This document shows positions 1 to 64,000 of a stretch of 64,000 nucleotides of DNA, piece by piece; the first letter of the stretch is position 1; every line of letters begins with the position of its first letter. Under the pieces are notes generated by a model. The model worked only from the letters and a program-made list of their open reading frames with translations, did no database searches and had not been told where the DNA came from. This stretch comes from Bacteroidales bacterium (lineage in GTDB: Bacteria > Bacteroidota > Bacteroidia > Bacteroidales > WCHB1-69), in NCBI GenBank assembly GCA_016281255.1, contig JAEEIG010000037.1:453-64452 (forward strand), given 5' to 3'. The position numbers and the translations under genes are program-made.

Positions 1-1211
1 TCGTTCTTGTTGGTGGAAACGAAGTCGAAGTTCAACGTGAAACGCAACGTATTGGCCAGCGGGTGATATTGCTGAGTGGCAATCAGGTAGGAGACGTCAA
101 TGCCGAAAACGCTGTACTTGATACCGGCACCGAGGGAGATAAACTGACGGTTGCCTTTGTAGGGGCTTTCGTGGAAATATCCGGTGCGGAAGAAGAACAG
201 GTTACGGTAGCTGTACTCAAGCCCCAGGGCCCACATGACCTCTTGCATCTCTTCTTTGAATCCGCCAGGGGCGTCATAGAAAGACTGGATCATGCCTTTC
301 GGCACGGAGACATCGGGGTTCATACCATATTCAATGACAGGATCGCCGGCCTCGTTATAGACAATGCGTCCGTCTTCGTCCACTAAATAGACAGGGTTGG
401 TGGGAACCAGCAGCTTGTTGATTTCGCCATTGACCGTCAAAGTGTTGTAACCGTCGAAATCCATCTCGTAGCCGATGCCTAACTTGAGGTTCGTGGGCAG
501 GAAGTCGCGGCGCAAAGTACCGGAAGAATAGGACATTTTGTTACCCATGTTGGAGATGCTCAAACCGGCACGCAACGTGCTGTTGTTGAAGGCTCTCACG
601 TCAAAATCCTGTTCGTAGAACAAGGAGATGTCGGCGGCACCTGCCAAACCGGCCTTGGTCTCTTCACCACCCACATACTGGCCGGCGGTCAGGTTGGAGT
701 AGATGAAGCGCGGGGTGATGGCGATGGACAATTGGTCGATCAACTTACGGGAGTAGGTGAAGTCGATGGCGAATTCGTTGGGGTTCTGGCTGCTGATGAA
801 GTAGCCATATTCGTCCATGAAATCGATGCTGCCCAACGAGAAATAACGGAAGGAAGCAGCAATGGCGTCCATTTCTGTGATTTTCCAATAACCAGACAGA
901 TAAGCCAAGTTGATGTCCTTTACCAAATGGGCAAGCCAAGGGCTGTAGGAGACGCTGAAGCCAAACATGTTGTCGCTGAAAACATATTTGGCAGGGTTGT
1001 AGCTCTGGGAGTTGATGTCAGCCGAGGTGGCGCAGCCGATGTCACCCATACCGCCCGCACGGGAATCGGGAGCGATAGAGAGAAAAGGAACAGCGGTTGT
1101 GATGGCGTTCAAGGATTGACCAATGGGATTCACGCCCTTACCGCTTTGTGCATGGATTTGTGTCGTGAAGATAAGAATGATTAAGGATAAAACAGATAAT
1201 GTTTTTTTCAT
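1..1211 (-). CDS. porV: T9SS outer-membrane shuttle protein PorV/LptO (3' end runs off the window)
   Basis: Own translation of the minus strand from ATG at 1211 gives signal peptide MKKTLSVLSLIILIFTTQIHAQ, then AVPFLSIAPDSRAGGMGDIGCATSADINSQSYNPAKY, a PorV/FadL-like signature. The frame is open to position 1, so it is missing from the ORF track. It lies next to porU, as in F. johnsoniae and P. gingivalis. Confidence 0.85.
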   Translation of the reverse strand, partial: MKKTLSVLSLIILIFTTQIHAQSGKGVNPIGQSLNAITTAVPFLSIAPDSRAGGMGDIGCATSADINSQSYNPAKYVFSDNMFGFSVSYSPWLAHLVKDINLAYLSGYWKITEMDAIAASFRYFSLGSIDFMDEYGYFISSQNPNEFAIDFTYSRKLIDQLSIAITPRFIYSNLTAGQYVGGEETKAGLAGAADISLFYEQDFDVRAFNNSTLRAGLSISNMGNKMSYSSGTLRRDFLPTNLKLGIGYEMDFDGYNTLTVNGEINKLLVPTNPVYLVDEDGRIVYNEAGDPVIEYGMNPDVSVPKGMIQSFYDAPGGFKEEMQEVMWALGLEYSYRNLFFFRTGYFHESPYKGNRQFISLGAGIKYSVFGIDVSYLIATQQYHPLANTLRFTLNFDFVSTNKN

Positions 1212-1439
1212 TGCTTGTTTGTTCATTAGTAGTTTTGCTTTTTTATAATTGTTACTATTTTAAATATTTCAAAAAAAATCTCTCCCCTTAACGGCCAATT
1301 GCCCCATTTATTTTATTCAGGCGAAAAAAAATTCATATAACCCAAAGTGTTTGTTGTAATACTTTGGATTACAGATATTTGTGTCGTAAATATTTTTTTT
1401 GTTTCAGTGCTGGGGACTGATGGAAGATTGCTATAAGGA

Positions 1440-4400
1440 TTACAAAATCACTAACTTTTCGATGGCTTCCGCCGTTTGGCCGTCCTGGTTCCTGACCCGG
1501 AGACGGTAGAGATAGGTTCCCTTTGCCAGCTTGTCGCCGAAGTCGTCCAAACCGTCCCAGGAAATGGCGCGGCAGCGGCTCCCGTCCATGAACTGCGTGT
1601 CGTAAAGGGTCTTCACCAGCTTGCCGGAGATGGTGTAGATGTTGACTTGGATGTCGAAGGTGCCGCCCGGCTGGTTGTGCTCGAAGAAGAAGTCTGTGTG
1701 GGTGGTGAAGGGGTTCGGGTAGTTGAGCACGTGGCTCAACGCGAACTTGTCCTCACTGACCACCCGGAAGGTCAGCTCCTGCTCGGTGCTGTTGTTGTTG
1801 ACGTCCCAAGCACGCACGGAGATGGTGTGGTCGCCGGGTGCCAAATCCTGCAGCTGATAGCGCACCACGCCGCAGTTGAAACTGTCCTTTTCGGTCTGGT
1901 AGTAGTCGTTGAGGACGATTTTGCCGCCCGTGTTGTGGTCCAGAACGCCCGTCAGGTCGTGTCCGATGCCGTTGCCCGTGGTGTTGATGCCGAAATTGTC
2001 GGAAATCTTGGCGATCAGCATGGGGCTCGGATGCGTGGTGCCGCCGTTGACGAAGTTTTCGTCGTTCAAGAAGAGCTCGACGCGCGGACTCTCGTCGTCG
2101 TGGATGCCGGTCGTGTCCATGCCGCCGATGATGAAGTCGGTGAAGGCACCGGCCGCATCCTCATTGTCGGTGCGGGCATAGTAGCTGATCCGTCCGTTGC
2201 CGAAGTTGTAGTCAATGTCCTTCGGAACGTAGAACGAGAACCGGAACCGACCCTCTTTCACCGTGACATTGCCCTTGAACAGCAGGCTCTTTTGCGTTTC
2301 GAACTCGAAAGGTTCCGGGGATACGTAGGAGGAGGGGTCGTTTAACAACGTGCTGGTCAACACCTTCTTGTCGTAAACCGACGGGAACAACGTTCCGTTG
2401 AACCCGCTCAGAGTCTGAAGGTTGGCGTCTGTCACACGGCCACTGACCGTCACTTTCGACAAAGCCCTGACGGTGTCGGCGGACGTGTTCACCGACTGGT
2501 GGTTGATGGAGTCGGTGACAATGTTGAACGTGGGGACCGCCAGTTTGACGGAGGGGTCCCCGAGGACAACGAACATGGAGAGGTTGTTCCCATACACGCC
2601 TCCTCCTCCAGCGAAACGGTTCTTGGCGATGCGTTCCATGTCGCTGACAGACCGATAGTTGCCGTTTTCGTCTTTCTCGAAGACAAGTTCGTAAAACCTG
2701 ATTCCGAAACGGTTGTTGGAGAGCGACCAAGCCTCGCGCGAGGCCGCGATGATGGCGAAGGCTCCTCCGTTGTTGTTGAAAATGATCTCATCGGCGGGGG
2801 ACATGATCAGCCGGTCGTAATAGGCGAACGTACACGATAGCGACAGCATGGCGGGCATGTTGTATTTGTTGTTCCACTTGTTGATGTCCGACATCTCCAA
2901 AACGCGTTCGGCCGCCCAGCCGTCTTTTCCGCTGTGACCGATATACATATAGAAGAGGGAACCTCGGTTCATGCGGTTGTTGATGTCCGTCACCGCGTCC
3001 GGATAGCGTTGCCCGCCTGCATTGGAGACTTGCTGGTAGGCGTCAAAGTAAATCTTGTCGAAGTTGATGTTCGGATTGCTGCGCGCAATTATTTTGGCAA
3101 AACTGTCGGCGTGAAAGACGAAGTCGTTGTTCTCTTCGTCATCCGCCACAAAGGCCATCATGTTCCGCCAATCGGCCAGATTGGAAATCTGGGAGGAGTT
3201 TTCGGGCACCAGATTGCGTTTTTCGGTGTATCGGATGCTCTTGTCAACCGCAGTGTTTGCCTGAGAGGCGTTCGTGCAGGGGAACCTGCCCACAGCCAAG
3301 TCGAAAAGCCCGTACCTGCTTGCGCCCTCCTCGTCATCCAGCAATCCCAAATCGTCATCGTCGGAGTATTGGCTGTAAAGATCTGAAATATAGTAGTATT
3401 GAGGATATTGAGAGTCTCTGTATTCAATGTTGTATTGGTAATTGGGAACGTAGATGGCTGTCCCTTGTGCGCGACCGCGGAAGTCGTAGCTCGGGCGGCC
3501 GAAGAGAAGGAGATACTTGGGGTACCCTTTGTTCGTGCGGTCGTAGATCATCTTGGTGTAGCCGCGAATGGCCATCGGGTCTTGCGAGCCGCTCGAGAAT
3601 TCGTTGTAAATCTGCTGGGTGGTCACCACTTTCACGCTCAAACCGTCGTTTTCGGAGCGGAACTGCGCCAGTCGGTTGGCTTGCGACAGGAAGTCGGGAT
3701 GAGTGACAATCACCATATCGACGGCGCCGGTGCCGTGCAGGTTTTGGTTGGCCACCGCGGAGAGTGGGGTGACCGATTTGCAGTTGGAACCGTCGAACAT
3801 GATGAACTCCCGGAGCTCGGAGGTCGGTGCTTTGAAATGCGCCCCCTGATTGTCGGAAGTGAGTGCATAGCGCACTGTTTGCGAAGGGTCGGTGACATCC
3901 CAGACGGCGACGGAAGCGGGGATGCCGGAAATGTTGAATTGCGTGATGTTCCCCTCGCCCACGGTGGAGGGGTTGCGGAAGCTTGTCTCCCCGCGATAAA
4001 GGGCAAGGCGACAGGGGACCTCTATCTCAATCCAGTCCAAATAGGCGGATGCCGAGGTGGTAGGCTTGGAGTAGGTGAGACCGACATTCAAATTGCTGGA
4101 TGCGATGTTGAAGGGCAGTGTGCTCGTGGTAAGGCATACCAAGGTGGAGGGCCTTGCAGAACGCATACTGACGTTTCCGAGCTGGGTTTGGTTCATCGTC
4201 ACCTGCATGGTGGAAGGGGTGGAGGCGGAAGAGGCCCATTTGACCGACAAACGGCCGGCGCCGGTCGGTGTCCCCGGGAGTTGGAAACCGTAGGATCGGC
4301 TGAGCGTCACGTCGAAACGGTCCCCGTACCAGGTCCTGCCCGACTCGCACAGATTGATGACATCCTCTTCATGAAAATCAAAAAAGGTGAAGTCCTGTAC

Positions 4401-5330
4401 CGTTAAATTGGCATTAAGACTTTCATTCTCAATGGTTTGTATGCGTTTCTTCTCGCCGACTCCTGCGGTTTGGGTCACGAAATAGAAGGAGGCGTCGCAG
4501 TAAACGTTGTAGGCGTGTGTAAAACTCTGGTTGGCAGAATCGTAGGTGATGTTGTGCGGCGACAATCCGTAAAAAAGAAAATAGTCTCCTTCGTCGAATT
4601 GTCCGTCACCGCCGTCGTGCATTTCGAGAGGCAGCTCTTGCAGATCGTCGGCCCGTTTGGCGGAATTGTCTTCGGGAAGCATTCTGCCTCCATTGCCGAA
4701 TACCGCCAGTTGCGAGGAGCTTATGGGGGTGGACATGCCCATTGATTTCAAATCCTGGCAGGTGACTTTGTGGATGCCGGTCTGGGTGATGGAGAATTGG
4801 AACCACTGTCCGGATGCCAACACCGATTGTGAGGCGTAACCCCGTGTCCCTTTGTGCGGCGCGGCGTTTTCGCCCACTATTTCCAAGGTTACGGAAACCA
4901 GTTTCCGGTACTGTCCCGGAGAGGTTTCCACGATGGGGATGAACGAGAGTTGCGCGTATGGGCGCTTACGATCGTATGCGGAACGGACTTGATAGTCAAC
5001 AGACTTCTGATGGAATCCGGGAGTCACTAATTGACAATCCGTTGCGGACATTTCAGCGAACTCCTCGGCGACGACATTCACCCGGTAGTCTATGAAAAAG
5101 TTATCAACAGCGATGATTTCATAAAATGAAGGGAGCTCCGGGAAATCACCCCCGTAAACTGCGTTTTCAAAAGAGAGAAACGACCGTGTATGACCGTCCG
5201 AGAAGGTGTTGGCCGCGGGTTCCGTCCAGTGTAAAGTGATATTTTTTTGCACTCTTTGTGCCTGAATATCAGCGGTTTGAAAAATTATTAGTATAAAAAA
5301 CAAAAATCGTACCCAAGATTTACCATTCAT
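1440..5330 (-). CDS. porU: T9SS C-terminal signal peptidase PorU (C25 gingipain-like)
   Basis: 1296 aa with signal peptide MNGKSWVRFLFFILIIFQTADIQAQ. C25-type His/Cys region YIGHSGKDGWAAE...LSLSCTFAYYD. C-terminal T9SS sorting domain LNYPNPF...GTYLYRLRV...KLVIL. Confidence 0.85.
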   Translation of the reverse strand: MNGKSWVRFLFFILIIFQTADIQAQRVQKNITLHWTEPAANTFSDGHTRSFLSFENAVYGGDFPELPSFYEIIAVDNFFIDYRVNVVAEEFAEMSATDCQLVTPGFHQKSVDYQVRSAYDRKRPYAQLSFIPIVETSPGQYRKLVSVTLEIVGENAAPHKGTRGYASQSVLASGQWFQFSITQTGIHKVTCQDLKSMGMSTPISSSQLAVFGNGGRMLPEDNSAKRADDLQELPLEMHDGGDGQFDEGDYFLFYGLSPHNITYDSANQSFTHAYNVYCDASFYFVTQTAGVGEKKRIQTIENESLNANLTVQDFTFFDFHEEDVINLCESGRTWYGDRFDVTLSRSYGFQLPGTPTGAGRLSVKWASSASTPSTMQVTMNQTQLGNVSMRSARPSTLVCLTTSTLPFNIASSNLNVGLTYSKPTTSASAYLDWIEIEVPCRLALYRGETSFRNPSTVGEGNITQFNISGIPASVAVWDVTDPSQTVRYALTSDNQGAHFKAPTSELREFIMFDGSNCKSVTPLSAVANQNLHGTGAVDMVIVTHPDFLSQANRLAQFRSENDGLSVKVVTTQQIYNEFSSGSQDPMAIRGYTKMIYDRTNKGYPKYLLLFGRPSYDFRGRAQGTAIYVPNYQYNIEYRDSQYPQYYYISDLYSQYSDDDDLGLLDDEEGASRYGLFDLAVGRFPCTNASQANTAVDKSIRYTEKRNLVPENSSQISNLADWRNMMAFVADDEENNDFVFHADSFAKIIARSNPNINFDKIYFDAYQQVSNAGGQRYPDAVTDINNRMNRGSLFYMYIGHSGKDGWAAERVLEMSDINKWNNKYNMPAMLSLSCTFAYYDRLIMSPADEIIFNNNGGAFAIIAASREAWSLSNNRFGIRFYELVFEKDENGNYRSVSDMERIAKNRFAGGGGVYGNNLSMFVVLGDPSVKLAVPTFNIVTDSINHQSVNTSADTVRALSKVTVSGRVTDANLQTLSGFNGTLFPSVYDKKVLTSTLLNDPSSYVSPEPFEFETQKSLLFKGNVTVKEGRFRFSFYVPKDIDYNFGNGRISYYARTDNEDAAGAFTDFIIGGMDTTGIHDDESPRVELFLNDENFVNGGTTHPSPMLIAKISDNFGINTTGNGIGHDLTGVLDHNTGGKIVLNDYYQTEKDSFNCGVVRYQLQDLAPGDHTISVRAWDVNNNSTEQELTFRVVSEDKFALSHVLNYPNPFTTHTDFFFEHNQPGGTFDIQVNIYTISGKLVKTLYDTQFMDGSRCRAISWDGLDDFGDKLAKGTYLYRLRVRNQDGQTAEAIEKLVIL

Positions 5331-5437
5331 TATTCGTTTATTTAAAAAGAGAAATACAATTTTCTTAACGAAATGTCGTTAAAAATATTGCAGAAAAAAT
5401 GTAACAAAAAAGGGGTGGAAGGCGTTAAATAATTTTG

Positions 5438-5445
5438 TATCTTTG
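5438..5445 (+). promoter_or_regulatory. putative sigma-A -7 box (TAnnTTTG) for porP/sprF
   Basis: TATCTTTG lies 20 nt upstream of the ATG at 5466. It matches the Bacteroidetes -7 consensus. Confidence 0.45.
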
Positions 5446-5465
5446 CCCGCTATAAATATAATGAT

Positions 5466-6545
5466 ATGAATAAACGTATTGCTATCATAGTCACGATTGT
5501 ATTGGCATTTGCAGGATTGCGTGTTCAGGCGCAGGATGCCTTGTTTTCGCAATATTATGCCAACCCGCTCTATTTGAACCCGGCGTTTGCGGGCACCAAT
5601 GTCTGTCCGCGCCTTGCGTTTCATTTTCGCGACCAGTGGCCTTCCGCTCCGGGAACATTCATGACCTATACCGCTTCATATGACGAGCACTTCGACAAGC
5701 TCTCCGGCGGTGTGGGGGTGCTCTTGTTCGGCGACCGTGCCGGTGAGGGCGGCATCATCAACACCTACACGGCAAGCCTCATGTACTCTTTCAAGTTGAA
5801 AGTGTCAAAAAACTTCAACATGCGTTTTGCTTTGCAGGCCACCTACGAAAACCGCGGGCTTAACTGGGAGAACCTCGTCTTCGGAGACATGATAGACCCC
5901 AAATACGGTGTTATCTACCAAACCGCTGAGATCCAACCCAACCAACTGACAATCCATTCCTTCGACATGGCAGCCGGTTTCTTGGGCTACACCCCGCACT
6001 TCTACTTCGGCGTGGCCGCCCACCACATCGTCCCTATCCTCGGAGCCAAAGGTTTCATCTCCAACGGTCTGGGACCTTATGACTACCGTCCCGTGAAATG
6101 GACGGCGCATGTCGGCGGTTACTTCGACTTGAAACGTAAAAGTAAAAAAGAGACTTCCTTCGGCGACATCTCCATCAGTCCGAACATCATCTACCAACAT
6201 CAGCAGAATTTCAATTACTTCAGCGAAGGTTTCTACCTGAATTTCTATCCCTTCACCGTCGGCGTGTGGTTGCGTCACGGCTTGACCTACAAGGGCGAAC
6301 AGTACATGGGCACCGACACCACCGGCGCGCCGATCACCCAGCCGATTTCCTACCACAACATGGATGCCGTCATCTTCATGTTCGGCGTGGAGTACGATTG
6401 GTTCAAGGTGGCTTATTCCTACGACGCCACCATCAGCAAGCTCACCAACGCCACCGGCGGCGCCCACGAGGTCTCCCTGCAGTTCCTGCTGCCTTGTCCT
6501 AACAAGCGCAAAGCGCTGAAAGACCTCAAGTGCCCTTCATTCTAA
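5466..6545 (+). CDS. porP: T9SS membrane protein, PorP/SprF family
   Basis: 359 aa with a signal peptide, then the family N-terminal motif QDALFSQYYANPLYLNPAFAG. The rest looks like a beta-barrel sequence. Confidence 0.85.
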   Translation: MNKRIAIIVTIVLAFAGLRVQAQDALFSQYYANPLYLNPAFAGTNVCPRLAFHFRDQWPSAPGTFMTYTASYDEHFDKLSGGVGVLLFGDRAGEGGIINTYTASLMYSFKLKVSKNFNMRFALQATYENRGLNWENLVFGDMIDPKYGVIYQTAEIQPNQLTIHSFDMAAGFLGYTPHFYFGVAAHHIVPILGAKGFISNGLGPYDYRPVKWTAHVGGYFDLKRKSKKETSFGDISISPNIIYQHQQNFNYFSEGFYLNFYPFTVGVWLRHGLTYKGEQYMGTDTTGAPITQPISYHNMDAVIFMFGVEYDWFKVAYSYDATISKLTNATGGAHEVSLQFLLPCPNKRKALKDLKCPSF

Positions 6546-6604
6546 TCATCAAAACATTCGACATTTTTCACCGTAGATCACTTAAGAAAAATAATAAAAA
6601 AACA

Positions 6605-8098
6605 ATGAATACAACGAAAAAATTATTAGGATTATTCACTATCGCAGCTATGCTGTTGGGTATGTCCTCTTGTTCGAAACAGAAATCCGCCACCACCGGT
6701 TGGAACTACAATGATGCAAAAAACGGTGGTTTCGAGGTGGCTCCTTTTGAAGAGCAGGCCACGGGTCCCGGTCTCGTCTTCATCGAAGGCGGTACCTTTG
6801 TGATGGGACAGATGGAAGAGGATGTGATGAAGGATTGGAACAACACGCCCCGCCGCGTTTCCGTTGCTTCTTTCTACATGGATGAATGCGAAATCGCCAA
6901 TGTCGATTATCTTGAATACCTCTATTGGCTGGAACGCGTCTTCATCCCGCAAGACCTGAAGGTGGTTTACGACAATGCTGTTCCGGATGAGGCTGTTTGG
7001 CGTGACCGTTTGGGTTATAACGAAGCTCAGGTGGAATATTACTTCCGCCACCCTGCTTTCAGATACTATCCAGTGGTGGGTGTGAACTGGCTTCAGGCTA
7101 CCAACTATGCCGCTTGGCGTACCGACCGTGTCAATGAGCAGATTCTGGTCGATCGCGGTTATATTGAGTTCGCTGAAACTCCTTCCGCAGAAGGTTACTT
7201 CAATACCGACGCCTACCTGACCTACGAGTCTTATGAGGCTGAAGGCCAAAAGCGTCTCCGCTACATCTCCAGCGGTGAATATCGCAACGTTAAGATGGAA
7301 GACGGTATCCTCCTGCCGAAATATAGACTGCCTACAGAGGCTGAATGGGAATACGCCGCCTACTCCACCGTCGGCAACACCCTCAACGAGCGCGTGTTGG
7401 AACGTAAGGTCTATCCCTGGAACGGTCAGCAACTCCGTACAGATGACAAAAAATACTATGGTGACTTCATTAACAATATCCGCCGCGGACGTGGCGACTA
7501 CATGGGTGTTGCCAGCGCACTCAACGACAATGGCTTCTACACCAAGGAGGTCAAGTCCGACTGGCCGAACGACTATGGCTTGTATCAAATGGGCGGTAAC
7601 GTTTCCGAATGGGTGATGGATGTTTACAGACAGACTTCCCACGACGATGTGACGGAATACAACCCGTTCCGTGGTAACTACTTCGAAACCAAGAAACTGC
7701 TGGAAGACGGTACTGTTGCCGAACGTGACAGCGTGGGTAAGATCCCCATGGTTCCCGTTTCTGACTTCAAGAATGACAGACGCCGTAACTACCGCGCCGC
7801 TGACAATAAAAACTATTTGGATGGTGACTGGCAGTCTCTGAAGAGCGTTGATGACTGGAAGAACGCCACCACCAGCACCGAGGCCACTGACTTGATGTAC
7901 TCTAAGGGTGCGGGTAACTACGATTTCTCACTCGTGAGCGATCAAGCCCGTGTCTATAAGGGCGGTTCTTGGAAGGACATTCCTTACTGGTCTTCCCCTG
8001 GTACCCGCCGTTATTTGGACGAGGATGAGGCTACGGATTATATCGGTTTCCGTTGCGCCATGGCTCGCGTGGGCTCACAAACCCAAGGCAAACGCTAA
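6605..8098 (+). CDS. gldJ: gliding motility lipoprotein GldJ (SUMF1/FGE-like fold)
   Basis: The internal ATG at 6605 gives lipoprotein signal MNTTKKLLGLFTIAAMLLGMSSC. GldJ-like motifs TGWNYNDAKNGGF, GPGLVFIEGGTFVMG and YLEYLYWL follow. The track start at 6530 overlaps porP and is unlikely. Confidence 0.8.
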   Translation: MNTTKKLLGLFTIAAMLLGMSSCSKQKSATTGWNYNDAKNGGFEVAPFEEQATGPGLVFIEGGTFVMGQMEEDVMKDWNNTPRRVSVASFYMDECEIANVDYLEYLYWLERVFIPQDLKVVYDNAVPDEAVWRDRLGYNEAQVEYYFRHPAFRYYPVVGVNWLQATNYAAWRTDRVNEQILVDRGYIEFAETPSAEGYFNTDAYLTYESYEAEGQKRLRYISSGEYRNVKMEDGILLPKYRLPTEAEWEYAAYSTVGNTLNERVLERKVYPWNGQQLRTDDKKYYGDFINNIRRGRGDYMGVASALNDNGFYTKEVKSDWPNDYGLYQMGGNVSEWVMDVYRQTSHDDVTEYNPFRGNYFETKKLLEDGTVAERDSVGKIPMVPVSDFKNDRRRNYRAADNKNYLDGDWQSLKSVDDWKNATTSTEATDLMYSKGAGNYDFSLVSDQARVYKGGSWKDIPYWSSPGTRRYLDEDEATDYIGFRCAMARVGSQTQGKR

Positions 8099-8127
8099 TA
8101 ACCTCTGATCGTTATTCAATCCCTACA

Positions 8128-8162
8128 AGACCTCTTTCCTCACCGAAAGAGGTCTGTTTTTT
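8128..8162 (+). terminator. rho-independent terminator after gldJ
   Basis: Hairpin AGACCTCTTTC-ctcacc-GAAAGAGGTCT followed by GTTTTTT. Confidence 0.75.
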
Positions 8163-8181
8163 ATAATGTAATATATAGAGT

Positions 8182-9561
8182 ATGTTGGATTTTCGTCCTT
8201 TGGAGATTATCTGTCGGGACCGTTTCCTGCCCTATATGGCGAAACGTTCACAGACGTGTGACCGTACATTTACCAATCTTTTCTGCTGGCAAGACTATTA
8301 TCACACGTTATATGCCGAGTATGAGGGCTGGATGGTCGTCAGAGTCAACATCAACGGTGAACGAAGAGTGGCGTATGTTGTGCTGTCGCAAGAGGATGAG
8401 CCCTACTATCCGGATATCATTCCTCTTGTTGAGGAGGACGCCGCCCGACTCGAACAGCCTTTGTCTCTGATTGGGCTCGCCGAGTCGGAGTGTGAAATGC
8501 TGCAACGTCAGCTGCCCGGTGAGTTTCTTTTCGACAAAAACCGCGATTTTGCCGACTATATCTACAGGGTGGAGGATTTGCGCCTGTTGAAAGGCCGTAA
8601 ATATGCGCAAAAGCGTAATCATGTCAACAAGTTCAAGTCCCTCTATTCCTATCACTACGAGCCGCTCACGGTTGATCATATCGAGGATTGTATGCGTCTG
8701 GAACGCTCGTGGACATCCCAACATACAGACCTTGAATCCGCCCAAGCTGAGTTTGAGACCATTCAGAGGGCCTTCCGCCATTTCGAGGAGCTGCAATTGA
8801 GAGGCGGCGTACTCTATGTCGATAACCGGATTGTGGCATTCACCTATGGTTCGGCCATCAACCCAGAGATGTTCTGTACCCATGTGGAGAAAGCCGATAT
8901 CCGGTATGAAGGGGTCTATCAGATGATTAACCACCAGTTTGCCCTGCATCTTCCTGAAAACTTCCTCTATATCAATCGCGAAGAGGATTTGGGCGTGCCG
9001 GGTCTCCGTAAGTCGAAAATGTCATACGAGCCCTTTCGGTTAGCCTACAAAGCGCAGGCGATGAAGTTGACTTCGGATATGCATGACATAGTGCGGATAT
9101 GGCATCGCTGTTTCGGCGAGGATGATTCGGTCTATCCGTTTCTCGCCCGGTATTATTTCAACGATTTCACGGAGGTGGAACGGTTGGATGGGCAGGTGGT
9201 CTCGATGGTCTCGATGATTCCTTGTCACACGGATTGCGGTTTTGGGGTCTATCTTTACGGTGTTGCCACTGATCCGGAATATCAGCATCGGGGAATCTCT
9301 TCTAAGCTGATCCTTAGGTCGTTGGAAAAATGCAAGAAGCTGGATGCCGCGTTTATATTCCTCATTCCCAGCGAGGACCGTCTTGTCCCGTTTTATGACC
9401 GGTTCGGATTCAAGCCCGCGGAAACACGGGCATTGTTTCACAGAGACATGGATTTGGGAACCGGAGATACCAAAAAAGACAGGATTCTTGTCCTGTCTTT
9501 GATTGATTCGTGGAAAAGGGAGTCCCTTCCCGAATTGTTGAACTGCACGCCAATGCTGTAG
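8182..9561 (+). CDS. DUF2156 (MprF C-terminal-like) domain fused to a GNAT acetyltransferase
   Basis: 459 aa with no TM segments. The N-terminal ~300 aa resembles the DUF2156 family (TFTNLFCWQDYY...). The C-terminal GNAT motif is GVATDPEYQHRGISSKLI...FYDRFGF. Confidence 0.6.
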   Translation: MLDFRPLEIICRDRFLPYMAKRSQTCDRTFTNLFCWQDYYHTLYAEYEGWMVVRVNINGERRVAYVVLSQEDEPYYPDIIPLVEEDAARLEQPLSLIGLAESECEMLQRQLPGEFLFDKNRDFADYIYRVEDLRLLKGRKYAQKRNHVNKFKSLYSYHYEPLTVDHIEDCMRLERSWTSQHTDLESAQAEFETIQRAFRHFEELQLRGGVLYVDNRIVAFTYGSAINPEMFCTHVEKADIRYEGVYQMINHQFALHLPENFLYINREEDLGVPGLRKSKMSYEPFRLAYKAQAMKLTSDMHDIVRIWHRCFGEDDSVYPFLARYYFNDFTEVERLDGQVVSMVSMIPCHTDCGFGVYLYGVATDPEYQHRGISSKLILRSLEKCKKLDAAFIFLIPSEDRLVPFYDRFGFKPAETRALFHRDMDLGTGDTKKDRILVLSLIDSWKRESLPELLNCTPML

Positions 9562-9563
9562 CG

Positions 9564-10016
9564 TTATTCCACTTTGCCGAGGTCCACGCCGGTGAAACGC
9601 ATGATTTCGAGGTCATCTGCCGCCAGGAGAATGAGTTCGTTGCCGTGGATTTTATATCGGACGATATCTTGTTTCAGTGCTTTGATGAAACGGCGTTCAA
9701 CGCTCATCTGTTGGCACAGTCGTTTGGTGGAACCTTGGAATTCGAGGGTCATTTTCTGCTTTTTGTTCGCGCTGTAGGTGCCGAAAAAGGTGTTGCAGCC
9801 GAGGTTTCCCGTGATGTTGCCAACGGAGTCGAAGGTGATGAAGGGGCGGAGGGCGAAATCAGCGCCGATCTCCTCGCCTTCCAGGGCTGAGAGGTTCCAT
9901 TGGGTGCCTATCAGGGGATAATTGCCGTTGGAGACGCTTTTTTTGGAGGTCTTGCAACAGCAGCAAGCCAGGATAAGCAGAACTGCCACCAGAGGATAGA
10001 TGGTTTTTTTCATCAT
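9564..10016 (-). CDS. META/HslJ-like domain lipoprotein
   Basis: A 150-aa product from ATGATG at 10016: MMKKTIYPLVAVLLILACCCC...GTQWNLSAL...GCNTFFGTY. The longer track ORF (to 10577) overlaps engB out of frame. Confidence 0.6.
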   Translation of the reverse strand: MMKKTIYPLVAVLLILACCCCKTSKKSVSNGNYPLIGTQWNLSALEGEEIGADFALRPFITFDSVGNITGNLGCNTFFGTYSANKKQKMTLEFQGSTKRLCQQMSVERRFIKALKQDIVRYKIHGNELILLAADDLEIMRFTGVDLGKVE

Positions 10017-10627
10017 AATGCGGTATTTGAATGATATTGGTCGTTGATTTCTTCGATAAAACACAGGATTTCCTCCTTGCCTGTGCCGGAGACGGCGGAG
10101 GATTTCAGCATGGAGGGCAGCTCTTCCCAGCTTTCCGCCAGCACGTTTTTCATCTTCTGTACATTGCTCATCGTTTTGCTTGTTGAGTTTTTGTCGGTTT
10201 TGGTGAAGATGATGGCGAAAGGTATGCCTTTCTCGCCTAAATTGTTGATGAAGGCGATGTCGATTTGCTGAGGTTCGAGGCGGGCATCCACCAGAACGAA
10301 GACCAGTTGCAGGTTTTCGCGGAACATCAGGTAGTCGGAAATCATCTTTTGCCATTTCTCCCGGTTCGTTTTGGAAGTTTTGGCAAAACCGTACCCGGGC
10401 AGGTCCACAAGATACCAGTTTTTGTTGATGAGGAAGTGGTTGATAGTCTGTGTTTTGCCTGGCTTTGAGGAGGTTTTGGCCAGACTTTTGTTGTTCACCA
10501 ACATATTGATGAGTGAGGATTTTCCCACGTTGGAGCGCCCGATGAAGGCGTATTCGGGGAGGTTGGGCGCGGGACATTTGCGCCAGTCTGCCTCGCTTTG
10601 CAGGTATATGGCGGTTTTGATGATCAT
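10013..10627 (-). CDS. engB: ribosome biogenesis GTPase YsxC/EngB
   Basis: 204 aa. G1 motif GRSNVGKSSLIN, then DLPGYG and TKTDK. Confidence 0.9.
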   Translation of the reverse strand: MIIKTAIYLQSEADWRKCPAPNLPEYAFIGRSNVGKSSLINMLVNNKSLAKTSSKPGKTQTINHFLINKNWYLVDLPGYGFAKTSKTNREKWQKMISDYLMFRENLQLVFVLVDARLEPQQIDIAFINNLGEKGIPFAIIFTKTDKNSTSKTMSNVQKMKNVLAESWEELPSMLKSSAVSGTGKEEILCFIEEINDQYHSNTAL

Positions 10628-10634
10628 AGGGACG

Positions 10635-11966
10635 TTATCTTCTTGCCAACCATTCGTTGGGGTTCACATATCGGTCGTTTTTCCAAATCTCGAAGTGCAG
10701 TTCATAGGTGTTGGAGGTCTGACTTTGGGCCACCATGCCGATGGTTTGCTTTGTTGTCACTTTGTCTCCTTTCTTCACTCTTGCAGATGAAAGGTTTTGA
10801 TAAACAGTGAGATATTCTCCATGTCGGATCATCACAACGGTGGTTCCCATGATATTCATGACGCCGGTGACCACGCCGTCGAACACCGCCCGTGCGGGAG
10901 TGCCGGCCTCCACCATGATGTCGATGCCGTGGTTTTCAATCTGTACGGAGGGCACGTCAGGGTGGGGATAGTTGCCGAAGTCGCTCACTTTGGCTCCTTT
11001 TGCCACGGGCCATGGCAGTTTTCCTTTGTTATTGATGAAGGAGGTGTTCAGGGTGGCCTCTTCGGGCGTCAGCGTGATGGCGGTGGTTGCTCTTGAGGAT
11101 GTTGACGAACTGGTTGACGAAGAGGCAGATGAAGCAGAGGAGCTTCCTGACGAGGCTTTTCCGCCAGACGATTTGCCGCTCTTTTTGGAACGTTCCGCGT
11201 TGGCTTTCGCGATTTCCGCCTTCACGGCACGTTGGATAGCCGCGTCAAGCTCCTTGCGCTGTTGCTGTTTTTTCTTCAGGTCCGCATTCAGCTTCTGCGA
11301 CTCCTTCCTGAGCTTTTCAGCGTTCTGTGTCTTCTTCCGCCGGTCGTTTTCCAGATTCTTGATTTCCTTTTCTTTGGAGGAGAGTGTGACCAGCTTGTCG
11401 TTTTTCAGCATCACAATCTCCTCGTTTTTTTTCGTCAACTCTTGGGTGGTCTTGTGGATGCGTTCCGACTGTTCCCGGACGTTTCTGGAGAAGATGGCGA
11501 AATAGCGCATACGGCGGAACATTTGGGAGAAATCTTCGGCGGCTAAGATGAAGGTCACTTTGTCGAGTAGTCGGCGGTTCCGGTAGGCGTTATACACCAT
11601 CTGCGCGTAATCTGCTTTCATGTAGGCCAGACGCTTTTCCAATTGCTTGATTTCTTGTGTGTTCTGCTCTTGCTCGTCCTCCATTTGGATGATTTGTGAG
11701 TTCAGATTGGTGATCATCTTCTCGCGGTTCTGGATTTGCTGACGGAGGAGAGCTGCCTGCTGCACGGCCGCTTTTTGGTTCGATTCGTTCTTTTTCAGCA
11801 GTTTTTGCGTGTTGGCAATCTCATTTTCAATCTTCTGCTTGTCCTTTTTGAGCTGCGTGCTGCTCTTGCCGTTCTGCGCAAAGACGGGCGACGAGAGCAG
11901 CAGCACTGCCATCAGGGTGAGTGTGCAAAGGACTTTGGGACAATATGTGGATGTAAACTTCTTCAT
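10635..11966 (-). CDS. M23 peptidase family murein hydrolase (EnvC-like, coiled-coil N-terminal part)
   Basis: The ATG at 11966 gives signal peptide MKKFTSTYCPKVLCTLTLMAVLLLSSPVFAQ. A long K/E/Q coiled coil and an S-rich linker follow. The C-terminal M23 domain reads GIDIMVEAGTPARAVFDGVV...HFEIWKN. Confidence 0.8.
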   Translation of the reverse strand: MKKFTSTYCPKVLCTLTLMAVLLLSSPVFAQNGKSSTQLKKDKQKIENEIANTQKLLKKNESNQKAAVQQAALLRQQIQNREKMITNLNSQIIQMEDEQEQNTQEIKQLEKRLAYMKADYAQMVYNAYRNRRLLDKVTFILAAEDFSQMFRRMRYFAIFSRNVREQSERIHKTTQELTKKNEEIVMLKNDKLVTLSSKEKEIKNLENDRRKKTQNAEKLRKESQKLNADLKKKQQQRKELDAAIQRAVKAEIAKANAERSKKSGKSSGGKASSGSSSASSASSSTSSSTSSRATTAITLTPEEATLNTSFINNKGKLPWPVAKGAKVSDFGNYPHPDVPSVQIENHGIDIMVEAGTPARAVFDGVVTGVMNIMGTTVVMIRHGEYLTVYQNLSSARVKKGDKVTTKQTIGMVAQSQTSNTYELHFEIWKNDRYVNPNEWLARR

Positions 11967-11983
11967 CTGAAAAACACAACCTG

Positions 11984-11991
11984 CAAAAATA
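11984..11991 (-). promoter_or_regulatory. putative -7 box for the M23 peptidase gene
   Basis: TATTTTTG on the minus strand, 17 nt upstream of the ATG at 11966. This supports the shorter start. Confidence 0.45.
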
Positions 11992-12080
11992 ACAGATATT
12001 TGCCAAATATCCAATTGGTTTGGCATATTTTATGAACAACCTCCCGTTGATGAGGTGTAACGGCGAATCGGTGAATATTG

Positions 12081-12088
12081 TATTTTTG
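12081..12088 (+). promoter_or_regulatory. putative -7 box for pnuC
   Basis: TATTTTTG lies 25 nt upstream of the ATG at 12114. Confidence 0.45.
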
Positions 12089-12113
12089 CCGCCGAATTTT
12101 TTTTTGACGAGTT

Positions 12114-12701
12114 ATGTCCATGGATCAGATTATCGAGATTATCGCAGCGGTCATCGGGTTGACCTATCTTTTTCTGGAATACAAGGCCAGTGTCTGGCTC
12201 TGGCCGGTCGGCATCCTGATGTCGCTGTTTTACGTGACGGTCTATATAACAGGCAAATTCTATGCGGATGCCGCGTTGCAAGTCTATTACATCGGGGCAA
12301 ATGTCTATGGTCTGCTGAAATGGACGGTTTCGCGCAGGCGTGGGAGCGGGAGACCGGGATTGGAGAAGGGGGAACTGGAAATCTGCCGCACACCCAAGCG
12401 GCTTTGGCTGCCGTTGTCGCTCGTTTCCGCTCTCCTTTGGCTGCTTCTTTACCTGATATTACGTACCTGTACCGACAGTCCGGTACCGGTCGGCGATGCG
12501 TTCACCACCGCCCTCAGCATCGTCGCCATGTGGATGCTCTCCAGAAAGTATATCGAGCAGTGGTTCTTTTGGGTGGCCGTCAATGTGGTTTGCGTGGCAC
12601 TCTACTTCTGGAAGGGACTCTATCCCACGGGGATTCTCTACTGTGTGTATGTGATTGTGGCAGTCCTCGGTTATTTCCGTTGGAAAAAAGAGATGGCATA
12701 A
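12114..12701 (+). CDS. pnuC: nicotinamide riboside transporter PnuC
   Basis: 195 aa, multi-TM. N-terminal sequence IIEIIAAVIGLTYLFLEYKASVWLWPVG is typical of PnuC. Confidence 0.85.
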   Translation: MSMDQIIEIIAAVIGLTYLFLEYKASVWLWPVGILMSLFYVTVYITGKFYADAALQVYYIGANVYGLLKWTVSRRRGSGRPGLEKGELEICRTPKRLWLPLSLVSALLWLLLYLILRTCTDSPVPVGDAFTTALSIVAMWMLSRKYIEQWFFWVAVNVVCVALYFWKGLYPTGILYCVYVIVAVLGYFRWKKEMA

Positions 12702-12706
12702 CAAAA

Positions 12707-12734
12707 GTAGAGACGTGCCATGGCGCGTCCCTAC
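12707..12734. terminator. palindromic GTAGRGACG element (bidirectional terminator between pnuC and purD)
   Basis: GTAGAGACGTGCCA/TGGCGCGTCCCTAC imperfect palindrome between convergent genes. It belongs to the same family as 18930 and 39496. Confidence 0.5.
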
Positions 12735-12761
12735 AAATGGAAATCATGGTGGCGATATGGG

Positions 12762-14024
12762 CTACAGTGCCTGCCAGCCGATGTCGTTGCGGAAGAAGAG
12801 GTCGGGATGTGCCATCCTGGCAACGCCTTGATAGGCATCTTGCTGCGCCTCTTTGAGGGTTGTGCCTTTGCCCACCACGAACAGCACGCGGCCGCCGTTG
12901 GAGAGCAGTTGTCCGTTTTCCTCTTTTACACCCATGCAGAAGACCTGTTGCGGAATGCCGGCGGGATTGTTCAGCGGGATGTTTTTGGAATAGCTCCCGG
13001 GGTAGCCTTTGGCCGCCAACACCACACCCAAGAATGCCTCTTCATGAAATTCGGGCTTGACCTCTTTGTTGTCCAGCACATCCAGGATCATCTGGGTGAG
13101 GTCGCTTTTGAGCTTGGGCAGTACCACCTCCGTTTCGGGGTCGCCGAAGCGGGCGTTGAATTCGATCACTTTCGGACCCTCTTTCGTGAGCATCAAGCCG
13201 CCGTAGAGGACTCCGCAGAAGGGACAACCCTCTGTCATCAAGGCTTTTGCGGTCGGTTTCATGATGTGCTCCACTGCCCAGTCGATTTGCGCCTGCGGGA
13301 TGACGGGAACGGGCGCGTAAGCCCCCATTCCGCCGGTGTTCGGACCCTTGTCGCCGTCATAGGCGCGTTTGTGGTCCTGTGCAATGACGAGCGGCACGAC
13401 CTGTTCGCCGTTGACCAATGTGAGCAGCGAGAATTCGGGGCCTTGCAGGAACTCTTCCATCACCACCTTGCCTTTGCCGAAACGGTTGTCCAATAGCATG
13501 TCTTTCAATGCGTTGTCGGCTTCTTCCGTGGACATAGCGACCACCACGCCCTTGCCGGCAGCCAATCCATCGTACTTGATGACGATGGGAGCGCCCTGCT
13601 CGTCAAGATACTGCTTGGCGGCCTCGTAATCCTCGAACGTGCGGTAGGCGGCGGTGGGAATGTGGTACTTCCGCATCAAATCTTTGGCAAATTCCTTGCT
13701 GCTTTCGATGCGGGCAGCGGCGGCTGTCGGGGCGAAGATGCGCAGCCCGGCGGTGCGGAACACCGTGGCGATGTCGTTGGCAAGCGCGGCTTCCGGTCCA
13801 ACCACGGTCAGGTCAATATGGTTCTCTATGGCGAAATCGCGCAACGCTTCGGTCGCGTTTTCGTCGATGTTCACCAGCGTCACTTGTGCGCCGGTCTGTC
13901 CGGTGATGAGCCGCATTCCGACATTGCCCGGGGCGACAAAAATCTCAGGTTTCAGAGCCGATTGGGCCATTTTCCAAGCGATGGCGTGTTCGCGGCCACC
14001 GCGTCCGATTACTAATACTTTCAT
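12762..14024 (-). CDS. purD: phosphoribosylamine--glycine ligase
   Basis: The ATG at 14024 gives MKVLVIGRGGREHAIAWK, followed by an ATP-grasp body. The upstream extension in the track has no homology-like features. Confidence 0.95.
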   Translation of the reverse strand: MKVLVIGRGGREHAIAWKMAQSALKPEIFVAPGNVGMRLITGQTGAQVTLVNIDENATEALRDFAIENHIDLTVVGPEAALANDIATVFRTAGLRIFAPTAAAARIESSKEFAKDLMRKYHIPTAAYRTFEDYEAAKQYLDEQGAPIVIKYDGLAAGKGVVVAMSTEEADNALKDMLLDNRFGKGKVVMEEFLQGPEFSLLTLVNGEQVVPLVIAQDHKRAYDGDKGPNTGGMGAYAPVPVIPQAQIDWAVEHIMKPTAKALMTEGCPFCGVLYGGLMLTKEGPKVIEFNARFGDPETEVVLPKLKSDLTQMILDVLDNKEVKPEFHEEAFLGVVLAAKGYPGSYSKNIPLNNPAGIPQQVFCMGVKEENGQLLSNGGRVLFVVGKGTTLKEAQQDAYQGVARMAHPDLFFRNDIGWQAL

Positions 14025-15412
14025 TGTTCCTTTGTTATGGCGAACCCGTTGTAACGCGTCATCACCTCTTCCACGTAGTTGACAGTGTGCTTTCCAGGAT
14101 AATACCCGCATTTTACCACAGGGTCGCGGTAATACTCTTTATGTGATTTCTTGATCAGATATTCCGATACTTTTGACCATTTGGTGTGGTCGTCTTCATA
14201 TTTCTTGCATAGTTCAATGGCGTCGAGGATGTGTCCGGGACCGGAGTTGTAGGCACCCGCCACAAAATAATAGAGGTCCGCGGTATCCACTTTGTCTTTG
14301 AAAATGTTGCACAGGAACGAGATGTATCTCGCACCGGCCCAGATTTGCTCTTCCACGGACGAAGAGTCGGTGATGCCGTAGCGTTCGCAGGTGACAGGCA
14401 TCATCTGCATCACGCCATAGCTGCCGCCGAAACCCACCAAGTCGGGAATGAACCGCGACTCCTGGTAGATAATGGCCGAGATCAGCCGCCAGTCGAAATC
14501 GTAGCGGGCCGCCGCCTTTTTCAGCACCCCGTCATAGTGCGACGTGCTGTTCTTGCTCTTGCCGAACGAGCGTGAGATGATGTAGGAGTGGGGCGACAAA
14601 TATTTTTCGCAAAGAGACTGGTATTTGTTGGTCTCCTTGAAATTGGCAAGCCATTGATTGATGGAGTCGTTGAATGCTTTGTTGTGGTTGTTCAGAATCC
14701 AGGTGCGGGGGAAGTTCTCGCCCACCCGCGGTCCGATGGTCAGCTGTGTGTAGAACGGCATCAGGGTGATGGCCACATTGTAGTTGCACACGGCGTAATC
14801 GATGCTCTTGTCCACCAGCATGTCCATCAAATCCTCGATGGCCAAGTCGGGGTTGTGTTGCACTTTCCAAGATTTCGGGTTTTCCAATGAGCCGAAATCC
14901 AGTTGATTGTAATACTTTGCGGAGGTGTGGACCAAATGCGGAAGCGTGTCGTAGGCGGAATCTTTCTTCCGCATGATCAGCACAGGATAGGTATATACAA
15001 TCGGCTCGGAAACGGTGATGTAGTAGGGTTCGAAGTTGGACTTGTCGAAGTCGAAGCAGACGATATCGTATTTGTTGGAAAGGGCGGTGAGGAACATGCT
15101 TTCAGCGTCGGCCTCGATGGTGATGTCCACGGGCCGGTGGAAATCTTTTTCCAATTGTTTCAGAATATCGTATTGGAAACCGATGACAGACCCTTGATAT
15201 ACAAAGTAATCGGCAGCATGGTAAAACAGGCACACGGAAAGCGTGTCGCTACGTTCTGGTTGTTTCCTCTCAAGCTTGGCAATGTGAAGGTTTGGGACTT
15301 TCAGCACATGTCCGCGCCACAACACGACGATGGCGAGCAGGAGAGATGCGATTAATAGAAATAGATAACTAAGGTGTTTCCTATTCAAAATCAAGGATTT
15401 AGTTAGTCTCAA
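14021..15412 (-). CDS. membrane-bound lytic transglycosylase (MltF-like: solute-binding domain + SLT domain)
   Basis: 463 aa with an N-terminal TM anchor. SLT motifs IIYQESRF and AGAYNSGPGHI. Confidence 0.75.
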   Translation of the reverse strand: MRLTKSLILNRKHLSYLFLLIASLLLAIVVLWRGHVLKVPNLHIAKLERKQPERSDTLSVCLFYHAADYFVYQGSVIGFQYDILKQLEKDFHRPVDITIEADAESMFLTALSNKYDIVCFDFDKSNFEPYYITVSEPIVYTYPVLIMRKKDSAYDTLPHLVHTSAKYYNQLDFGSLENPKSWKVQHNPDLAIEDLMDMLVDKSIDYAVCNYNVAITLMPFYTQLTIGPRVGENFPRTWILNNHNKAFNDSINQWLANFKETNKYQSLCEKYLSPHSYIISRSFGKSKNSTSHYDGVLKKAAARYDFDWRLISAIIYQESRFIPDLVGFGGSYGVMQMMPVTCERYGITDSSSVEEQIWAGARYISFLCNIFKDKVDTADLYYFVAGAYNSGPGHILDAIELCKKYEDDHTKWSKVSEYLIKKSHKEYYRDPVVKCGYYPGKHTVNYVEEVMTRYNGFAITKEQ

Positions 15413-15806
15413 CCATCAAGATGGTCTTGTCGGTCGTCTCACCTTCGTTCACCTGGACTTGCGTGGTGCCGGTGTATTTCTTGGCAATGCCGTCGATGGT
15501 GTCATACTTCACTGCGTTGACAATCAGCAAGGCGGGGTATTTGAGGGTGTACGTGAAAACGCCGCTGGCATTGGTCGGAACATCCTGCACACTTGAAATG
15601 GCGGGGTCGATGGCCAATCCGGCGTTGTATTTGACAGTGTCGAAGGAGATGAGTGCGAAGGGCACCACCGAGTCGCCGTTCATGCCGTCCTCGGAATAAT
15701 AGCAGGTGACCCGCATGTTGCAGGAGTGGTCTTTCTTGCATTGAGCGAAAAACAGCACGCCAACCAAGGCCATCATTATCGGCAAAAATACTTTCAACTT
15801 TTTCAT
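15399..15806 (-). CDS. hypothetical small lipoprotein
   Basis: 135 aa. Signal/lipobox MKKLKVFLPIMMALVGVLFFAQC. No recognisable family. Confidence 0.4.
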   Translation of the reverse strand: MKKLKVFLPIMMALVGVLFFAQCKKDHSCNMRVTCYYSEDGMNGDSVVPFALISFDTVKYNAGLAIDPAISSVQDVPTNASGVFTYTLKYPALLIVNAVKYDTIDGIAKKYTGTTQVQVNEGETTDKTILMVETN

Positions 15807-15832
15807 AAATCTTCATTTTATAAAACGAATCG

Positions 15833-15840
15833 CAAAAATA
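15833..15840 (-). promoter_or_regulatory. putative -7 box for the 15806 lipoprotein / mltF / purD operon
   Basis: TATTTTTG on the minus strand, 26 nt upstream of the ATG at 15806. Confidence 0.45.
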
Positions 15841-15955
15841 TAAAATATTTCGTAACGTACCATCAATTCATTTTATTATCCGGCAAAATATTTGTTTTTG
15901 CATTTTAATCATCAGGAAAAAATCGAGCGGGCTTTGAACATATTTGATATTTTTA

Positions 15956-15963
15956 TATTTTTG
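15956..15963 (+). promoter_or_regulatory. putative -7 box for lspA
   Basis: TATTTTTG lies 48 nt upstream of the start at 16012. Confidence 0.4.
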
Positions 15964-16011
15964 CCGTCCCTTAGGGGGACAAGTCATTATTCAGATTAAA
16001 AAACAGATAAA

Positions 16012-16677
16012 TTGAAAAAGAAATACGCGTGGATTGGGGCGGTTGTGGTGCTTTTGCTCATCATCATTGATCAAATCATCAAATTTTGGGTGAAAACACA
16101 CATGTCGATAGGTCAGACGATTCCGTTGTTGGGCCAATGGTGCAATCTCCATTTTGTGGAAAACGAAGGGATGGCGTTCGGCATCAGTTTCGGGCAGCAA
16201 GTGGGTAAATTGTTGCTTTCCCTGCTCCGTGTTGGTTTGGTGGGGCTGCTATGTTGGTACTTCGCCCGGCTGGTGAAACGCGACAAGATGGACGGCGTGG
16301 TGCTGACGGTCTTCTGCCTGGTCATTGCCGGTGCGTTCGGGAACATCATCGACAGTATGTTCTACGGTCTCTTTTTCACCGAGAGCAACTTCCTGGAGGT
16401 GGCGCAGTGGTCGCCCGGCCACGGCTATGCACCCTTCTTTTTCGGCAAGGTGGTGGATATGTTCTACCTGAAGCTCTTCCTTATTCCCGAAAAGTTCCCG
16501 CTCTGGGGCGGCTCCTACTTCTTCCCGGCCATCTTCAACTTCGCGGATGCCTGCATTACCGTGGGCATCGTCCTTGCCATTGTTTTCAACAAGCGGATTT
16601 TCAGCGATTTGGAAAATCCTCAAAAAAATAATGTAGCAAATCAGGAGGAGGGAGCATCTATTGGTAAAAGTGAATAG
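16012..16677 (+). CDS. lspA: lipoprotein signal peptidase II
   Basis: 221 aa with motifs NEGMAFGI and FNFADACITVG. The start codon is TTG; there is no in-frame ATG near the N-terminus. Confidence 0.85.
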   Translation: MKKKYAWIGAVVVLLLIIIDQIIKFWVKTHMSIGQTIPLLGQWCNLHFVENEGMAFGISFGQQVGKLLLSLLRVGLVGLLCWYFARLVKRDKMDGVVLTVFCLVIAGAFGNIIDSMFYGLFFTESNFLEVAQWSPGHGYAPFFFGKVVDMFYLKLFLIPEKFPLWGGSYFFPAIFNFADACITVGIVLAIVFNKRIFSDLENPQKNNVANQEEGASIGKSE

Positions 16678-16745
16678 TGAACAGGCTCGCCGGTCGCTAA
16701 TCAAAAACAAAAATCAAACAATTCAACAAATAAAAAAACAAACAA

Positions 16746-18905
16746 ATGAAGGTATTAACATTTCTGAAAAAACAACTGCTGTTACTGGCAGTGATGGCCA
16801 TCACGGCACCGGTTTTCGCCGTGAATCCGCCTGATGAAGGCATGTGGTTGCCGATGTTCATCAAAAATTACAACTATGCACAGATGCAGAAGATGGGTCT
16901 GAAACTGACCGCTGAGCAACTGTACGACATCAACCACTCCTCCCTGAAGGACGCTATCGTGCAACTCGGCGACGGCTTCTGCACGGGCGAGATTGTCTCC
17001 AAAGACGGTCTGATGTTCACCAACCACCACTGCGGTTACTCTTCAGTGGTCGCACTCTCCTCCGTGGAGCATGACTACCTCAACAACGGCTTCTTCGCCA
17101 TGAGCAAGGAAGAGGAACTTCCCGTGGATTTCCATGTGCATTTTCTTGAAAGAATGGAAGATGTGACCAGCATCGTGTTGGCCAAAGTGGACAACAACAC
17201 TTCCGAAAACGACCGCGCAAAATACGTGGAAGAGGCCATCAAGAAACTGAAAAAGGACAATTCCGCCGACGGCCGCTACAAAGTGGTGGTGAAACCCTTC
17301 TATGAAGGCAACGAGTACTACATGTTCGTGTACACCATGTATGAGGACGTGCGCCTTGTGGTGGCTCCCCCGAGTGCCATCGGTAAATTCGGCGGCGATA
17401 CCGATAACTGGATGTGGCCTCGTCATACCGGCGACTTCACTGTGTTCCGCATCTACACCGCCCCCGACGGTTCCCCCGCGAAATATTCCAAGGACAATGT
17501 CCCGATGAAACCGAAACACTATCTGCCCATCAGCTTGAAGGGTTATCAGCCTGGTGATTACACCATGATTTGGGGTTATCCCGGCACCACCAACCGCTTC
17601 ATGACCTCTTACGAGGTGCAGAACGAGATCAATATCAACGCTCCGGCAATTTACGAGCCTCTCGATGTGATGCTTCCCGTGATGCACGACGCCATGGAGT
17701 CTTCACAAAAGGTGAATCTGCAATATGCTGACAAACACGCTGGCTTGGCTAACTACTGGAAAAACCAGCATGGTGAGGTGAAGAGCTTGATCGCCCTTAA
17801 AGTGGTGGAATCCAAGGCAAAACAAGAGGCTGAACTGACCAAATGGATTAACGCTGACAAGGCTCGTAAAGAAAAGTACGGCAAATGTCTGAGCGAAATC
17901 GAGAAGATCTGCAAATCTGTTGACGGTGCAAGATATAAATCCGTGATGAATGCCAACCTGCAGTTCAGCGCATCTCCCACGCTGTTGGCTACTTTGCGTC
18001 TCCAAGGACAAATGAAACTCGACAAGGGTCAGAAGAAATACGACGACTCCAAAGTGGAGAAATTGCTGAAGAATTTCGACAATTACAACAATGACACCGA
18101 TCCCGCCACGGAGGCTAAACTCGTGGTGGCCGCTCTGAAGACCTGGAATAATCACGCTGAAAACAATCGTCCCGACCTCACTTTCTTCACGAAGAATTAC
18201 AAGGGCAATTATGACGCATTTGAAAAAGCGATGTTGAACTCCATCTTTGTCAGCAAGGAGAATTTCGAGAAATTCGTTAACAAACCTTCCAACAAAGTGC
18301 TGGAAAGCGATCCCGCTTATCAGTATTATCAGGCTATCTTCCAATACATTATCACAAACACCGCTGTCTTCCAGATTGATGATCAGCTGGAGGTCCCGCG
18401 CCGCACTTTCATCGCAGCCTTGAAGGAGATGAACGCTTCCACCCCGATGTATCCGGATGCCAACAGCACCATGCGTACCACCTTCGGTACCATCTGCGAC
18501 TACTATCCCGCTGACGGTGTGCACTATAACTACTACACCACCACGAAGGGTATTCTCGAAAAAGAGGTTCCCGGAGACTTCGAGTTTGACGTTCCCGCCA
18601 AGCTGAAAGACCTCATCCTGAAGAAAGATTTCGGTCAATATTTGGATAAGGACGGCACCATGCACGTCTGCTTCCTCTCTAATAACGACATCACCGGCGG
18701 TAACTCCGGAAGCCCGATCATGAACGGCAACGGCGAGCTCATCGGTTTGGCTTTCGACGGCAACTGGGAGGCTTTGAGCAGCGACATCGTCTTCAACACC
18801 GAATTGCAACGCTGTATCAACGTTGACGTTCGTTATGTCCTCTTCGTCATCGACAAGTTCGGCGGTGCCGGTTACCTGTTGAAGGAAATGGATATTCGCA
18901 AATAA
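16746..18905 (+). CDS. S46 family dipeptidyl-peptidase (DPP7/DPP11-like)
   Basis: 719 aa with a signal peptide. Motifs DEGMWLP, catalytic His FTNHHCG and catalytic Ser GGNSGSP. Confidence 0.9.
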   Translation: MKVLTFLKKQLLLLAVMAITAPVFAVNPPDEGMWLPMFIKNYNYAQMQKMGLKLTAEQLYDINHSSLKDAIVQLGDGFCTGEIVSKDGLMFTNHHCGYSSVVALSSVEHDYLNNGFFAMSKEEELPVDFHVHFLERMEDVTSIVLAKVDNNTSENDRAKYVEEAIKKLKKDNSADGRYKVVVKPFYEGNEYYMFVYTMYEDVRLVVAPPSAIGKFGGDTDNWMWPRHTGDFTVFRIYTAPDGSPAKYSKDNVPMKPKHYLPISLKGYQPGDYTMIWGYPGTTNRFMTSYEVQNEININAPAIYEPLDVMLPVMHDAMESSQKVNLQYADKHAGLANYWKNQHGEVKSLIALKVVESKAKQEAELTKWINADKARKEKYGKCLSEIEKICKSVDGARYKSVMNANLQFSASPTLLATLRLQGQMKLDKGQKKYDDSKVEKLLKNFDNYNNDTDPATEAKLVVAALKTWNNHAENNRPDLTFFTKNYKGNYDAFEKAMLNSIFVSKENFEKFVNKPSNKVLESDPAYQYYQAIFQYIITNTAVFQIDDQLEVPRRTFIAALKEMNASTPMYPDANSTMRTTFGTICDYYPADGVHYNYYTTTKGILEKEVPGDFEFDVPAKLKDLILKKDFGQYLDKDGTMHVCFLSNNDITGGNSGSPIMNGNGELIGLAFDGNWEALSSDIVFNTELQRCINVDVRYVLFVIDKFGGAGYLLKEMDIRK

Positions 18906-18929
18906 TTTTCGGTTTTTGTGAAACCCTGT

Positions 18930-18966
18930 CGTAGAGACGCGATTCATCGCGTCTCTACGTGTTTTT
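18930..18966. terminator. bidirectional terminator (GTAGAGACG palindrome) between the S46 peptidase gene and recG
   Basis: CGTAGAGACGCGA-ttca-TCGCGTCTCTACG followed by TGTTTTT. Confidence 0.7.
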
Positions 18967-18978
18967 AAAGGTCAGGTA

Positions 18979-21132
18979 TTAGCTGATTACGCTCCAGTTG
19001 GTCTCCTTTTGCACCTGTTTCTCCAATGTTTCCGCGAGACGTTTGTGCTCTGGCAAGGAGAGGTCCGGGTCTTTGTCCAACACTTGCTGTGCGTAGTTGC
19101 GGGTGTAGGCCACCAGCTTCTCGTCTTTGGTGAGGTCGGCGATTTTGAAGTCGAGCATGCCGCTTTGGCGCGTGCCTTGCAGGTCGCCGGGACCGCGCAG
19201 CTGCAGGTCGAAGTTGGCGATTTCGAAGCCGTCGTTGGTCTCCACCATGGCTTTCAGACGCTTGCGACCTTCGGTGGAGAGCTCGTATTTGGACATGAGG
19301 ATGCAGTACGATTGGTTGCCGCCCCGGCCCACGCGCCCGCGCAACTGGTGAAGCTGCGAGAGCCCGAACCGTTCGGCGTTTTCGATGACCATCACCGTGG
19401 CGTTCGGTACGTCGATGCCCACCTCGATCACGGTGGTGGAGAGCAGAATCTGGATCTGCCCCTTCTTGAAGCAGTTCATGGTGTAATCCTTCTCCTCGGC
19501 CTTCATCTTGCCGTGTACCACACCGATGCTGTATTCCGGTGGCGGGAAACTGCGCTCAATGGCCTCGTAGCCTGCTTGTAAGTCCAGCAAGTCCAGCGCT
19601 TCCGATTCCTGAATCAGGGGATAGACGATGAAAACTTGCCGTCCTTCCGCAATCTGCTGTTTCAGGAAACCGAACATTTTGAGGCGGTCTTTCTCGTAAT
19701 AGTGCTGCGTGACGATGGGCTTTCGTCCGGCGGGCAACTCGTCAATGACGGAGACATCCAGGTCGCCGTAGAGGGTCATGGCCAGCGTCCGCGGGATCGG
19801 CGTGGCGGTCATTACCAAGATGTGCGGCGGAATGACACCGCTCTTGCGCCACAACTTTGCCCGTTGCTCCACGCCGAAACGGTGTTGCTCGTCAATAATC
19901 ACAATTCCTAATTTGTTGAAGACCACGTTGTCTTCGATGAGCGCATGGGTGCCGATGAGGATGTTGACCTGCCCGTTCTGCAAGTCTGCGAGCAGCTCTT
20001 TGCGTTTGGCTGTCTTGGTGGAGCCTGAGAGGAATTCGACACGCAATCCCAAGGGCTCCAGTTGTTTGCTGATTTTTTCGTAATGTTGCGTGGCAAGGAT
20101 TTCCGTGGGCGCCATCATGCAGGCTTGGTAACCGTTGTCGATGGCTAACAGCATACTGAAGAGCGCGATGATGGTCTTTCCGCTGCCCACGTCGCCTTGC
20201 AGCAGACGGTTCATTTGACGGCCGCTGCCCACGTCGCCGCGAATCTCCCTGAGCACCCGTTTCTGTGCGTTGGTCAGGTCGAACGGCAGGCATTCTTTAT
20301 AGAATGTGTTGAAGTGGTCTCCTACTTGCGAGAAGACAAATCCCTTGAAGCGGTTGGTGTTTATCAGTTTGAGCTTCAGTAATCTGAGTTGCGTGAAGAA
20401 GAGCTCGTCGAATTTCAGCCGCAACGTGGCTTGTGACAGTTTCTGGTTGTCTTCGGGGTAATGGATGTTGACCAGTGCGTCGCGCAGGGTCATCAGGTGC
20501 AGCTCCTCCACCATTTCGCGGGGCATCGTTTCTGGGATGATGTCCTTGACCTGTGCCAGCAGGTTGGCTGTCAGTTTGGATATCGCCTTGGAGTCCAGCG
20601 ATTTCTTCTTGGCGGTTTCGGAGGTGTTGTAGAGCGGTTGGAATCGCAGCGAGACGGGGGAGTTCTGCTGTTGGGCGGGGTCAATGAGTTCAGGATGGGT
20701 GATGTTCCATCTGTTGTTGAAGAGGGTCGGTTTGCCGAAAATCACGAACTCCTTGCGCGATTTCAGCACGTCCTGCACCCAGCGGATGCCGTTGAACCAG
20801 ACTAATTCGACGGAGCCGGTCTCGTCGGTGAATTGCGCGGTGAGCCGTTGCGCGCGCATTTGCCCCACAATGCGGATGTTGCCGATGGTGCCGCGCAAGA
20901 GGATGTAACCGCCGTCGTTCACGATGTCGCGGACGTGATACACGTGCGATTTGTCAATGTGGCGGTATGGGAAATAGTAGAGCAGGTCGTTGAAAGTCTG
21001 GATGTTGAACTCCTTTCGGAGCACAGCGCCCCGCTTTTCGCCAACTCCTTTCAGGAATTCTATAGGGGTCTGCAACAGGTCGGATTGTAACATGTTCACA
21101 GAGATTCCAGACAATGCAGAATAATCCGGCAC
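18979..21132 (-). CDS. recG: ATP-dependent DNA helicase RecG
   Basis: 717 aa with Walker A GDVGSGKT, DEQHRFG and QLHQLRGRVGRG. An alternative start (MLQSDLL, 21093) would avoid the overlap with the upstream gene. Confidence 0.95.
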   Translation of the reverse strand: MPDYSALSGISVNMLQSDLLQTPIEFLKGVGEKRGAVLRKEFNIQTFNDLLYYFPYRHIDKSHVYHVRDIVNDGGYILLRGTIGNIRIVGQMRAQRLTAQFTDETGSVELVWFNGIRWVQDVLKSRKEFVIFGKPTLFNNRWNITHPELIDPAQQQNSPVSLRFQPLYNTSETAKKKSLDSKAISKLTANLLAQVKDIIPETMPREMVEELHLMTLRDALVNIHYPEDNQKLSQATLRLKFDELFFTQLRLLKLKLINTNRFKGFVFSQVGDHFNTFYKECLPFDLTNAQKRVLREIRGDVGSGRQMNRLLQGDVGSGKTIIALFSMLLAIDNGYQACMMAPTEILATQHYEKISKQLEPLGLRVEFLSGSTKTAKRKELLADLQNGQVNILIGTHALIEDNVVFNKLGIVIIDEQHRFGVEQRAKLWRKSGVIPPHILVMTATPIPRTLAMTLYGDLDVSVIDELPAGRKPIVTQHYYEKDRLKMFGFLKQQIAEGRQVFIVYPLIQESEALDLLDLQAGYEAIERSFPPPEYSIGVVHGKMKAEEKDYTMNCFKKGQIQILLSTTVIEVGIDVPNATVMVIENAERFGLSQLHQLRGRVGRGGNQSYCILMSKYELSTEGRKRLKAMVETNDGFEIANFDLQLRGPGDLQGTRQSGMLDFKIADLTKDEKLVAYTRNYAQQVLDKDPDLSLPEHKRLAETLEKQVQKETNWSVIS

Positions 21133-22298
21133 GAATCATCAATCTCGTCATTCGAGATGGTCAGCGGAGGGGAGATGCGGAAGGCGGTGTCGCAGAAGAG
21201 GAACCAGTCGCTCATGATGCAGTTTTCTTTGAAGAGTTCCATCATCTTGAAGAGTTTTTCGGAAGAACCGAGTTCCACGGCCATCAGCAGACCGCTGCGG
21301 CGGATCTCCTGCACGTGCGGGGCGTTTTTCAAAGCTTCTTCGTAGCGTTTTCCCTTCTCTTCGACACTGTCAACCAGATGGTTGACAAGGTTATAGTTCA
21401 GAGCGGCCAAACCGGCGGCGCAGCACACGGGATGCCCGCCGAAGGTGGTGATATGTCCCAAGACGGGATTGCGCTGCAGGGTGTCCATAATCTCTTTTGA
21501 GGAGATGAAGGCGCCGAGCGGCATGCCGCCGCCGAAGGCCTTTGCCAGACATACGATATCGGGGGTCACGCCGTATTTCTGCATGGCGAACATGGCACCG
21601 GTGCGCCCCATACCCGTCTGTATCTCATCGAAAACCAGCATCGTGCCGGTTTCATGGCAACGTTCGCGGAGGGCTTGCAGGTAGCCGTCTTTCGGGGGGA
21701 TAACCCCTGCTTCGCCCTGTACGGGCTCCACCAGCACGCAGGCGGTCTCCTCGTCAATGCGGCCGAGGTCGTCGAAGTTGTTGAACCAGAGGTACTCCAC
21801 TTCGGGCAGCAACGGCTGGAAAGGCGCTTTCCAAGTGTCGCCCTCCGGGGAGGCCATCATGCTGAGCGAACCGTGGTTGGAACCGTGGTAGGCGCAGTGC
21901 ATCGACATCATCTTGTGGCGTCCGGTGTATCGTTTCGCCAGCTTCAGCGCCCCTTCGACCGCTTCGCTGCCGGAGTTGACAAAATAGACGCTGTCTAACG
22001 GATCGGGCAGCAGTTCGGCGATTTGGCGGGCGTATTGCACTTGCGGGTGCTCCACTAATTCGCCATAGACCATAACGTGCATGTAATCAGCGGCTTGTCT
22101 CTGCACGGCTGAAATCACGGCAGGGTTCGCGTGACCGACATTGTTGACCGAGACGCCTGAGACCAAATCGTAGTAGCGTTTCCCTTCAGGGGTATAAAAA
22201 AAGACACCCTCCGCCTGCGCTACTTCCAGAAGCAGCGGCTCGGGGGAGGTTTGTCCTATATGTGCCAAAAATTGTTGACGCAGAGTTTTCATCTCCAT
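21096..22298 (-). CDS. class III PLP aminotransferase (acetylornithine/ornithine aminotransferase-like)
   Basis: Motifs LVFDEIQTGMGRTG and CLAKAFGGG. The -7 box at 22311-22318 excludes the track start at 22313. The start is placed at 22298 or 22292. Confidence 0.85.
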   Translation of the reverse strand: MEMKTLRQQFLAHIGQTSPEPLLLEVAQAEGVFFYTPEGKRYYDLVSGVSVNNVGHANPAVISAVQRQAADYMHVMVYGELVEHPQVQYARQIAELLPDPLDSVYFVNSGSEAVEGALKLAKRYTGRHKMMSMHCAYHGSNHGSLSMMASPEGDTWKAPFQPLLPEVEYLWFNNFDDLGRIDEETACVLVEPVQGEAGVIPPKDGYLQALRERCHETGTMLVFDEIQTGMGRTGAMFAMQKYGVTPDIVCLAKAFGGGMPLGAFISSKEIMDTLQRNPVLGHITTFGGHPVCCAAGLAALNYNLVNHLVDSVEEKGKRYEEALKNAPHVQEIRRSGLLMAVELGSSEKLFKMMELFKENCIMSDWFLFCDTAFRISPPLTISNDEIDDSCRIILHCLESL

Positions 22299-22310
22299 TT
22301 CTTTTTGGCG

Positions 22311-22318
22311 CAAAGATA
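22311..22318 (-). promoter_or_regulatory. putative -7 box for the aminotransferase-recG operon
   Basis: TATCTTTG on the minus strand, 12 nt upstream of the ATG at 22298. Confidence 0.45.
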
Positions 22319-22328
22319 CGATTTTTAT

Positions 22329-22877
22329 TTATGCAAAGGGGGTCTCCATAAACAGTTCCATTCCGCGCTCCGTCAGTGCGGGATAAAGGATGAATCTGAA
22401 CACTTCAGGTTTGTTGTAATGCTCTGTGTCAATCAGGAACATGTTGTTCAACAGAAAGGTGATATAGGCTTTTATGTTCAGATTCTCTTGGATATGAAAA
22501 CATTTCTTCCCTTTCTCCAGTATGGATTGCAATGCGGTGAAGAAAAAGGAGTCAGGATCCAGGTATTTGCGTTGGTCGCGTGTGTATTCGTAATAAAAAG
22601 GATTCTCAAACCTGATTTTGTAAAAATTGTACACGATCATGGTCAGCTCTTCTACGCTGTGGTTGCAATTTTTCATAATGGAAGTCCACTTTTCGGCGCA
22701 AAGATTCTGCCAATAATTCCAGGCGATTTCTATCGAATTCGCCTTGGTCCCGTATCGGTTGAAAAAAGTCTTATGGCAAATCTCCAGCTTTTCCACAATT
22801 GCATCTGTTGAGTGATGGAAACCGTTTTCTGAATAATAGTTATAGATGTCACGCTTTTTTTTCTCGCTTAAAGCCAT
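22329..22877 (-). CDS. putative TetR-family transcriptional regulator
   Basis: 182 aa. N-terminal HTH-like segment TDAIVEKLEICHKTFFNRYGTK followed by an all-helical remainder. This is a weak call. Confidence 0.45.
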   Translation of the reverse strand: MALSEKKKRDIYNYYSENGFHHSTDAIVEKLEICHKTFFNRYGTKANSIEIAWNYWQNLCAEKWTSIMKNCNHSVEELTMIVYNFYKIRFENPFYYEYTRDQRKYLDPDSFFFTALQSILEKGKKCFHIQENLNIKAYITFLLNNMFLIDTEHYNKPEVFRFILYPALTERGMELFMETPFA

Positions 22878-22930
22878 TGTGGTTGTTTTTGATGAGAAAT
22901 AATGTTAAAATCCGTATATGTTTGTTAATT

Positions 22931-23875
22931 CTAATCCAAGTGTTCAATGATCGATTTTTCGGTGAGATGACGCAGGTCCGCTGTCTTCACCACATCGCCG
23001 TTCTGAATGTACAGATAGGTGGGGAAATGCCCGTTGGCGACCCGAATGGCCTGCATGCCGGAGATGAAAACGTAGTTGAAAGACTCCGTTTTCGTCTCTT
23101 TTTGGTAACCGGGCAGTGCCGTGGTGTCGCCCCAGACGAAATAGACGATACGGCTGGTGTCCAGTTGGTTGTGTGCAACAATCTCAGACACTTTCAAACA
23201 GCTGGTCTTGCAGTAGGGACACCCGGTGGAGACGATTCCCACGAGGTAGTTTCCGTTGTCCAGATTCACCTCCTGCATGGTGGAGTCTGCCATGAGTGCA
23301 TTGTAGGAGGTTTCGTTGAAGTCAAGCTCGTTTTTGGAGAAGAGCGTGTAAACGTCGTCGATGGGGAAGAGGGCGAAAGGCAGCGCGATGGCGGCGATGC
23401 AGACGCCCGCAAGAGCGAGTGTCTTGCCCCGGAACTGGTAGTCGTCTTCCTTGCGGACGAACATCATTAACGCAATGATTACGATATTCTTGATGAGTGA
23501 TGCCACGGGATGGAGTTTGACAATCTCCCCCATGCAGTGGCAGTTGTCGTCGTGGCGGAAGAAGATGACGTATAGGAGCAGTAGCGAAAACCCGATGAGC
23601 ATCAGCAGGGTGAGCCACCAGACGGGTCTGTATTTCACTTTGATGATCAGTAAGGCACCGACAAGGAGCTCGCATGCGATGACCACGCGCGCCACCACTC
23701 CGCACAGGGTAAGGCTCATGAGATTGAAACTGTAGATGTAGAGCTCAAATTGGTCTAAAGAAAGAAGTTTGAAAATCGCGGAGACGATGAAAAGCGCGCC
23801 AATACCGATGCGGGTAATGAGCTTTAAAATCTGTGTTGGCGTATGTTTTCTCTCTTTCATCATTTGTTGGTGCAT
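22931..23875 (-). CDS. MauE/DoxX-like membrane domain fused to a thioredoxin-like (CPYC) domain
   Basis: 314 aa. Four or five N-terminal TM helices. The C-terminal domain carries GIVSTGCPYCKTS, a CxxC motif. Confidence 0.55.
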   Translation of the reverse strand: MHQQMMKERKHTPTQILKLITRIGIGALFIVSAIFKLLSLDQFELYIYSFNLMSLTLCGVVARVVIACELLVGALLIIKVKYRPVWWLTLLMLIGFSLLLLYVIFFRHDDNCHCMGEIVKLHPVASLIKNIVIIALMMFVRKEDDYQFRGKTLALAGVCIAAIALPFALFPIDDVYTLFSKNELDFNETSYNALMADSTMQEVNLDNGNYLVGIVSTGCPYCKTSCLKVSEIVAHNQLDTSRIVYFVWGDTTALPGYQKETKTESFNYVFISGMQAIRVANGHFPTYLYIQNGDVVKTADLRHLTEKSIIEHLD

Positions 23876-23889
23876 CTAAAAAAAACGTG

Positions 23890-23897
23890 CAAAAATA
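23890..23897 (-). promoter_or_regulatory. putative -7 box for the MauE-like/TetR genes
   Basis: TATTTTTG on the minus strand, 14 nt upstream of the ATG at 23875. Confidence 0.4.
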
Positions 23898-23970
23898 CAT
23901 TTTTTTATTTTGCATCCGTAAAAATGGCAAAAAAAGTATACAAAATACAATAGATACGTAACCAGTGTAT

Positions 23971-25710
23971 TTATTGGCGTTGAATTCCTTTCGGAATTGC
24001 ACTGATTAGTTTTTGAGTGTATTCTGTTTTGGGATTTTTGCAAAGCGTGTCGGCTTCGCCGGTCTCCACAATGACCCCTTGCTGCATCACCGCGATGCGG
24101 TCGGCCATAAACTTCACCACCGACAAATCGTGGGAGATGAAGATATAGGTGAAATGGTATTCGGCTTTCAATTCGTTGAGCAGGTTCAGCACTTGTGCCT
24201 GTACGGAGACATCGAGGGCCGACACCGACTCGTCGCAGATGATGAACTTCGGGTTGACGGCCAGGGCGCGCGCGATGGAGATGCGCTGTCGCTGTCCGCC
24301 GGAGAACTCATGCGGATACCTGTAGAAGTGGGATTCGTTGAGGCTGACGCGCTCCAGGAGTTCGATGACACGTTTTTTCCGCTCTTTGTCGTTGGAGAGA
24401 ATGCCGTGCACGCGCATCGGCTCCATCAGGGCTTCGCCGATGGTGAGCCTTTGATTGAGGGAAGAGTAGGGGTCTTGCAGGATGATTTGCATCTCTTTTC
24501 GCATCTTCCGCATCTCTGAACCGGGCATCTGAACGAGATTTTTCCCGCGATAGATAACGTCGCCGGAGGTGGGCTCGATCAGCCGCAGCATGGAGCGCCC
24601 GAGGGTGGTTTTCCCGCAGCCGGATTCGCCGACCAGCCCTAAGGTCTCCCCTTCGTAGATGTCGAGGCTGATATCGTGCAGGGCGTGGAAATAATGCTGT
24701 CTCTCGAAGAGCTTGCGTTTCCTCACCTTGTAGATTTTGTTCAGATTCTTGACTCTGACGATTCTGTCTCCGGCATAGAGTGCCTTGTGCGCCGCTTCCC
24801 GTTCCTTCGGGGTGACGGTCAGCTTTTGGAAGACCTGCTGCATGTCGATATCGGTGTTGCCGTCGAAATCGGAGACTTGCGGGAGTTTGCTGAGCCGGGT
24901 GGTCATGGAGGGACGGCAGGCGATAAGTTGTTTCGTGTAAGCGTTTTTGGGGTTCAGAAAGATGTTCCGGACGCTGTTTTCCTCCACGATGTTCCCTTTG
25001 TACATCACGATGGCGCGGTCGGCTATCTCGGCCACCACGCCGAGGTCGTGGGTGATGAAGAGCACCCCCATGCCGTGTTTCTCCTGCAGACTGCGGATGA
25101 GTTCGAGAATGTTCTTTTGGATGGTGACGTCCAAAGCGGTGGTCGGCTCGTCCGCGATGAGCAGACGAGGGTTGCAACTCATCGCCATCGCAATCATGAT
25201 GCGCTGTTTCTGTCCTCCGGAAAGCTCGTGCGGATAGGAGTCGAAGAGTTGCGCGGGACGTGGCAGTTTCACCTCGTCGAACAGATGGAGCACCTGCTCT
25301 TTGGCCTCTTTTTCGGAGACTTTCGTGTGCAGGAGAATCTGTTCGGTGATTTGCTCGCCGCAACGGATGACGGGGTTGAGGGAGGTCATCGGTTCCTGGA
25401 AAATCATGCCGATTTGGTTCCCCCGAAGCGTCTGCATGACGGATTCCGGGGCTTTCAGGAGATCAAGGGGTTGTTCCTCCTCTCTCTGCGGATGGAAAAG
25501 GATGCGGCCGGAAGGGTAGCGGGCGATGTTGGGGTTTAGCAGTCGCATGATGGAGAGTGCTGTGACAGACTTCCCCGATCCTGATTCCCCCACTATCCCT
25601 AATGATTCTCCCTCATATAGGGAGAATTGGATGTGGTTTAAAATAGGATTCCATAGAGTGTCGCGACGAAGTTCGAGCGACAAATCATCTATGTTCAAGA
25701 GAGGACGCAT
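23971..25710 (-). CDS. ABC transporter ATP-binding protein with duplicated ATPase domains (oligopeptide DppD/F-type)
   Basis: 579 aa. Two Walker A motifs ([16 protein letters not shown]) and two signatures ([16 protein letters not shown]). No permease gene is adjacent. Confidence 0.9.
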
Positions 25711-25740
25711 TGCGGTTGTCCTTGTCTGCGTCAGAAAAGA

Positions 25741-26127
25741 TTATTTCTTCTTCTCTTGTAATTTGGTATCGATGTCCAATGTGGCGTGAGGCACGATTCT
25801 CAGGCGTTCCTTGGGAATCAGTTTGCCCGTGATACGGTCCACCCCGTAAGTCTTGTTCTCAATACGTACCAATGCGGCTTCCAGGTTGGAGATGTATTTC
25901 ACCAGTCGAGCCATCAGACGACCGTTCTCTTCTTTGGAAAGCACTTGGTTGCCCTCTTCAAGGTTCTTGAATGTCGGGGCCGTGTCTTTTGTGTCATTAC
26001 CGACACCGCTGTAGGCCTCTTGATAGACTTCGAGGTTTTTTCTGGCCTCTTCGATTTTTTTCTCGATCAAGGCTTTGAACTCTTCCAAATCTTCATCGGA
26101 ATAACGGTTCACAACGACTTCGCTCAT
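25741..26127 (-). CDS. DksA/TraR-family regulator, cysteine-free variant
   Basis: 128 aa. A coiled-coil N-terminal part is followed by YGVDRITGKLIPKERLRIVPHATL. There is no Cys anywhere in the protein. Confidence 0.7.
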   Translation of the reverse strand: MSEVVVNRYSDEDLEEFKALIEKKIEEARKNLEVYQEAYSGVGNDTKDTAPTFKNLEEGNQVLSKEENGRLMARLVKYISNLEAALVRIENKTYGVDRITGKLIPKERLRIVPHATLDIDTKLQEKKK

Positions 26128-26167
26128 AATTCTTTCTTTGATTTATAAATGATGATAAATGACGGCG

Positions 26168-26175
26168 CAAAGATA
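26168..26175 (-). promoter_or_regulatory. putative -7 box for the dksA-like gene
   Basis: TATCTTTG on the minus strand, 40 nt upstream of the ATG at 26127. Confidence 0.45.
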
Positions 26176-26223
26176 CATTTTTTTACATAATGTCGGATTC
26201 GATTGGTGATTTTTCAGAGAATG

Positions 26224-27522
26224 TCAATAAGAGACCAGTTTTTTGATGGCTTTTTTACCGTTTTTGTCCTGAAAAACCAGAAGATAAGCCCCTTTGCCAT
26301 AGGGAAATGGATAGGATAAACGGTTGGTGCCTTCCTCCAGTTTTTCCTGATAGCGGGCAAGGAGCCGTCCGTCTATGGAATAAAGACTGATCATGCAATT
26401 ATCATTGAAGTCGCTTTGCCATTCAATCTGCAGCTTTTCCCGAACGGGGTTGACGACATTGACAAAAAAGCCGGTGGTGCGCTCGGCCAGGCCCACGTGT
26501 GCATCAATGGCCAAGTCCATCACTACCGGCAAATGGTCGGACTGCATGAAGAGGGCGTTGGCCACGTTGTCGGGCACCGAATTGTTGATAGGGGAGAGTA
26601 CAGAACCGTTGAACCGCATGCCGTCTTGACCTACCACGTGATAAGAGCCTTCCACAACATGCACCCGGTCGCTGCCATAGTAGATATAGGGCGATACCAG
26701 GATGATGTCGAAACGGTCGTCCAGTCCGCCGTCCGAGAAACAATCCACCGACTGATTGCGTGTGGATTGGGTGTGCAGAGCGGCGAATTGCGGGTTGTTG
26801 TGCCAATCGCCGGGACTGTTCACAGGGTCGTAAAAGCGGTAAAGACTGTTGGAATACTCCGTAAGTTCTTTGTATGCGGGCTCTTCGCTGTAATAGATGT
26901 TAAAGTCGCCCGAGAAGGTGTGGTTTCCCGGCATCCCTGAATTGGAGATGCGGTTCATCAATTTCTGGACCTGGGCCAGACGGTAGTTTTCGTTGGCGTT
27001 GCCGGAGCCCGCTTTCAAGTGTCCGATCCAAAAGGTCATGAAGATGGTGTCTCCCGAAGCCAGGTTGTCGGCATTGTAGTAGAAAGTGTATCCGTTAATA
27101 TCTCTGTATGAAGTGGTTATGTTGGTTGATTTGTACAAGGTCAGCTTGCGCGAGTCGTAGTAGATCATGTTGGCGATGGTTCCGCCCGACTGGCTGGTGA
27201 GCGGACCGCGACGGTAGTAGTCGATGCCGTCGGTGTTGATGGCGTTGTTGAGCAAACGGTCGGCATATTGGTTCTGGGCGCCCATCTCGCACACGCCCAT
27301 CACGGTGGGTTGCACGTGCTGGAAGATAGTCTTGATGTGGATATCCTTGTTGTCCAGGTTGTTCGTGACGCTGTTGCAGCCCGAAACCCCGGAGTTGTTG
27401 GTGTAGTACATCAGGTTGTACTGCATCATGCGAATCGTGTCCGGTCCCTGCGCAAAAGCGTTCCCTGCCGCTATGAGTAGCAGCAACACTGATATACTGA
27501 TGCGTTTTGATGACCGATGCAT
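26224..27522 (-). CDS. endonuclease/exonuclease/phosphatase-family protein with a T9SS C-terminal sorting domain
   Basis: 432 aa with signal peptide MHRSSKRISISVLLLLIAAGNAFAQ and an SDHLPVV motif. CTD-like tail: SLYSIDGRLL...GAYLLVFQDKNGKKAIKKLVSY. Confidence 0.7.
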   Translation of the reverse strand: MHRSSKRISISVLLLLIAAGNAFAQGPDTIRMMQYNLMYYTNNSGVSGCNSVTNNLDNKDIHIKTIFQHVQPTVMGVCEMGAQNQYADRLLNNAINTDGIDYYRRGPLTSQSGGTIANMIYYDSRKLTLYKSTNITTSYRDINGYTFYYNADNLASGDTIFMTFWIGHLKAGSGNANENYRLAQVQKLMNRISNSGMPGNHTFSGDFNIYYSEEPAYKELTEYSNSLYRFYDPVNSPGDWHNNPQFAALHTQSTRNQSVDCFSDGGLDDRFDIILVSPYIYYGSDRVHVVEGSYHVVGQDGMRFNGSVLSPINNSVPDNVANALFMQSDHLPVVMDLAIDAHVGLAERTTGFFVNVVNPVREKLQIEWQSDFNDNCMISLYSIDGRLLARYQEKLEEGTNRLSYPFPYGKGAYLLVFQDKNGKKAIKKLVSY

Positions 27523-27586
27523 ATCCTGTGGATTGTTGGGTTGTTTTGGGTGGTTATGCGATACGTTGGACGTATGCGATACGTCC

Positions 27587-27994
27587 CTACCGTTTGTGTT
27601 TTTGGTAATATTTGACGCCCGCTTTCACGTTGGCTATCACCGCGTTGGAGGAGTAGGTGGCGCCAGACACGGCATCCACTTCGGCGGTGGCGGCTTGCTT
27701 GACGGTCATGCCGTTCCACTTGTTCAGCAGGTTCTCTTGTACTCTGGCGAAAAATCCGGGGGTCTCTTCGTTGGGCAGGGCCTCGATTTTCTGGATTTTG
27801 TCGTCTTTGATGTAGATTTTCAACGGGGTGGTGCCGTTATAGCCGATGACATCCTGGGTCAAGGTGGTGGTGTTCACGATGTAAACACCCTTCTCTTTGG
27901 TCATCACTTTGTCTCCCGTGGTGGCGCAGATGAAAACGATGCCGATGAGAACAGCGATTGCGCATCCAATGGAAATTATGATTCCTTTTTTCAT
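27587..27994 (-). CDS. FMN-binding domain protein (membrane anchored)
   Basis: 135 aa with an N-terminal TM helix. AVSGATYSSNAV is an FMN_bind motif. Confidence 0.6.
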   Translation of the reverse strand: MKKGIIISIGCAIAVLIGIVFICATTGDKVMTKEKGVYIVNTTTLTQDVIGYNGTTPLKIYIKDDKIQKIEALPNEETPGFFARVQENLLNKWNGMTVKQAATAEVDAVSGATYSSNAVIANVKAGVKYYQKHKR

Positions 27995-28063
27995 TTGATT
28001 TGTTGTTAATTATCTGTTTTTGAATTGATTACGATAACTATGCCTCGTTTTTTTCAAGTGGTG

Positions 28064-28071
28064 CAAACATA
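28064..28071 (-). promoter_or_regulatory. putative -7 box for the FMN-binding protein gene
   Basis: TATGTTTG on the minus strand, 69 nt upstream of the ATG at 27994. Confidence 0.35.
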
Positions 28072-28114
28072 CATAAAATACGAATATCTCAGGCGGACGA
28101 CTGTCCCCCTGTCT

Positions 28115-29095
28115 CTATAACACCATCAGATTGCAGCCGCGCAGTTGCGAATGGTCGAGACGACCTAACACTTCGAACCCTTGCGGGTGGCGGCGGCCCA
28201 GGTCCTCCGTGGCGATGAAACTGCAGCTGTAGAGATTGGCCAAATCGATGACGTTGATGACACCGGTGTTGACGGAGTCGCTGGTGTCTAACGGGTCCTT
28301 CTCGTTGCGTAGCGAGAGCCGCATCCAGGGTGGGGTGGTGAAGAGGTTTCCGCTTTTGCTGTAGGCTTGCGACAGCAGTTCGCACATGCCATATTCCGAG
28401 TGGATGTCGGGTACGCCGAAAGCCTTTTCCAGAATGCCGTACAGTTCCTCCTTCACCATCTCTTTGCGACGGCCTTTCATTCCGCCGGTCTCGAACACGA
28501 TCAGCTCCGGGAAATCCAGCTGGTAGTGCTCGGCGAAGTCCAGCAAGGCGAAAGTGACACCCCAGAGGATGGTCTTCTTATGATTGTCCCGCAATTGTGT
28601 CAGTTTCCGATATAGGTCTTCGTGATTGTAAAGGTAATAGCCGTTGTCATCAGCTCCGGATTTGTGCATCAGCGTTTCCATCATGTAGATCAGCGAGGAG
28701 TGCTGCTGCTCCAAGTAGTTGGGCAGCAGGGCTAAAAAGACGTAGTCGGAGGGTTTGCCGTAGAAATGGCGGAAACTTTCGAGCAGACTGCGGCGGTAGA
28801 GCAGCTCGTTTTTGATGAGATGCACGGAGTGCTGCATTCCTGTGGTGCCGCTGCTTTGGAAGGTCAGTTCCGGGATGAATTCCGTGGTCTTCACCTCATG
28901 CGTTTTGAAGAAGGAGATGGGCAGAAAAGGGATCTGCGTCAGTGCGCAAACGCTCTCTTTGTCAATGCCAAAACATTGGCAATAAGTGCGATATACGGGA
29001 TTGTTCTTGTATTGGAATCGGAAAACCCGCAGCGCTGTCGCTTCAAAATCCGCCTGTGACTGCAGATGGAAAATATGGTTGCTCAGGGTTTCCAT
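28115..29095 (-). CDS. acyl-protein synthetase / LuxE-like acyltransferase family protein
   Basis: 326 aa with SSGTTG (adenylate-forming motif) and ETGGMKGRR. This is a family-level guess only. Confidence 0.55.
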   Translation of the reverse strand: METLSNHIFHLQSQADFEATALRVFRFQYKNNPVYRTYCQCFGIDKESVCALTQIPFLPISFFKTHEVKTTEFIPELTFQSSGTTGMQHSVHLIKNELLYRRSLLESFRHFYGKPSDYVFLALLPNYLEQQHSSLIYMMETLMHKSGADDNGYYLYNHEDLYRKLTQLRDNHKKTILWGVTFALLDFAEHYQLDFPELIVFETGGMKGRRKEMVKEELYGILEKAFGVPDIHSEYGMCELLSQAYSKSGNLFTTPPWMRLSLRNEKDPLDTSDSVNTGVINVIDLANLYSCSFIATEDLGRRHPQGFEVLGRLDHSQLRGCNLMVL

Positions 29096-29679
29096 GCGAA
29101 AGAGTTGATGAGGTGCATGGCGTCTTCCTTAAGGTAGTCGATGACTGGCTTGAGGGAGTCGTTGTTGGGCGCGAAGTCGAAGTAGAGGGTGGCGCGCACG
29201 AACCGGTGTGCGCTGTCGGTGAGCCAGAACTGGAACGGTGTGGCGACCTGCTTGCCGTAAATCTCGTATGTCTGCCCCCAGATATGTGCTTCCGGATCCC
29301 TGATGACGGAATATTGCACATCATCGGCTTTCTGGTAGTGGAATTTCACCATTTTGTCTTCCGAAACCATCAGCTTGCGCAGGCTGTCGGCGTTTTTGAC
29401 CGTGAAACAGGTGAAACGGAAGGCTGCGCCGAAATCGGGATAAGTCACATTGATCCACAAGGAGTTGTTCGGCTGCGGCTCGATGGTGGTGGTGGCATGG
29501 ACCGACTGTTCGCAGGTGAAGGGCATGGTGGTGTCGATCCGGCGGTACTGGTGTTCTGGCAGGTCGATCCGGAAATAGCCCATGGGCTTGGGCTCCGGCA
29601 GCGGTTTGGGTTTGCATGAGACCGCCAGTGCGGCCCATAATGTCACAACAATAATATATATGTATGATTGTCTTTTCAT
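29083..29679 (-). CDS. gldD: gliding motility lipoprotein GldD
   Basis: 198 aa with lipobox LAVSC, then KPKPLPEPKPMGYFRIDLPEHQY. The C-terminal region TDSAHRFVRATLYFDFAPNNDSLKPVIDYLKED matches my recollection of GldD. Confidence 0.7.
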   Translation of the reverse strand: MKRQSYIYIIVVTLWAALAVSCKPKPLPEPKPMGYFRIDLPEHQYRRIDTTMPFTCEQSVHATTTIEPQPNNSLWINVTYPDFGAAFRFTCFTVKNADSLRKLMVSEDKMVKFHYQKADDVQYSVIRDPEAHIWGQTYEIYGKQVATPFQFWLTDSAHRFVRATLYFDFAPNNDSLKPVIDYLKEDAMHLINSFAWKP

Positions 29680-29768
29680 TTGATTATTTGCCCACGGCTG
29701 CAGCCTAACGGCCTTACCTTGGGTTACCGAGCTCTTGCTCCTGACGGGGCTGCTTTAAGGAATATATT

Positions 29769-30629
29769 TTATAAATAACTTTTCAGGTTTTTGTTTTTGC
29801 TGTTTTGGCGTAATCTCTTCAGGGCGCGTTCCTTGATTTGGCGTACGCGTTCACGGGAGAGGTCGAGTTTGTCGCCAATCTCGTCCAGCGTATGCTCGTG
29901 CGAGGTGCCGATGCCGAAGAAGAGCTTCAAAACGTCGGCTTCTTTGTCAGGCAAGGTTTCTAACAGGTCGTTGATTTCCGACGAGAGCGACTCCTGCATC
30001 AGGGTGGTGTCGGTGTCCTCGTCGTTGTCGTGTACGAAAACATCCACGAAGCGGGTCTCTTCGTTGGGGGCGATGGGCGAGTCGATAGACTGCGGGTGGT
30101 TGTTCATCTTCATGATTTCAGCCACCTTATAGACGGGCATGTCCATGGCGTTGGCGATCTCCTCGGTGGTGGGCAGACGGTTGAGAGTCTGTTCCAGCCG
30201 GGCGGTCTCTTTTTTGATTTTGTTGATGACACCCACTTGGTTCAGCGGCAGGCGCACGATACGCGACTGGTCGGCGATGGCTTGCAGGATGGCCTGTCGG
30301 ATCCACCACACGGCGTAGGAGATGAATTTGAAGCCGCGCGTCTCGTCGAAACGTTGCGCGGCTTTGATAAGTCCCAAATTGCCCTCGTTGATGAGGTCCT
30401 GTAAGCCGATACCCTGGTTTTGGTACTGCTTTGCCACGGACACGACAAAACGCAAGTTGGTTGTCACCAGCTTGTTCAGCGCGTCCTCGTCGCCCGCTTT
30501 GATTTTGCGGGCCAGTTCCACCTCCTCGTCCGCGCCGATCATCTGCACCTTGCTGATGTCCGACAGGAATCGCTCCAGCGACGCGGAGTCGCGGTTGGTG
30601 ATGGATTTCGATATCTTTAATTGTCTCAT
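29769..30629 (-). CDS. rpoD: primary RNA polymerase sigma factor (sigma-A/RpoD, short Bacteroidetes type)
   Basis: 286 aa. Region 2: YAVWWIRQAI. Region 4.2: TLDEIGDKLDLSRERVRQIKERAL. Confidence 0.95.
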   Translation of the reverse strand: MRQLKISKSITNRDSASLERFLSDISKVQMIGADEEVELARKIKAGDEDALNKLVTTNLRFVVSVAKQYQNQGIGLQDLINEGNLGLIKAAQRFDETRGFKFISYAVWWIRQAILQAIADQSRIVRLPLNQVGVINKIKKETARLEQTLNRLPTTEEIANAMDMPVYKVAEIMKMNNHPQSIDSPIAPNEETRFVDVFVHDNDEDTDTTLMQESLSSEINDLLETLPDKEADVLKLFFGIGTSHEHTLDEIGDKLDLSRERVRQIKERALKRLRQNSKNKNLKSYL

Positions 30630-30633
30630 TTAT

Positions 30634-31758
30634 TTATTTTTCAACCTTTTCAGTTGTACCTTGACTATTCAATAAAGTTACACTTTTGGTCATTTTTTCT
30701 TTGTTTCTGACCAGAATCACTTTCACTTTGTCGCCGGGCGATTTCGTTTTGAGCACTCCGCGCACTTCGGCGAGGCTGTTGACGGGGGTTTCGTCAATAT
30801 GGGTGATGACGTCGCCCTCCTGGAATCCGTTTTGGGCGGCGGCTCCGTTGTCGGAGACTTCCGCCACGTAGATGCCGTTCACGTCGCTGAGGTTCAGCTC
30901 TTTGGCGTTGGAGGCGTTGAGTTCCATGATGGAGACGCCGAGGTAGGCTTGTTGCGTGACGCCGTAGTGCTGCAGGTCGTGGCAGATCTTTTGCACGATG
31001 TTGGAGGGGATGGCGAAGGAGTAGCCGGTGTAGTAGCCGTTGCCGGACGCGATGGCGGTGTTGATGCCGACCAGTTTGCCGGCGGCGTTCACGAGGGCGC
31101 CGCCGCTGTTGCCGGAGTTGACGGCTGCGTCAGTCTGAAGGTAAACCTCGTCGGAGGTGGTGTTGCGGCCGGTGCTGAGCTGGCGGGCTTTCGCGCTGAT
31201 GATGCCGGCGGTGACGGTGGAGTTGAGTCCCATGGGGTTGCCGATGGCCAACACCCACTCGCCGATGCGCACGGAGTCGGAGTTCGCAAAGGTCAGGTAG
31301 GGCAGGCGCGTCTCGTTGATCTTGATGAGCGCGAGGTCGGAGGCGGGGTCGGTGCCGATGATCTCGCCCTCATATTCGCGCTTGTCGTTCAGCGTGATGG
31401 TGATCTTTTCGGCATCCTGTACCACGTGGTTGTTGGTGACAATATAGCCGTCGGAGGAGATGATGACGCCCGAACCGGCCGCCTGGACAGGGTAGGCGCT
31501 GGGTGCCGAACCGAAGAAATGCTCCCAGATGGTGCCGCCGAAAAAGTCGTCCCACATGGAGTTTTTTTGCATAAATTCGGTCTTGATATAGACCACTGCG
31601 TTGACAGATGACTCTGCCGCGTCGGTCAGATCGACGTATCTTGTGCCTTGGCTCTCCTTCTGCGCACAGCCGGAGTAGGTGCAGGAAAAGAAAGCCAACA
31701 TTGTGAATAACAATACTTTAGAAATGTTCGATGTCTTCATATTTATATGCTTTTTCAT
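30634..31758 (-). CDS. HtrA/DegP-family serine protease with one PDZ domain
   Basis: 374 aa with a signal/lipobox, VVTNNHVV (His), the catalytic Ser motif GNSGGALV and a C-terminal PDZ domain. The rpoD start codon lies 5 nt past its stop, so the two are probably co-transcribed. Confidence 0.85.
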   Translation of the reverse strand: MKKHINMKTSNISKVLLFTMLAFFSCTYSGCAQKESQGTRYVDLTDAAESSVNAVVYIKTEFMQKNSMWDDFFGGTIWEHFFGSAPSAYPVQAAGSGVIISSDGYIVTNNHVVQDAEKITITLNDKREYEGEIIGTDPASDLALIKINETRLPYLTFANSDSVRIGEWVLAIGNPMGLNSTVTAGIISAKARQLSTGRNTTSDEVYLQTDAAVNSGNSGGALVNAAGKLVGINTAIASGNGYYTGYSFAIPSNIVQKICHDLQHYGVTQQAYLGVSIMELNASNAKELNLSDVNGIYVAEVSDNGAAAQNGFQEGDVITHIDETPVNSLAEVRGVLKTKSPGDKVKVILVRNKEKMTKSVTLLNSQGTTEKVEK

Positions 31759-31840
31759 TTGTGAATCTTATATCAAACCGCCCAATAACGCAAAAGTTTA
31801 AAAAAAATTGCAGGGAAAATGTTTGTATCGAAAAAAATTA

Positions 31841-31848
31841 TATTTTTG
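31841..31848 (+). promoter_or_regulatory. putative -7 box for rplU-rpmA
   Basis: TATTTTTG lies 35 nt upstream of the ATG at 31884. Confidence 0.5.
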
Positions 31849-31883
31849 CCGCCCAAAAAATTACAAACTAAAAACCCAAAAAA

Positions 31884-32195
31884 ATGTACGCAATTGTAGA
31901 AATAGCCGGGCAACAATTCAAGGTTGAAAAAGACCGCAGAGTCTATGTTCAGCGCCTCAAGGCTGAAGAAGGTGCGCAAGTCACATTTGACCGCGTCATG
32001 TTAGTCGATAACGACGGTGCCGTGAAAGTGGGTACGCCGACCGTTTCCGGTGCCAGCGTGACCGCTACCGTCCTGAATCATCTGAAGGGGGACAAAGTGC
32101 TTGTCTTCAAGAAGAAAAGAAGAAAAGGTTATCAGAAATTGAATGGTCACCGTCAATGTTTGACCACCATTAAGATTGATAGCATCAACCTGTAA
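31884..32195 (+). CDS. rplU: 50S ribosomal protein L21
   Basis: 103 aa. N-terminus [17 protein letters not shown]. Confidence 0.95.
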
Positions 32196-32226
32196 AATTT
32201 AGTGTTAACGATTAAAATTTAGACTT

Positions 32227-32487
32227 ATGGCTCATAAAAAAGGTGTCGGTAGTTCACAGAACGGCCGCGAATCAGCTAGTAAAAGATTAGGTTTGAAGAT
32301 CTTCGGCGGTCAATTTGCCAAGGCTGGCAACATCATCGTTCGCCAAAGAGGTACTGTCCACAATCCCGGCAAGAATGTCGGTATGGGTAAAGACCACACC
32401 CTGTTCGCATTGTGCGACGGTATTGTCGAATTCAAGAAAACCTATAAGGACAGATCTTACGTCTCCGTGGTTCCCACGCAGGAGTAA
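32227..32487 (+). CDS. rpmA: 50S ribosomal protein L27
   Basis: 86 aa. Contains [16 protein letters not shown] and [10 protein letters not shown]. Confidence 0.95.
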
Positions 32488-32534
32488 GCGACAAAAAAAA
32501 TCGCGCGGGAGATAGTGCGTATTGAAAAAAATTG

Positions 32535-32542
32535 TACTTTTG
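32535..32542 (+). promoter_or_regulatory. putative -7 box for tRNA-Thr
   Basis: TACTTTTG lies 13 nt upstream of the mature tRNA 5' end. Confidence 0.5.
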
Positions 32543-32555
32543 CCGCGCAAAACCA

Positions 32556-32628
<73 letters not shown>

Positions 32629-32630
32629 CG

Positions 32631-32667
32631 AAAAAAAAAAAGAGGAACTTAACGTTCCTCTTTTTTT
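32631..32667. terminator. bidirectional terminator between tRNA-Thr and the PfkB kinase gene
   Basis: An A10 run, hairpin AGAGGAAC-ttaac-GTTCCTCT, then a T7 run. It overlaps the last codons of the kinase gene. Confidence 0.7.
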
Positions 32668-33617
32668 AGTTTTGCCCACTCCTCATCCGGTAGCTTCGCG
32701 CCGACATGTTCAATCATCCGGGAGGAGAGGTAGGAAGCTAAGTTTCCGGCTCTCAGGGCGCTGTAACCATTGACAAGGCCGTAGAGGAAACCGGATGCGT
32801 AGATGTCGCCGGCGCCGGTGGTGTCGATACGTTGCGCATCGACGGGGGCGATCGCGGTCACCTCGCCGTCCATCTTGATGTAGGAGCCCTCTTTGCCGAC
32901 CTTCACGATGGCGATGGCGCACTCTTTAGACAGTGCATGCAGCGCCTCCACCTGTTCCATGCCGGTGTATGCCTTGGCCTCCTCTTCGTTGGCGAAGATG
33001 ATATCGACAAAGTCGCGCAGTAGCATCTTCACGAAGTCCAGATTGCTTTCTATCAGGTTGTAGCTGGCCATGTCCATGGAGACCTGCAGTCCGTGGGCCT
33101 TCGCTTTCCGGCACACGTCCAAGATGAGGTCGTGGTTGAAGATGAGGTATCCCTCGATATGGATGAGGTCGTAGCTGTCGAAGATCTCCGCGTCCACTTC
33201 GCAGGGTTGCATGGTGGCGGCGGCCCCGAGGTAGGTGGCGAAGGTGCGTTCGGCGTTCGGTGAGATGAAGGTGATGGCCACGCCCGTGTCTTCGTCAGAC
33301 CCGATGAGGTGCGGGATCACGCCGAAACGTTCGCACTCCTGGCGGAAAAGCCTGCCCAGTTTGTCGTTGCCCACCTTGCCGATGTATCCGGCGGTGGCGC
33401 CCAGACGGGCGAGGCCATGTATGGTGTTCGAGGTGGAGCCGCCGGTGGCCAGGGTCTGCGGCATCCCGGCAATCTCCTCCAGGATTTCGCGCTTCCGCCG
33501 GGCGTCTATCATCTCCATTCCGCCCTTGCTCAGATGCAGACGGTCGAGGATCTCGTCATTGTCAATGTGCACTAAGATGTCCACCAGTGCATTTCCGATT
33601 CCTAATATTTTCTTCAT
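32649..33617 (-). CDS. PfkB-family carbohydrate/nucleoside kinase (adenosine kinase-like)
   Basis: 322 aa with GGSTSN and DTTGAGDIYASGFLYG motifs. Confidence 0.85.
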   Translation of the reverse strand: MKKILGIGNALVDILVHIDNDEILDRLHLSKGGMEMIDARRKREILEEIAGMPQTLATGGSTSNTIHGLARLGATAGYIGKVGNDKLGRLFRQECERFGVIPHLIGSDEDTGVAITFISPNAERTFATYLGAAATMQPCEVDAEIFDSYDLIHIEGYLIFNHDLILDVCRKAKAHGLQVSMDMASYNLIESNLDFVKMLLRDFVDIIFANEEEAKAYTGMEQVEALHALSKECAIAIVKVGKEGSYIKMDGEVTAIAPVDAQRIDTTGAGDIYASGFLYGLVNGYSALRAGNLASYLSSRMIEHVGAKLPDEEWAKLKKEER

Positions 33618-33640
33618 TTCGTCTCTTTTTTTTGAAAGCG

Positions 33641-33648
33641 CAAAGATA
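33641..33648 (-). promoter_or_regulatory. putative -7 box for the PfkB kinase gene
   Basis: TATCTTTG on the minus strand, 23 nt upstream of the ATG at 33617. Confidence 0.45.
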
Positions 33649-33683
33649 GCAATTTTGTTAGCCGGTTGTTACCATTAAAATTG

Positions 33684-33691
33684 TACCTTTG
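33684..33691 (+). promoter_or_regulatory. putative -7 box for alaS
   Basis: TACCTTTG lies 19 nt upstream of the ATG at 33711. This excludes the track start at 33666. Confidence 0.5.
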
Positions 33692-33710
33692 CCGCTTAAT
33701 TTTTGTGATT

Positions 33711-36320
33711 ATGACATCTAACGAAATACGCTCCGCTTTTCTGGATTTTTTCAAGTCCAAAGGCCATCAGATCGTGCCTTCCGCACCGATGGTGATTAAG
33801 AATGACCCGACATTGATGTTCACCAATGCAGGCATGAATCAGTTCAAAGACATATTCCTCGGCAACACCCCGCGCGAATTCCCGCGTGTGGCCGACTCGC
33901 AGAAGTGCCTGCGCGTGTCGGGCAAACACAACGACTTGGAGGAGGTTGGTCGCGACACCTACCACCACACCATGTTCGAGATGCTCGGCAACTGGTCGTT
34001 CGGCGACTACTTCAAGAAAGAGGCCATCGACTACGCTTGGGAATTCCTGACCGAGGTGATGAAGCTCGACAAGAACCGCCTCTACGCCACCGTTTTCGAG
34101 GGCGACGAGAAGGACGGCACCGCCTTCGACCAGGAGGCGTTCGGCTTTTGGAAGGAGCATCTGCCCGAGGATCGTATTCTCAGGGGCAACAAGAAGGATA
34201 ACTTCTGGGAGATGGGCGACACCGGCCCGTGCGGTCCCTGCTCGGAAATCCATATCGACCTCCGTGACGACGCGGAGCGTGCGAAAGTGCCCGGTGCGGC
34301 ATTGGTGAACAAGGACAATCCGCTGGTGATTGAGGTTTGGAATCTGGTGTTTATGCAGTATAACCGTGTGGTTTCCGGCGAGTTGCATCCGCTTTCCGCC
34401 AAACATGTCGATACGGGCATGGGCTTCGAGCGCCTCTGCATGGCAGTACAGAACAAGAAATCCAACTACGACACGGACGTTTTCCAGCCGATTATCCGAA
34501 AGATCGCGCAGAATGCCGGCGTGAAATACGGCGAGAAACACGATGTCGATGTGGCTCTGCGCGTGGTGGCCGACCACTTGCGCGCCGTCACCTTCGCCAT
34601 TGCCGACGGTCAGCTGCCCTCCAACACGGGCGCCGGCTATGTCATCCGCCGCATCCTGCGTCGCGCCATCCGCTACGGCTTCACTTTCCTCAACTTCAAA
34701 GAGCCTTTCATGCATGCGCTTGTCGCTGACCTTGTGGCACAGATGGGCCACCAGTTCCCGGAAATCAAGGCGCAGCAACAGCTCGTTGAGAATGTCATCC
34801 GCGAGGAGGAGACCTCCTTCCTCAAAACGCTCGACTCTGGCATCCTCAAATTCGAAAATTACGTCAAGAAGATGGCCGGCAAGACGGTCATCGACGGCGA
34901 CTTCGCCTTCGAACTGTTCGACACTTACGGTTTCCCGATCGACCTCACCTGCCTGATGGCATCCGAAAAGAGCCTGACGGTGGATATGGACGGTTTCGCC
35001 GAGGGCCTGCGCCAGCAGAAGGAGCGTTCCCGCGCCGCCACGTCGGTTTCCGCCGGTGATTGGGTGGAGCTGCAATCCCAAGAGGCTCCCACCGTGTTTC
35101 TCGGCTATCACCAGTTGGTGTGCAAGTCCAAGATCGTGAAATACAGACAGGTGACCGCCAAGGGCAAGACCTATTTCCAGGTGGTGCTCGACCAGACACC
35201 TTTCTATGCCGAGTCCGGCGGTCAGGTGGGCGACACAGGTGTGCTGACCAACGGCACCGACACCGTTGAGATTTACAACACCACCAAGGAGAACAACCTC
35301 ACTATCCATCATACCGGCAAGTTGCCGGCAGATGTGAACGCCACTTTCGTGGCTCGTGTTGATGCCGAAAAACGGCAGAAGACGGCCAACAACCACTCTG
35401 CCACGCACCTGCTCGACCACGCGCTGCGCGCGGTCTTGGGTACGCACGTGGAGCAGAAAGGCTCTATGGTGGCTTCCGACCGTTTGCGTTTCGACTTCTC
35501 CCACTTCGCCAAGGTGACGGACGAGGAGTTGCGTGCGGCCGAGAAGATGGTGAATGCCATGATCCGTCAGAACCTGCCGTTGCAAGAGTTTGTCGATGTG
35601 CCGATTGAAGAGGCTCGCGAGCGCGGCGCCATCGCTTTGTTCGGCGAGAAGTACGGCAAAACTGTCCGTGTCATCCAGTTCGGCGACGCGGTGGAGTTGT
35701 GCGGTGGTACGCACACTTCCGCGACGGGTAACATCGGGCTCTTCAAGATCGTGTCTGAAGGCGCGGTGGCCGCTGGCGTGCGCCGTATCGAAGCGGTGAC
35801 CGGCGAGGCTGCCGAGCAGCTGGTCTATGCCGATCAAGACACCTTGGCGCAGCTGAAAGCCATGACGAACGCCACCAATCTGATCCAATCGGTGCAGAAA
35901 TTACAGGATGATTGCCAGGTGTTGCGTAAGAAGATGGAGGACATCGACCGTCAGATGGCGTTGGAGTTCGGCAAATCCCTGATGGAGAATGCCGAGGAGG
36001 TCAACGGTGTGCTGTTCATGTCGAAAGTCACCGACTATTCCGCTGACATGCTGCGGCAGGTTGCCCTGCAGTTGCGCGAGGGCGACAACCATGTGGTGGT
36101 GTTGGGCAGCGTGCACGACGGCAAACCGAACCTGGCAGTCGGCATCAGCACGAACCTGACAAGCAAGGTGGATGCCCCGACGTTAGTGCGTGCTGCCGGC
36201 AAGCTTATCCAAGGTGGCGGCGGCGGTCACCCGACGCTCGCCATGGCGGGCGGCAAGAATCCCGACGGGGTGGCGGCGGCCGTTAACGAGGCGGTTCAGT
36301 TAGCGAAATCGAAATTATAA
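33711..36320 (+). CDS. alaS: alanine--tRNA ligase
   Basis: The start at 33711 gives [37 protein letters not shown] is present. The product is about 870 aa. Confidence 0.97.
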
Positions 36321-36323
36321 AAA

Positions 36324-36349
36324 CAACGGCGACCGAAAGGCCGCCGTTG
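36324..36349. terminator. hairpin between convergent alaS and ssb
   Basis: CAACGGCGACC-gaaa-GGCCGCCGTTG. The T-run (TTTTTAT) is on the ssb side. Confidence 0.55.
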
Positions 36350-36355
36350 CTTGTC

Positions 36356-36811
36356 TTAGAAGGGCAGGTCGTCGTCGGAGTAGCTCTCGGGCGCCGGGGT
36401 TTCCGGAGGCGTGGGAGGCATGGGCGGCTGTTGCACCACCGTCTGGTTCGGCACTTGCGTGACCGTTTGGCCGCCGCTCTCTCTGGGGGAGAGGAAGAGG
36501 AAGGTGTTGGCCTCCACTTCCGTGATGTAGTGCCGCACCCCGTTGGCGTCGTCCCAGTAGCGGGTGCGCAGGCGACCCTCTAAATAGATTTGCCTTCCTT
36601 TGGTGAGGTACTTTTCCGCCAGATCGGCCAAGTTGCGCCACATCACAATGTTGTGCCACTCGGTCAGCTCGATGCGGTTGCCCTCCTTGTCCTTGCGGAT
36701 TTCGGTGGTGGCCAAAGAAAAGCTCGCTTTCTTGCTGCCGTTCTCAAAAGTTCTGATTTCCGGGTCTTTTCCCAAATGACCCACTAAGATTACTTTGTTA
36801 ATTCCTGACAT
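36356..36811 (-). CDS. ssb: single-stranded DNA-binding protein
   Basis: 151 aa. OB-fold N-terminus MSGINKVILVGHLGKDPEIR and acidic tail DDDLPF. Confidence 0.95.
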   Translation of the reverse strand: MSGINKVILVGHLGKDPEIRTFENGSKKASFSLATTEIRKDKEGNRIELTEWHNIVMWRNLADLAEKYLTKGRQIYLEGRLRTRYWDDANGVRHYITEVEANTFLFLSPRESGGQTVTQVPNQTVVQQPPMPPTPPETPAPESYSDDDLPF

Positions 36812-36835
36812 AGTTTTTTGTTTTTAAGTTCACGG

Positions 36836-36843
36836 CAAATATA
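36836..36843 (-). promoter_or_regulatory. putative -7 box for ssb
   Basis: TATATTTG on the minus strand, 24 nt upstream of the ATG at 36811. Confidence 0.45.
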
Positions 36844-36960
36844 CGATAATTTAATCAAAATTTATGTAGTGTTTTGAAATATTTATCAAGTGTTAATTGT
36901 TGATAAGTTTATATTTTGTTTGTTGTTAATTAGTTGGGTAGATAAAAGGATCGTTTTTTT

Positions 36961-37036
36961 GAGACTTGAGACTTGAGACTTAAGACTTGAGACTTAAGAC
37001 TTGAGACTTAAGACTTTGAACCTGAAACCTGAAACT
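36961..37036 (+). repeat. heptanucleotide tandem array (RAGACTT)8 + (TGAAACY)3
   Basis: Read directly: GAGACTT x3, then AAGACTT/GAGACTT alternating x5, then TGAACC, TGAAACC, TGAAACT. It lies between the gldB 3' end and the ssb promoter. Confidence 0.95.
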
Positions 37037-37101
37037 TTTGGGATAAGTAAACACAACAGTTGTTGTTCATCACTTCCCTCTTCCTTCTTCCCTCTTCCTT
37101 C

Positions 37102-38142
37102 TCACGACGGTTTGTATCCCGATTCTTTCAGGATTTTCTGGCTGTCGGTCATCTTCAGGAGTTCGTTGAGTGTGGTCTCGGGATGCGATTTCATGTAGCT
37201 TTGCACGATTTGGAAGCCGATGAAGACGCCGATGCGGCCGGGCGAGTCGTTGCCGAAGTCGCGGGTGAAGGGTGTCTCGTCGATCATGCGGCGGATGACG
37301 TCGTCGGAATTGTTATAGACCATGTTCTTTTCGATGAGTTTGTGCCAGATGGCCGACTCGTGCTCGATGGCCCATTTGTACTGCTCTTTGCTGTAGCAGA
37401 GGATATCTTCGGGCGGGGTGTTCGGGAACATCGTCTGCGTGAAGAGCATCTTCTTGCCGGCATCCACCATGTTGTCGAGCAACGTGACCAAGGTTTTGTC
37501 GGGCAGATGTCTGTAAACCAACGCTTTGGAGAAGCAGTCGGTGGCCATGTACTTCTTGTCGCAGCGGGCGGCGATGTATTTTGGCATTCCGGCTTGTCCG
37601 TAGTGCTTGTAGTCTTTGCCGAGGTACATGTCGAGGCAGATGAAGATGGTGTTTTCGTAACCGAAGACCTGCGGCATCTGGAAGTCGATGCCGGAAACCA
37701 GTGTGCAGAAGTCGGGGGCGTTCTCGTTGGGGAAGTGGGTGAGGTAGAGGCTCATGGCCGGGGTGACCTGACGTTTGAAGTCCGAGAGGTCGGCAAACTG
37801 GGCTTCCGTGTCTTTGTAAATCTCCTGGATGACGGGGTCGTTGATGAATCCTTTGATGGACTGTATCATTTCGGCGTTGTTCCAGGCGCCGTCGGCCACG
37901 ATGTTGTCAGGATATTTGCCGTAGAGCTTCTTGAATCCCACGGACATGTCGCTCTGGTCCATCATGAACAGGTCCTGTTCGTAACGTGATATTTTGATCT
38001 CCACATTTTTGGCTTTCTTCACCTGTTCTGCCGTCAGGGTGGGTTTTGCGACATTGACAGGTGCGTTCTTTTTCTTGCATCCCGTGCATCCCATGCAGAT
38101 AATCAGCAAGATACAGAGGATGGATAAGAGGTTCTTTCTCAT
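37102..38142 (-). CDS. gldB: gliding motility lipoprotein GldB
   Basis: The ATG at 38142 gives lipobox MRKNLLSILCILLIICMGC. The C-terminal region DSPGRIGVFIGFQIVQSYMKSH...ESGYKPS matches my recollection of the GldB family. The -7 box at 38167-38174 excludes the track start at 38169. Confidence 0.8.
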   Translation of the reverse strand: MRKNLLSILCILLIICMGCTGCKKKNAPVNVAKPTLTAEQVKKAKNVEIKISRYEQDLFMMDQSDMSVGFKKLYGKYPDNIVADGAWNNAEMIQSIKGFINDPVIQEIYKDTEAQFADLSDFKRQVTPAMSLYLTHFPNENAPDFCTLVSGIDFQMPQVFGYENTIFICLDMYLGKDYKHYGQAGMPKYIAARCDKKYMATDCFSKALVYRHLPDKTLVTLLDNMVDAGKKMLFTQTMFPNTPPEDILCYSKEQYKWAIEHESAIWHKLIEKNMVYNNSDDVIRRMIDETPFTRDFGNDSPGRIGVFIGFQIVQSYMKSHPETTLNELLKMTDSQKILKESGYKPS

Positions 38143-38166
38143 AAGTTTCTTCGTTTTTTGAAAAGG

Positions 38167-38174
38167 CAAAAGTA
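38167..38174 (-). promoter_or_regulatory. putative -7 box for gldB
   Basis: TACTTTTG on the minus strand, 24 nt upstream of the ATG at 38142. Confidence 0.45.
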
Positions 38175-38207
38175 CGATTTTTTAGTCTTTGAAAAAGATA
38201 ATTTGTG

Positions 38208-38215
38208 TATTTTTG
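38208..38215 (+). promoter_or_regulatory. putative -7 box for the saccharopine dehydrogenase-family gene
   Basis: TATTTTTG lies 37 nt upstream of the ATG at 38253. Confidence 0.45.
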
Positions 38216-38252
38216 CGCTTTCAAATTGAGTAGTCATAAATATTATAGACAA

Positions 38253-39458
38253 ATGGCAAGAGTATTAATCATCGGAGCGGGCGGCGTTGGTTCCGTCGTG
38301 GCTCACAAATGCGCTTCCGTACCGGAAGTTTTCACTGAAATCATGTTGGCCTCCCGCACGAAGGCGAAATGCGACGCCATCGCTGCGCAGATCGGCGGCA
38401 ACCGCATCCAAACCGCTCAGGTCGATGTCGACAACGTGGAAGAAACCATCCGTCTGCTTGAGAGCTATAAGCCTGATCTGCTGATAAATGTGGCGTTACC
38501 GTATCAGGACCTTCCGCTGATGGATGCCTGTTTGGCCACCAAGACCAACTACATGGACACCGCCAACTACGAGCCCCGCGACAAGGCGAAGTTCGAATAC
38601 AGCTGGCAGTGGGCCTACCACGACCGCTTCAAGGAAGCCGGCATCATGGCGCTGCTCGGCTGCGGTTTCGACCCCGGTATGACCAGCATCTACACCGCGT
38701 ATGCCGCCAAACACTACTTCGACGAGATGCACTATCTCGACATCGTGGACTGCAATGCCGGCGACCACGGCAAGGCATTCGCCACCAACTTCAACCCCGA
38801 AATCAACATCCGTGAGATCACCCAACGCGGCAAGTATTGGGAGAACGGTCAGTGGGTGGAGATCGACCCGATGTCAATTCACCGTCCCGTGGAATACCCG
38901 AATATCGGCGACCGTGAGTCTTATCTGCTTTATCATGAGGAATTGGAGTCTCTCGTGAAGAGCTATCCGACCATCAAGCGTGCCCGTTTCTGGATGACCT
39001 TCGGACAGAAATACCTCACTGTGCTGAACGTTCTGCAGGAGGTCGGCATGACCAGCATCAAGCCCATCCTCTACAAGGGTATGGAAATCGTGCCGTTGCA
39101 GTTCCTGAAGGCGGTGCTGCCCGAGCCTTCCTCCCTTGGCGAAGGCTACCACGGACAGACCTCCATCGGCTGCCAGATCAAGGGTGTCAAGGACGGCAAG
39201 GAGCGCACCTACTACGTGTGGAACAACTGCGACCATGCCGAGTGCTATAAGGAAGTGGGCGCACAAGCGGTCTCCTATACGACCGGCGTGCCTGCTATGT
39301 TGGGCGCGAAGATGATCCTCACCGGCACCTGGAAGGGTCAGGGTGTCTTCAACGTCGAACAGTTCGATCCCGATCCCTTCATGAAGGAAATCGGCGGTTA
39401 CGGTCTGCCGTGGAACGAGCGGATTGACCAGCCGCTGCCGGTTTATAAACACGAATAG
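38253..39458 (+). CDS. saccharopine dehydrogenase-family protein, probable carboxy(nor)spermidine dehydrogenase
   Basis: About 401 aa from MARVLIIGAGGVGSVVAHKCA (Rossmann GxGxxG). Length and sequence are typical of the polyamine-pathway enzyme of Bacteroides and Campylobacter. Confidence 0.75.
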   Translation: MARVLIIGAGGVGSVVAHKCASVPEVFTEIMLASRTKAKCDAIAAQIGGNRIQTAQVDVDNVEETIRLLESYKPDLLINVALPYQDLPLMDACLATKTNYMDTANYEPRDKAKFEYSWQWAYHDRFKEAGIMALLGCGFDPGMTSIYTAYAAKHYFDEMHYLDIVDCNAGDHGKAFATNFNPEINIREITQRGKYWENGQWVEIDPMSIHRPVEYPNIGDRESYLLYHEELESLVKSYPTIKRARFWMTFGQKYLTVLNVLQEVGMTSIKPILYKGMEIVPLQFLKAVLPEPSSLGEGYHGQTSIGCQIKGVKDGKERTYYVWNNCDHAECYKEVGAQAVSYTTGVPAMLGAKMILTGTWKGQGVFNVEQFDPDPFMKEIGGYGLPWNERIDQPLPVYKHE

Positions 39459-39459
39459 T

Positions 39460-39487
39460 AAATTCGGAATTCAGAATTAAGACGTGA
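39460..39487 (+). repeat. short degenerate heptamer array (AAATTCG GAATTCA GAATTAA GACGTGA)
   Basis: Four 7-bp units directly after the stop codon at 39456-39458. Confidence 0.6.
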
Positions 39488-39495
39488 TATAATGA

Positions 39496-39531
39496 GTAGG
39501 GACGTGCCATTGGCACGTCCCTACGTTTTTT
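39496..39531. terminator. bidirectional terminator, perfect GTAGGGACG palindrome
   Basis: GTAGGGACGTGCC-att-GGCACGTCCCTAC followed by GTTTTTT, between convergent genes. Confidence 0.8.
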
Positions 39532-40321
39532 ATTGTTTGAACCACAGGGGATGATCGCTGTCGTCGATGTAGTACAATTTGTCTTGAAAAAATCGGAATT
39601 GTGTGATGTTCGGTATTTTGATATCTATGGTTTCGATGGACATTGGGGAAGATTCGGTGGGAATTCTGTAGCGATACAAGGTGCTGTTTTTCAGATAAAT
39701 GATTTGATCCTTCGATAATTGCATCGCTTGGATGCCGGGAATGGGAATCATCTTCTCGAAGGTTCCGAAGAAGTCGAAAAGGCAGATGCCGCAAAGGGTG
39801 TCGAGGAGGGCGATGCGGTGTTCGGGGACGACCTGCATGTCCGTGGGGTGGAATTCACCGGGGAAGGTGATGTGTGTCTGACTCAACAAGTTGAGACTGA
39901 GGTCGGTGATGATGAGGTCTTGGTTGGCTTCGTCGTAGAGCACTATTTTGTTGGGGTTGCCCATAGCGGCTAACGAAACGGTCATCAACCCTTTGTCGAA
40001 GAGGCTCAGCGATCCATTGATAGGGGACAATTCGTTGTTCAACAGCAGGATAGTGCCGCTCTCTTGGTAGAAGACGAGGATTTTGGAGGCGATGCCTGCA
40101 TCCACTCTCGAAATGTTGCCCCATGTGGGATCGCTGTAGTTCAGCCGTTTGATGCCGTCGGCCGTGTAGGTGTCCAACGTCGAACCCATCGAGAGGAAGA
40201 CGTTGCCTTGCAGGTCAGTGGTGACAGACTCATATAGCTTGTCCGTAAAAAAAAGTCGCTCCTGGGCACTAACGCTCAGGGCGACTGAAAATATTATAAT
40301 GATGGAGATGAGATGTTTCAA
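39530..40321 (-). CDS. hypothetical exported protein (third gene of the low-complexity lipoprotein operon)
   Basis: 263 aa with signal peptide (M)KHLISIIIIFSVALSVSAQE and beta-rich sequence. The start codon is TTG and lies inside a TGAAACY repeat. No family recognised. Confidence 0.5.
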   Translation of the reverse strand: MKHLISIIIIFSVALSVSAQERLFFTDKLYESVTTDLQGNVFLSMGSTLDTYTADGIKRLNYSDPTWGNISRVDAGIASKILVFYQESGTILLLNNELSPINGSLSLFDKGLMTVSLAAMGNPNKIVLYDEANQDLIITDLSLNLLSQTHITFPGEFHPTDMQVVPEHRIALLDTLCGICLFDFFGTFEKMIPIPGIQAMQLSKDQIIYLKNSTLYRYRIPTESSPMSIETIDIKIPNITQFRFFQDKLYYIDDSDHPLWFKQ

Positions 40322-40341
40322 GTTTCAGGTTTCAAGTCTTA
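40314..40341 (-). repeat. heptamer array TAAGACT TGAAACC TGAAACT TGAAACA (read on the minus strand)
   Basis: It fills the 17-nt gap between the stop of the barrel gene (40339-40341) and the TTG start at 40321. The units are the same as the tail of the 36961 array. Confidence 0.8.
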
Positions 40342-41781
40342 GAATTTGCAACCGATGGTGGCCACCACGCTGTGGGATTTGGTGGTGTAGAGTCCCGGTT
40401 CGCCTTGCGGGTCATACAACCAGTAGCTGTCTTTGTTCAGACGGAACACGTAAGCCAAGTCGGCGAACATCACTTTTCCTCTGAAACCCAGGCCGCCAGA
40501 AATGAAGTGGGTGGTGTTGTTGTAGTCTTGGGGTGCTGATTTGTAGGGAGAGGTCTTCAGACGGTAGCCGGCGCGCAAGGCGAAACCTTGGGTGATGTTC
40601 ACTTCCGCACCCACGCGGATGTTGTGAGCTACGCCGAACTTGGAGGAAACAGCTTCGTTTTCTCTCACGAAATTGTAATCGTCGGCGTATAAATTGGCCA
40701 TTCCGTAGTTTTCGAACTCATATTCCGCCGCGATGAAGGCGCGTTTGGCAATCAAGAACGAGGTGTTGACATTGAATTTCAGCGGTGTGGTCAGCGAGTA
40801 GCGGTAATTGTTGTTGTAGAAATTGGTGTTGCGCTCGCCGCTACTGTAGCTGGTGGTCATCTCGCGATAGAATTTGTCGCGGATGGTCCAATAGTAGGTA
40901 GGCGTGTGGAAGGCGGCGCCGATGCGAACGAAATCAGCGGGTTGGTAGATGAAACCCAATTTGAGGTTCACGCCCGTACCCGAATTGCGCTGTTCGGAGT
41001 ACCAGTCATAGTAGTTGATGCCGTAAATGTTGCCTCCCGCTGCCGGCTCTTCGGTGTACAAGGTGGTCTCTTTGAAGTCGAGGAAAGGGAAACCGATGGT
41101 GGCGCCCAGGAACAACTTGTCGTTGTAGTTGCCGCCCACGCTGATCACCATTTCGTTGATGGCGCCATACCGGTTGACTACGGCCTTCTGGTTGAGATCT
41201 TGGTCGTCAAACAGGCTGTAATACTGGTTGTTAGTTCCCGGGAACGTGTCAATCAGCCAGCTGTTCCAAGCTAATTGGCCGTCACCTGTGAGGAGGTTGA
41301 AGGGGATTCCGTTCACATTGTCCACCACTTGGTCCATCATGGTGGAGTGGGTGTTGGCGCTGAAACGGAGCGTGTTGTTGAAGTCCATGATGCGGTTGTA
41401 GCCGAAGCCGAACTGCCAGGATTTCCAATTGTTGTCTTGCTTGATCTTGTGTACGGAGACAATGCCGGCCTGCGGAACCGTGTATTTGGTTTTGCGGGAC
41501 TCATTGTGGTTGCCGTAATAATAAGAGTCATTGTAGGCGAAGGTGAGGTTCATCGGGGTGAAAGTCACCTCATGGCGTTTGAAGAGGCCGATGGCGGCAG
41601 GGTTGGTGCTGAGCGCCGAGAAGTCGCCGCCCGTAGCCCCGAAGGCACCGCCTGCGCCCATGAAACGCGCCGTGCCCCAATAGTCGGCTTGCGAAAAGGT
41701 GAAGGCTTCATAGTCGCCTTGTGCGTTCGCCATTCCGATGATGCCTATAATTGCGATGATGAAGGTTGTTATCTTTTTCAT
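40339..41781 (-). CDS. FadL/PorV-like outer-membrane beta-barrel protein
   Basis: 480 aa with signal peptide MKKITTFIIAIIGIIGMANAQ. GTARFMGAGGAFGATGGDFSALSTNPAAIG is an OMPP1/FadL-type N-terminal motif. It ends in an aromatic residue (CKF). Confidence 0.65.
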   Translation of the reverse strand: MKKITTFIIAIIGIIGMANAQGDYEAFTFSQADYWGTARFMGAGGAFGATGGDFSALSTNPAAIGLFKRHEVTFTPMNLTFAYNDSYYYGNHNESRKTKYTVPQAGIVSVHKIKQDNNWKSWQFGFGYNRIMDFNNTLRFSANTHSTMMDQVVDNVNGIPFNLLTGDGQLAWNSWLIDTFPGTNNQYYSLFDDQDLNQKAVVNRYGAINEMVISVGGNYNDKLFLGATIGFPFLDFKETTLYTEEPAAGGNIYGINYYDWYSEQRNSGTGVNLKLGFIYQPADFVRIGAAFHTPTYYWTIRDKFYREMTTSYSSGERNTNFYNNNYRYSLTTPLKFNVNTSFLIAKRAFIAAEYEFENYGMANLYADDYNFVRENEAVSSKFGVAHNIRVGAEVNITQGFALRAGYRLKTSPYKSAPQDYNNTTHFISGGLGFRGKVMFADLAYVFRLNKDSYWLYDPQGEPGLYTTKSHSVVATIGCKF

Positions 41782-41789
41782 TTTTTTAA

Positions 41790-41830
41790 GGTTTACAGGT
41801 TTATGGGTTTACAGGTTTGACAGGTTTATC
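41790..41830. repeat. 8-bp period array (GGTTTACA GGTTTATG GGTTTACA GGTTTGACA GGTTTATC)
   Basis: It fills the gap between the lipoprotein gene stop (41826-41828) and the barrel gene start (41781). Confidence 0.85.
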
Positions 41831-43427
41831 GTCTGCCGCCGGAGTGGGAACCGCCGGAGTGTCCGCCGCCGTAAGAACCGCCGCCATAGGAACCGCCGCG
41901 CGAGGAGCCGGAGCTGCTGTGGGAGGAACCGCTGTAGGAAGAACGGCTGCTGGAAGAGGGTGCGCTGTAAGAGGAGGGACGGCTGCTGGTGGATGCGGGA
42001 CGGTTGGTCGCGGGCGTGCTGCTGTTGCTTCTGGAAGGAGTGGCCGTGGCGGGACGGCTGTTGCTGCTTGACGGACGGTTGTAGTTGGAACGAGGGGAGG
42101 AGGGAGCGGTGGTCGTCGGTCTGGTTGTGGTGCTCGGAACCGTGCGGGTGGTGGTGCGGGGAGCGGTCGTGGTCGGTGTCGTTGTCGTGCTGGTGCCGGT
42201 GCTCGGACGAGTGGCGGTCGGACGGGTTGTCGTCGGACGGGCGGTCGTGCCGGAGGGGGTCACTACCGTGCGGGTCACTGTGGTCGGACGAGTGGTGGTG
42301 GTAGTGCTCGGAGTGGCACTGCTGTTTGCGGAAGCGCTTGTTCTGGCGGAAGTTACCGTGGTTGTCGTGACGGGCTTGGCCGTGGTGCCGGAAGTGCCGT
42401 TAGTGTTGGAGGGAGCCGTTGAGCCGTTGGCGGGAGATACGGTGGTATAGGTCGAGGCCGCATTGTCTTTGGTGTTGCGGGCGTTGGTGATCTTCTTTTC
42501 GGTAGGATTCACAGGGGAGGTGTTGCCGCCGTTGCCACTGTTGTTGAAACTGCTGCCGCCGCCCGTGGTGCCGGCGATTTGGTCGTAGCGTTGGTTGAAG
42601 GAGGTTGGCGTGGAGGAGTAGTGATTGTTGGTTGCGCCGTTACCGTAACCGCCTGCTATAGGACCGTTTGAACCCTCATGGTCGGGACGCTCGCCGCGGC
42701 CGCCGTTGCCATTGCCACCACCGTTACCCACGGAGGGTCCGATGTTGTTGCGGTGACCATAGTAATAGCTATGGTTCGGGTCGTGGTTGTTGTGGTACCA
42801 GTCGATAGGGGCGGGACCGTGAGGGCCGTAAGGGCCAGGATAGTAAGGATCCCAAGCGTAGTAGGGGTAGGGTCTGTACCAGCCCCAACCGTAGTTGAAC
42901 CCGCAACTGTACCAGCAGGGACCATAGTAGTAGGGACGATAGTAGTAACCCGGCCACCACCAATTGTAACCCAGGTAGATGCTTAAGCCAAAGCTGGCCG
43001 GGCAGTAGTCGTACCAGTACATGTTGGTGAAGAAGGGGTCGTAGTAGCCCCAGCCAACGTAAACATCGCTGTGGAAACGGCGGATACGAGACGCGTAGGC
43101 GTAGTCGTAATAGTCGTCCGGGTCGTACGCGTAGTTGCTGGCGGCGGCGGTGGAGTCATTCGCCACCTCCATGTAGGTGGTGACCACCGGCTCGCTGCTG
43201 CCCGGATAGTAGGTCAGCGTGCGCAACAGATTGCCGTTTTCGTCGGTTTCGTAAATGATGGAATCGGCCTCGACGGCGGCGTTGGCTGCGGCCGGATTGG
43301 CGGTCTTCGCCTTCATTTCGTCCGAAGATGAGGTGTATATGTCATCGTAGTAGGCGAAGTTCGCTGTGGAACAAGCTGCTAACAAGCAAGTTATTGCGCT
43401 TAGTACGATTAAAATTTGTTTCTTCAT
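41826..43427 (-). CDS. low-complexity lipoprotein (Y/W/P/G-rich block, T/S/P/R mucin-like block, SYGGG/HSGG tail)
   Basis: 533 aa with lipobox [19 protein letters not shown]. Contains [51 protein letters not shown], a ~200-aa S/T/P/R/A tract, and the end [23 protein letters not shown]. Confidence 0.6.
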
Positions 43428-43453
43428 AATGTCCTCCTTATCTCTTATTTTGT

Positions 43454-43461
43454 TATTTTTG
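43454..43461 (+). promoter_or_regulatory. putative -7 box for proS
   Basis: TATTTTTG lies 60 nt upstream of the ATG at 43522. Confidence 0.4.
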
Positions 43462-43521
43462 CACCTTAATTTTCAATTAGACGGCAAAAGTACTAAAAAG
43501 TTAATATATACCGAAAAATTT

Positions 43522-44997
43522 ATGGCTAAAAATTTTTGTTCAAGAGAAGAGAATTATTCACAGTGGTATAATGACATTGTGAAAAAAGCGGATTTGGCTG
43601 AGAATTCTTCCGTGCGCGGATGTATGGTGATCAAGCCCTACGGTTATGCCATCTGGGAGAAAATGCAGCGCCAACTGGACCAAATGTTTAAAGATACGGG
43701 CCATTCCAACGCCTATTTCCCGATTTTCATCCCGAAATCTTTCTTCAGTCGTGAGGCAAGTCACGTGGAAGGTTTCGCCAAGGAGTGCGCCGTGGTCACC
43801 CACTACCGTCTGAAAAACGACCCTGACGGCGGCGGTGTCGTGGTGGATCCTGACGCAAAACTGGAAGAGGAACTCATTGTGCGCCCGACTTCCGAAACCA
43901 TCATCTGGGATACTTACAAAAACTGGATTCAGTCATACCGTGACCTGCCGATTCTCTGTAACCAGTGGGCCAACGTGGTCCGTTGGGAGATGCGCACCCG
44001 CCTCTTCCTCCGCACTGCCGAATTCTTGTGGCAAGAAGGCCACACCGCCCACGCCACTCGCGAAGAGGCATTGGAGGAGACCGACAAGATGATCCACGTC
44101 TATGCCGATTTCGCGGAGAAGCACATGGCCATCCCCGTCATCATGGGCGTGAAATCCCCGAACGAACGTTTCGGCGGCGCCCTCGACACCTACTGCATCG
44201 AGGCACTGATGCAAGACGGGAAGGCTCTGCAGGCCGGTACCTCCCACTTCCTCGGACAGAACTTCGCCAAAGCTTTCGACGTGAAGTTCCTCAACCAGAA
44301 GAATGAACTCGAATATGTGTGGGCTACCTCCTGGGGCGTCTCCACCCGTCTCATCGGTGCGCTCATCATGACCCACTCTGACGACAACGGTCTCGTGCTG
44401 CCGCCGGTGCTGGCTCCCATCCAAGTGGTGATTGTCCCCATCTACAAGACCGACGAACAACGCGAACAGATTGCTGCCAAGGCAGATACACTCGTTCAGC
44501 AACTCAAAGCCCTCGGCATCTCCGTGAAGTTCGACAACGACGACACCAAGCGCTCCGGTTGGAAGTTCAACGAATACGAACTCAAGGGCGTGCCCGTGCG
44601 CGTGGCCATCGGTCCGAAGGATATGGAGAACAACGAAGCGGAGGTTGCCCGCCGCGACACCATGGAGAAATACAACGTCTCCTTCGACACACTGGTGGAG
44701 CATATCCAGAAACTTCTGGAGGAAATTCAGCAGAATTTGTTCAACAAAGCGTTGAAATTCAGAGAAGAACACACCTTCAAAGCCGATACTTGGGACGAAT
44801 TTGTCGATTTGCTCGACAACAAGCCCGGTTTCGTCTATGCGCACTGGGACGGCACCCCCGAAACCGAAGAGAAGATCAAGGATCTCTGCAAGGCGACCAT
44901 CCGCTGCATCCCGTTCAACAACCCGCAAGAGGAGGGCAAGTGCATCCTCACGGGCAAGCCTTCTCATCAAAGAGTGTTGTTCGCACGTGCTTATTAA
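43522..44997 (+). CDS. proS: proline--tRNA ligase (archaeal/eukaryote-like type)
   Basis: The start at 43522 gives [27 protein letters not shown]. The product is about 491 aa with class II motifs. Confidence 0.95.
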
Positions 44998-45073
44998 ACC
45001 TCTTCCTTATTAGCCCCGTAGGGGCGCCATATCATAAGCAGGGGTGCGAATCCCTGTGTCAAACGAAGTAAAT

Positions 45074-45874
45074 ATGCAACAAACTGATAAATATGCAGAG
45101 GCTCTGTCGGCGTTCCGGCATCTGCTGGAAATCATGGACGAGTTGCGTGAGAATTGCCCGTGGGATCGAGAACAGACTTTCGACACATTGCGCAACCTCA
45201 CTGTAGAAGAGACTTTCGAGCTGGCGGATGCCATCATGGAGAAGGACTATCCCGACATGTGCAAGGAGCTCGGGGATCTGATGCTCCACATTGTCTTCTA
45301 CTCGAAAATTGCTTCCGAACAGCATCTTTTCGAGGTGAAAGATGTAATTAACCAGCTGTGTGACAAATTAATACGCCGTCACCCGCATATCTACGGCGAG
45401 GTCAAGGCCGACTCGGCCAACCAAGTGCACGAGAACTGGGAGAAGATCAAGCTGCAAACCGAAGGGAACCGCTCCGTGCTGGGCGGCATCCCTTCCGGAA
45501 TGCCGGCGATCACCAAAGCTTACCGCATCCAAGACAAGGTCAGCGGGGTCGGTTTCGACTGGGACAACCGCGACCAAGTGTGGGACAAGGTGCAGGAGGA
45601 GCTCGGAGAACTTCAATCCGAGGTCAACAGTCCCGCCCCCGACCAAGCCCACATTGAAGAGGAGCTCGGCGATGTGCTTTTTGCCATCGTCAACTACTCC
45701 CGCTTTATCAACGTGCACCCGGAAGACGCCTTGGAAAAAACCAACCGCAAATTCCTTCGCCGTTTTCAACTTCTCGAACAATATGTGAAGGCCGACGGAC
45801 GTTCTCTTACCGATATGTCGTTGGCTGAGATGGATGTGTATTGGGAAAAGGCGAAGAGAGAGTTGAGACGTTAG
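45074..45874 (+). CDS. mazG: nucleoside triphosphate pyrophosphohydrolase MazG
   Basis: About 266 aa from MQQTDKYAEAL. Two MazG EExxE/D motifs are present (EETFELADAI, EELGDVLF). The TAG stop lies inside a heptamer array. Confidence 0.9.
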   Translation: MQQTDKYAEALSAFRHLLEIMDELRENCPWDREQTFDTLRNLTVEETFELADAIMEKDYPDMCKELGDLMLHIVFYSKIASEQHLFEVKDVINQLCDKLIRRHPHIYGEVKADSANQVHENWEKIKLQTEGNRSVLGGIPSGMPAITKAYRIQDKVSGVGFDWDNRDQVWDKVQEELGELQSEVNSPAPDQAHIEEELGDVLFAIVNYSRFINVHPEDALEKTNRKFLRRFQLLEQYVKADGRSLTDMSLAEMDVYWEKAKRELRR

Positions 45875-45915
45875 ACTTGGGACTTGGGACTTGGGACTTG
45901 GGACTTGAGATTATA
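45867..45915 (+). repeat. heptamer array GACGTTA (GACTTGG)4 GACTTGA GATTATA
   Basis: Read directly. It contains the mazG stop codon. Confidence 0.95.
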
Positions 45916-45982
45916 AAATAAAGACATTAATCAAAAACAATGGAAAATATGACAAATTATTATGACTTAACATATAACCCCA

Positions 45983-46031
45983 AAAGTCCTAAGTCTTACG
46001 TCTTAAGTCTTACGTCTCAAGTCTTACGTCT
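45983..46031 (-). repeat. heptamer array in inverse orientation (AAAGTCC TAAGTCT TACGTCT TAAGTCT TACGTCT CAAGTCT TACGTCT)
   Basis: Read directly. It is the inverted partner of 45867-45915, 67 bp away. Confidence 0.95.
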
Positions 46032-46047
46032 TATAAACCCCACTCGG

Positions 46048-47973
46048 ATGTACCACAAATTAAATATAGTATATATAATATTAATGTGTATCATCGCTCC
46101 GATGATTACCAGTGCGCAGAAGAGTTCCAAGGCGGCGCCGTTGTTTGAAAAGGCCAAGCAGTGTATGAAATCCAACGATTTCGACAAGGCGTTGACCTAT
46201 CTTTACCAAGCGCAAGCCAAAGATGCGAACTTTGCCGACCTCTATATCATGAAGGGCGACATTTTCAACTTCCGTTTGCAGTCCGACTCCGCCATGTGCA
46301 ACTACCAGCGTGCCATCGAGCTCATCGGCGATCCTGACCCGATGCTCTACTATATTGCCGGAAACGAGGGAGCGAAGTGCGGTGCCTACGAATATGCGCT
46401 CAATACCTTGCAACTTTTCCTGCAGAACGGTCTGCAGTATTCCGATGTGCACCCCGATGCGCAGAAAACCATTGCCAATTGTCGGTTTGCCATGGAGGAG
46501 ATGCGGCATCCCAAGCGTTTTGAGTTGGTTAACATGGGTGCCAACATCAATTCCGAGTGGGACGAAATGCTTGCCGCCATCACTGCGGACGACGAACAAC
46601 TCATTTTCACCGTTAAGCGCCCCCGCGACAAGGGCACCGTCTGCGCCTTCTGTCTCAATGAAGAGGATCTCTATAGCAGTCGTTTCGTCAATGGCGACTG
46701 GCTGCCGCGCGAACCGCTCGGCCCTCCGGTGCGTACCGGCTATAACGAGGGAGCGCAATGTCTCTCCCCCGACGGCAAGTATCTGCTTTACACCATGTGC
46801 GATGCCGACTTCGGGATGGGAAGCTGCGATATCTATTGGGCCAAGCTCATGGGTGACAAGTGGTCACGGCCCCGCAATTTCGGTGCGCCGGTGAACACTT
46901 CCGCCTGGGAGAGCCAGCCGACCATGTCTTCCGACGGCATGACCGTCTATTTTGCCTCTTCCCGTCCGGGCGGGTACGGCGGTATGGACATCTGGAAGAC
47001 CACCATGACCGCAGAAGGGGAGTTCACGGTTCCCGAGAATCTCGGTCCGTCGATCAACACCCCCGGCGACGATGCCGCCCCCTTCATCCACAGTGACGGC
47101 CGCACACTCTACTTCGCCTCTAACGGTCGCGTAGGCATGGGAGGCTATGATCTCTACTACACTACCCTCCAGCCGGATGGTACGTGGAGCGACCCCAAGA
47201 ATATGGGTTACCCTATCAACTCCCCTGCTGATGAGATCAATATCTTCATTAACGCCTCTGGTACAATGGCTTACATGGCTTCCGACAAAGACGGGGGCTA
47301 CGGCGGTCTCGACCTTTACCGTTTCGAGCTCGACGATGAGTTGCGTCCCAACCCTGTCACCTACATCAAGGGTCGTGTGCGCGACGCCTTCACCGGCGAT
47401 CCGTTGTCGGCCCGCATCGAGATGATCGACCTCTCCACACGTCAGCTTCTCACCTCCACCACTTCGGATCCGCTGACCGGCAGTTATCTTGCCTGTATTC
47501 ACACCGGGGGCAACGTGCTGCTCAACGTTTCGCATCCCGACTATCCGTTCTATTCCGAGAACTTCCAGCTGGAGCGCACCTACACGGAACTTTCCCCGTA
47601 TCTGAAAGACATTGCCTTGCAGCCCACGGATGTGGGAACGGTGGTGACATTGAAGAACGTCTTCTTCGACTTCGACAAGACCGAGCTACGGCCCGAGTCG
47701 TACGTGGAGCTTGACAAGTTGGTTGAGTATCTCCGAAAGCACAACATCCGGATCGAGATCGGAGGGCACACCGACGACCAGGGTTCCGACGAGTACAACG
47801 ACCGTTTGTCGGAGAGTCGTGCCAAGTCGGTGTATGACTACTTGGTGAGCAAAGGCATCTCCGCCGACCGGTTGCAGTACAAGGGTTATGGCAAGCGGAT
47901 GCCGGTTGCCGACAACGCCACCGAGGAGGGGCGTGCGGCGAACCGGCGGACCGAGTTCAAGATCATACGGTGA
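46048..47973 (+). CDS. OmpA-family outer-membrane protein (TPR + TolB-like beta-propeller repeats + OmpA C-terminal domain)
   Basis: The start at 46048 (MYHKLNIVYIILMCIIAPMITSAQ) lies downstream of the repeat array. PD40-like repeats are present (YFASSRPGGYGGMDIW, YFASNGRVGMGGYDLY, YMASDKDGGYGGLDLY). OmpA motif GHTDDQGSDEYNDRLSESRA...NRRTEFKI. Confidence 0.8.
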   Translation: MYHKLNIVYIILMCIIAPMITSAQKSSKAAPLFEKAKQCMKSNDFDKALTYLYQAQAKDANFADLYIMKGDIFNFRLQSDSAMCNYQRAIELIGDPDPMLYYIAGNEGAKCGAYEYALNTLQLFLQNGLQYSDVHPDAQKTIANCRFAMEEMRHPKRFELVNMGANINSEWDEMLAAITADDEQLIFTVKRPRDKGTVCAFCLNEEDLYSSRFVNGDWLPREPLGPPVRTGYNEGAQCLSPDGKYLLYTMCDADFGMGSCDIYWAKLMGDKWSRPRNFGAPVNTSAWESQPTMSSDGMTVYFASSRPGGYGGMDIWKTTMTAEGEFTVPENLGPSINTPGDDAAPFIHSDGRTLYFASNGRVGMGGYDLYYTTLQPDGTWSDPKNMGYPINSPADEINIFINASGTMAYMASDKDGGYGGLDLYRFELDDELRPNPVTYIKGRVRDAFTGDPLSARIEMIDLSTRQLLTSTTSDPLTGSYLACIHTGGNVLLNVSHPDYPFYSENFQLERTYTELSPYLKDIALQPTDVGTVVTLKNVFFDFDKTELRPESYVELDKLVEYLRKHNIRIEIGGHTDDQGSDEYNDRLSESRAKSVYDYLVSKGISADRLQYKGYGKRMPVADNATEEGRAANRRTEFKIIR

Positions 47974-48004
47974 TTAGTGATTTGTGAGTTGTGAGTTGTG
48001 ATTT
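47970..48004 (+). repeat. heptamer array GTGATTA GTGATTT GTGAGTT GTGAGTT GTGATTT
   Basis: Read directly. It contains the TGA stop of the OmpA-family gene. Confidence 0.9.
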
Positions 48005-48034
48005 GAATTGCTGATAATCAGAAGGTTATGAGAT

Positions 48035-48073
48035 ATCGCGCCGAGAATTGAAAATTCCGGCGCGATTTGTGTT
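48035..48073 (+). terminator. rho-independent terminator after the OmpA-family gene
   Basis: ATCGCGCCG-A-GAATT-gaaa-AATTC-CGGCGCGAT followed by TTGTGTT. Confidence 0.65.
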
Positions 48074-48377
48074 CATATACGTGTTGTTCAATTCTCAAAG
48101 AGATGTTAAAAATCCTCTTGGAATGGGCTTCTGAGAGGGTTCGGGTGAGATGGGTCGTTCGTGTAACCAAGGAAATCCTCCGCCCGTATAACCAAACAAA
48201 GGCCTAAAACGATGTGAAAAGGAGTGTTTATAACGTGTGGATAGGTGTTAATAGCCTGTTGAAATTTTTTTTCGTGTTCCCATTTGTCTGTAATATGTTG
48301 ATAATAAGCGTAATAAGATTTTTTTTCAAAAAAAACGAAAAAAATTCGACAAATGAACAATCAATGAAAAAAAAATG

Positions 48378-48385
48378 TATTTTTG
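48378..48385 (+). promoter_or_regulatory. putative -7 box for the giant adhesin gene
   Basis: TATTTTTG lies 115 nt upstream of the ATG at 48501. It is followed by a purine/A-rich leader. Confidence 0.5.
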
Positions 48386-48500
48386 CAGGTTAAAAATTAT
48401 GTATAGTGTAATGTAATGTATAGTATTGACTTAAAGAGAGAAAAGAAAAGAAATTAAGGAAAAATAAATAATATAAATTACAAATTAAACAAAAAACAGT

Positions 48501-51500
48501 ATGAAAAAACTATTATCAATTTGCTTTTTAAGCATTCTGCTGGGGCTTCTGAGCTTCAGCACTCAGGCGCAAAGCAATTGCTACGGTTTCTGGATGGAGA
48601 ACCTCCAGCCAGACGTTCTGGATCATGTTGCCAATCCTGGTAACGAGACCGGAACCTACGCGTTGAACCATACGTTGGGTCATGCCGTTTTGCGCGGCCA
48701 ATCCAATCGTTATGTCGGCAACGTGGATTCAAGCGCCATCGGTCAACCCGAGCTTTATGAGTTGCATTTTTGCGACAATGCCTCTGGAAAGAAGCTTTCT
48801 TTCGACTGGCAGTTGGAGCGCAGAAATCCTGCAACCGGCAATTGGCAGATCGTGAACGATAACCTGTCTGCTTATGCGGATTTCGGTATCTACACGCTCT
48901 ACCCGCAACTCAATCAAGCAGGCCAATGCCAGAGCATCAAATGGCTCGGCGGTATTGTCCCGAACGGAATCGGCTACTGCGACAACAGTCAGGTCTATTC
49001 CTTGCTGGACACTATCCTTGGCATTCCTCCTTGCACCACCCCGACCAACTATCCCGGTGCTGTGCAAACCCAAGCTGGTACTCTGCCCGGCAGCGTTCTC
49101 AACACGCTGGGTCAGGCTATCCCTTCCATTGGTATGACTCCCATCTATACTGAAGGTTTCGATTACTTCTATGCAGACTTCCTTGCTTCCACCCGTACCA
49201 TTGTTGTCATCAACTGGAAACAGGTGGGTGATTACAGATTGGTGATGCGCGTGCGCGAGCGCGTTGGCGGTACTGATTGGACCAATGCCACCTGGAACAA
49301 ATACGGCGAAGGCAATGTCATGAACGAAACTGCCTATATCGGCGGTCACATGTCTTGCTGCGGTCCTGTCCTCCTTGTTGATACTTTGCATTATCCTGTT
49401 CTTGACACACTCAACATGGAAGTTTGTCAAGGAACCACCACTGAAATGGGTAGCCCTTACACCTACACTTTCGGTGTTGATCAAAGATGCATCCTCGACA
49501 CGACTGTCTTGGTTGGCGAAATCGTCAATGCAGACTGTCCGAGCGAAAGCCCCTGCCAATATATTGATATTGACACTCTCCGCAATGTGAACTACCTTGT
49601 GCGCATGGCTCCTGTTGCGCAAGTTGAAAAACATACTGACACGCTCTGCAAGTGCGACGCATTCACCACCGACATGGTTCGTGCTATGGTGGAATTCGAT
49701 TCTACTGAAATCGCTACTTTTGTTACCGGAGACGAAACCGTTGAGTATAAACTGCAATGGTTGCACGTGTTCCAAGAAGGTGAACATTTACCTGCAGGTG
49801 ATGGTGCTCTTTGTCCTAATTGTGATTGGTATGAATCCATCTATCCGCGCTCAATTACGGTTAATCCTGCAACCAATGATACTACCTATATGTACATTGT
49901 TCGTCAGGTCAACACCTACAACAATTATGGAGAAGAGGTGGTTTGCGCTGGTCCTGCCGATACCATTTACATCACTTTCCGCGAGATTGTGAAGCCGGTG
50001 GTTCCTGCTGACACTGCTTTCTGTCTTGAAACTATTGAGGCAGGTAGCACTTTGACCATTAACGCCACTCATGATCCTGTATGTGCAAACTCAACCCGTT
50101 GGTATACAAGCAGAAAGTATAATTATTGGACATATAAATATGATTATTCAGGTTATCTGGGTGATGTTGATGCTCTTGTAATTAACCTCAATGATTACAC
50201 CCCTTCTGTCAATAAGGACACCACGGTGCGTTTCTATGCATTCTCTATTGATACGACCAATGGTTGCATGTCCTCTCAGGTTTCTGTTTACACGATTGTT
50301 TTCCACCAGACTCCTGTGCTTGATACAGTAACGGCTCCTAACCTCTACAATTGTCCTGGTGTTGATGTGCCGATGGAAGTTATTGTGGACAACAATCCTT
50401 TGAATACCCCGAGTCCTTATACCTTTGTATGGACTGGTGTAACTGGTGTCGATTTGTTGAATCCGGCTCCTGCTCCGGCTAGCATCGCAACGGTGTCCAC
50501 TATCTCTACGCAAGCTAATTCATCATACGAATTACCATTGAGTAACAACTTTAATTACACTTATAGCCAGCAAATTTTCACGAAAGACGAAGTGGCTTCT
50601 GGTGTGATTAGTACTATTTCTTTCAATTATTCTTCAGCCAATCAGATGACCGCTAAGGACGATGTGAAGATTTATCTTGGTACTACTGATAAAGAATCTT
50701 TTACGGGCTATGGCAACTGGGATCTGACATCTGAGTTGACTTTAGTTTATTCAGGCAATCTCAATTGTAAGCAGGGATGGAATGATTTTACACTTACTAC
50801 TCCTTTTGACTACGATGGACAGAAGAACTTGTTGGTTGTTATTAGCGATGAGTCTGGTGTTTATGATGGTACTTCTTATAAATTTTATACAACTCCTGCA
50901 GGTGCATATAGAACATTGGTTGTGATGCAAGATGGCAGTGTTGCTACGCCTACATCCTATAATGGTGCTAGGAAAAACGTCCGTAGTGATATTAAGTTTA
51001 CGGTTGTTCCTGCCGGTGCTTACACGACCTCTGATGAATTCCAGCAAGCTTACTATCATATTTCCGATACTGATACATGTCATACCGCTTATACTTCTAG
51101 CGTTTATGTCATTGATGCCAACAACTGTAAGTCTACTCCTATCGTCTTTAACTACTTCTTGAACGATACTGTTGCTCCTGTAATCACTCCTGCTACTGTT
51201 TCTTACGGTATCAATGCTTGTGAAATTACGAGCCAGAACGTTCCTGCATACGACAACCTCGCTGAACTGGTTAACGCATTTAATTTGGATATCTACGACA
51301 GCTGTGGTGCTGAGTTTGTCGTTTTGGTTGGCCATAACGATGTTATGACGATCGATTCTTGTCAACAGACCCTCGTGAGAACCTATACCTTTGCTGATCA
51401 TTGCGGAAATCCTGCTACTTTCACTCAGACGGTTGTTTCTCGTGACTCTGTTGCTCCTTACTATACTTTCGATCGTCCGATCCGTCTCGACCCGATTCCT

Positions 51501-54500
51501 GCCGGTGACTGTAAGTTCAATGCTCCCAGCAGACAAGTCATGATTGACGCTATCGCTCCTTATGTGGCTGACAACTGCACCGATTCCGCTTTCTTGATGG
51601 ACAGCATTACCTTCGTTTGGGAGAACACCGACAAGGATCCCGCTTCTGATACCAACATCTTCAGATTGAAGAACCACCTGACCATTACCGCCACTATCAC
51701 TGACAAGTGCGATAACAGCTTCTCCGAAGTGGTCTTCTTCCTCGATCGTCCTGATGATCTCGAAATCGTCGGTCATCCCGTTTCCCATACCGGTGACCTT
51801 TGCGAACAACAGACTGCCACTCTCTTCTTCGATATGAACAGTATCGTTGATGACCAGGAAGTTGGTCCGTTCCCGCCGTACACCCTCACTTGGTATGAGG
51901 TGAATGGTAAGGATGTCACCTTCTCTGATATTCACAATGACACCACAGTGGTGACCTTCAATGAGGGTGCTGGCGACTATACCTTCGCTATGCGTGTGGT
52001 GAACGGCAACGATTGCGAAGCTGTTTCCGCTCCCGCCACCATCAATGTCAGAGAACTCCCGAGCTTGAGCATTATCCCGATCGTCCAACAACCCGGTGTT
52101 GTGGAACCCTACTGCCCGACCTATGGTAATTTGACCATCGAGGCCGTTGTTGCCAATGCCGAGACTTCCGGCGCTACCGGCTACACTTACACTTGGTCTG
52201 GTGAGAGTGTGAATATCTACTCCACCACTGAGACCACTTGGATCACGATTATCCCTGAATGGTGTGATACCACCTACACTGCCACTGTTGTTGTTTCTGA
52301 TGAAAGAGGTTGTACTGCTGAAACGTCCCGTACTTTCGAAGCAGCTGCCCACGATATGATTTTCAATGGCATTATTCCTGATTCTACCGTTGTTATCAAC
52401 CAAGGTTGTGAACTCCATGTTCCTAACTATATGGATCAGATTGCTGCTGAGAACATCACGGACGATTGTTATACCTTCTCCCAGATTACGCAAAAAGCTG
52501 GTTGGTATAAGCAAACTCCTGCTGCCGGTACTGTTTTCTCTACCGATTCAGTCGAGGTTACCATTACCATCACCAATCCTTGCGGCCAGACGGTTTCTAC
52601 CACGACTTATGCACGCAAACCTGCCAACTATCCTTCTGTGAAGATTGTTCCTGACACTATCGCTGTCTGCTACAATGAGTTCTTCGAAGGTGTTACCTAT
52701 AATACCGTAAGCGAAAATCTGGATGACAACACCACTTGGCGTTGGACCATCGGCAACGGCATTGTTGGCACTCAAGATTTCGTCACTCTTCCCAACGACG
52801 CTTTCAACGCTCCTGTGAACCAAGACACGACCTATGTCGTCAATGTCCAAGCTGTGAACAGCCTCGGTTGTCCTGCTACCGCTACCGCTAATCTTGTCAT
52901 CTACTACCAGGGTGATTCTGTCCAACTCCGTGTTTGGAACAACAACCTCTGTGGTGAGGATTATTACAATGGCGTGATTGCTGTTGATTTCGTCCCCACG
53001 AACTATGTGGTTACCCTGTCTCAAGGCAATGTTGACCTGGAGGTTAAGATTTCCGATAACAACCAACATGAACCTACCCTTTGGAATACGGTGATTTTCG
53101 ACTCTTTGGCTCCTGGTTACTATACCGTCACGGTTGAGAACCTGCATGGTTGTACCATGTCTGCCGATACCGTTGTCAGAACGGATGATGTCATCATTTC
53201 TGAACCTACTGTTACGGTTACCGATGTTACCGTTTGTACTGATAATAACGGTGTCATTTCAGTTGTTCGCGAGAACAATTACGGTTTCACCTTGTTCAAT
53301 TCCGATTATTCTGTTGAATACACCGGTATTGTGGCAGGTGCGAACATCAACTTCTCCGGTCTCTCCGCAGCTGAGTACAAGTTGGTAAAGACTCATATTC
53401 CTACCGGATGTGAATTTGCCTGGACTTACAATGTCCTTGATGCTTCTGAACCTGAAACCCAATTCGATATCAACTATACAAACAATACTCGTTGTGACAA
53501 TCCTAACGGTACCATTCACTTCACCGTTACCGGTTCTGATCCTTTGACTTTGCATGTTTGGAATGCAAATTATGACTATACTACTGGCGCCATCACCACT
53601 GATACTACTATCACGGGTCTTGGTTCTACTCAGGGATATATTTTCTATCTTTGCGAAGTTCAGAATACAGTTACTCAATGTAAGAGCGTCGTTTCACGTG
53701 TTCTGATTGAGAATAAAGCTGTTCTTCCTTCCTTTACGGCTACTCCTACTAATAACACCATTTGCCCGAACAACACTGCTTATAACAACAATGTCGAGAA
53801 TTTGGTCAACGGTAAGATTACGATTGCTCCGGCTAATGCGTACACTTATACTGTAATGGATGCGATTACGCTTGACACTGTTAAGACCTCTCTTGATTCT
53901 TTGGCCGAAGGTTCTTATGTCGTTATTGCTGTTAATGAGCAGAATGGTTGTGCTGCTATGAAGGTTGCCAATATTGGCAACACCTATTACCAACCTGTTG
54001 TCGAAACCATTTCTCAAACTCCCAACAGCGTTTGTGACACCACTTACGCTCATCAGTATGATGGTTCTCTGACTATCAAGGTCAAATCCAGCACCAATAC
54101 CATTGCTGATTTCAACAACTACATCCGTCCTTACATGATTGTGCTTGACAACGACACTGTCATTGCTCAATCCAATATCCAGCAAAATACGATTACACAC
54201 CTCGCAGATGGTGTTCACAACTATTACATCCTCACGGATAACAAATGTTATGTCACTGGTTCATACGAAGTGAAAAAGTATGTGATCGACACGATGAGAC
54301 TGGCGACCACTCCTGATCACTTCTGTGCTCCTACTTTCGAGAAACCTGGTGACGGTACTATCGTTGTTCTCTCACCTCGTAATTCTGCTGCACACGGTTA
54401 CAAGTACAAATTCTACGATGCCGACAGCACTGATATGACTGTTCCTTACGAAATGCCTATGACTTACACCAAGTACTGGCTTGCCGATGGTTTATATACC

Positions 54501-57500
54501 GTATTTGCTATCGATACCATTACCGGTTGTACGTTCACTGAGAACATTTATGTCGAGAAGGAACTCTACACCATCACTATCGCTGCTGACGCTACTCCCA
54601 GCACCTATTGCAGCCAAACCTCTGGCGACGGTACGATCACTGTGAATGCTACCAGCACCAATCCTGACGCTGTTTTCAACTACAGCCTTGACAATCAGAA
54701 CTGGCAGGTGAGCAATCTGTTCAGCAATTTGGCTAACAAGACTTATACCGTCTATGTCAAGGATGTCACCACTCGTTGTGTGGACAGCATTTATGTCGGT
54801 ATCAGCTACAGCGATTGCAGACCTGAAATCTCCATCGTTGACCAAAACGGCGACACTGCTCCGTTCGAATATTGTATCAACGACGAGAACGTCAAACTTT
54901 GCGCTAACGCTTTCTATCCTCTTGGCAGCGAATGCGAAGGTACGTTCACCTATCATTGGGATGCTCCTTGTTCAGATCCTCAGTATTCTGACGACAAGTG
55001 TATCGACGTCTTCATTGACCACGTGATGCCGAACGGTTGTAACTACATCCTTACGGTCACCAATCAACTGACGGGTTGTTCTTATGACACGATGGTTTAT
55101 GTCTATGTCAATCCTAAACCTGTCATCGGTTTCGATGTGAATGGTACAACCTATTATAACGCCGAGCAATCTATTCCTTTCTGCGAGCAAGAGAATCTCC
55201 ATATTACTGTTGTCTCTAAGAATGGTCAAACTCTGGTTCCTGAACTTACTTACTGGACTCTCGGTCACATTGGTACTGGTTTGAGCTTCGATACCACTGG
55301 CGCTGGCTACACGCAAGATTACATTACCATCTGCGCTTACTCTACCAGCGACAAGGGTTGTGTTTCCAACATTGCTTCTCTGCCGTTGAACTTCAACCGC
55401 GTGGAAAGAATCACTGTTGACACCACCGTTTGTGGAAGTTTCCAAGTTCCGGACGATATCAGAACTATTACCAGCAATACCTATCCTTACTATGATACTG
55501 TTTCTCATACGTATCCTGGTACACATCCTTACTGCGACCGCATTGTGACTTACAATGTCAAGCTCATCTCTGCTCCTGAGGTTACTCCTTTGAACGAGTA
55601 TGTGGCTGCTTTCTGTGAGGATATGAACTATACGTTGGCTAACTTCGTTGATTCATTCGCCGTTGACACCAATGGTGCTACTACAACTACGAAGTGGCAA
55701 GCTGCTTTGCGTCCTTCCTATAATTACGTTGATGTTGAAGCTACTACTGTTGTTGACTATGCATTTGCTACCACTCACAGAGTTAGATATGTTGCCACCA
55801 ACTGCTGCGGTACTGACTACTCTGATATCTATTTCAATGTTTCCAAGGCTCCTCGTATCGACAGCTTCCAATTGCAATCTAAGTATTGTAGAGCTCAACA
55901 GGCTACCTTAACATTTGATTTCACTGTTTATAATCCTGCTATCGCTGTTTTGACACTTGGTGCTGATACTGTTAGAAGTTATTACATGTATTCTAATGGT
56001 TCTACCAGTCGTACATTCACGTTTACTCCTAACCATGCTAATTATGATGGTAAGACACTCACTTTGAGCATTAGAAATCTAAACAACCTCTGTGATGTTG
56101 TTACTGCAAGCCAAGTGTTCCACGTTGATACTACTTTCATTAATAACTTCACTATTGATACGATTTATTGTGCTGGTAATACTCTCCATCACAGTGATCT
56201 CATCGATGGTACTGGTTATACTAATGTTCGTTTGTGGCATCAAATCGCTGGTCAAACTGATCAAAGAATTTATAATAATTCTACGGTTACTTATGCCATG
56301 AATGGTTATCTCGTATACTTCACCATGAATGATGGTTGTGGTAACCAGATTACGACCAACATTGATACTATCTTTGTGAAACCTCAACCGAGCGTTACTC
56401 TCAATGGTGATGATTATTACAATGTTTGTGAGGATGAATTTGAATTGCCGACTGTTAACATTCCTTCAAATGTTCAATCTCTCGTCTTATCACAAGGTTG
56501 GCAAATGTACAATGGTACTACTCAATCATTTGAAGATACCACTGCTGCCGATATTATAGCTCTTGCTGCTGATAGCATTGTAAGAATTCGTTACTTTGTT
56601 GAGACTGACTGTAATGTCGCTTATACTCAAGCAATCGAGGCTTACTATAAGTTCGCTCCTGAGATTGCCCAACTTCCTACTCTCACTATTTGCCCGGACA
56701 ACACTATTGCTGACGTTCTTCCTACTTCATTGGGTATTACTTGGCATAACATTCTTCTTCCCAACACTAATAACTTCCGTACTACTCGTTATTATTTAGT
56801 GAAGGGAACGAATACTGTTGAGGTTTATCCTACTTCTGTCTTTAGCAACTATTATTCATACAATGATGGTAAATTACGCATTGTAGTTACCAACGAGTGT
56901 GGTTCTGCTTCAACCGAAGCTACTATCCACATCCCGGTTTACAGCCACAACGAAATCGTTGCTGTTGACACATGTAAAGGTCTCACCATTGCAGCCTTCG
57001 CAGCTACTCCTCAATGGACCGGTGATCAAGGTGTTGTCACCTCTGAGACTTGGGTGCGTCTTGTCAATAATGAATATGTTGCTACCACCGATGAGTATGT
57101 CGTGAACACCAATACCACTATTTCTTATCGTTGGATTACTGTTTGCGAAGACACTCTCTACGCTGCTCCTGTCACGATTCATCCTCTGCTGACTCCCGAA
57201 GTTACTATCTTGGCTGACAACCTTGTCAACGATACTATCGCCATCTGTGAGGGTAACACGATCAATCCTACTGCTTTTGTCAGCTATCCTATCTATTCTT
57301 CCACCGTTACTGACACTACTTGGTTCTTCAACGGTAATGCTTACGATCCTTCTTATCAGTTCACCGCAGCTGACAATGACAAGGAACTTGTTGTCAAGCT
57401 TTCTACCACTTGCGATGATTCCTACGATACTGTCATTGTGAGAGTTTATCCTACTCCGGATCCTACCATCGACGGTCCTCTGACTGCTTGTAGTGGAGAA

Positions 57501-58709
57501 GAAATTACCATTACTGCACAGGCTGGCTTCAGCAGCTATGTCTTCACCGTAAATGGTCAAGCTTCTCAACCTCAATCCAGCAATGTCTTCGAGACCACTG
57601 TCTTCGACAACAATCCTGATGGTGTTGATATCACTACTGTTACTGTCACTGTCACCGACAATCATTCTTGTACCGGTACTTCTTCTGACAAGGTTGAAGT
57701 CTCTGTCACCGACCAAGCTGCATTTGTCTTCTTCAATGAAAACGGTACCGAGAACGAAACCCACAATTACACCGTCAACGATGGTGGTGGTTTGAACTAC
57801 GGTTGGATGATCAGCACGGAGTGCGCTGATTATGACACGTTGGTCTATGTTGAGTATGACATTTACTATGAAGGTCAGCTCATCTCCAACGATGCTATCG
57901 GTGAATACTTCCACACTGGCAACTACACTGACCAATGGGGTCATCAAACGCCTTTCATCAGCAGCAATACATTCAGCTGGCTGAGCGGTAATGGTACTCC
58001 TTTGACCAATACTACTTACTACAACTTCGCTGTTGCTAATCCTAATGTCGCCACCAATGGCAACCACTTCCCGAACACCAACCTTGGTCTCGGCAACACT
58101 AACGTTTACGATGACCTCTGGTTGCGCTTCATCGGTGACCGTGGTGTGAATGCCACTTTGGTTCCGTTCAGATTGGATGGTGAATACAAGATTGTTTACA
58201 GACTCTACTCCACCTCTCATGCTGATGACTTCGAGCATTACTACACCGAAGATAATCCTGCTCACGATAATTTCGGTACGCAGTCTCACCTCGGTGGTCA
58301 GAACGCTCTCGTCAATGTTGCTATTCGCAAGCTCTTAGCTATCGACTCTATCACCATCAACGTCGAGAACGCTGTTGCTGGTCCTTCTGAGACCACTGCT
58401 CCTGTCCTTGCTCCTGCTATCAGCTCTGAGGAGAATGTGATTGTTCCTGAAATGGAAGTTTGGCCGAACCCGGCTCCTTCTATCGTCACCACCTTCAAGG
58501 CTCGCGTTTACAACATGAGCGGTGAGGCTACTGTGACCATCACGAACTTCACTGGTAAACAAGTCTATAGTGGCAATATCAATATTGATAGCGATAACTT
58601 CTACTTCGAGGCCGACGTTAACAGCCTTGCCGTGGGTGCTTACATCATGACTGTTCGCACCGATGACGCTGTTGTCACCAAGAAACTGGTTGTGACCGTT
58701 AGACAATAA
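48501..58709 (+). CDS. giant (3402 aa) Cys-rich cell-surface repeat protein, SprB/HYR-like modules, T9SS C-terminal sorting domain
   Basis: Uninterrupted 10,209-nt ORF with signal peptide MKKLLSICFLSILLGLLSFSTQAQ. Repeated C...(N/D)G(T/S/V/K)I modules: CTDNNGVISVV, CDNPNGTIHFTV, GDGTIVVLSP, GDGTITVNATS. HYR-like D.V.P...C...CGN modules. CTD: VWPNPAPSIVTTF...GAYIMTVRTDDAVVTKKLVV. Confidence 0.85.
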   Translation: MKKLLSICFLSILLGLLSFSTQAQSNCYGFWMENLQPDVLDHVANPGNETGTYALNHTLGHAVLRGQSNRYVGNVDSSAIGQPELYELHFCDNASGKKLSFDWQLERRNPATGNWQIVNDNLSAYADFGIYTLYPQLNQAGQCQSIKWLGGIVPNGIGYCDNSQVYSLLDTILGIPPCTTPTNYPGAVQTQAGTLPGSVLNTLGQAIPSIGMTPIYTEGFDYFYADFLASTRTIVVINWKQVGDYRLVMRVRERVGGTDWTNATWNKYGEGNVMNETAYIGGHMSCCGPVLLVDTLHYPVLDTLNMEVCQGTTTEMGSPYTYTFGVDQRCILDTTVLVGEIVNADCPSESPCQYIDIDTLRNVNYLVRMAPVAQVEKHTDTLCKCDAFTTDMVRAMVEFDSTEIATFVTGDETVEYKLQWLHVFQEGEHLPAGDGALCPNCDWYESIYPRSITVNPATNDTTYMYIVRQVNTYNNYGEEVVCAGPADTIYITFREIVKPVVPADTAFCLETIEAGSTLTINATHDPVCANSTRWYTSRKYNYWTYKYDYSGYLGDVDALVINLNDYTPSVNKDTTVRFYAFSIDTTNGCMSSQVSVYTIVFHQTPVLDTVTAPNLYNCPGVDVPMEVIVDNNPLNTPSPYTFVWTGVTGVDLLNPAPAPASIATVSTISTQANSSYELPLSNNFNYTYSQQIFTKDEVASGVISTISFNYSSANQMTAKDDVKIYLGTTDKESFTGYGNWDLTSELTLVYSGNLNCKQGWNDFTLTTPFDYDGQKNLLVVISDESGVYDGTSYKFYTTPAGAYRTLVVMQDGSVATPTSYNGARKNVRSDIKFTVVPAGAYTTSDEFQQAYYHISDTDTCHTAYTSSVYVIDANNCKSTPIVFNYFLNDTVAPVITPATVSYGINACEITSQNVPAYDNLAELVNAFNLDIYDSCGAEFVVLVGHNDVMTIDSCQQTLVRTYTFADHCGNPATFTQTVVSRDSVAPYYTFDRPIRLDPIPAGDCKFNAPSRQVMIDAIAPYVADNCTDSAFLMDSITFVWENTDKDPASDTNIFRLKNHLTITATITDKCDNSFSEVVFFLDRPDDLEIVGHPVSHTGDLCEQQTATLFFDMNSIVDDQEVGPFPPYTLTWYEVNGKDVTFSDIHNDTTVVTFNEGAGDYTFAMRVVNGNDCEAVSAPATINVRELPSLSIIPIVQQPGVVEPYCPTYGNLTIEAVVANAETSGATGYTYTWSGESVNIYSTTETTWITIIPEWCDTTYTATVVVSDERGCTAETSRTFEAAAHDMIFNGIIPDSTVVINQGCELHVPNYMDQIAAENITDDCYTFSQITQKAGWYKQTPAAGTVFSTDSVEVTITITNPCGQTVSTTTYARKPANYPSVKIVPDTIAVCYNEFFEGVTYNTVSENLDDNTTWRWTIGNGIVGTQDFVTLPNDAFNAPVNQDTTYVVNVQAVNSLGCPATATANLVIYYQGDSVQLRVWNNNLCGEDYYNGVIAVDFVPTNYVVTLSQGNVDLEVKISDNNQHEPTLWNTVIFDSLAPGYYTVTVENLHGCTMSADTVVRTDDVIISEPTVTVTDVTVCTDNNGVISVVRENNYGFTLFNSDYSVEYTGIVAGANINFSGLSAAEYKLVKTHIPTGCEFAWTYNVLDASEPETQFDINYTNNTRCDNPNGTIHFTVTGSDPLTLHVWNANYDYTTGAITTDTTITGLGSTQGYIFYLCEVQNTVTQCKSVVSRVLIENKAVLPSFTATPTNNTICPNNTAYNNNVENLVNGKITIAPANAYTYTVMDAITLDTVKTSLDSLAEGSYVVIAVNEQNGCAAMKVANIGNTYYQPVVETISQTPNSVCDTTYAHQYDGSLTIKVKSSTNTIADFNNYIRPYMIVLDNDTVIAQSNIQQNTITHLADGVHNYYILTDNKCYVTGSYEVKKYVIDTMRLATTPDHFCAPTFEKPGDGTIVVLSPRNSAAHGYKYKFYDADSTDMTVPYEMPMTYTKYWLADGLYTVFAIDTITGCTFTENIYVEKELYTITIAADATPSTYCSQTSGDGTITVNATSTNPDAVFNYSLDNQNWQVSNLFSNLANKTYTVYVKDVTTRCVDSIYVGISYSDCRPEISIVDQNGDTAPFEYCINDENVKLCANAFYPLGSECEGTFTYHWDAPCSDPQYSDDKCIDVFIDHVMPNGCNYILTVTNQLTGCSYDTMVYVYVNPKPVIGFDVNGTTYYNAEQSIPFCEQENLHITVVSKNGQTLVPELTYWTLGHIGTGLSFDTTGAGYTQDYITICAYSTSDKGCVSNIASLPLNFNRVERITVDTTVCGSFQVPDDIRTITSNTYPYYDTVSHTYPGTHPYCDRIVTYNVKLISAPEVTPLNEYVAAFCEDMNYTLANFVDSFAVDTNGATTTTKWQAALRPSYNYVDVEATTVVDYAFATTHRVRYVATNCCGTDYSDIYFNVSKAPRIDSFQLQSKYCRAQQATLTFDFTVYNPAIAVLTLGADTVRSYYMYSNGSTSRTFTFTPNHANYDGKTLTLSIRNLNNLCDVVTASQVFHVDTTFINNFTIDTIYCAGNTLHHSDLIDGTGYTNVRLWHQIAGQTDQRIYNNSTVTYAMNGYLVYFTMNDGCGNQITTNIDTIFVKPQPSVTLNGDDYYNVCEDEFELPTVNIPSNVQSLVLSQGWQMYNGTTQSFEDTTAADIIALAADSIVRIRYFVETDCNVAYTQAIEAYYKFAPEIAQLPTLTICPDNTIADVLPTSLGITWHNILLPNTNNFRTTRYYLVKGTNTVEVYPTSVFSNYYSYNDGKLRIVVTNECGSASTEATIHIPVYSHNEIVAVDTCKGLTIAAFAATPQWTGDQGVVTSETWVRLVNNEYVATTDEYVVNTNTTISYRWITVCEDTLYAAPVTIHPLLTPEVTILADNLVNDTIAICEGNTINPTAFVSYPIYSSTVTDTTWFFNGNAYDPSYQFTAADNDKELVVKLSTTCDDSYDTVIVRVYPTPDPTIDGPLTACSGEEITITAQAGFSSYVFTVNGQASQPQSSNVFETTVFDNNPDGVDITTVTVTVTDNHSCTGTSSDKVEVSVTDQAAFVFFNENGTENETHNYTVNDGGGLNYGWMISTECADYDTLVYVEYDIYYEGQLISNDAIGEYFHTGNYTDQWGHQTPFISSNTFSWLSGNGTPLTNTTYYNFAVANPNVATNGNHFPNTNLGLGNTNVYDDLWLRFIGDRGVNATLVPFRLDGEYKIVYRLYSTSHADDFEHYYTEDNPAHDNFGTQSHLGGQNALVNVAIRKLLAIDSITINVENAVAGPSETTAPVLAPAISSEENVIVPEMEVWPNPAPSIVTTFKARVYNMSGEATVTITNFTGKQVYSGNINIDSDNFYFEADVNSLAVGAYIMTVRTDDAVVTKKLVVTVRQ

Positions 58710-58732
58710 TCAATAGTTATTCATACATGGAA

Positions 58733-58767
58733 GGAGTTGTGCGCACTGGCGTGCAACTCCTTTTTTT
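58733..58767 (+). terminator. rho-independent terminator of the giant gene
   Basis: GGAGTTGTGCGC-actg-GCGTGCAACTCC (two G-U pairs) followed by T7. Confidence 0.85.
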
Positions 58768-58953
58768 GATTTGAGATTTGAGATTTGAGATTTAAGACTT
58801 AAGACTTAAGACTTATGACTTATGACTTAAGATTTAAGACTAAAATCTAAAATCTAAAATCTAAAGTCTAAGGTCTAAAGTCCCAAGTCTAAAGTCTAAA
58901 GTCTAAAATCTAAAGTCCCAATTCTAAAGTCTCTAAAGTCTAAAGTCCCAAGT
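58768..58953. repeat. 186-bp head-to-head inverted heptamer array (10 forward GAYTTRA units, then 16 reverse CTAAAGT-type units)
   Basis: Read directly: (GATTTGA)3 GATTTAA (GACTTAA)2 (GACTTAT)2 GACTTAA GATTTAA, then (CTAAAAT)3 CTAAAGT CTAAGGT CTAAAGT CCCAAGT (CTAAAGT)2 CTAAAAT CTAAAGT CCCAATT CTAAAGT ct (CTAAAGT)2 CCCAAGT. Confidence 0.95.
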
Positions 58954-58971
58954 CCATAAACAAAAATTCTA

Positions 58972-60741
58972 ATGACCAACTACAAACGATATATCCCTTG
59001 GTTGTTCGCGGTGTTCTTGTTGAATGCGGTGTATGTTGTATTGACGATATTCGCGTTTTTGATGATCGAGCCGTTCGCGAAGTTGCTGTTTCGCGGCCAT
59101 TTGGAGGGATTGAGTCCATTGTCATCCTATTTTGTGTCGATTCTTGGCGGATACCTTCCGATGGACAGTCAGGGTGTTTCGTTTGTGACTTTGGTTTCCG
59201 CGGCCGTTTTTCTCTTCCTGTTGCGCAATCTTTCGGCGTATGCTTCTCAGTGGTTGATGGCCCATGTGCGTAGTGATTTTCTCTTTACGCTCCGCAATCG
59301 TCTCTACGACAAGATGATTTCATTGCCGTTGGGTTATTTCAACAAAGAGAGTCGCGGCGATGCGGTCACCCGTGCGGTGAACGACACCCAGGAGGTGGAA
59401 TACACGGTTCTCAACTCCATCTATCAGTTCCTTACCGACCCTCTCACCTTGTTTTGCTATCTCGGTTTCCTTTTTTACATCGACTACCAGCTTTCCTTGT
59501 GGGCGGTTTTGTTAATGCCGTTGTCCTTCCTGATCATCGGTTTCTTGGCGCACCGGCTCAAGCGTTCTTCGAAAACCTACCGTCAGCGACTTGGTGTCCT
59601 GTTGTCGCATGTGGAAGAGACTATTTCGGGGTTGCGGGTGATTTACGGTTTTAACGCCCAGGAGCGTGCCTATCGGCGTTTCAACGAGCGGAATCTGCAG
59701 TTCACGCAGAACCAGAAGCGGGTCTATCGACAGAGCTATTTGGCCAACCCGCTGAGTGAGTTCCTCGGGGTAAGTGCTGTTATGGTGGTGTTGGTGATCG
59801 GGGGCTCGTTGGTGCTTTCGGAGCGTTCTTCCTTGTCGGCGGAGCTTTTCATCACCTACATTGCCCTTTTCTCGCAGGTCATCACGCCCATTTCGCGCAT
59901 TTCCTCGGCCTTTTCGGACTACAAGCGCGGGGAGGCGGCGCTGGACCGTATCCGCGATTTTTTGGCGATTCCCGACAATGTGGAGGATAGCGGCGCGGTG
60001 TTGACTCTTCCCGGTTTTCACGAGGCTTTGACGTTCCGGGATGTCTCTTTCGCCTACACGGATGCCGAGGTGTTGAGCCATATCGATCTGACCATTCCGA
60101 AGGGGAAGACGGTGGCGTTTGTGGGGCAGTCGGGTGCTGGAAAATCCACCCTTGCCGATTTGCTGATGCGGTTCTATGACCCTACCGGCGGCGAGATATT
60201 GTTGGACGGGGTGCCCATCCGGCATTACGGGGTGGGGGATTACCGTTCTTTGTTCGCTTTGGTGTCGCAGGATGTGATGCTTTTTCACGACACTATCTAC
60301 CACAATATCACGATGGGGATGGAGGCCACGCCGGAGCAGGTCGCTGAAGCGGCGAAAACGGCCAATATTTACGACTTTGTGATGTCGCTGCCTGACGGGT
60401 TCGGCCATGTCGTCGGCGACCGCGGAACGACGCTTTCCGGCGGCCAGCGGCAACGGGTGAGCATTGCGAGGGCGGTGTTGCGGAAGGCGCCTGTGCTGGT
60501 GCTGGACGAAGCCACCTCGGCGATGGACACGGAGAGCGAGCGGCTGGTGCAGCAGTCGATAGAAGCGTTGTCGAAGCAGTGCACGGTGGTGATGATCGCC
60601 CACAGGCTCTCCACGGTGCAGCGTGCCGACCTGATCTGTGTGCTGGATGCCGGCCGGCTGGTGGAATCCGGCACGCACGAAGAGCTGATGGCGGCGAAAG
60701 GGACTTATTACAAGTTAGTAGTTAGTAGTTGTGATTTGTGA
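58972..60741 (+). CDS. ABC transporter permease/ATP-binding protein (MsbA-like exporter)
   Basis: 589 aa. A six-TM N-terminal half, Walker A GQSGAGKST, signature LSGGQRQR and Walker B LVLDEATSAMD. The last 9 codons (KLVVSSCDL) and the stop are encoded by the repeat array. Confidence 0.9.
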   Translation: MTNYKRYIPWLFAVFLLNAVYVVLTIFAFLMIEPFAKLLFRGHLEGLSPLSSYFVSILGGYLPMDSQGVSFVTLVSAAVFLFLLRNLSAYASQWLMAHVRSDFLFTLRNRLYDKMISLPLGYFNKESRGDAVTRAVNDTQEVEYTVLNSIYQFLTDPLTLFCYLGFLFYIDYQLSLWAVLLMPLSFLIIGFLAHRLKRSSKTYRQRLGVLLSHVEETISGLRVIYGFNAQERAYRRFNERNLQFTQNQKRVYRQSYLANPLSEFLGVSAVMVVLVIGGSLVLSERSSLSAELFITYIALFSQVITPISRISSAFSDYKRGEAALDRIRDFLAIPDNVEDSGAVLTLPGFHEALTFRDVSFAYTDAEVLSHIDLTIPKGKTVAFVGQSGAGKSTLADLLMRFYDPTGGEILLDGVPIRHYGVGDYRSLFALVSQDVMLFHDTIYHNITMGMEATPEQVAEAAKTANIYDFVMSLPDGFGHVVGDRGTTLSGGQRQRVSIARAVLRKAPVLVLDEATSAMDTESERLVQQSIEALSKQCTVVMIAHRLSTVQRADLICVLDAGRLVESGTHEELMAAKGTYYKLVVSSCDL

Positions 60742-60830
60742 TTTGTGATTTGTGATTTGTGATTTGTGATTTGTGATTTGTGATTTGAGATTTGAGATTT
60801 GAGATTTGAGATTTGTGATTTGTGACTTGT
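60714..60830 (+). repeat. heptamer array: degenerate GTTAGTA units, then (GATTTGT)7 (GATTTGA)4 (GATTTGT)2 GACTTGT
   Basis: Read directly; 14 clean units from 60733 to 60830. It spans the ABC gene stop and lies upstream of four-helix cassette 1. Confidence 0.95.
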
Positions 60831-60871
60831 GTTTTTTTAAGTGATGTTTGTTTTTGTATTATAATATTTTT

Positions 60872-60879
60872 TATTTTTG
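60872..60879 (+). promoter_or_regulatory. putative -7 box for four-helix-bundle gene 1
   Basis: TATTTTTG lies 33 nt upstream of the ATG at 60913. The 21-nt leader AAATTATTGTTTAACAAAATA (60883-60903) is identical in cassette 2. Confidence 0.5.
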
Positions 60880-60912
60880 CGGAAATTATTGTTTAACAAA
60901 ATAAATATCCTT

Positions 60913-61341
60913 ATGAAAACTTATTCTTTTGAAAATCTTGATGTTTGGAAATATTCCAGACAATTAGTCAAACAAGTTTACAACATTCAATCTGCATTTC
61001 CATCTTTTGAAAGGTATGGCTTGGGAGACCAAATAAGACGTGCCGTTGTTTCTCTTTCGTCGAATATTGCAGAAGGAAATGCAAGAAGTTCAATCAAGGA
61101 CCAGGTTCATTTCTTAGAAATATCTAAAGGGTCTCTAATGGAAGTCTATTGTCAAATGTTATTAGCCTATGATTTGAATTATATTAATGCAAATCAGCTG
61201 TCAAAGTGCAAAGAGAACATTGATGTCATTTTTAAACTGCTCAATGGCCTCATTTATCAAAAAATCAATCTTATATCTAACAATGCTGTCCAAACCCCAT
61301 ATCGAAACAAATACTGTCAGCCCCATAATCATAAATCATAA
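60913..61341 (+). CDS. four-helix-bundle protein (23S rRNA intervening-sequence protein / Avd-like family)
   Basis: The start at 60913 gives MKTYSFENLDVWKYSRQLV...FGLGDQIRRAVVSLSSNIAEGNAR...GSLMEV, the family pattern. The C-terminal HNHKS and the stop lie inside the downstream array. Confidence 0.85.
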   Translation: MKTYSFENLDVWKYSRQLVKQVYNIQSAFPSFERYGLGDQIRRAVVSLSSNIAEGNARSSIKDQVHFLEISKGSLMEVYCQMLLAYDLNYINANQLSKCKENIDVIFKLLNGLIYQKINLISNNAVQTPYRNKYCQPHNHKS

Positions 61342-61379
61342 GTCATAAATCATAAGTCATAAATCCTAAGTCTAAAATC
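61324..61379 (-). repeat. heptamer array, inverse orientation (CATAATC ATAAATC ATAAGTC ATAAATC ATAAGTC ATAAATC CTAAGTC TAAAATC)
   Basis: Read directly; 8 units between four-helix gene 1 and trmB. Confidence 0.95.
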
Positions 61380-61387
61380 AAACATCA

Positions 61388-62053
61388 ATGTCAAAACATA
61401 AATTAGCGAGATTCGCGGAGAACGCGACGTTTGAGAATTTGTTCCAGCATACGGAATACGACAGGGCGGGAAAGGAGTTCCCGTTGCGGGGCCGTTGGAA
61501 GGAGGATTATTTCCACAACGACCGTCCCATTGTGCTGGAGTTGGGCTGCGGCAAAGGGGAGTACACCATTGCGATGGCGAAGCGGTTCCCCGGGCGCAAC
61601 TACATCGGCATCGACCGGAAGGGGGCGCGGTTGTGGCGCGGCTGCAAGGACGCCATCGAGCAGGAGCTGGCGAATGTGGCGTTCCTGCGCATCACCATCG
61701 ACCACATAGAGCACTATTTCGCCCCCGGCGAGGTGGACGAGATTTGGGTGACCTTCCCGGACCCGCAGATCAAGAAGGAGCGCAAGCGCTTGGTGGGCCC
61801 GCATTTCGTGAACGACTACTATCGCCGGATTTGGCCCGCAAACGGCGGTATTTTGCATTTGAAGTCCGATAGCGACTTCTTGTACGATTATCTCCTCGAA
61901 ACGGCGAAAGAACAGCGCTGGGAGCTTCTGCAGGACATTCCCGACGTGTATGCCGGAGACGTTGATCCGTTGCTCACGGAGGTGCAGACGTTTTACGAGA
62001 AGATGTGGTTGGCGGAGGGGAAGACGATACACTATGTGAGACTTAAGACTTAA
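61388..62053 (+). CDS. trmB: tRNA (guanine46-N7)-methyltransferase
   Basis: 221 aa with SAM motif LELGCGKGEYT and FPDPQIKK. The last codons (VRLKT) and the stop are encoded by the repeat array. Confidence 0.9.
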   Translation: MSKHKLARFAENATFENLFQHTEYDRAGKEFPLRGRWKEDYFHNDRPIVLELGCGKGEYTIAMAKRFPGRNYIGIDRKGARLWRGCKDAIEQELANVAFLRITIDHIEHYFAPGEVDEIWVTFPDPQIKKERKRLVGPHFVNDYYRRIWPANGGILHLKSDSDFLYDYLLETAKEQRWELLQDIPDVYAGDVDPLLTEVQTFYEKMWLAEGKTIHYVRLKT

Positions 62054-62088
62054 GACTTGAGACTTGAGACTTGAAACTTAAGACTGTA
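62040..62088 (+). repeat. heptamer array (GACTTAA)2 (GACTTGA)3 AACTTAA GACTGTA
   Basis: Read directly. It contains the stop codons of both convergent genes: trmB (62051-62053) and four-helix gene 2 (62078-62080). Confidence 0.95.
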
Positions 62089-62458
62089 TGGTGGAAAGTT
62101 GTTTGGACTTTTGGTATCGCATCCCTTTTAGCAACTTATGTACTTCTTCTATTTTCTCTTTGCAAAGTTTTAGTTGCTTTTCGGTAATGTAGTTTAAATC
62201 ATAAGCTAATGTCAACTGGCAATAGACTTCCATCAACGATCCAAGGGCAATCTCAATGAAATGAATTTGTTCTTTTATGGAATACCGGGCGTTCCCTTCA
62301 ACAAAATTTGACGACACGGAAACAACAGCTCTCCTCAACTGATCTCCCAAACCATATTTTTCAAATGAAGGAAATGTGGATTGGATACGGTAAACAAGCA
62401 AAACAAGTTCTCTGGATTTTTTCCAAACTTCAAGATTTTCAAACGAATAAGTGTTCAT
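62078..62458 (-). CDS. four-helix-bundle protein (23S rRNA IVS protein / Avd-like family), paralog 2
   Basis: The ATG at 62458 gives MNTYSFENLEVWKKSRELV...YGLGDQLRRAVVSVSSNFVEGNAR. By hand alignment, 83 of the first 117 residues are identical to paralog 1. Confidence 0.85.
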   Translation of the reverse strand: MNTYSFENLEVWKKSRELVLLVYRIQSTFPSFEKYGLGDQLRRAVVSVSSNFVEGNARYSIKEQIHFIEIALGSLMEVYCQLTLAYDLNYITEKQLKLCKEKIEEVHKLLKGMRYQKSKQLSTIQS

Positions 62459-62491
62459 ACTATAAAATATTTTGTTAAACAATAATTTTTG

Positions 62492-62499
62492 CAAATATA
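62492..62499 (-). promoter_or_regulatory. putative -7 box for four-helix-bundle gene 2
   Basis: TATATTTG on the minus strand, 33 nt upstream of the ATG at 62458, the same spacing as cassette 1. The conserved leader is at 62468-62488. Confidence 0.5.
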
Positions 62500-62534
62500 A
62501 TCTTTTTATAATATAAAAAGGGCTTTCTTCAAAA

Positions 62535-62580
62535 AAAGTCTTAAGTCTCAAGTCTTAAGTCTAAAAATAATCTCAAGTCT
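62535..62580 (-). repeat. heptamer array, inverse orientation (AAAGTCT TAAGTCT CAAGTCT TAAGTCT ... CAAGTCT)
   Basis: Read directly. It lies upstream of four-helix cassette 2 and reads AGACTTR on the cassette strand. Confidence 0.9.
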
Positions 62581-62592
62581 CAATTATTTTTG

Positions 62593-62600
62593 TACTTTTG
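62593..62600 (+). promoter_or_regulatory. putative -7 box for gcvT
   Basis: TACTTTTG lies 38 nt upstream of the ATG at 62639. Confidence 0.5.
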
Positions 62601-62638
62601 CGCTCTCAAAAAGTTATTACAATTAAATCCAAAACAAT

Positions 62639-63733
62639 ATGAAAGAAACCGTTTACAGAGCGAAACATGAGGCCTTAGGCGCCAAAATGGAAGAGTTTGC
62701 CGGCTTTTACATGCCGATTCAGTACGACAGCATCACCAACGAGCACCTGCAGGTGCGTAACAAAGTGGGCGTGTTCGACGTGTCCCACATGGGTGAGTTC
62801 ACCGTGAAGGGTCCGAAGGCGTTGGCATTGCTGCAACACATCACCACCAACGATGTGGCTGCCTTGTTCCCGGGCAAAGTGCAATACAGCTGCTTCCCGA
62901 ACGGCAAGGGCGGTATCGTCGATGACCTTTTGGTTTACAATCTCCATGACGAGGATTACCTGCTGGTGGTGAACGCCGCCAACATCGACAAAGACTGGGC
63001 ATGGGTGGTGGAGCAGAACAAGGCTTTCGGTGCCGAGATCGAGAACATCTCCGACAGCATCTCCCAATTGGCAGTGCAGGGTCCTTTGGCACTCAAGGCT
63101 ATGCAGAAACTGACCAGCGCGAACGTGGTGGACATGGAGTACTACACCAACCAGATCATCACTTTCGCCGGCATCGACAATATCCTCTTCTCCACGACCG
63201 GTTACACTGGCAGCGGCGGATGTGAGATTTATTTCCCGAATGAGGTGGCCATGAAGATTTGGGATGCCGTGTTCGAGGCTGGTGCTGAGTTCGACATCAA
63301 ACCCATCGGTTTGGGTGCTCGCGACACCTTGCGTTTGGAGATGGGCTTCTGCCTGTATGGTCACGAGATTGACGACACGATCTCTCCGATCGAGGCCGGT
63401 TTGGGCTGGATCACGAAGTTCGTGGACGGCAAGGATTTCATCGACCGCAAGTACATGGAAGACCTGAAAGCCAACGGCGTGACCCGCAGAATCGCCGGTT
63501 TCGAGCTGATTGACCGCGGAATTCCGAGAAACGGCTACGAAGTGTGCGATGCCGAGGGTAACGTCATCGGCGAAGTGCGTTCCGGCACATTCGGTCCGTC
63601 CGTGAACAAGGGCATCGGCACGGCGCTGATCAAGAAAGAGTTCGCGAAATCCGGTACGGAAATTTTCATCAAAGTGCGTAACCGCCTGCTGAAGGCCGTT
63701 ACGGTGAAGATGCCGTTCTACAAACCCGAATAA
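62639..63733 (+). CDS. gcvT: glycine cleavage system aminomethyltransferase T
   Basis: 364 aa with [12 protein letters not shown] and [13 protein letters not shown]. Confidence 0.95.
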
Positions 63734-63764
63734 TTCAATGGCGTATGCTGTTGTTTGATAATAA

Positions 63765-63797
63765 ACGTCCGGGTTTTTCGCCTGGACGTTTTTTTTG
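63765..63797 (+). terminator. rho-independent terminator after gcvT
   Basis: ACGTCCGGG-tttttcg-CCTGGACGT followed by a T8 run. Confidence 0.8.
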
Positions 63798-63799
63798 GG

Positions 63800-63839
63800 C
63801 TTAGAGGCTTAGAGGTTTAGAGGTTAATAAGTTTAGAGG
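63800..63839. repeat. 8-bp period array (CTTAGAGG x2, TTTAGAGG, TTAATAAG, TTTAGAGG)
   Basis: Read directly, immediately after the gcvT terminator. Confidence 0.85.
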
Positions 63840-63864
63840 GGTAAATGGGTAAACGAAAAAAATG

Positions 63865-63872
63865 TAATTTTG
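63865..63872 (+). promoter_or_regulatory. putative -7 box for the last gene
   Basis: TAATTTTG lies 44 nt upstream of the ATG at 63917. Confidence 0.45.
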
Positions 63873-63890
63873 CAGCATCGTTCTGAAAGC

Positions 63891-63911
63891 TTAAGTCATC
63901 AGTCAAAAGTC
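63891..63911 (-). repeat. short heptamer array in a 5' leader (TTAAGTC ATCAGTC AAAAGTC)
   Basis: Three 7-bp units with the conserved AGTC core, between the -7 box and the ATG at 63917. Confidence 0.6.
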
Positions 63912-63916
63912 AAAAT

Positions 63917-64000
63917 ATGGAAAACCGAAAATTCATCATCACCATCAACCGCGAAGCAGGGACAGGTGGTCGCGAAATTGCCCAGAAAGTGAGCGAAATG
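63917..64000 (+). CDS. cytidylate kinase-like family protein (5' fragment, runs off the window)
   Basis: Own translation MENRKFIITINREAGTGGREIAQKVSEM. This N-terminal pattern (ITI.RE.G.GG..IA) is typical of the Bacteroidales cytidylate-kinase-like family. Only 28 codons are visible. Confidence 0.5.
   Translation, partial: MENRKFIITINREAGTGGREIAQKVSEM

Follow-up and report, generated by a model that had tools for sequence, protein, structure and literature searches.

Short-period tandem arrays at gene junctions of a Bacteroidales contig: many are probably arms of hairpin cassettes resembling rRNA intervening sequences

An earlier note described twelve heptamer arrays in the window, by which we mean the whole 64-kb stretch of DNA analysed here. 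We consider it probable that these arrays are short-period tandem repeats of the STRR class, many of them being arms of intergenic hairpin cassettes that resemble intervening sequences (IVS). Two pairs in the window hold a gene in their loop; other arrays would make up hairpins without an ORF, be arms that rearrangement has moved apart, or stand alone. The arms pair and are polar, and across phyla they are associated with one gene family, that of the IVP genes, whose protein is under purifying selection. Strains differ by 7 nt in array length, cassettes are present or absent at orthologous junctions, and arrays coincide with indel breakpoints as well as with the endpoints of one inversion. On the proposed reading, a small and widespread gene family would connect with a 35-year-old puzzle, the STRR-type heptamer repeats of cyanobacteria.

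Arrays in the window

A strict lag-7 self-match scan yielded 9-10 period-7 runs at 36.9-64 kb and 0 at 1-36.9 kb. No run appeared after shuffling of the window (50 shuffles at a 21-nt threshold, 20 at a 14-nt threshold), and the other lags from 4 to 12 gave nothing beyond single runs at lag 6 and lag 8. Together with Tandem Repeats Finder, the scan recovered all twelve arrays, which total 740 nt or ~106 units, in line with the hand count of about 100. Nine are strong, while three (39460-39487, 40314-40341 and 63891-63911) are weak, with ~3 imperfect units each. As claimed, they are junction-associated (right of 36.9 kb, ~11-12 of 15 gene junctions carry an array) and are neither CRISPRs nor coding repeats. 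The forward units do supply stop codons, and four host ORFs terminate within an array: MazG (TAG, 45872-45874), OmpA (TGA, 47971-47973), the ABC transporter (TGA, 60739-60741) and TrmB (TAA, 62051-62053).

The note had also described the arrays as confined to the right-hand 27 kb and as sharing a GAYTT core. Both statements are true of the window but fail beyond it: 16-25% of ordinary junctions in relatives carry arrays, and the core is a local property, sister-strain contigs that are 95-99% identical to the window over the shared part having GGTTTAA, CAGCCAA, GTTAGTA and GGTTATT arrays instead. The arrays are not assembly artefacts, as they and the gene order recur in L007-L009, three independent assemblies with 98.4-98.8% identity to the window, and in L090.

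The arrays outside the hairpins and gene-bearing cassettes described below are the following.

36957-37036, plus strand: composite array, (GAGACTT/AAGACTT)x8 then (GAAACCT)x2.5, between the start of SSB (minus) and the end of GldB (minus)
37073-37102, minus strand: (AGGGAAG/AGGAAGA)n array, CTTCCYT on the plus strand, directly 3' of the GldB stop
39460-39487, plus strand: weak array of 3-4 units (GAATTCA/GAATTAA/GACGTGA), directly 3' of the saccharopine dehydrogenase stop
40314-40341, plus strand: weak reverse-type array (GTTTCAA, AGTCTTA), inverted partner of 37009-37035
41785-41828, no strand: period-8 array (TTTACAGG)x5.5 between two unknown genes on the minus strand; homologous cassettes also have period-8 arms
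47970-48005, plus strand: solo G-rich array (GTGATTT/GTGAGTT)x5, holding the OmpA stop
63798-63839, plus strand: period-8 array (GGCTTAGA)x3-5, directly 3' of the GcvT terminator hairpin 63763-63791
63891-63915, plus strand: weak reverse-type array (TTAAGTC, ATCAGTC, AAAAGTC) within the following gene's leader

Four features had been overlooked: the (CTTCCYT)n array at 37073-37102, the two period-8 junction arrays, the (GTTAGTA)2.5 heading the array at 60714, and the fact that 58768-58953 is a palindrome of two opposed arrays. A separate terminator hairpin (39487-39533) follows the weak array at 39460-39487. Read in reverse complement, 40315-40341 matches 37009-37035, the tail of the composite array, with 24 of 27 positions in Watson-Crick pairs; this pair spans 3.3 kb holding GldB, saccharopine dehydrogenase and an unknown 263-aa ORF. 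No complementary partner of the 47970-48005 array was found within 500 nt.

Inverted pairs and embedded genes

Many arrays form inverted pairs, in which a G-rich, C-poor arm just 3' of a stop codon faces a C-rich complement that precedes the next gene. Within the window, two pairs each enclose an AT-rich gene (60714-61383 and 62037-62580), two are ORF-less hairpins, and one is the pair 3.3 kb apart. Four of the pairs comprise 28-61 Watson-Crick pairs each, and the predicted RNA folds of window pairs have z = -4.1 to -9.4. The ORF-less hairpins are composed of these arms.

45859-45915, plus strand: G-rich 5' arm (GACTTGG)x5, holding the MazG stop
45983-46031, plus strand: C-rich 3' arm (AAGTCTT/ACGTCTT)x7, partner of 45859-45915, upstream of the PD40/OmpA gene
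58764-58841, plus strand: 5' arm (GATTTGA x3, GACTTAA/GACTTAT x7), immediately 3' of an intrinsic-terminator-like hairpin (58729-58764)
58842-58953, plus strand: 3' arm (AAATCTA/AAGTCTA/AAGTCCC)x16, partner of 58764-58841, upstream of the ABC transporter gene

The predicted RNA fold of the first (45859-46031) has -64.8 kcal/mol and z = -7.7, and that of the palindrome (58764-58953) -81.3 kcal/mol and z = -9.4. The true start of the PD40/OmpA gene is probably M37, at about 46048. The two gene-bearing cassettes comprise the following features.

60714-60832, plus strand: 5' arm of cassette 1, (GTTAGTA)x2.5 then (GTGATTT/GAGATTT/GTGACTT)x14-15, holding the ABC transporter stop
60872-60879, plus strand: TATTTTTG, matching the Bacteroidetes -7 promoter motif TAnnTTTG, in the loop, 34 nt before the start codon of IVP1
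60913-61341, plus strand: IVP1, 142-aa four-helix-bundle protein (PF05635 23S_rRNA_IVP, TIGR02436), in an AT-rich cassette
61324-61383, plus strand: 3' arm of cassette 1, (ATAAATC/ATAAGTC)x8, pairing with 60728-60785 (45 Watson-Crick and 9 G·U pairs)
62037-62088, plus strand: arm of cassette 2, (GACTTAA/GACTTGA)x7, holding the TrmB stop
62078-62458, minus strand: IVP2, 126-aa four-helix-bundle protein (PF05635, TIGR02436), matching PDB 2GSC (Xcc0516) with E = 6e-19
62492-62499, minus strand: TATATTTG, TAnnTTTG promoter-type motif in the loop, upstream of IVP2
62535-62580, plus strand: second arm of cassette 2, (AAGTCTT/AAGTCTC)x4 with a degenerate tail, inverted partner of 62037-62088

Profile matches place IVP1 and IVP2 in the "23S rRNA intervening-sequence protein" family (PF05635, E about 1e-35; TIGR02436, 111-113 bits against a cutoff of 24) and mark them as Avd-like, the NCBIfam DivGenRetAVD model matching weakly. 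Avd binds DGR reverse transcriptase and its RNA. Judging by motif and position, TATTTTTG and TATATTTG would be the promoters of IVP1 and IVP2, respectively. The two genes share ~70% DNA identity over 392 nt and are old paralogues, with saturated dS. Given a dN/dS of 0.04-0.21, the IVP protein is functional and under purifying selection.

Homologous loci in other genomes

IVP homologues were collected at 80 loci from other Bacteroidales, flanks being counted on 75 and arrays on 74. In 61 of 75 loci inverted repeats, for the most part arrays of period 7 or 8, enclose the gene, with flank complementarity above the threshold set at the 95th percentile of mismatched-locus controls; in 31 of 75 it exceeds the control maximum. 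Tandem arrays lie upstream in 41/74 loci, downstream in 41/74 and on both sides in 30/74, and the period is equal on both flanks in 29 of these 30. About a third of loci have period-8 arrays, and longer periods also occur. The units vary by locus (GACGTAT, GGACTGA, CGATTTA, AGATAAC, GGGTTAA, GGTTATT, GTTTAGA and others), yet are complementary between the arms of one locus. Of the IVP-adjacent junctions 51% carry arrays, against 16% of the others (odds ratio 5.4, p = 1e-13), and G exceeds C in the 5' arm at 59/60 loci (p = 1e-16).

Several observations count against the cassette reading or limit it. The TAnnTTTG motif, found 15-80 nt upstream of 31/77 IVP homologues versus 14/303 control windows, always lies between the 5' arm and the ATG; hence a transcript of the gene from this promoter would include the 3' arm but not the 5' arm. 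G·U outnumber A·C mismatches 17 to 4 in the window stems because a few repeated units contribute the bias, and the Bacteroidales stems have no such RNA-level signature (53 vs 70 on the IVP strand, 67 vs 67 on the host-gene strand). Arm lengths within loci are uncorrelated (rho 0.06), some arms being very unequal (about 18 vs 4 units in L010). Adjacent arrays at the L011 ABC-TrmB junction are not complementary, nor are the window neighbours at 36961 and 37073, and the ORF-less loops have no homology to cassette interiors. Since junctions without an IVP gene often have arrays too, and some arrays are solo and partnerless, the cassette model directly explains only part of the family.

Comparison with known systems

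The STRR comparison made in the earlier note is apt and extends beyond analogy, as cyanobacterial homologues of the embedded gene are also flanked by inverted heptamer arrays. Complementary G-rich and C-rich short-period arms occur at 12/14 loci on cyanobacterial, Gemmatimonadota and Alphaproteobacterial plasmid records, one of which is a genuine 23S rRNA IVS, from Azospirillum (Rfam LSU_rRNA, 2529 bits). The Coxiella IVS shares the layout of the window cassettes: its loop contains an S23p ORF, its stem measures 28 bp, and 2-3 strain-variable GACAGAT heptamers are present (PMC4990558). RNase III cuts this IVS at the first repeat (PMC4990558). The architecture is that of ORF-bearing 23S rRNA intervening sequences, but the window cassettes sit between protein-coding genes. 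The note knew of no equivalent description in Bacteroidota, but MacGregor 2015 reported heptamer arrays, with TAACTGA among the units, from five Bacteroidetes (PMC4679880), and Rehm 2015 convergent heptamer pairs near ORF 3' ends in Xanthomonas and Nostoc (PMC4692102).

Proposed mechanism and rival explanations

In the direction of the host genes, the order is upstream stop, G-rich C-poor arm, loop, C-rich G-poor arm and next gene. The first arm is rich in TGA, TAA and TAG, and its G-poor complement cannot contain ATG, GTG or TTG; the polarity may persist because incoming ribosomes are stopped and no new start codons are offered. Arrays would grow and shrink by slipped-strand mispairing, while the likeness of the two arms may be kept at the DNA level, e.g., by quasi-palindrome template switching or gene conversion. 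In read-through transcripts from the upstream gene, the arms would pair into 25-60 bp duplexes, and RNase III, whose cleavage is demonstrated for the homologous rRNA IVS, may cut these and uncouple the flanking messages.

We regard as unlikely that the arrays are functionless slippage debris. Replication slippage in this lineage would then favour ~7-nt steps, heptamer and octamer long SSRs would arise in any tolerant intergenic DNA, and the IVP association, pairing and polarity of the arrays would be by-products of such tolerance. The presence of arrays at ordinary junctions of relatives, the differing unit numbers of near-identical strains, the uncorrelated arm lengths and the lack of G·U asymmetry agree with this view, and in many prokaryotes heptamers are reported to outnumber every other class of long SSR (Mrazek 2007, summarised in PMC4679880 and PMC4692102). 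Independent slippage does not predict, however, locus-specific yet mutually complementary units of equal period, the G-rich-first polarity, or a layout that recurs in four phyla, and within 23S rRNA, around members of a single gene family. The earlier note favoured cooperative DNA binding along one helix face, an argument that is not supported, given the period-8 and longer arrays of homologous loci, and that overlooks the key regularity, the inverted complementarity of paired arrays. A related explanation, which we find doubtful, takes the unit as a recognition element, most plausibly of the embedded Avd-like pentameric four-helix-bundle protein, which would bind its own flanking arrays and like-unit arrays at nearby junctions, as DNA or RNA. 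Purifying selection and homology to Avd speak for it, and arrays do travel with the gene across species, the IVP2 orthologues in the window, L010, L011 and L023 all retaining GACTTRA arms. The window's non-IVP arrays share GAYTTNN units with the local cassettes, whereas contigs of the same species without IVP (L001-L006) have other units; local duplication, however, could explain the sharing equally well. Moreover, fairly similar proteins (77% identical) have different units (GACGTAT vs GACTTAA), and helical phasing is not fixed because periods 7 and 8 are interchangeable.

Quite improbable is a non-autonomous mobile element whose arms, as terminal inverted repeats, act in DNA-level transposition or recombinational insertion, the ORF-less pairs being MITE-like. 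Cassette 1 is missing from the orthologous ABC-TrmB junction in L010, L011, L012 and L023, the cargo is AT-rich amid GC-richer DNA, complementarity is strand-symmetric, one L023 copy is decayed (W12stop and a frameshift), and earlier authors had proposed that IVS elements derive from transposons and are mobile (Burgin 1990, Ralph and McClelland 1993, both cited in PMC4990558). Against this, no transposase or integrase lies within or beside the cassettes, and no recent transposition of them was found, each exact IVP protein having one genomic context only (18 and 23 contigs). The age of the paralogues and the unrelated ORF-less loops also disfavour mobility, as does the phage search, which matched none of 50,697 phage records and gave a single hit in IMG/VR.

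Differences between strains

Comparison of unit numbers showed the 61324-61383 array to be one unit (7 nt) longer in L007 and L009. In L023 the IVP2-GcvT segment is inverted, with endpoints at the positions of opposed GACTTAA/AAGTCTT arrays, the right-hand one being that of the 63891-63915 array. Homology between the window and the sister contigs L001-L006 begins at 62587, just right of the 62535-62580 array. Array interiors were also frequent end points of short-read contigs.

Heptamer arrays in the window

The period-7 arrays that an earlier note on this DNA had identified by reading were recovered by Tandem Repeats Finder at all of the positions it gave. Its hand count of roughly 100 units is also borne out, given the 12 arrays it listed sum to 740 nt, i.e., ~106 units. 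Strict lag-7 self-match runs number 0 in the first 36.9 kb and 9-10 at 36.9-64 kb, in agreement with its statement that the first 36 kb carry no array. Shuffled sequence yielded 0 such runs, and the other lags from 4 to 12 gave no signal beyond single runs at lag 6 and lag 8. Three of the listed arrays are weak (39460-39487, 40314-40341 and 63891-63911), and the following features had been missed:

37073-37102, (CTTCCYT)n array
41785-41828, period-8 array
63798-63839, period-8 array
head of the 60714 array, (GTTAGTA)2.5
58768-58953, palindromic character of this array

The arrays consist of head-to-tail 7-nt units in at least 3 copies, far above chance. All of them lie at gene junctions or overlap the last codons of an ORF only, sister contigs carry other unit families, and copy number changes between strains in one-unit steps. 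As tandem repeats, the arrays of the window add to the already described heptameric LSSR/STRR class (STRR, short tandemly repeated repetitive heptamers).

Several other classes were considered. The units are 7 nt long, contiguous and without spacers, whereas CRISPRs are made of 24-48-nt repeats with unique spacers of similar length, and the earlier exclusion of CRISPRs is therefore upheld. An Rfam search placed no known RNA family on the arrays and returned only a tRNA in the window. Intrinsic terminators combine a short GC-rich stem with a U-run, a structure that the arrays lack; hairpins of terminator-like form are present as distinct elements ahead of two arrays (58729-58764 and 63763-63791). 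In contingency loci, repeats within an ORF or a promoter spacer switch expression when their unit number changes; the arrays of the window do vary in unit number, and are positioned behind stop codons, ahead of promoters or within leader regions, outside reading frames. An assembly artefact or chimeric join is ruled out because independent assemblies agree on gene order and arrays: both are reproduced in the assemblies L007, L008 and L009 (98.4-98.8% identical) and in L090. Contigs of independent assemblies frequently terminate within arrays. An exact-protein look-up of MazG from its ATG start returned one contig, with identical arrays, and look-ups of MazG from its GTG start and of the ABC transporter returned no match.

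Paired arms and the two IVP cassettes

The gene content of the window is that of an ordinary Bacteroidota chromosome, including type IX secretion/gliding genes, tRNA synthetases and RecG, and the Pfam and NCBIfam scans gave no match to a reverse transcriptase, a transposase or an integrase. Homologues were found in metagenome-assembled genomes of rumen Bacteroidales. The right-hand junctions are formed by the genes of SSB, GldB, saccharopine dehydrogenase, three unknowns, ProRS, MazG, a PD40/OmpA protein, a giant protein, an ABC exporter, TrmB and GcvT. Among them are two small, AT-rich genes:

60913-61341 (+), IVP1
62078-62458 (-), IVP2

Both match PF05635, “23S rRNA-intervening sequence protein”, at E ~1e-35 and TIGR02436, “four helix bundle protein”, at 111-113 bits, and their structure match is the pentameric Xcc0516 (2GSC, E = 6e-19). 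Each gene lies between a G-rich, C-poor array that follows the upstream stop codon (the 5’ arm) and a complementary C-rich array that precedes the next gene (the 3’ arm); gene and arms are referred to as cassette 1 and cassette 2. In both IVP genes, the stretch from the 5’ arm to the ATG contains a TAnnTTTG motif.

Arrays occur in the order forward (GAYTTNN), then reverse (NNAARTC), and four pairs are complementary; a fifth, wider pair is added in the table below. In comparison with shuffles, the predicted RNA folds have z = -7.7 (45859 pair), -9.4 (58764 pair), -6.4 (cassette 1) and -4.1 (cassette 2). For the array at 47970-48005, no partner could be detected.

Table. Complementary array pairs of the window.
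45859-45899 with 45984-46024; 33 Watson-Crick and 5 G·U pairs; 84 nt between the paired segments
58764-58841 with 58851-58928; 61 Watson-Crick and 2 G·U pairs; almost nothing between
60728-60785 with 61327-61383 (cassette 1); 45 Watson-Crick and 9 G·U pairs; IVP1 between
62043-62072 with 62536-62565 (cassette 2); 28 Watson-Crick and 1 G·U pairs; IVP2 between
37009-37035 with 40315-40341 (fifth pair); 24/27 Watson-Crick; 3.3 kb apart, around three genes

The host ORFs of MazG, OmpA, ABC and TrmB terminate within a forward array, which confirms that forward units supply stop codons. Since the signal peptide of the OmpA protein begins at M37, downstream of the reverse array, the annotated-looking start of this ORF inside the hairpin is probably wrong. 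The hairpins without an ORF were also considered as deletion derivatives of IVP cassettes, which is rejected given their loops have no homology to cassette interiors.

The confinement of arrays to the right-hand 27 kb holds within the window, but not for relatives, where arrays occur at 16-25% of junctions. Despite this frequency, the left 36.9 kb (window 1-36900) have no period-7 or period-8 array at any junction. The right-hand arrays cluster close to the two IVP cassettes and share the unit types of these cassettes, for which local spread or recognition by the encoded protein are possible reasons.

Survey of Bacteroidales loci

One genome per species was scanned with an alignment of IVP homologues, which yielded 80 loci. 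Flank pairing was scored by aligning the two 260-nt flanks of each gene, upstream and downstream, with mismatched loci as controls. This explicit pairing alignment replaced RNA duplex energies between flanks, whose values were too large to be credible and failed to distinguish real from control pairs. The pairing score exceeds the 95th percentile of the controls in 61/75 loci and the control maximum in 31/75.

Tandem arrays with periods of 5-12 are found upstream in 41/74 loci, downstream in 41/74 and on both sides in 30/74, with the same period on both sides in 29 of these 30. The period is 7 in 24 loci and 8 in 14-15. Units vary widely from locus to locus and are complementary within a locus (e.g., GACGTAT, GGACTGA, CGATTTA, AGATAAC, GGGTTAA, GGTTATT, GTTTAGA, GCTTAGA, GGTGAGAG and GGTTATAA), which amounts to covariation at the level of the whole array. 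The polarity is nearly invariant: the 5’ arm has more G than C in 59/60 loci (pooled counts of 884 G and 171 C), and this holds on both strands by symmetry.

Arrays occur at 51% of the junctions adjacent to IVP genes versus 16% of other junctions (odds ratio 5.4, p = 1e-13), or versus 25% when the comparison is with other junctions of at least 80 nt (odds ratio 3.2, p = 4e-6). The per-base density, 2.1 versus 0.20 arrays per kb, exaggerates the enrichment because coding DNA is array-free, and the frequencies per junction are hence preferred. They indicate an association between arrays and IVP genes that is strong, yet not exclusive. Complementary pairs are also found around groES, a cytidylate-kinase-like gene, dCMP deaminase, nuoI, nuoJ and GDP-fucose synthase.

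The strict TAnnTTTG motif is present 15-80 nt upstream of 31/77 IVP genes versus 14/303 control windows, always inside the loop. IVP orthologues and paralogues present dN/dS values of 0.04-0.21; one IVP copy of the related species L023 is a pseudogene. In the stems of the window, G·U mismatches number 17 versus 4 A·C. As a test of RNA-level selection, the wobble asymmetry was counted over 61 loci, where no bias appears (53 versus 70 on the IVP strand, 67 versus 67 on the host-gene strand). The lengths of the two arms show no correlation (rho 0.06).

Strain differences and rearrangements

Unit numbers differ between closely related strains. The array at 61324-61379 measures 53 nt in the window and L008 versus 60 nt in L007 and L009, and the arrays designated A and C differ in both unit number and composition between near-identical strains. 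At the ABC-TrmB junction, the lineage of the window has cassette 1, the relatives L010, L011 and L012 have other arrays and no IVP gene, and L023 lacks arrays and IVP gene alike, in a junction of 58 nt. IVP2 with GACTTRA arms is kept in L010, L011 and L023.

In L023, the segment from IVP2 to GcvT is inverted, with its endpoints at the forward array at the TrmB end and at the reverse array corresponding to 63891-63915 of the window. The downstream cytidylate-kinase-like gene is inverted in L003, L012 and L023. In the six sister contigs L001-L006, which have 100% identical GcvT and 95-99% DNA identity, homology ends at 62587, within a few bases of an array; to the left of this break, a nitroreductase, Rnf genes and a different array replace IVP2, TrmB and ABC. 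Arrays coincide with synteny breakpoints, including one inversion with endpoints at arrays, and they break short-read assemblies. They also lengthen the C-terminal coding part of host genes or substitute for its last codons, stop codon included. All three effects bear on the annotation and comparison of metagenome-assembled genomes.

Mobility of the cassettes as a MITE or other non-autonomous transposon, or by recent transposition, would place identical IVP proteins at differing sites. These were never found: the exact proteins P0058 and P0039 have one conserved context each across the 23 and 18 contigs read, respectively. Carriage by phages is equally unsupported, with no match in a phage collection and one in IMG/VR, i.e., essentially none.

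Cassettes in other phyla

A tblastn search with IVP2 against 72,556 plasmid records matched 27 records, 24 of them cyanobacterial. Complementary G-rich/C-rich arms of short period are present in 12 of the 14 loci inspected, and the other two abut IS transposases. Arm units include GGGAGTR/TCCCTAC (Nostoc edaphicum), GGTGACA/TGTCACC (Anabaena sp. 90), AGTCAGG/CCTGACT (Trichormus, Nostoc punctiforme) and GGGCAGGA/CTCCTGCC (Gemmatirosa). In the first eight plasmid loci, which span 26.6 kb, 10/12 heptamer arrays lie within 150 nt of an IVP gene.

Cyanobacterial IVP genes with array arms are located between cas6 and cas4, cas10 and cmr3, or nrdB and nrdA (L092, Anabaena sp. 90; L122, Pseudanabaena; L120, Picosynechococcus; L091, Nostoc edaphicum). 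The family 23S_rRNA_IVP has been published as CRISPR-associated (PMC3936711, PMC10910872), and this association may reflect hairpin cassettes inserted between cas genes or into operons. An exception to the simple two-arm layout is seen in the Pseudanabaena galeata plasmid (L122, ~1300-2000), where the arrays next to the IVP gene are directly oriented, (AAAAGCT)x16 upstream and (AAAAGCC)x10 downstream, with an inverted partner, (AGCTTTT)x3, further upstream.

One locus, L124 on plasmid AZO_p2 of Azospirillum lipoferum 4B (NC_016586.1, 12898-16230), proved to be a genuine 23S rRNA gene, matched by Rfam LSU_rRNA at 2529 bits. Its intervening sequence (IVS) contains an ORF for a PF05635 homologue, absent from the annotation of the record, between CAGAGGA/CGGAGGA and TCCGTCC/TCTGTCT arms. 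These arms are heptamer-like and pair over ~30 bp in the predicted fold.

Comparison with known elements

ORF-bearing IVSs of 23S rRNA are known in Leptospira, Coxiella burnetii, Brucella and Haemophilus, to which Azospirillum lipoferum is added here. That of Coxiella combines an S23p ORF, a 28-bp stem and two or three strain-variable GACAGAT heptamers, and is excised by RNase III in vitro, the 5’ cut falling at the first repeat (PMC4990558). The window cassettes share with these elements a PF05635/S23p gene in the loop, terminal inverted repeats with a stem of at least 25 bp, arms of short tandem units (GACAGAT x2-3 in Coxiella, CAGAGGA/CGGAGGA in Azospirillum) and the order of G-rich 5’ arm and C-rich 3’ arm. 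They differ in lying between ABC, TrmB and GcvT genes rather than in helix 25 or 45 of 23S rRNA, and in arms that reach at least 15 units. The IVP genes of the window have their own promoter-type motif and are under purifying selection, whereas the Coxiella IVS ORF is reported to be decaying. Only two pairs of the window have an IVS-type loop ORF, the others being ORF-less, and the stems are predicted ones, whereas excision by RNase III has been shown for rRNA elements only. The window cassettes are hence an IVS architecture without the defining rRNA location.

The STRR heptamers of heterocystous cyanobacteria were reportedly described by Mazel et al. in 1990. In the strict sense, STRRs belong to heterocystous cyanobacteria and have the units CCCCAGT, TTGGTCA and CAACAGT, a definition that does not cover GAYTTNN units in a rumen Bacteroidales bacterium. 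STRRs resemble the window arrays in their period of 7, several unit families per genome, intergenic location and copy-number variation, and differ in phylum and unit sequences. In Nostocales plasmids, heptamer arrays flank homologous four-helix-bundle genes as inverted pairs; in the searchable literature, we found no report that links STRRs to PF05635 genes or treats them as paired arms.

Two further groups of heptamers have been described. The GGGAATC (Xanthomonas) and GGGGAYT (Nostoc) arrays are intergenic, at a mean of 28 nt from the upstream ORF end, with the G-rich strand on the coding strand downstream of ORFs; Xanthomonas has 70-75 convergent inverted pairs per genome, and array length varies extensively among related strains (Rehm et al. 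2015, PMC4692102). They were read as G-quadruplex formers, unlike the GAYTTNN units of the window, which are without G-runs, and the same paper does not link heptamers to S23p genes (“S23” appears 0 times; PMC4692102). TAACTGA and other heptamers occur in Beggiatoaceae, cyanobacteria and five Bacteroidetes, intergenically and in mixed families, are missing at orthologous junctions of close relatives, and form contig ends (MacGregor 2015, PMC4679880). The suggestion that Bacteroidota have no equivalent description therefore does not stand. The TAACTGA unit is different from those of the window, and its arrays are mainly direct repeats just upstream of start codons, for which a translational role was proposed; in the Beggiatoaceae genome, a single set of indirect (inverted) repeats is reported (PMC4679880). 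In that work, unlike here, the arrays are not interpreted as the two arms of a pair, and no notice is taken of the embedded gene family (PMC4679880).

The Avd protein of diversity-generating retroelements (DGRs) has a fold homologous to both IVPs, which have weak matches to PF22296 (bAvd) and NCBIfam DivGenRetAVD. In a DGR, Avd goes together with a reverse transcriptase and template/variable repeats. The window is not classed as a DGR: the IVPs score 29-37 bits against the Avd model, far below its cutoff of 80 bits, and Pfam finds no reverse transcriptase in ~36 window ORFs.

Heptamer arrays have thus been catalogued repeatedly, as STRRs since 1990, as long simple-sequence repeats, as GGGAATC and as TAACTGA, with no unifying explanation. 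The 23S_rRNA_IVP/S23p family is large and equally unexplained, and recurs as an “associated” gene, e.g., of cas loci. Their joint occurrence in Bacteroidales, cyanobacteria, Gemmatimonadota and genuine rRNA IVSs shows that the two belong together. In the full-text literature outside subscription journals, no link of heptamer or octamer arrays to PF05635 genes was found beyond the Coxiella IVS. A hairpin cassette with fixed G-rich to C-rich polarity is a joint model for both puzzles, and its main value is in joining these two loose ends.

Proposed mechanism

The data show complementary arms that occur in pairs and with a constant polarity, a tie to one gene family, variation of the slippage type, and rearrangement breakpoints located at arrays. 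By analogy with the rRNA elements, the arms of read-through transcripts would pair into 25-60-bp duplexes, i.e., RNase III substrates, whose cleavage would uncouple the flanking messages. The C-poor arm, being dense in stop codons, would halt ribosomes coming from the upstream ORF, and the G-poor arm would offer no ATG, GTG or TTG before the next gene; we infer that the polarity persists for these reasons.

The likeness of the arms is probably maintained at the DNA level, by quasi-palindrome template switching or gene conversion, given wobble-type mismatches have no strand bias and the length of one arm does not follow that of the other. These two results and the promoter motif inside the loop form the principal argument against a function based on RNA alone. 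A more far-reaching reading, which we regard as a rather long shot, is that non-DGR PF05635 proteins and inverted arrays of 7-8-nt units form one self-contained cross-phylum element, in which the pentameric protein would recognise its own unit in RNA or DNA. Same-unit arrays at nearby junctions would be targeted by the protein or derived from the element. A single unrecognised system would then account for STRRs, the heptamers of Xanthomonas and Nostoc, the arrays of Bacteroidales and rRNA IVSs.

Other repeats and genes

The giant protein is encoded by a 3402-aa ORF (48501-58709) and has a single HYR-like domain and, at its C-terminus, a T9SS sorting domain; the ORF occupies a low-GC block (0.42-0.46 versus ~0.52 elsewhere) with arrays on either side. 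The ORF at 41826-43427 (-), of 533 aa and without a Pfam match, has tandem repeats of period 15 (coding for 5 residues) at 41831-42248 and 42917-42947, and the 480-aa ORF beside it weakly resembles BamG and PorV/PorQ-type beta-barrel proteins.

A palindromic hairpin family, GTAGRGACG...CGTCYCTAC followed by a T-run, is found at gene ends at 18930-18959 and 39494-39526, as well as in the orthologous ABC-TrmB junction of two related species (L010 and L023). This dispersed family resembles a REP-like terminator element of these Bacteroidales. In L012, a non-repeat element of ~35 nt, CCTTRAGCNGCCCCGYTAGGGGCAAGA...GCTCGGTAG, is common to two junctions (378-549 and 1207-1623), where it lies among arrays, and may be another small dispersed element.

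Follow-up and report, generated by a model that had tools for sequence, protein, structure and literature searches.

What might an outer-membrane barrel and a Tyr-rich lipoprotein, encoded side by side, do together? The question is raised by a three-gene locus from the genome of an uncultured rumen Bacteroidales bacterium, whose genes are called A, B and C below. An earlier note on this DNA proposed that the barrel, B, exports the lipoprotein, A, in the manner of the curli and Fap amyloid systems. The reading preferred here is that A and B form a dedicated lipoprotein–barrel complex whose probable substrates are hydrophobic or fatty-acyl molecules, with C as an accessory. It is a tentative reading, to which we assign a probability of roughly 40%. 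All coordinates are positions in the window, the 64 kb stretch of DNA that was analysed.

Reading of the ORFs gives three minus-strand genes in the order A-B-C (Table 1), with the shared direction and short gaps that were first described. All three genes are real: B has >2,222 homologues, C has 159, and a profile search with a conserved core of A finds 730 clusters. A single promoter box lies upstream of A, and the minus strand contains no further TAnnTTTG sequence from 39530 to 43427, which fits one promoter for all three genes. A strong hairpin (folding energy −26.2 kcal/mol, z −7.2), common to C and a convergent carboxynorspermidine-synthase-like gene, follows C. Together with the short gaps, these signals mark A-B-C as one transcription unit. 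The locus lies amid housekeeping genes beside proS.

Table 1. Features of the A-B-C locus, in order along the minus strand.
Feature	Position	Strand	Details
−7 promoter box, Bacteroidetes-type	43485-43492	(-)	TACTTTTG (TAnnTTTG), ~58 nt upstream of A start codon
proS box	43454-43461	(+)	proS divergent from A
Gene A	41826-43427	(-)	533 aa, ATG start; lipoprotein
A residues 1-19	43371-43427	(-)	lipoprotein signal peptide, lipobox LLAA/C; read from sequence
A residues 26-31	43335-43352	(-)	YYDDIY; family-wide motif DD(I/V)Y(Y/F)S
A residues 96-235	42723-43142	(-)	conserved Tyr/Trp-rich core, ~140 aa; orthologue alignment, profile search
A residues 236-533	41829-42722	(-)	low-complexity tail; composition
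A-B spacer array	41785-41828	(.)	8-nt units, AAACCTGT on sense strand, 5.5 copies; Tandem Repeats Finder
A-B gap	41782-41825		44 nt
Gene B	40339-41781	(-)	480 aa, ATG start; FadL-superfamily outer-membrane beta-barrel (predicted)
B residues 21-65	41587-41721	(-)	near-invariant mature N-terminus; alignment
B-C gap	40322-40338		17 nt
B-C spacer array	40315-40337	(.)	7-nt units GAAACYT, 3.3 copies; Tandem Repeats Finder
Gene C	39530-40321	(-)	263 aa, TTG start; exported, lineage-specific third gene
Terminator hairpin, two-way	39496-39524	(.)	13-bp stem, 9 G-C pairs

A has the signal peptide and lipobox (LLAAC at residues 15–19, with Cys19 as the lipid cysteine) by which substrates of signal peptidase II are recognized, and is predicted on this basis to be a bacterial lipoprotein. 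The lipobox pattern of such substrates, [LVI][ASTG][GAS]C, is matched by 60 of 61 A orthologues and by 106 of 140 family representatives. A second motif, DD(I/V)Y(Y/F)S, is found in 163 of the 166 family members that bear a lipobox and starts 9–14 residues past the lipid cysteine in most members of the family. Its DD(I/V)Y segment is a candidate docking segment.

A had been described as almost entirely low complexity. This is true of residues ~236–533, but residues 20–95 have an ordinary composition and residues 96–235 form the conserved core, which is 45–89% identical across orthologues, has 18 invariant columns, carries the family signature SRIRRF and includes the segment YYYGHRN. The tail begins with a G/N-rich stretch, continues with a T/S/P/R stretch with a pI of about 12 and finishes with an S/G/R end (...GGSHSGGRR). 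It has no acidic residues after residue 326, and its C-terminus holds FUS-like GGSYGGG units. The composition of the tail and a basic C-terminus (RR, HR or RK) are kept in the orthologues, and 56/140 family representatives end in RR.

The profile search with the core returned 730 clusters with E ≤ 0.001, 450 of them passing the stricter limit of E ≤ 1e-10, giving a family of at least 730 clusters when clustered at 50% identity. Its named members are “hypothetical” without exception. Neither Pfam nor NCBIfam has a model for the family, and A matches no Pfam family, has no NCBIfam hit above noise and resembles none of the PDB chains searched. Judging from sequence, A belongs to a genuine, widespread and unannotated family of Tyr-rich lipoproteins, recognizable by the lipobox, a DD(I/V)YYS motif near the anchor, the SRIRRF/Tyr–Trp core and an acidic-poor or acidic-free tail with a basic C-terminus, often RR.

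The curli and Fap comparison, in which B would export an aggregation-prone A that forms a surface amyloid or matrix, draws on composition, namely the aromatic/Gly-rich region of A and its FUS-like units. However, A is lipid-anchored, and its core is present in a single copy, without imperfect repeats of the CsgA or FapC type. The fold predicted for B is that of FadL, not of the CsgG or FapF channels. Nucleator and chaperone genes are absent, C may be a propeller, and no curli or Fap family is matched in Pfam. The resemblance of A-B to the CsgA/CsgG and FapC/FapF systems ends at the pairing of an outer-membrane barrel gene with an unusual low-complexity protein, without homology, and an amyloid system of this kind is highly improbable here.

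Export of A to the cell surface had been suggested as well. The acidic export signal of Bacteroidota lipoproteins, scored as two or more acidic positions no farther than six residues from the cysteine, occurs in 0/166 A-family members, and surface exposure of A is therefore not indicated. The first acidic pair is found 9–14 residues past the cysteine in most members. To our knowledge, no mechanism that places lipoproteins on the Bacteroidota surface has been established. One explanation is that B serves as a dedicated translocon or anchor by which a portion of A traverses the outer membrane, as in RcsF-OmpA threading or Slam-type export, so that the Tyr-rich core or basic tail of A is displayed without the usual acidic signal. 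The absence of this signal from a family in which almost all members nevertheless conserve another motif, set at a constant spacing from the lipid cysteine, is consistent with such a route, as are the disordered, basic tail of A, some 300 residues long, and the strict adjacency of A and B. The pair would then represent an unrecognized, phylum-wide Bacteroidota envelope module whose barrel anchors or translocates a lipoprotein lacking the acidic signal: a new display route should A pass through B, or else an RcsF-type sensor or tether. However, the lumens of FadL-type barrels are plugged by an N-terminal hatch, and the corresponding region of B, residues 21–65, is poorly resolved in its model (pLDDT < 50). 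We know of no FadL-type lumen that passes a polypeptide. Passage of A through B is unlikely, and the phylum-wide module is no likelier.

The barrel itself is more readily placed. The signal peptide of B ends at ANA/QG and is followed by the mature N-terminus QGDYEAFxFSQxDYxGTARFMGAGGAFGATGGDFSALSTNPAAIG, which includes, at residues 36–65, the motif previously quoted for this protein. Its NPA motif (N60-P61-A62) is invariant in 21 sequences and kept in all aligned B relatives. B and C were modelled with AlphaFold as single chains. The top Foldseek match of the B model (pLDDT 73.6, pTM 0.70) is BtBamG (9hiv_F, E 1.7e-15), and the next are FadL, TodX, TbuX and CymD, with E values of 1e-14 to 1e-10 and TM scores of 0.45–0.60. 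With the sub-threshold NCBIfam matches to BamG and PorV/PorQ, these hits bear out the assignment of B to the FadL superfamily made in the earlier note. PorV, which was put forward there as the key relative, is not the nearest one: its structure is missing from the best 50 PDB fold hits.

Against the NCBIfam BamG model (NF053685, cut-off 250 bits), B scores 43.3 bits (E 2.4e-11) and the orthologue at locus L085 scores 46.2 bits. The PorV/PorQ models NF033709, NF033710 and NF033711 have cut-offs of 90, 250 and 220 bits; B reaches 33.7 bits with PorV_fam (cut-off 90), and its relatives score 34–40 bits with PorV_fam and 17–25 bits with PorV and PorQ, all sub-threshold. The weak PorV_fam and PorQ matches cover both the N- and C-termini of B and its relatives. 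B was accordingly rejected both as a BamG equivalog and as a member of PorV/PorQ. Its model predicts a FadL-fold outer-membrane barrel from an unnamed subfamily near BamG, PorV and PorQ, and its best sequence relatives are these docking barrels rather than proven transporters. Comparisons with Pfam, NCBIfam and PDB match the operon to no described family, and the earlier reluctance to assign it to a described system was well founded.

In the BamG–BamH pair, a FadL-like barrel holds a lipoprotein by its conserved N-terminus, and BamG2 and BamH2 are encoded together in one operon (PMC12611786, PMC12578637). A-B likewise combines a FadL-fold barrel with a lipoprotein that has a conserved N-terminus past the lipid cysteine, and BamG, the source of B's best fold hit, shares with B a highly conserved mature N-terminus. 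However, BamH carries an acidic surface-export signal that A lacks, and BamG–BamH is linked to BamA, a link not known for A-B. A was rejected as a BamH-type partner, as it has neither an NCBIfam hit above noise nor similarity to PDB chains, BAM complexes included. PorV and PorQ of the type IX secretion system hold their partner proteins PorU and PorZ at the surface. They are FadL-superfamily barrels of Bacteroidota, like B, but B stays below their thresholds and A lacks a type IX C-terminal sorting domain (Por_Secre_tail), which Pfam finds in neither A nor C.

These relatives suggest a possible, though less probable, role for B as a non-transporting platform that holds A in place and serves a structural or housekeeping function in the envelope, such as tethering, organization of LPS or peptidoglycan via the basic tail, or aid in the biogenesis of outer-membrane proteins or lipoproteins. 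The only curated families hit by B are BamG, PorV and PorQ, BamG is the top fold match, and the locus sits among housekeeping genes beside proS. The near-invariant mature N-terminus of B recalls the highly conserved N-terminal extension of BamG, and a flexible Tyr/Gly/Asn-rich loop in BtBamA provides a compositional precedent for A (PMC12578637). Against this stand scores far under the cut-offs (43 vs 250 for BamG, 34 vs 90 for PorV/PorQ), the dissimilarity of A to any PDB chain, solved Bacteroidota BAM complexes included, and certain neighbours in sister clades that such a platform does not account for.

Co-inheritance of all three genes had been proposed as a check on the operon. A and B pass it: the arrangement with proS is kept in about 64 loci, with B identity as low as 35%, and A is directly upstream of B even where A is as divergent as in P0145 and P0149, the remotest of its homologues examined. 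C, by contrast, is found in 48 loci, all within a rumen/gut clade. By this comparison, the conserved core of the operon is the pair A-B, with C not part of it. An alternative is that A and B are merely neighbours through the stable proS region, B being an ordinary FadL-type channel and A an unrelated envelope lipoprotein. About 20 B orthologues have no adjoining A, at one locus (L094) an A homologue is adjoined by neither B nor proS, and the rumen clade keeps the wider synteny (MazG and a PD40/OmpA gene) as well. However, the adjacency of A and B outlasts that of all other neighbours: it is retained at L084 and L085 despite different flanks, and at L059-L083 after loss of MazG and the PD40/OmpA gene. 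The short gaps, the same direction and the absence of an internal promoter box also argue against mere linkage, which we consider improbable.

The neighbours in sister clades provide a clue to function. At L077, L079 and L080, the gene after A-B encodes a protein of 823-835 aa in which AMP-binding, PP-binding and acyltransferase domains are fused, and at L072 and L074 (likely also L071 and L075) a GH3 adenylating enzyme is encoded 16-28 nt upstream of B. These acyl-activating genes provide a contextual link to fatty-acyl metabolism; they are confined to two subclades and absent from the 64 kb window. The arrangement is reminiscent of FadL channels, which operate with acyl activation of the FadD or Aas type. 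B shares with FadL, TodX and TbuX the fold match, the invariant NPA and a Gly-rich, hatch-like N-terminus. Unlike them, B in the window has zero Pfam hits at E ≤ 1, hence no PF03349 (Toluene_X) hit above the gathering threshold, and its sole PDB sequence hit is 3DWO (E 0.0017), while many B homologues bear a precomputed PF03349 hit. We know of no FadL channel with a dedicated lipoprotein partner.

In the preferred reading, B would be a FadL-fold outer-membrane barrel and A its dedicated, lipid-anchored partner, the two forming a stable complex. A would dock on B via its N-terminal DD(I/V)Y segment, its Tyr/Trp-rich core or both, on the model of BamH on BamG and of PorU/PorZ on PorV/PorQ. At the outer membrane, the complex would act on hydrophobic compounds, which are probably fatty-acyl, by the hatch and lateral-gate route of FadL-type channels, with the aromatic core of A as a capture or gating element and the long basic tail extending into the surrounding envelope layer. 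We infer the physical contact between A and B, the substrate and the side of the membrane that A would face.

In design, the pair resembles SusC–SusD, the Bacteroidota uptake unit that also consists of a barrel and a co-encoded lipoprotein. However, SusC is a 22-strand TonB-dependent transporter whereas B belongs to the 14-strand FadL-like class, and A is not SusD-like and lacks a surface-export signal. FadL-fold barrels of Bacteroidota are now known as platforms for partner proteins (BamG–BamH, PorV–PorU, PorQ–PorZ), and this locus adds a further barrel–lipoprotein pair that is well conserved and wholly unannotated. If A and B form a complex, FadL-type channels would come under the Bacteroidota “barrel plus lipoprotein” rule, and the pair could reveal how fatty-acyl compounds are taken up or recycled in abundant rumen and gut Bacteroidales.

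C would be a periplasmic accessory to this complex, gained in the rumen/gut lineage. Its ORF with a TTG start and its signal peptidase I site (VSA/QE) agree with the exported protein described previously. It has no Pfam or PDB sequence match. The AlphaFold model, which is of low confidence (pLDDT 63.7, pTM 0.50), shows an all-beta architecture of successive short strands, and Foldseek matches it to BamB, NHL and WD40 propellers with E values of 1e-8 to 1e-6 but TM scores of only about 0.4. C may thus be a small periplasmic beta-propeller, an assignment of low confidence.

Both gaps hold short-period repeats, as first noted, and the last unit of the B-C array serves as the TTG start codon of C. 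As RNA, the A-B spacer is predicted to be unstructured (z −0.13), and the B-C spacer has less structure than shuffled sequence (z +1.44). The repeats vary between strains, the A-B spacer being swapped or of altered length among strains that share an identical B. They are not specific to the operon, and arrays of 7-8 nt units occupy many intergenic gaps throughout the window.

The locus defines a widespread and unannotated family of lipoproteins that is linked to a separate subfamily of FadL-like barrels. The Tyr-rich lipoprotein A, the barrel B and the exported, β-rich protein C are encoded by three minus-strand ORFs, found at exactly the positions described in the earlier note. The gaps between them are short (44 nt for A-B and 17 nt for B-C) and occupied by repeats, a single Bacteroidetes-type −7 box precedes A, with no other on the minus strand within the A-B-C unit, and a hairpin follows C, all of which makes the three genes look like one operon. 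An Rfam search of the locus gave no match. Housekeeping genes flank the unit: proS (TIGR00408, 576 bits) diverges from A on its upstream side, with a MazG gene and then a PD40/OmpA gene beyond it, and downstream of C is a convergent carboxynorspermidine-synthase-like gene, followed by GldB, ssb and alaS. No second copy of A or B is present within the 64-kb window.

Features of the A-B-C locus, of protein A and of related loci (L numbers denote loci on contigs of other genomes; other nucleotide positions are those of the window)
Feature	Position	Strand	Remarks
Gene A	41826-43427	−	533 aa, start ATG
Gene B	40339-41781	−	480 aa, start ATG
Gene C	39530-40321	−	263 aa, start TTG
−7 box, TACTTTTG	43485-43492	−	Bacteroidetes-type, ~58 nt upstream of A
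Hairpin, 13 bp	39496-39524		3' of C; −26.2 kcal/mol, z −7.2
A-B spacer	41782-41825		44 nt of AAACCTGT units
A-B gap array	41785-41828		8-nt units, 5.5 copies
B-C gap array	40315-40337		7-nt units (GAAACYT), 3.3 copies
Heptamer arrays	16699-16742, 36959-37016, 37073-37102, 45874-45907, 45984-46033, 47970-48005		
Further heptamer arrays	58768-58947, 60729-60835, 61327-61403, 62039-62085, 62536-62562		
A, signal peptide	residues 1-19		lipoprotein type, LLAA|C
A, motif	residues 26-31		YYDDIY
A, acidic region	residues 20-95		composition ordinary
A, Tyr/Trp-rich core	residues 96-235		33 Tyr and 10 Trp in 140 residues
A, tail	from residue 236		G/N-rich, then T/S/P/R-rich; T/S/P/R part pI ~12, 0 acidic residues
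A, C-terminus			...GGSHSGGRR
AMP-binding/PP-binding/acyltransferase fusion	L077:7226-9697, L079:7517-9988, L080:2004-4511		downstream of A-B
GH3-family enzyme	L072:4431-5972, L074:4470-5984		upstream of B

A was described in the earlier note as almost entirely low complexity. This is true of the tail, but not of the signal peptide, the ordinary acidic region or the conserved core. The six-part plan of the protein, including a basic C-terminal dipeptide, is found in all 61 of 61 orthologues from related loci, and 18 columns of the core alignment are invariant. Since A is conserved and its motifs occur at fixed positions, it can be rejected as a gene-calling artefact of low-complexity DNA. When the core alone is used as a profile against 1.84 billion representative proteins, 730 clusters match with E ≤ 0.001, and at the stricter limit of E ≤ 1e-10 there are 450. 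Most of the matches are 400-650 aa long with the core at about residues 70-300. All names found for the 23 protein clusters that were looked up are “hypothetical protein” from Bacteroidales, Bacteroidia or Bacteroidota MAGs, with no cultured organism among the sources. Pfam gives nothing at E ≤ 1 for the A, B and C of the window and only noise for 10 distant A homologues, NCBIfam has no relative for the A family, and PDB sequence searches with the core profile and the N-terminal half of A return nothing at E ≤ 10.

A DD(I/V)Y motif is present in 163 of the 166 family members with a recognisable lipobox and mostly begins 9-14 residues past the lipid cysteine. Surface lipoproteins were called in a study of BAM by two acidic residues within six of the cysteine (PMC12578637), a feature found in none of these 166 proteins. 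A collection of 15 billion proteins contains B and C exactly as encoded in the window, on 22 and 33 contigs respectively, but the exact A sequence is missing, and the A proteins of near-identical strains are 2-6 substitutions apart or differ by 1-2 residues in length. A thus evolves faster than its neighbours.

B belongs to the FadL superfamily of barrels, in an unnamed subfamily. AlphaFold predicts a large β-barrel with several strands of 24-28 residues (pLDDT 73.6, pTM 0.70), for which the top Foldseek match is BtBamG (9hiv_F, E 1.7e-15), followed by FadL, TodX, TbuX and CymD. A profile of 21 B homologues has a single match among PDB sequences, the Pseudomonas aeruginosa FadL homologue 3DWO (E 0.0017). 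The almost invariant mature N-terminus includes the FadL-type NPA motif (N60-P61-A62), and the superfamily assignment in the earlier note is borne out. Its choice of PorV as the paradigm relative is not: the NCBIfam scores are 33.7 bits for PorV/PorQ (cut-off 90) and 43.3 bits for BamG (cut-off 250), with distant orthologues likewise below threshold, and PorV structures are absent from the top 50 Foldseek matches. B is therefore rejected as a BamG, PorV or PorQ. The invariant N-terminus was also considered as a feature specific to B proteins next to A, and this was discarded because it is equally conserved in orthologues without A. In B as in C, the first residue past the predicted signal-peptidase site is Gln, as is typical of exported Bacteroidota proteins.

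A synteny scan with one genome per species yielded 80 loci, all from uncultured Bacteroidales or Lentimicrobiaceae of rumen, gut and digesters, the closest being a yak abomasum MAG with 94% identity in B. Divergent proS next to co-directional A and B is found in 61 of the 80. The same arrangement is seen in L080, where A is cut by the contig end and the tail ...GSSGHRK is visible, and in L084 and L085, the contigs of the most distant A homologues looked up (P0145 and P0149), where the outer flanks differ and A is split by gene callers. Among all these loci, B identity is as low as 35%. C directly follows B in 48 loci, all in the rumen/gut clade. The co-inheritance of all three genes, a question raised earlier, thus holds for A-B and only within that clade for C, so that A-B is the conserved unit.

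A, C and proS are all missing from the surroundings of about 20 B orthologues (40-47% identity). In a neighbour-joining tree of B, the A-less clades are nested among A-bearing ones, a topology that would fit loss or relocation of A and paralogy alike. The sole A homologue found without B or proS beside it (L094:1334-2524; core 58% identical, end ...GGTRR) is followed by a β-helix protein. A and B are strongly, but not absolutely, coupled. Such exceptions would suit a linkage of A and B without shared function, which is nevertheless improbable when set beside the many loci that keep the pair together.

A literature search for FadL-lipoprotein pairs or tyrosine-rich Bacteroidota lipoproteins brought up only the work on BAM, where cryo-EM showed that the FadL-fold barrel BamG binds the lipoprotein BamH via the conserved N-terminus of BamH, and where BamG2 and BamH2, their paralogues, form an operon (PMC12611786, PMC12578637). 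Following this precedent, A would dock on B with its DD(I/V)YYS segment, its Tyr-rich core or both, the complex would handle hydrophobic acyl compounds, and in the rumen lineage C would serve as an accessory in the periplasm. We put the probability of this whole proposal at roughly 0.4, with complex formation more likely than the specific substrate. That A is threaded or displayed through B is improbable. The curli- or Fap-like system proposed in the earlier note fails on each testable defining feature and is very improbable indeed. The observation made there is confirmed, but its interpretation is supported only in part. The A-B locus would be a variant on the Bacteroidota barrel-lipoprotein theme, with a putative function.

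The acyl part of the docking proposal comes from neighbouring genes. In L077, L079 and L080, A-B is followed on the same strand, after about 40-77 nt, by an AMP-binding, PP-binding and acyltransferase fusion of 823-835 aa. In L072 and L074, which belong to a sister clade without A, a GH3-family adenylating enzyme on the same strand ends 16-28 nt before B, and L071 and L075 show the same N-terminus. In E. coli, exogenous fatty acids are used through FadL-FadD and Aas, and an acyl-activating enzyme beside a FadL-type barrel recalls this logic. These neighbours are the only evidence on the substrate and come from 5-7 loci, none of them in the window itself. A pure docking or structural module, which would share the BamG-BamH precedent and leave these enzymes unexplained, is somewhat less likely than the docking proposal, though a serious contender.

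C carries a signal-peptidase I signal and has 159 homologues, none of them annotated; a PDB sequence search with its profile found nothing at E ≤ 10. Its all-β model is weak (pLDDT 63.7, pTM 0.50) and matches β-propellers of general kinds (BamB, NHL, WD40) in Foldseek, with E between 1e-8 and 1e-6 and a TM of no more than about 0.4. A periplasmic β-propeller is the likely, still tentative, reading of C. In part of the rumen clade, C is followed by a fourth co-directional gene (L001:10255-11535) that encodes 420-426 aa without a Pfam match. This gene is missing from the window, where a terminator and a convergent gene come after C instead.

The repeats in both gaps are arrays detected by Tandem Repeats Finder, and the TTG start of C (40319-40321) is the last unit of the GAAACYT array. 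In L004 this array is longer, at about 16 units, and its end is likewise the TTG start of C; in more distant relatives, C starts with ATG after a short, repeat-free gap. Tandem arrays of 7-8-nt units occur in many gaps across the window; the heptamers, in up to about 15 copies, include AGACTTA/AAGTCTT, TTGAGAC and TTGTGAT. Owing to this genome-wide occurrence, the repeats are rejected as a regulatory feature specific to the operon and are seen as belonging to the genome as a whole. Similar intergenic heptamer arrays, placed directly before start codons, have been described in Beggiatoaceae, cyanobacteria and a few Bacteroidetes (PMC4679880).

The same two gaps hold other unit sequences in related genomes, and the A-B spacer is wholly different among strains with 100% identical B. 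It measures 59 nt in L088, 51 nt in L091 and 153-161 nt in L086 (3380-3540), L087 and L090, which have GACTTRA arrays in inverted orientation. As RNA, the window spacers are unstructured (z −0.1 for A-B, +1.4 for B-C), and that of L086 forms a long hairpin (−29.5 kcal/mol, z −3.7). The arrays may tune the expression ratio of B and C to A between strains.

For the PD40/OmpA gene, the ATG listed as the start (45940) precedes a heptamer array (45984-46033), and the true start is probably a later Met ahead of the signal peptide (MYHKLNIVYIILMCIIAPMITSAQ). Beyond this gene is a plus-strand ORF of 3,402 aa (48501-58709). Its positional counterpart in L001-L003 encodes 3,534 aa with a Por_Secre_tail domain, which makes the window ORF a probable giant cargo of type IX secretion. 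A weak Por_Secre_tail match is also seen in another window ORF, on the minus strand (26224-27522).

Follow-up and report, generated by a model that had tools for sequence, protein, structure and literature searches.

The window analysed here is a stretch of 64,000 nucleotides, in which a single open reading frame on the plus strand (48501..58709) encodes a giant protein of 3402 aa, exactly the coordinates and length given in a preliminary description of this DNA. The protein is acidic and has a mass of ~364 kDa. The gene directly upstream (45940..47973, plus strand) has Pfam PD40 and OmpA matches (PD40 + OmpA_C) and resembles PorE and CHU_0125, with NCBIfam scores below the cut-offs of both families (PorE, 321 bits against 600; CHU_0125 family, 333 bits against 620). 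The downstream neighbour is an ABC exporter gene, in agreement with the earlier statement that no sprF-type partner is adjacent, and the window's only PorP/SprF-family gene is located 42 kb from the giant gene, beside porU and gldJ. The context genes named in the preliminary description (porV, porU, a porP/sprF-family gene, gldJ, gldD, and gldB) all score above cut-offs, including PorV at 3-1259 on the minus strand (476 bits, cut-off 250), PorU at 1440-5330 on the minus strand (1185 bits, cut-off 420), and GldB, GldD, and GldJ, which exceed their equivalog cut-offs.

Comparison of related genomes revealed 47 loci with one and the same gene order, proS-mazG-PorE-like gene-giant gene-ABC exporter. 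In all 47 relatives examined, the giant gene occupies this chromosomal site, and the 40 reference genomes matched showed one giant-gene locus apiece. Homologues were found only in uncultured Bacteroidales, mostly from ruminant and horse guts. The giant gene belongs to the syntenic core of a single uncultured lineage, and its identical synteny in 47 loci argues for vertical inheritance. The PorE-like gene precedes the giant gene in 46 of the 47 loci, that is, in every locus with an upstream flank. A GC-rich hairpin was recognized by eye 3' of its stop codon, at ~48035-48068, and the PD40-OmpA gene may be nothing more than the PorE of the T9SS in general. A literature search found no paper on the giant-protein family.

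The giant gene appears to carry its own expression signals. A putative promoter and an A-rich leader of ~110 nt occupy 48366..48500 (plus strand), with a TAnnTTTG-type -7 box at 48378-48385. The TAnnTTTG-type -7 box is the known Bacteroidota promoter consensus, and the putative promoter assignment is based on it. Within this region, 13 loci share an invariant AAAAAAAAATGTATTTTTGCA and a nearly invariant stretch of ~40 nt beside it, including relatives in which proS identity falls to 85%. An intrinsic terminator of the giant gene's own, with a 16-bp stem followed by a T run, is located at 58729..58764 (plus strand). A regulatory RNA in the leader was rejected, with no Rfam match and no significant fold (z 0.47), as was an invertible promoter, the upstream inverted repeats being A/T tracts only.

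Analysis of codon usage bore out the dominance of T at third positions that had been seen by eye: T3 is 0.444 in the giant gene and 0.07-0.28 in ordinary neighbours, with 0.32-0.37 in two AT-rich IVP genes of the window. GC3 is 0.46 in the giant gene compared with ~0.7 in ordinary neighbours, and A3 is unchanged at 0.094. The fractions of GGT, GCT, GTT, ACT, CCT, and TCT are 0.38-0.71, against 0.10-0.24 in the pooled neighbours, while GGG, CGG, CGA, AGG, TCG, and ATA are nearly absent (rare-codon fraction 0.010). At four-fold sites T reaches 0.55; the next highest ordinary genes are gldJ (0.39) and the S46 peptidase gene dpp7 (0.25), so that the bias formerly described as shared with these two genes holds qualitatively, though far more weakly for dpp7. 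Orthologues in four other genomes with identical synteny have the same T3 bias. The earlier interpretation of the bias as linked to expression and not to foreign origin is supported by the rare codons at 1.0%, the A3 that is not raised, and the bias common to orthologues. The codon bias thus looks like a gene-specific, expression-linked property, which makes high expression a candidate reading, and the giant protein is probably made in large amounts. At two-fold Y-ending codons, C/(C+T) is 0.49 in the giant gene and ~0.7-0.8 in neighbours; this extra T is unlike classical translational selection, and part of the T bias may therefore be of mutational origin or reflect another constraint. C-to-T deamination linked to transcription is an unlikely cause of the high T3, as GC skew in the gene is negative.

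Inspection of the protein ends agreed with the export signals that had been proposed. The N-terminus, MKKLLSICFLSILLGLLSFSTQAQ|Q, is of Sec type by inspection, with a predicted signal peptide at aa 1-23 (48501..48569, plus strand) and predicted cleavage at AQA|Q. Although overall identity is only ~40%, the initial ~20 aa hardly vary in most of the first 40 homologues listed, and nearly all of these have Gln at the mature N-terminus. At the other end, the proposed type A T9SS C-terminal sorting domain (CTD) was recovered at aa 3320-3398 (58458..58694, plus strand), where the Pfam and NCBIfam type A models score above their curated cut-offs (PF18962 Por_Secre_tail, 34.9-35.5 bits, GA 27; TIGR04183, 29.1-33.3 bits, cut-off 23). 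Scanned against NCBIfam, both the whole protein and its last 334 aa returned the type A model only, with no match to type B (TIGR04131). A type A CTD was found in 37 of 37 orthologues. The AF2 model of the domain is a seven-strand beta-sandwich with strands between aa 3317 and 3398, the fold by which type A CTDs are defined (PMC12618676), preceded by a disordered linker. This flexible linker (aa 3290-3319, 58368..58457, plus strand; AF2 pLDDT <50 at aa 3295-3312) is likely the PorU cleavage region, by analogy with the biology of type A cargo (PMC8729774). Immediately before it lies a conserved, putatively membrane-proximal beta module (aa ~3074-3289, 57720..58367, plus strand) with the motifs THxF, GNHFP, and YDDLW, an AF2 pLDDT of about 90, and invariant columns across 37 orthologues; a Pfam scan of the 37 orthologues gave no consistent match for it.

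The mature protein begins with a lineage-specific head domain (aa 24-300, 48570..49400, plus strand), which carries the motifs FWxENLQP, NYPGA, and GGH(Q/M)SCCG and is the best-conserved part of the family. A search of 1.84 billion cluster representatives with the N-terminal ~280 aa matched only 47 clusters, most of them giant proteins with the head at the N-terminus. The AF2 model of the head is all-beta with low-confidence loops; no Pfam or PDB match was obtained and no ligand-binding fold was recognized. A profile of aa 24-880 likewise found nothing in the PDB at E <= 1, in a library that included the full chain of GhpA, the T9SS-secreted grappling hook protein A from Aureispira sp. CCB-QB1 (PDB 9flp; bioRxiv 10.1101/2024.01.29.577165). 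The head is followed by beta/Ig-like domains (aa ~301-663, 49401..50489, plus strand), delineated by AF2 strands and conserved Cys columns, with a weak Ig-profile match at aa 519-611. The unrecognized module of ~160 aa in the preliminary description is real and spans aa ~664-853 (50490..51059, plus strand), where AF2 predicts an all-beta structure with pLDDT mostly 75-90. We describe it as a DUF4082-like beta-sandwich cassette. The window copy has no Pfam match, with DUF4082 giving no hit at E <= 0.1, and DUF4082 (PF13313) matches five of 27 orthologous N-terminal segments (best E 6.1e-6); match positions were not given per orthologue, and the tentative assignment to aa ~664-853 relies on motif pattern. 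The DUF4082-like module occurs in roughly 60-70% of homologues in zero to three copies, with up to three copies in homologues of ~3900 aa, and aa 721-840 are 82-85% identical to P0028, a protein only ~40% identical overall. Of the several HYR-like modules suggested beforehand, one borderline HYR_4C-like domain (PF23237) stands, at aa 919-978 (51255..51434, plus strand), whose score straddles the gathering threshold (GA 27), with 26.0 bits when the whole protein is scanned and 30.3 bits for a 401-aa segment; PF23237 is also listed in the precomputed annotation of P0001, an identical protein.

The giant protein contains about 25 Cys-framed Ig-like domains, which would make up its stalk. Seven units of ~90 aa occupy aa 1440-2110 (52818..54830, plus strand), with the motifs C..NG.I.V and L..G.Y.V...C, and are delineated by Cys periodicity and an orthologue consensus. 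These units, described earlier as SprB-repeat-like, are real as Cys-framed units, while their identity as SprB repeats did not hold for the window protein: PF13573 gives no match at E <= 1 when the whole protein is scanned, at E <= 5 across ten segments, or at E <= 0.1 for aa 1440-2110. Among 24 orthologous segments, 13 match Y_Y_Y and four match PF13573 weakly (E >= 0.003); the window copy matches neither, and a profile of aa 1440-2110 has no match in the PDB. About 10 further Cys-framed Ig-like domains follow at aa 2111-3072 (54831..57716, plus strand), recognized by Cys pairs and internal Ig-profile matches; here the Cys pairs repeat with a period of ~90 aa, in line with the further Cys-framed Ig-like segments of the preliminary description. 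Ig_7 (PF19081, CHU_C-associated) matches 18 of 37 orthologous C-terminal segments (best E 1e-12) in the domains at aa ~2890-3070, with the window copy under the reporting threshold. Self-BLASTP of the giant protein detected no internal repeats at E 0.01, suggesting that the stalk repeats are too diverged for pairwise detection, and the Ig profile built on the final two domains picks up no more than about 10 units in the protein, with weak matches.

A whole-protein phmmer search of the PDB gave a chance match only. The profile of the last two stalk domains (aa ~2890-3070) matched the stem of GhpA (9flp_A) with E 1.2e-207 over 29-32 stretches, and GhpA fragments were also the top Foldseek matches. 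By profile homology, GhpA is the closest solved relative of the giant protein's stalk. The two proteins share a layout of an N-terminal special module, an Ig stalk, and a T9SS CTD, and both have a PorE-like gene nearby, the ghpA cluster holding a PorE homologue (GhpC). They differ in size, GhpA having 5898 aa and 52 repeats and the giant protein 3402 aa and about 25, and the head of the giant protein has no sequence similarity to any GhpA region, including the hook module at residues 26-1402. In addition, unlike in the ghpA cluster, no PorP-like (GhpB-type) gene adjoins the giant gene, and the giant protein differs from GhpA in having a CTD of type A. The hosts also differ, an anaerobic gut organism in one case and a marine predator in the other. 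The combination of an Ig stalk of the GhpA/SprB class with a type A sorting domain and a PorE-like neighbour was not found described in the T9SS papers examined.

Comparison of strains with ~99% identical flanks revealed that they differ in two blocks of the giant gene. Relative to the loci L048 and L049, the allele of block 1 (49900..51400, plus strand) has 48-68% DNA identity and a dS of 0.75, and that of block 2 (55900..57400, plus strand) has 63-81% identity and a dS of 0.77, compared with a dS of 0.02-0.08 in flanking genes. The backbone of the giant gene has a dN/dS of 0.17-0.31, that is, purifying selection. This pattern indicates cassette exchange between strains. Silent cassettes serving gene conversion were considered and, for the window, rejected, as the L048 and L049 blocks match nothing in the window outside the giant gene. 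bAvd-like genes occur near the giant gene, for which reason a diversity-generating retroelement was also considered, and it was rejected; the neighbourhood encodes no reverse transcriptase, and the blocks differ at synonymous sites, where a dS of ~0.75 points to imported alleles and not to targeted mutagenesis.

Taken together, we favour with moderate confidence the reading that the giant protein is an abundant, O-glycosylated surface fibre that has a conserved head at its distal end, is anchored to anionic lipopolysaccharide (A-LPS), and serves as an adhesin or an outer coat; its abundance, glycosylation, A-LPS anchoring, length, and adhesin or coat role are what we infer. In this model, the protein would be exported by Sec and cut by signal peptidase at AQA|Q, and its ~25 Ig-like domains would form Cys-Cys disulfides as they fold in the periplasm. 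The general O-glycosylation system of Bacteroidota would then modify the fibre at many D(S/T)(A/I/L/V/M/T) sites, of which there are 52, compared with 18 +/- 4 (maximum 29) in shuffles. Abundant T9SS cargo of P. gingivalis lacks O-glycosylation motifs (PMC8729774), and enrichment of the motif need not mean glycosylation. The type A CTD would go to the PorV shuttle and cross through the T9SS translocon, and PorU would remove it in the flexible linker and join the new C-terminus to A-LPS. This scheme follows known systems, in which type A CTDs use PorV and PorU of P. gingivalis links such cargo to A-LPS (PMC12618676, PMC9143113, PMC8729774). Type A cargo can also be released instead of anchored, as is AmyB and, in part, RemA (PMC12618676). 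Joined to A-LPS in this way, the fibre would be tethered by its C-terminus, with the beta module at aa ~3074-3289 next to the membrane and a stalk of roughly 100 nm projecting outward. The head (aa 24-300 and adjoining domains) would form the distal tip and bind a conserved ligand, such as a feed particle, a partner cell, or the host surface. Two stalk regions, including the DUF4082-like module, would be replaced by homologous recombination between strains, which would alter the exposed surface and leave the head, base, and export signals untouched.

The preliminary suggestion of a major surface component is plausible in this light. The type A CTD is shared with the gingipains of P. gingivalis and the S-layer glycoproteins of T. 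forsythia, which are abundant surface-layer constituents attached to the cell in a PorU/PorV-dependent way (PMC9143113, PMC8729774). The giant protein differs from them in being much longer, with a fibrillar Ig architecture; no sequence similarity to them was found, and it has no catalytic or haemagglutinin domains. A protective outer coat in place of an adhesin is a possible but unlikely role, in which a dense glycosylated brush or S-layer-like cover would shield the cell from phages, protozoal grazing, and enzymes, and swapped blocks would alter epitopes or phage receptors. The codon optimization and the invariant, strong-looking promoter suggest a very high copy number, as such a coat would have; the O-glycosylation motif is enriched, with the T. 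forsythia S-layer proteins being O-glycosylated T9SS cargo; and within a single species, such ancient allelic blocks typify surface antigens or receptors. However, the best conservation in the protein falls in the distal head, for which a pure shield would have no need, and the Pfam and PDB searches found no similarity to known S-layer proteins.

The homology to GhpA raises the idea of a long-range capture fibre, in which an anaerobic herbivore-gut lineage would bring together a type A (A-LPS) anchor, a dedicated envelope partner of PorE-like type, a unique conserved head grasping a specific rumen target, and a swappable stalk evading phages and grazers. We regard this as distinctly improbable; if true, the fibre would be the lineage's defining organelle, with plant fibre, protozoa, fungi, or other bacteria as targets. 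GhpA itself assembles as a parallel heptamer, with its N-terminus at the distal end and its C-terminus at the outer membrane (bioRxiv 10.1101/2024.01.29.577165). A multi-stranded rigid appendage on this pattern, with chains side by side in a stiff stalk, N-terminal heads as a capture device, and the PorE-like protein helping to hold it in the envelope, is in our judgement quite doubtful. The stem homology, the common layout, and a PorE-like gene adjacent in every locus with an upstream flank, as in the ghpA cluster, speak for such an appendage, but the head is unrelated in sequence and no PorP/SprF-like gene is adjacent. Moreover, the CTD is type A, yet the PorP/PorE anchoring proposed for GhpA is a type B route (PMC12618676, PMC9143113), and the PD40-OmpA gene, with a hairpin after its stop codon, may serve the T9SS in general.

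A role in motility fares worse. A RemA-like adhesin moved by the gliding machinery, for gliding or cell-cell movement, would accord with the GldB, GldD, GldJ, and T9SS genes in the window and with RemA of F. johnsoniae, a PorV-dependent surface adhesin with a type A CTD that is involved in gliding (PMC12618676). Nevertheless, RemA has a lectin domain (PMC12618676), and neither a lectin domain nor any RemA similarity was detected in the giant protein; SprB furnished with RemA's type A CTD stayed immobile, the type B CTD being what targets cargo to the track (PMC12618676). We consider this role very unlikely. The candidate SprB-type gliding adhesin of the preliminary description is hardly credible. 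Like SprB of Flavobacterium johnsoniae, the giant protein is a very large T9SS-secreted fibrillar protein with Ig-like repeats and similar short C..NG.I.V motifs, from an organism with gld genes in the window, and the SprB repeat model weakly matches four of 24 orthologous segments. Two features define SprB, a type B CTD, which loads it onto the gliding track, and a cognate sprF gene immediately downstream (PMC12618676); the giant protein contradicts both and has no PF13573 match. Finally, recent acquisition of a foreign gene, with the lower GC (0.45, against ~0.52-0.57 in neighbours) brought from a donor genome, can be dismissed, since the gene has the same position in all 47 loci, orthologues have the same codon bias, the AT-rich IVP genes have raised A3 and rare codons and the giant gene does not, imported alleles are confined to internal blocks, and the near-invariant promoter, leader, and signal peptide together with the shared T3 bias argue against foreign origin.

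The giant protein is probably the most conspicuous surface structure of a lineage that is abundant in the gut and has no cultured member. It is a candidate means of attaching to partners or feed particles, and a candidate for the structure that phages and protozoa encounter. Compact, conserved, and without known relatives, the head is suited to expression and binding tests, and the conserved flanks and ends around a swappable interior offer a natural marker by which strains could be typed and recombination in the rumen studied. For T9SS biology, the giant protein suggests that an Ig stalk of the GhpA/SprB class can join a type A sorting domain beside a PorE-like gene.

The giant gene is by far the longest open reading frame of the window, occupying 48501..58709 on the + strand with 3402 codons, exactly where the preliminary description had placed it; the feature is real and was well described there. 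The N-terminus of the encoded protein, MKKLLSICFLSILLGLLSFSTQAQ, reads by inspection as a predicted signal peptide of the Sec type, as had been proposed. The C-terminal domain (CTD), described earlier as type-A-like, passed both type A T9SS sorting models at their curated thresholds, PF18962 with 34.9 bits (threshold 27) and TIGR04183 with 29.1 bits, or 33.3 bits for the last 334 residues alone (threshold 23). Type B CTD models gave no match in scans of the whole protein and the last 334 residues. In an AlphaFold2 model of the C-terminal part (aa 2880-3402, 37-sequence alignment, mean pLDDT 86.8), the last 80 residues form a seven-strand sandwich preceded by a disordered linker. Directly before the CTD lies a beta module of ~215 residues (aa ~3074-3289, pLDDT about 90), which received no family assignment from Pfam scans.

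When the whole protein and ten segments were scanned with Pfam, the CTD and a single HYR_4C-like domain were the sole matches. The latter (aa 919-978) is borderline at a threshold of 27 bits, scoring 26.0 bits in the full-length scan and 30.3 bits in the segment scan, and is what is left of the several HYR-like modules proposed earlier. No internal repeats were found by self-BLASTP. Cys pairs ~27 residues apart recur with a period of ~90 residues from aa ~870 to 3000, the signature of about 25 disulfide-framed Ig-like domains, in agreement with the many Cys-framed Ig-like segments first noticed by eye. Several of these domains could be named from scans of the orthologous segments. The C-terminal domains of 18/37 orthologues matched Ig_7 (CHU_C-associated Ig-like domain), and the aa 1440-2110 segment matched Y_Y_Y in 13 of 24. 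The SprB repeat was matched by this segment in 4/24 orthologues, weakly (E of at least 0.003), and never in the giant protein of the window; the SprB-repeat-like units described at aa ~1480-2100 are real Cys-framed units, but this model does not match them there. The "unrecognised" module reported around aa 670-830 corresponds to aa ~664-853 and is all-beta in the AF2 prediction. DUF4082 was matched in 5/27 orthologous N-terminal segments, for which per-member match positions are not reported, and these matches were provisionally assigned to this module from its motif pattern. The window protein carries one DUF4082-like module and the shortest family members none, while homologues of ~3900 aa (P0005, P0022, P0025, P0026, P0029 and P0043) carry up to three in their N-terminal third.

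The N-terminal head (aa 24-300) matched no named family in Pfam segment scans and, among 1.84 billion representative clusters, turned up in only 47, mostly giant proteins with the head at the N-terminus. Residues ~195-300, at the C-terminal end of the head, also occur as 2-6 internal repeats in about a dozen other proteins (among P0143-P0161, the proteins matching the head), most of them 1000-4600 aa long; this section thus forms a beta module that can stand apart from the head, and its distribution is wider, if still very small.

A profile of the C-terminal 523 residues retrieved one overwhelming PDB match, the Aureispira grappling hook protein GhpA (E 1.2e-207), in 29-32 stretches, all of them aligned to the profile's two Ig-like domains. 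GhpA fragments also led the Foldseek ranking for the C-terminal AF2 model and took ranks two and four with the N-terminal one. GhpA is the closest solved relative of the giant protein. GhpA is a T9SS substrate of 5898 residues, with its N-terminus in the distal hook, its C-terminus at the outer membrane, a 240-nm stem of 52 Ig-like repeats and glycan-like densities on every Ig-like domain, and its cluster encodes PorP and PorE homologues (bioRxiv 10.1101/2024.01.29.577165). A profile search of the PDB detected no relation of the head to GhpA or any solved structure.

SprB carries a type B CTD and depends on a cognate SprF whose gene follows directly downstream (PMC12618676). PorV, PorU, a PorP/SprF-family protein, GldJ, GldD and GldB are all encoded in the window above cut-offs, so the gene context given in the preliminary description is correct. 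The SprB-type gliding adhesin proposed there is contradicted because the CTD is type A and no PorP/SprF-family gene is adjacent, and the candidate was rejected with two defining features lacking: the downstream gene is an ABC exporter, and the sole PorP/SprF-family gene of the window is a neighbour of porU and gldJ at a distance of 42 kb, the missing sprF-type neighbour having been noted already. Secretion of type A cargo involves PorV, and PorU attaches such cargo to anionic LPS in P. gingivalis (PMC12618676, PMC9143113, PMC8729774); by analogy, we infer that the giant protein may be anchored to A-LPS via the PorV/PorU route.

Among the best 120 of 146 homologue matches, the proteins have 3250-4500 residues and are colinear end to end, except for a few truncated entries; every complete entry has a type A CTD, and those with a name come from uncultured Bacteroidales and bear no annotation beyond "T9SS type A sorting domain-containing protein". 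Species-representative genomes yielded 40 loci in a scan, one per genome, all in metagenome-assembled genomes and none in a cultured organism, mostly from the gut of cattle, yak, goat, sheep, buffalo, deer and horse, with one from human (Hadza) gut. Four loci (L028, L029, L031 and L035) belong to records titled 'Oscillospiraceae bacterium' or 'bacterium' yet show the Bacteroidales locus with full synteny, which probably reflects mislabelled or contaminated bins. As far as each contig extends, gene order is the same in 47/47 loci: three conserved opposite-strand genes, proS, mazG, a PD40+OmpA gene, the giant gene and the ABC exporter. Identity across loci is 84-99% for ProS, 66-85% for the PD40-OmpA protein and 25-54% for the giant protein.

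The PD40+OmpA gene (45940-47973, +) encodes a protein with near-equal scores to PorE (321 bits) and the CHU_0125 outer-membrane-integrity family (333 bits), both below cut-off. Because of this sub-cut-off PorE resemblance and a GC-rich hairpin seen by eye after the stop codon, the protein may be the PorE of the T9SS at large and not a partner reserved for the giant protein; its gene's fixed position may or may not be functional. The conserved trio (39530-43427, -), divergent from proS in every locus, encodes a secreted protein of 263 aa, a barrel of 480 aa that resembles FadL/BamG/PorV through weak matches only, and a lipoprotein of 533 aa in which a region rich in Tyr, Trp, Pro and Gly accompanies a long Ser/Thr/Pro/Arg tail. 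The gene trmB is flanked by two AT-rich (GC 0.32) 23S_rRNA_IVP / bAvd-like four-helix-bundle genes (60877-61341, +; 62078-62551, -), which behave like small mobile insertions; their number and position vary among orthologous loci (one between proS and mazG in L002, none in L001 and L004). Many intergenic gaps consist of tandem arrays of 7-bp units (AGACTTA/AAGTCTT, GTGATTT, TTGTGAT), up to 15 copies each, at 36959-37016, 45874-45907, 45984-46033, 47970-48005, 58768-58947, 60729-60835, 61327-61403, 62039-62085 and 62536-62562, several of which border the giant gene and the IVP genes.

Analysis of codon usage put the T-dominated third positions, previously judged by eye, on a quantitative footing: T3 is 0.444 and GC3 0.46 in the giant gene, compared with T3 of 0.07-0.28 and GC3 around 0.7 in ordinary neighbours, with A3 unchanged (0.094). 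Against pooled neighbours, the fractions are 0.71 versus 0.24 for GGT, 0.65 versus 0.14 for GCT, 0.50 versus 0.13 for GTT, 0.43 versus 0.10 for ACT, 0.67 versus 0.16 for CCT and 0.38 versus 0.11 for TCT. GGG, CGG, CGA, AGG, ATA and TCG are nearly absent (TCG, 0/211 Ser codons). Among ordinary genes, T at four-fold sites is highest in the giant gene (0.55), and gldJ (0.39) and the S46 peptidase gene (0.25), the two said to share the bias, come next; rare codons make up 1% or less in all three. In the two IVP genes, by contrast, A is high and rare codons reach 9-11%, the "foreign" pattern. A foreign origin of the giant gene is contradicted by its constant position in all 47 loci. Orthologues in four other genomes show the same excess, with T3 of 0.30-0.46 versus 0.04-0.34 in their own neighbours (AT-rich IVP genes excluded). 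At two-fold Y-ending codons, C/(C+T) is 0.49 versus ~0.7-0.8 in neighbours, and this excess of T is not the textbook signature of translational selection. With this reservation, the codon pattern suggests that the giant gene may be highly expressed.

In 13 loci, among them the most distant, DNA is nearly invariant in the promoter-like region, with its TAnnTTTG box (48378-48385, +), in the A-rich leader and over the first ~60 bases of the coding sequence. Across the lineage, conservation of the stretch that runs from the promoter region through the ~110-nt leader into the signal-peptide codons (48366-48560) far exceeds that of the mature protein. The leader showed no Rfam match and no significant fold, and a strong terminator lies 3' of the gene.

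Comparison with two contigs from other samples (L048 and L049) revealed ~99% identity in all flanking genes (dS 0.02-0.08) versus 48-80% DNA identity in two blocks inside the giant gene, at about 49.9-51.4 kb and 55.9-57.4 kb. The blocks have dS of about 0.75 and dN/dS of 0.4-0.5, compared with 0.06-0.12 and 0.17-0.31 in the rest of the gene. The homologue P0028 is ~40% identical to the window protein overall versus 82-85% across aa 721-840, within the DUF4082-like module. These variable stretches are imported alleles, not products of local hypermutation. Silent cassettes within the window, an invertible promoter upstream of the gene and a retroelement in its neighbourhood were searched for and not found. 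The replacement of stalk blocks among strains points to selection by something that recognises the exposed surface, e.g. phages or grazers.

Without the signal peptide and CTD, the protein in its mature form has a mass of about 364 kDa and a predicted pI of 4.3, and it contains 52 D(S/T)(A/I/L/V/M/T) sites, the motif defined for the Bacteroidota general O-glycosylation system (PMC8729774), versus 18 +/- 4 (maximum 29) in 1000 shuffled sequences. The best-supported reading of these sequence features is that the giant protein would be an abundant, glycosylated fibre tethered C-terminally to A-LPS. Its C-terminus would be held by A-LPS with the conserved base module at the membrane, and a stalk about 100 nm long, scaled from the 52 repeats of the 240-nm GhpA hook, would carry the conserved lineage-specific head at its distal tip, where a binding module would be expected. 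The chief alternative is a coat that serves protection alone. A GhpA-like multimeric appendage and a RemA-like motility adhesin are less likely readings. The giant protein belongs to an uncharacterised family in which a GhpA/SprB-class stalk occurs together with a type A anchor, a novel head and mosaicism within the species.
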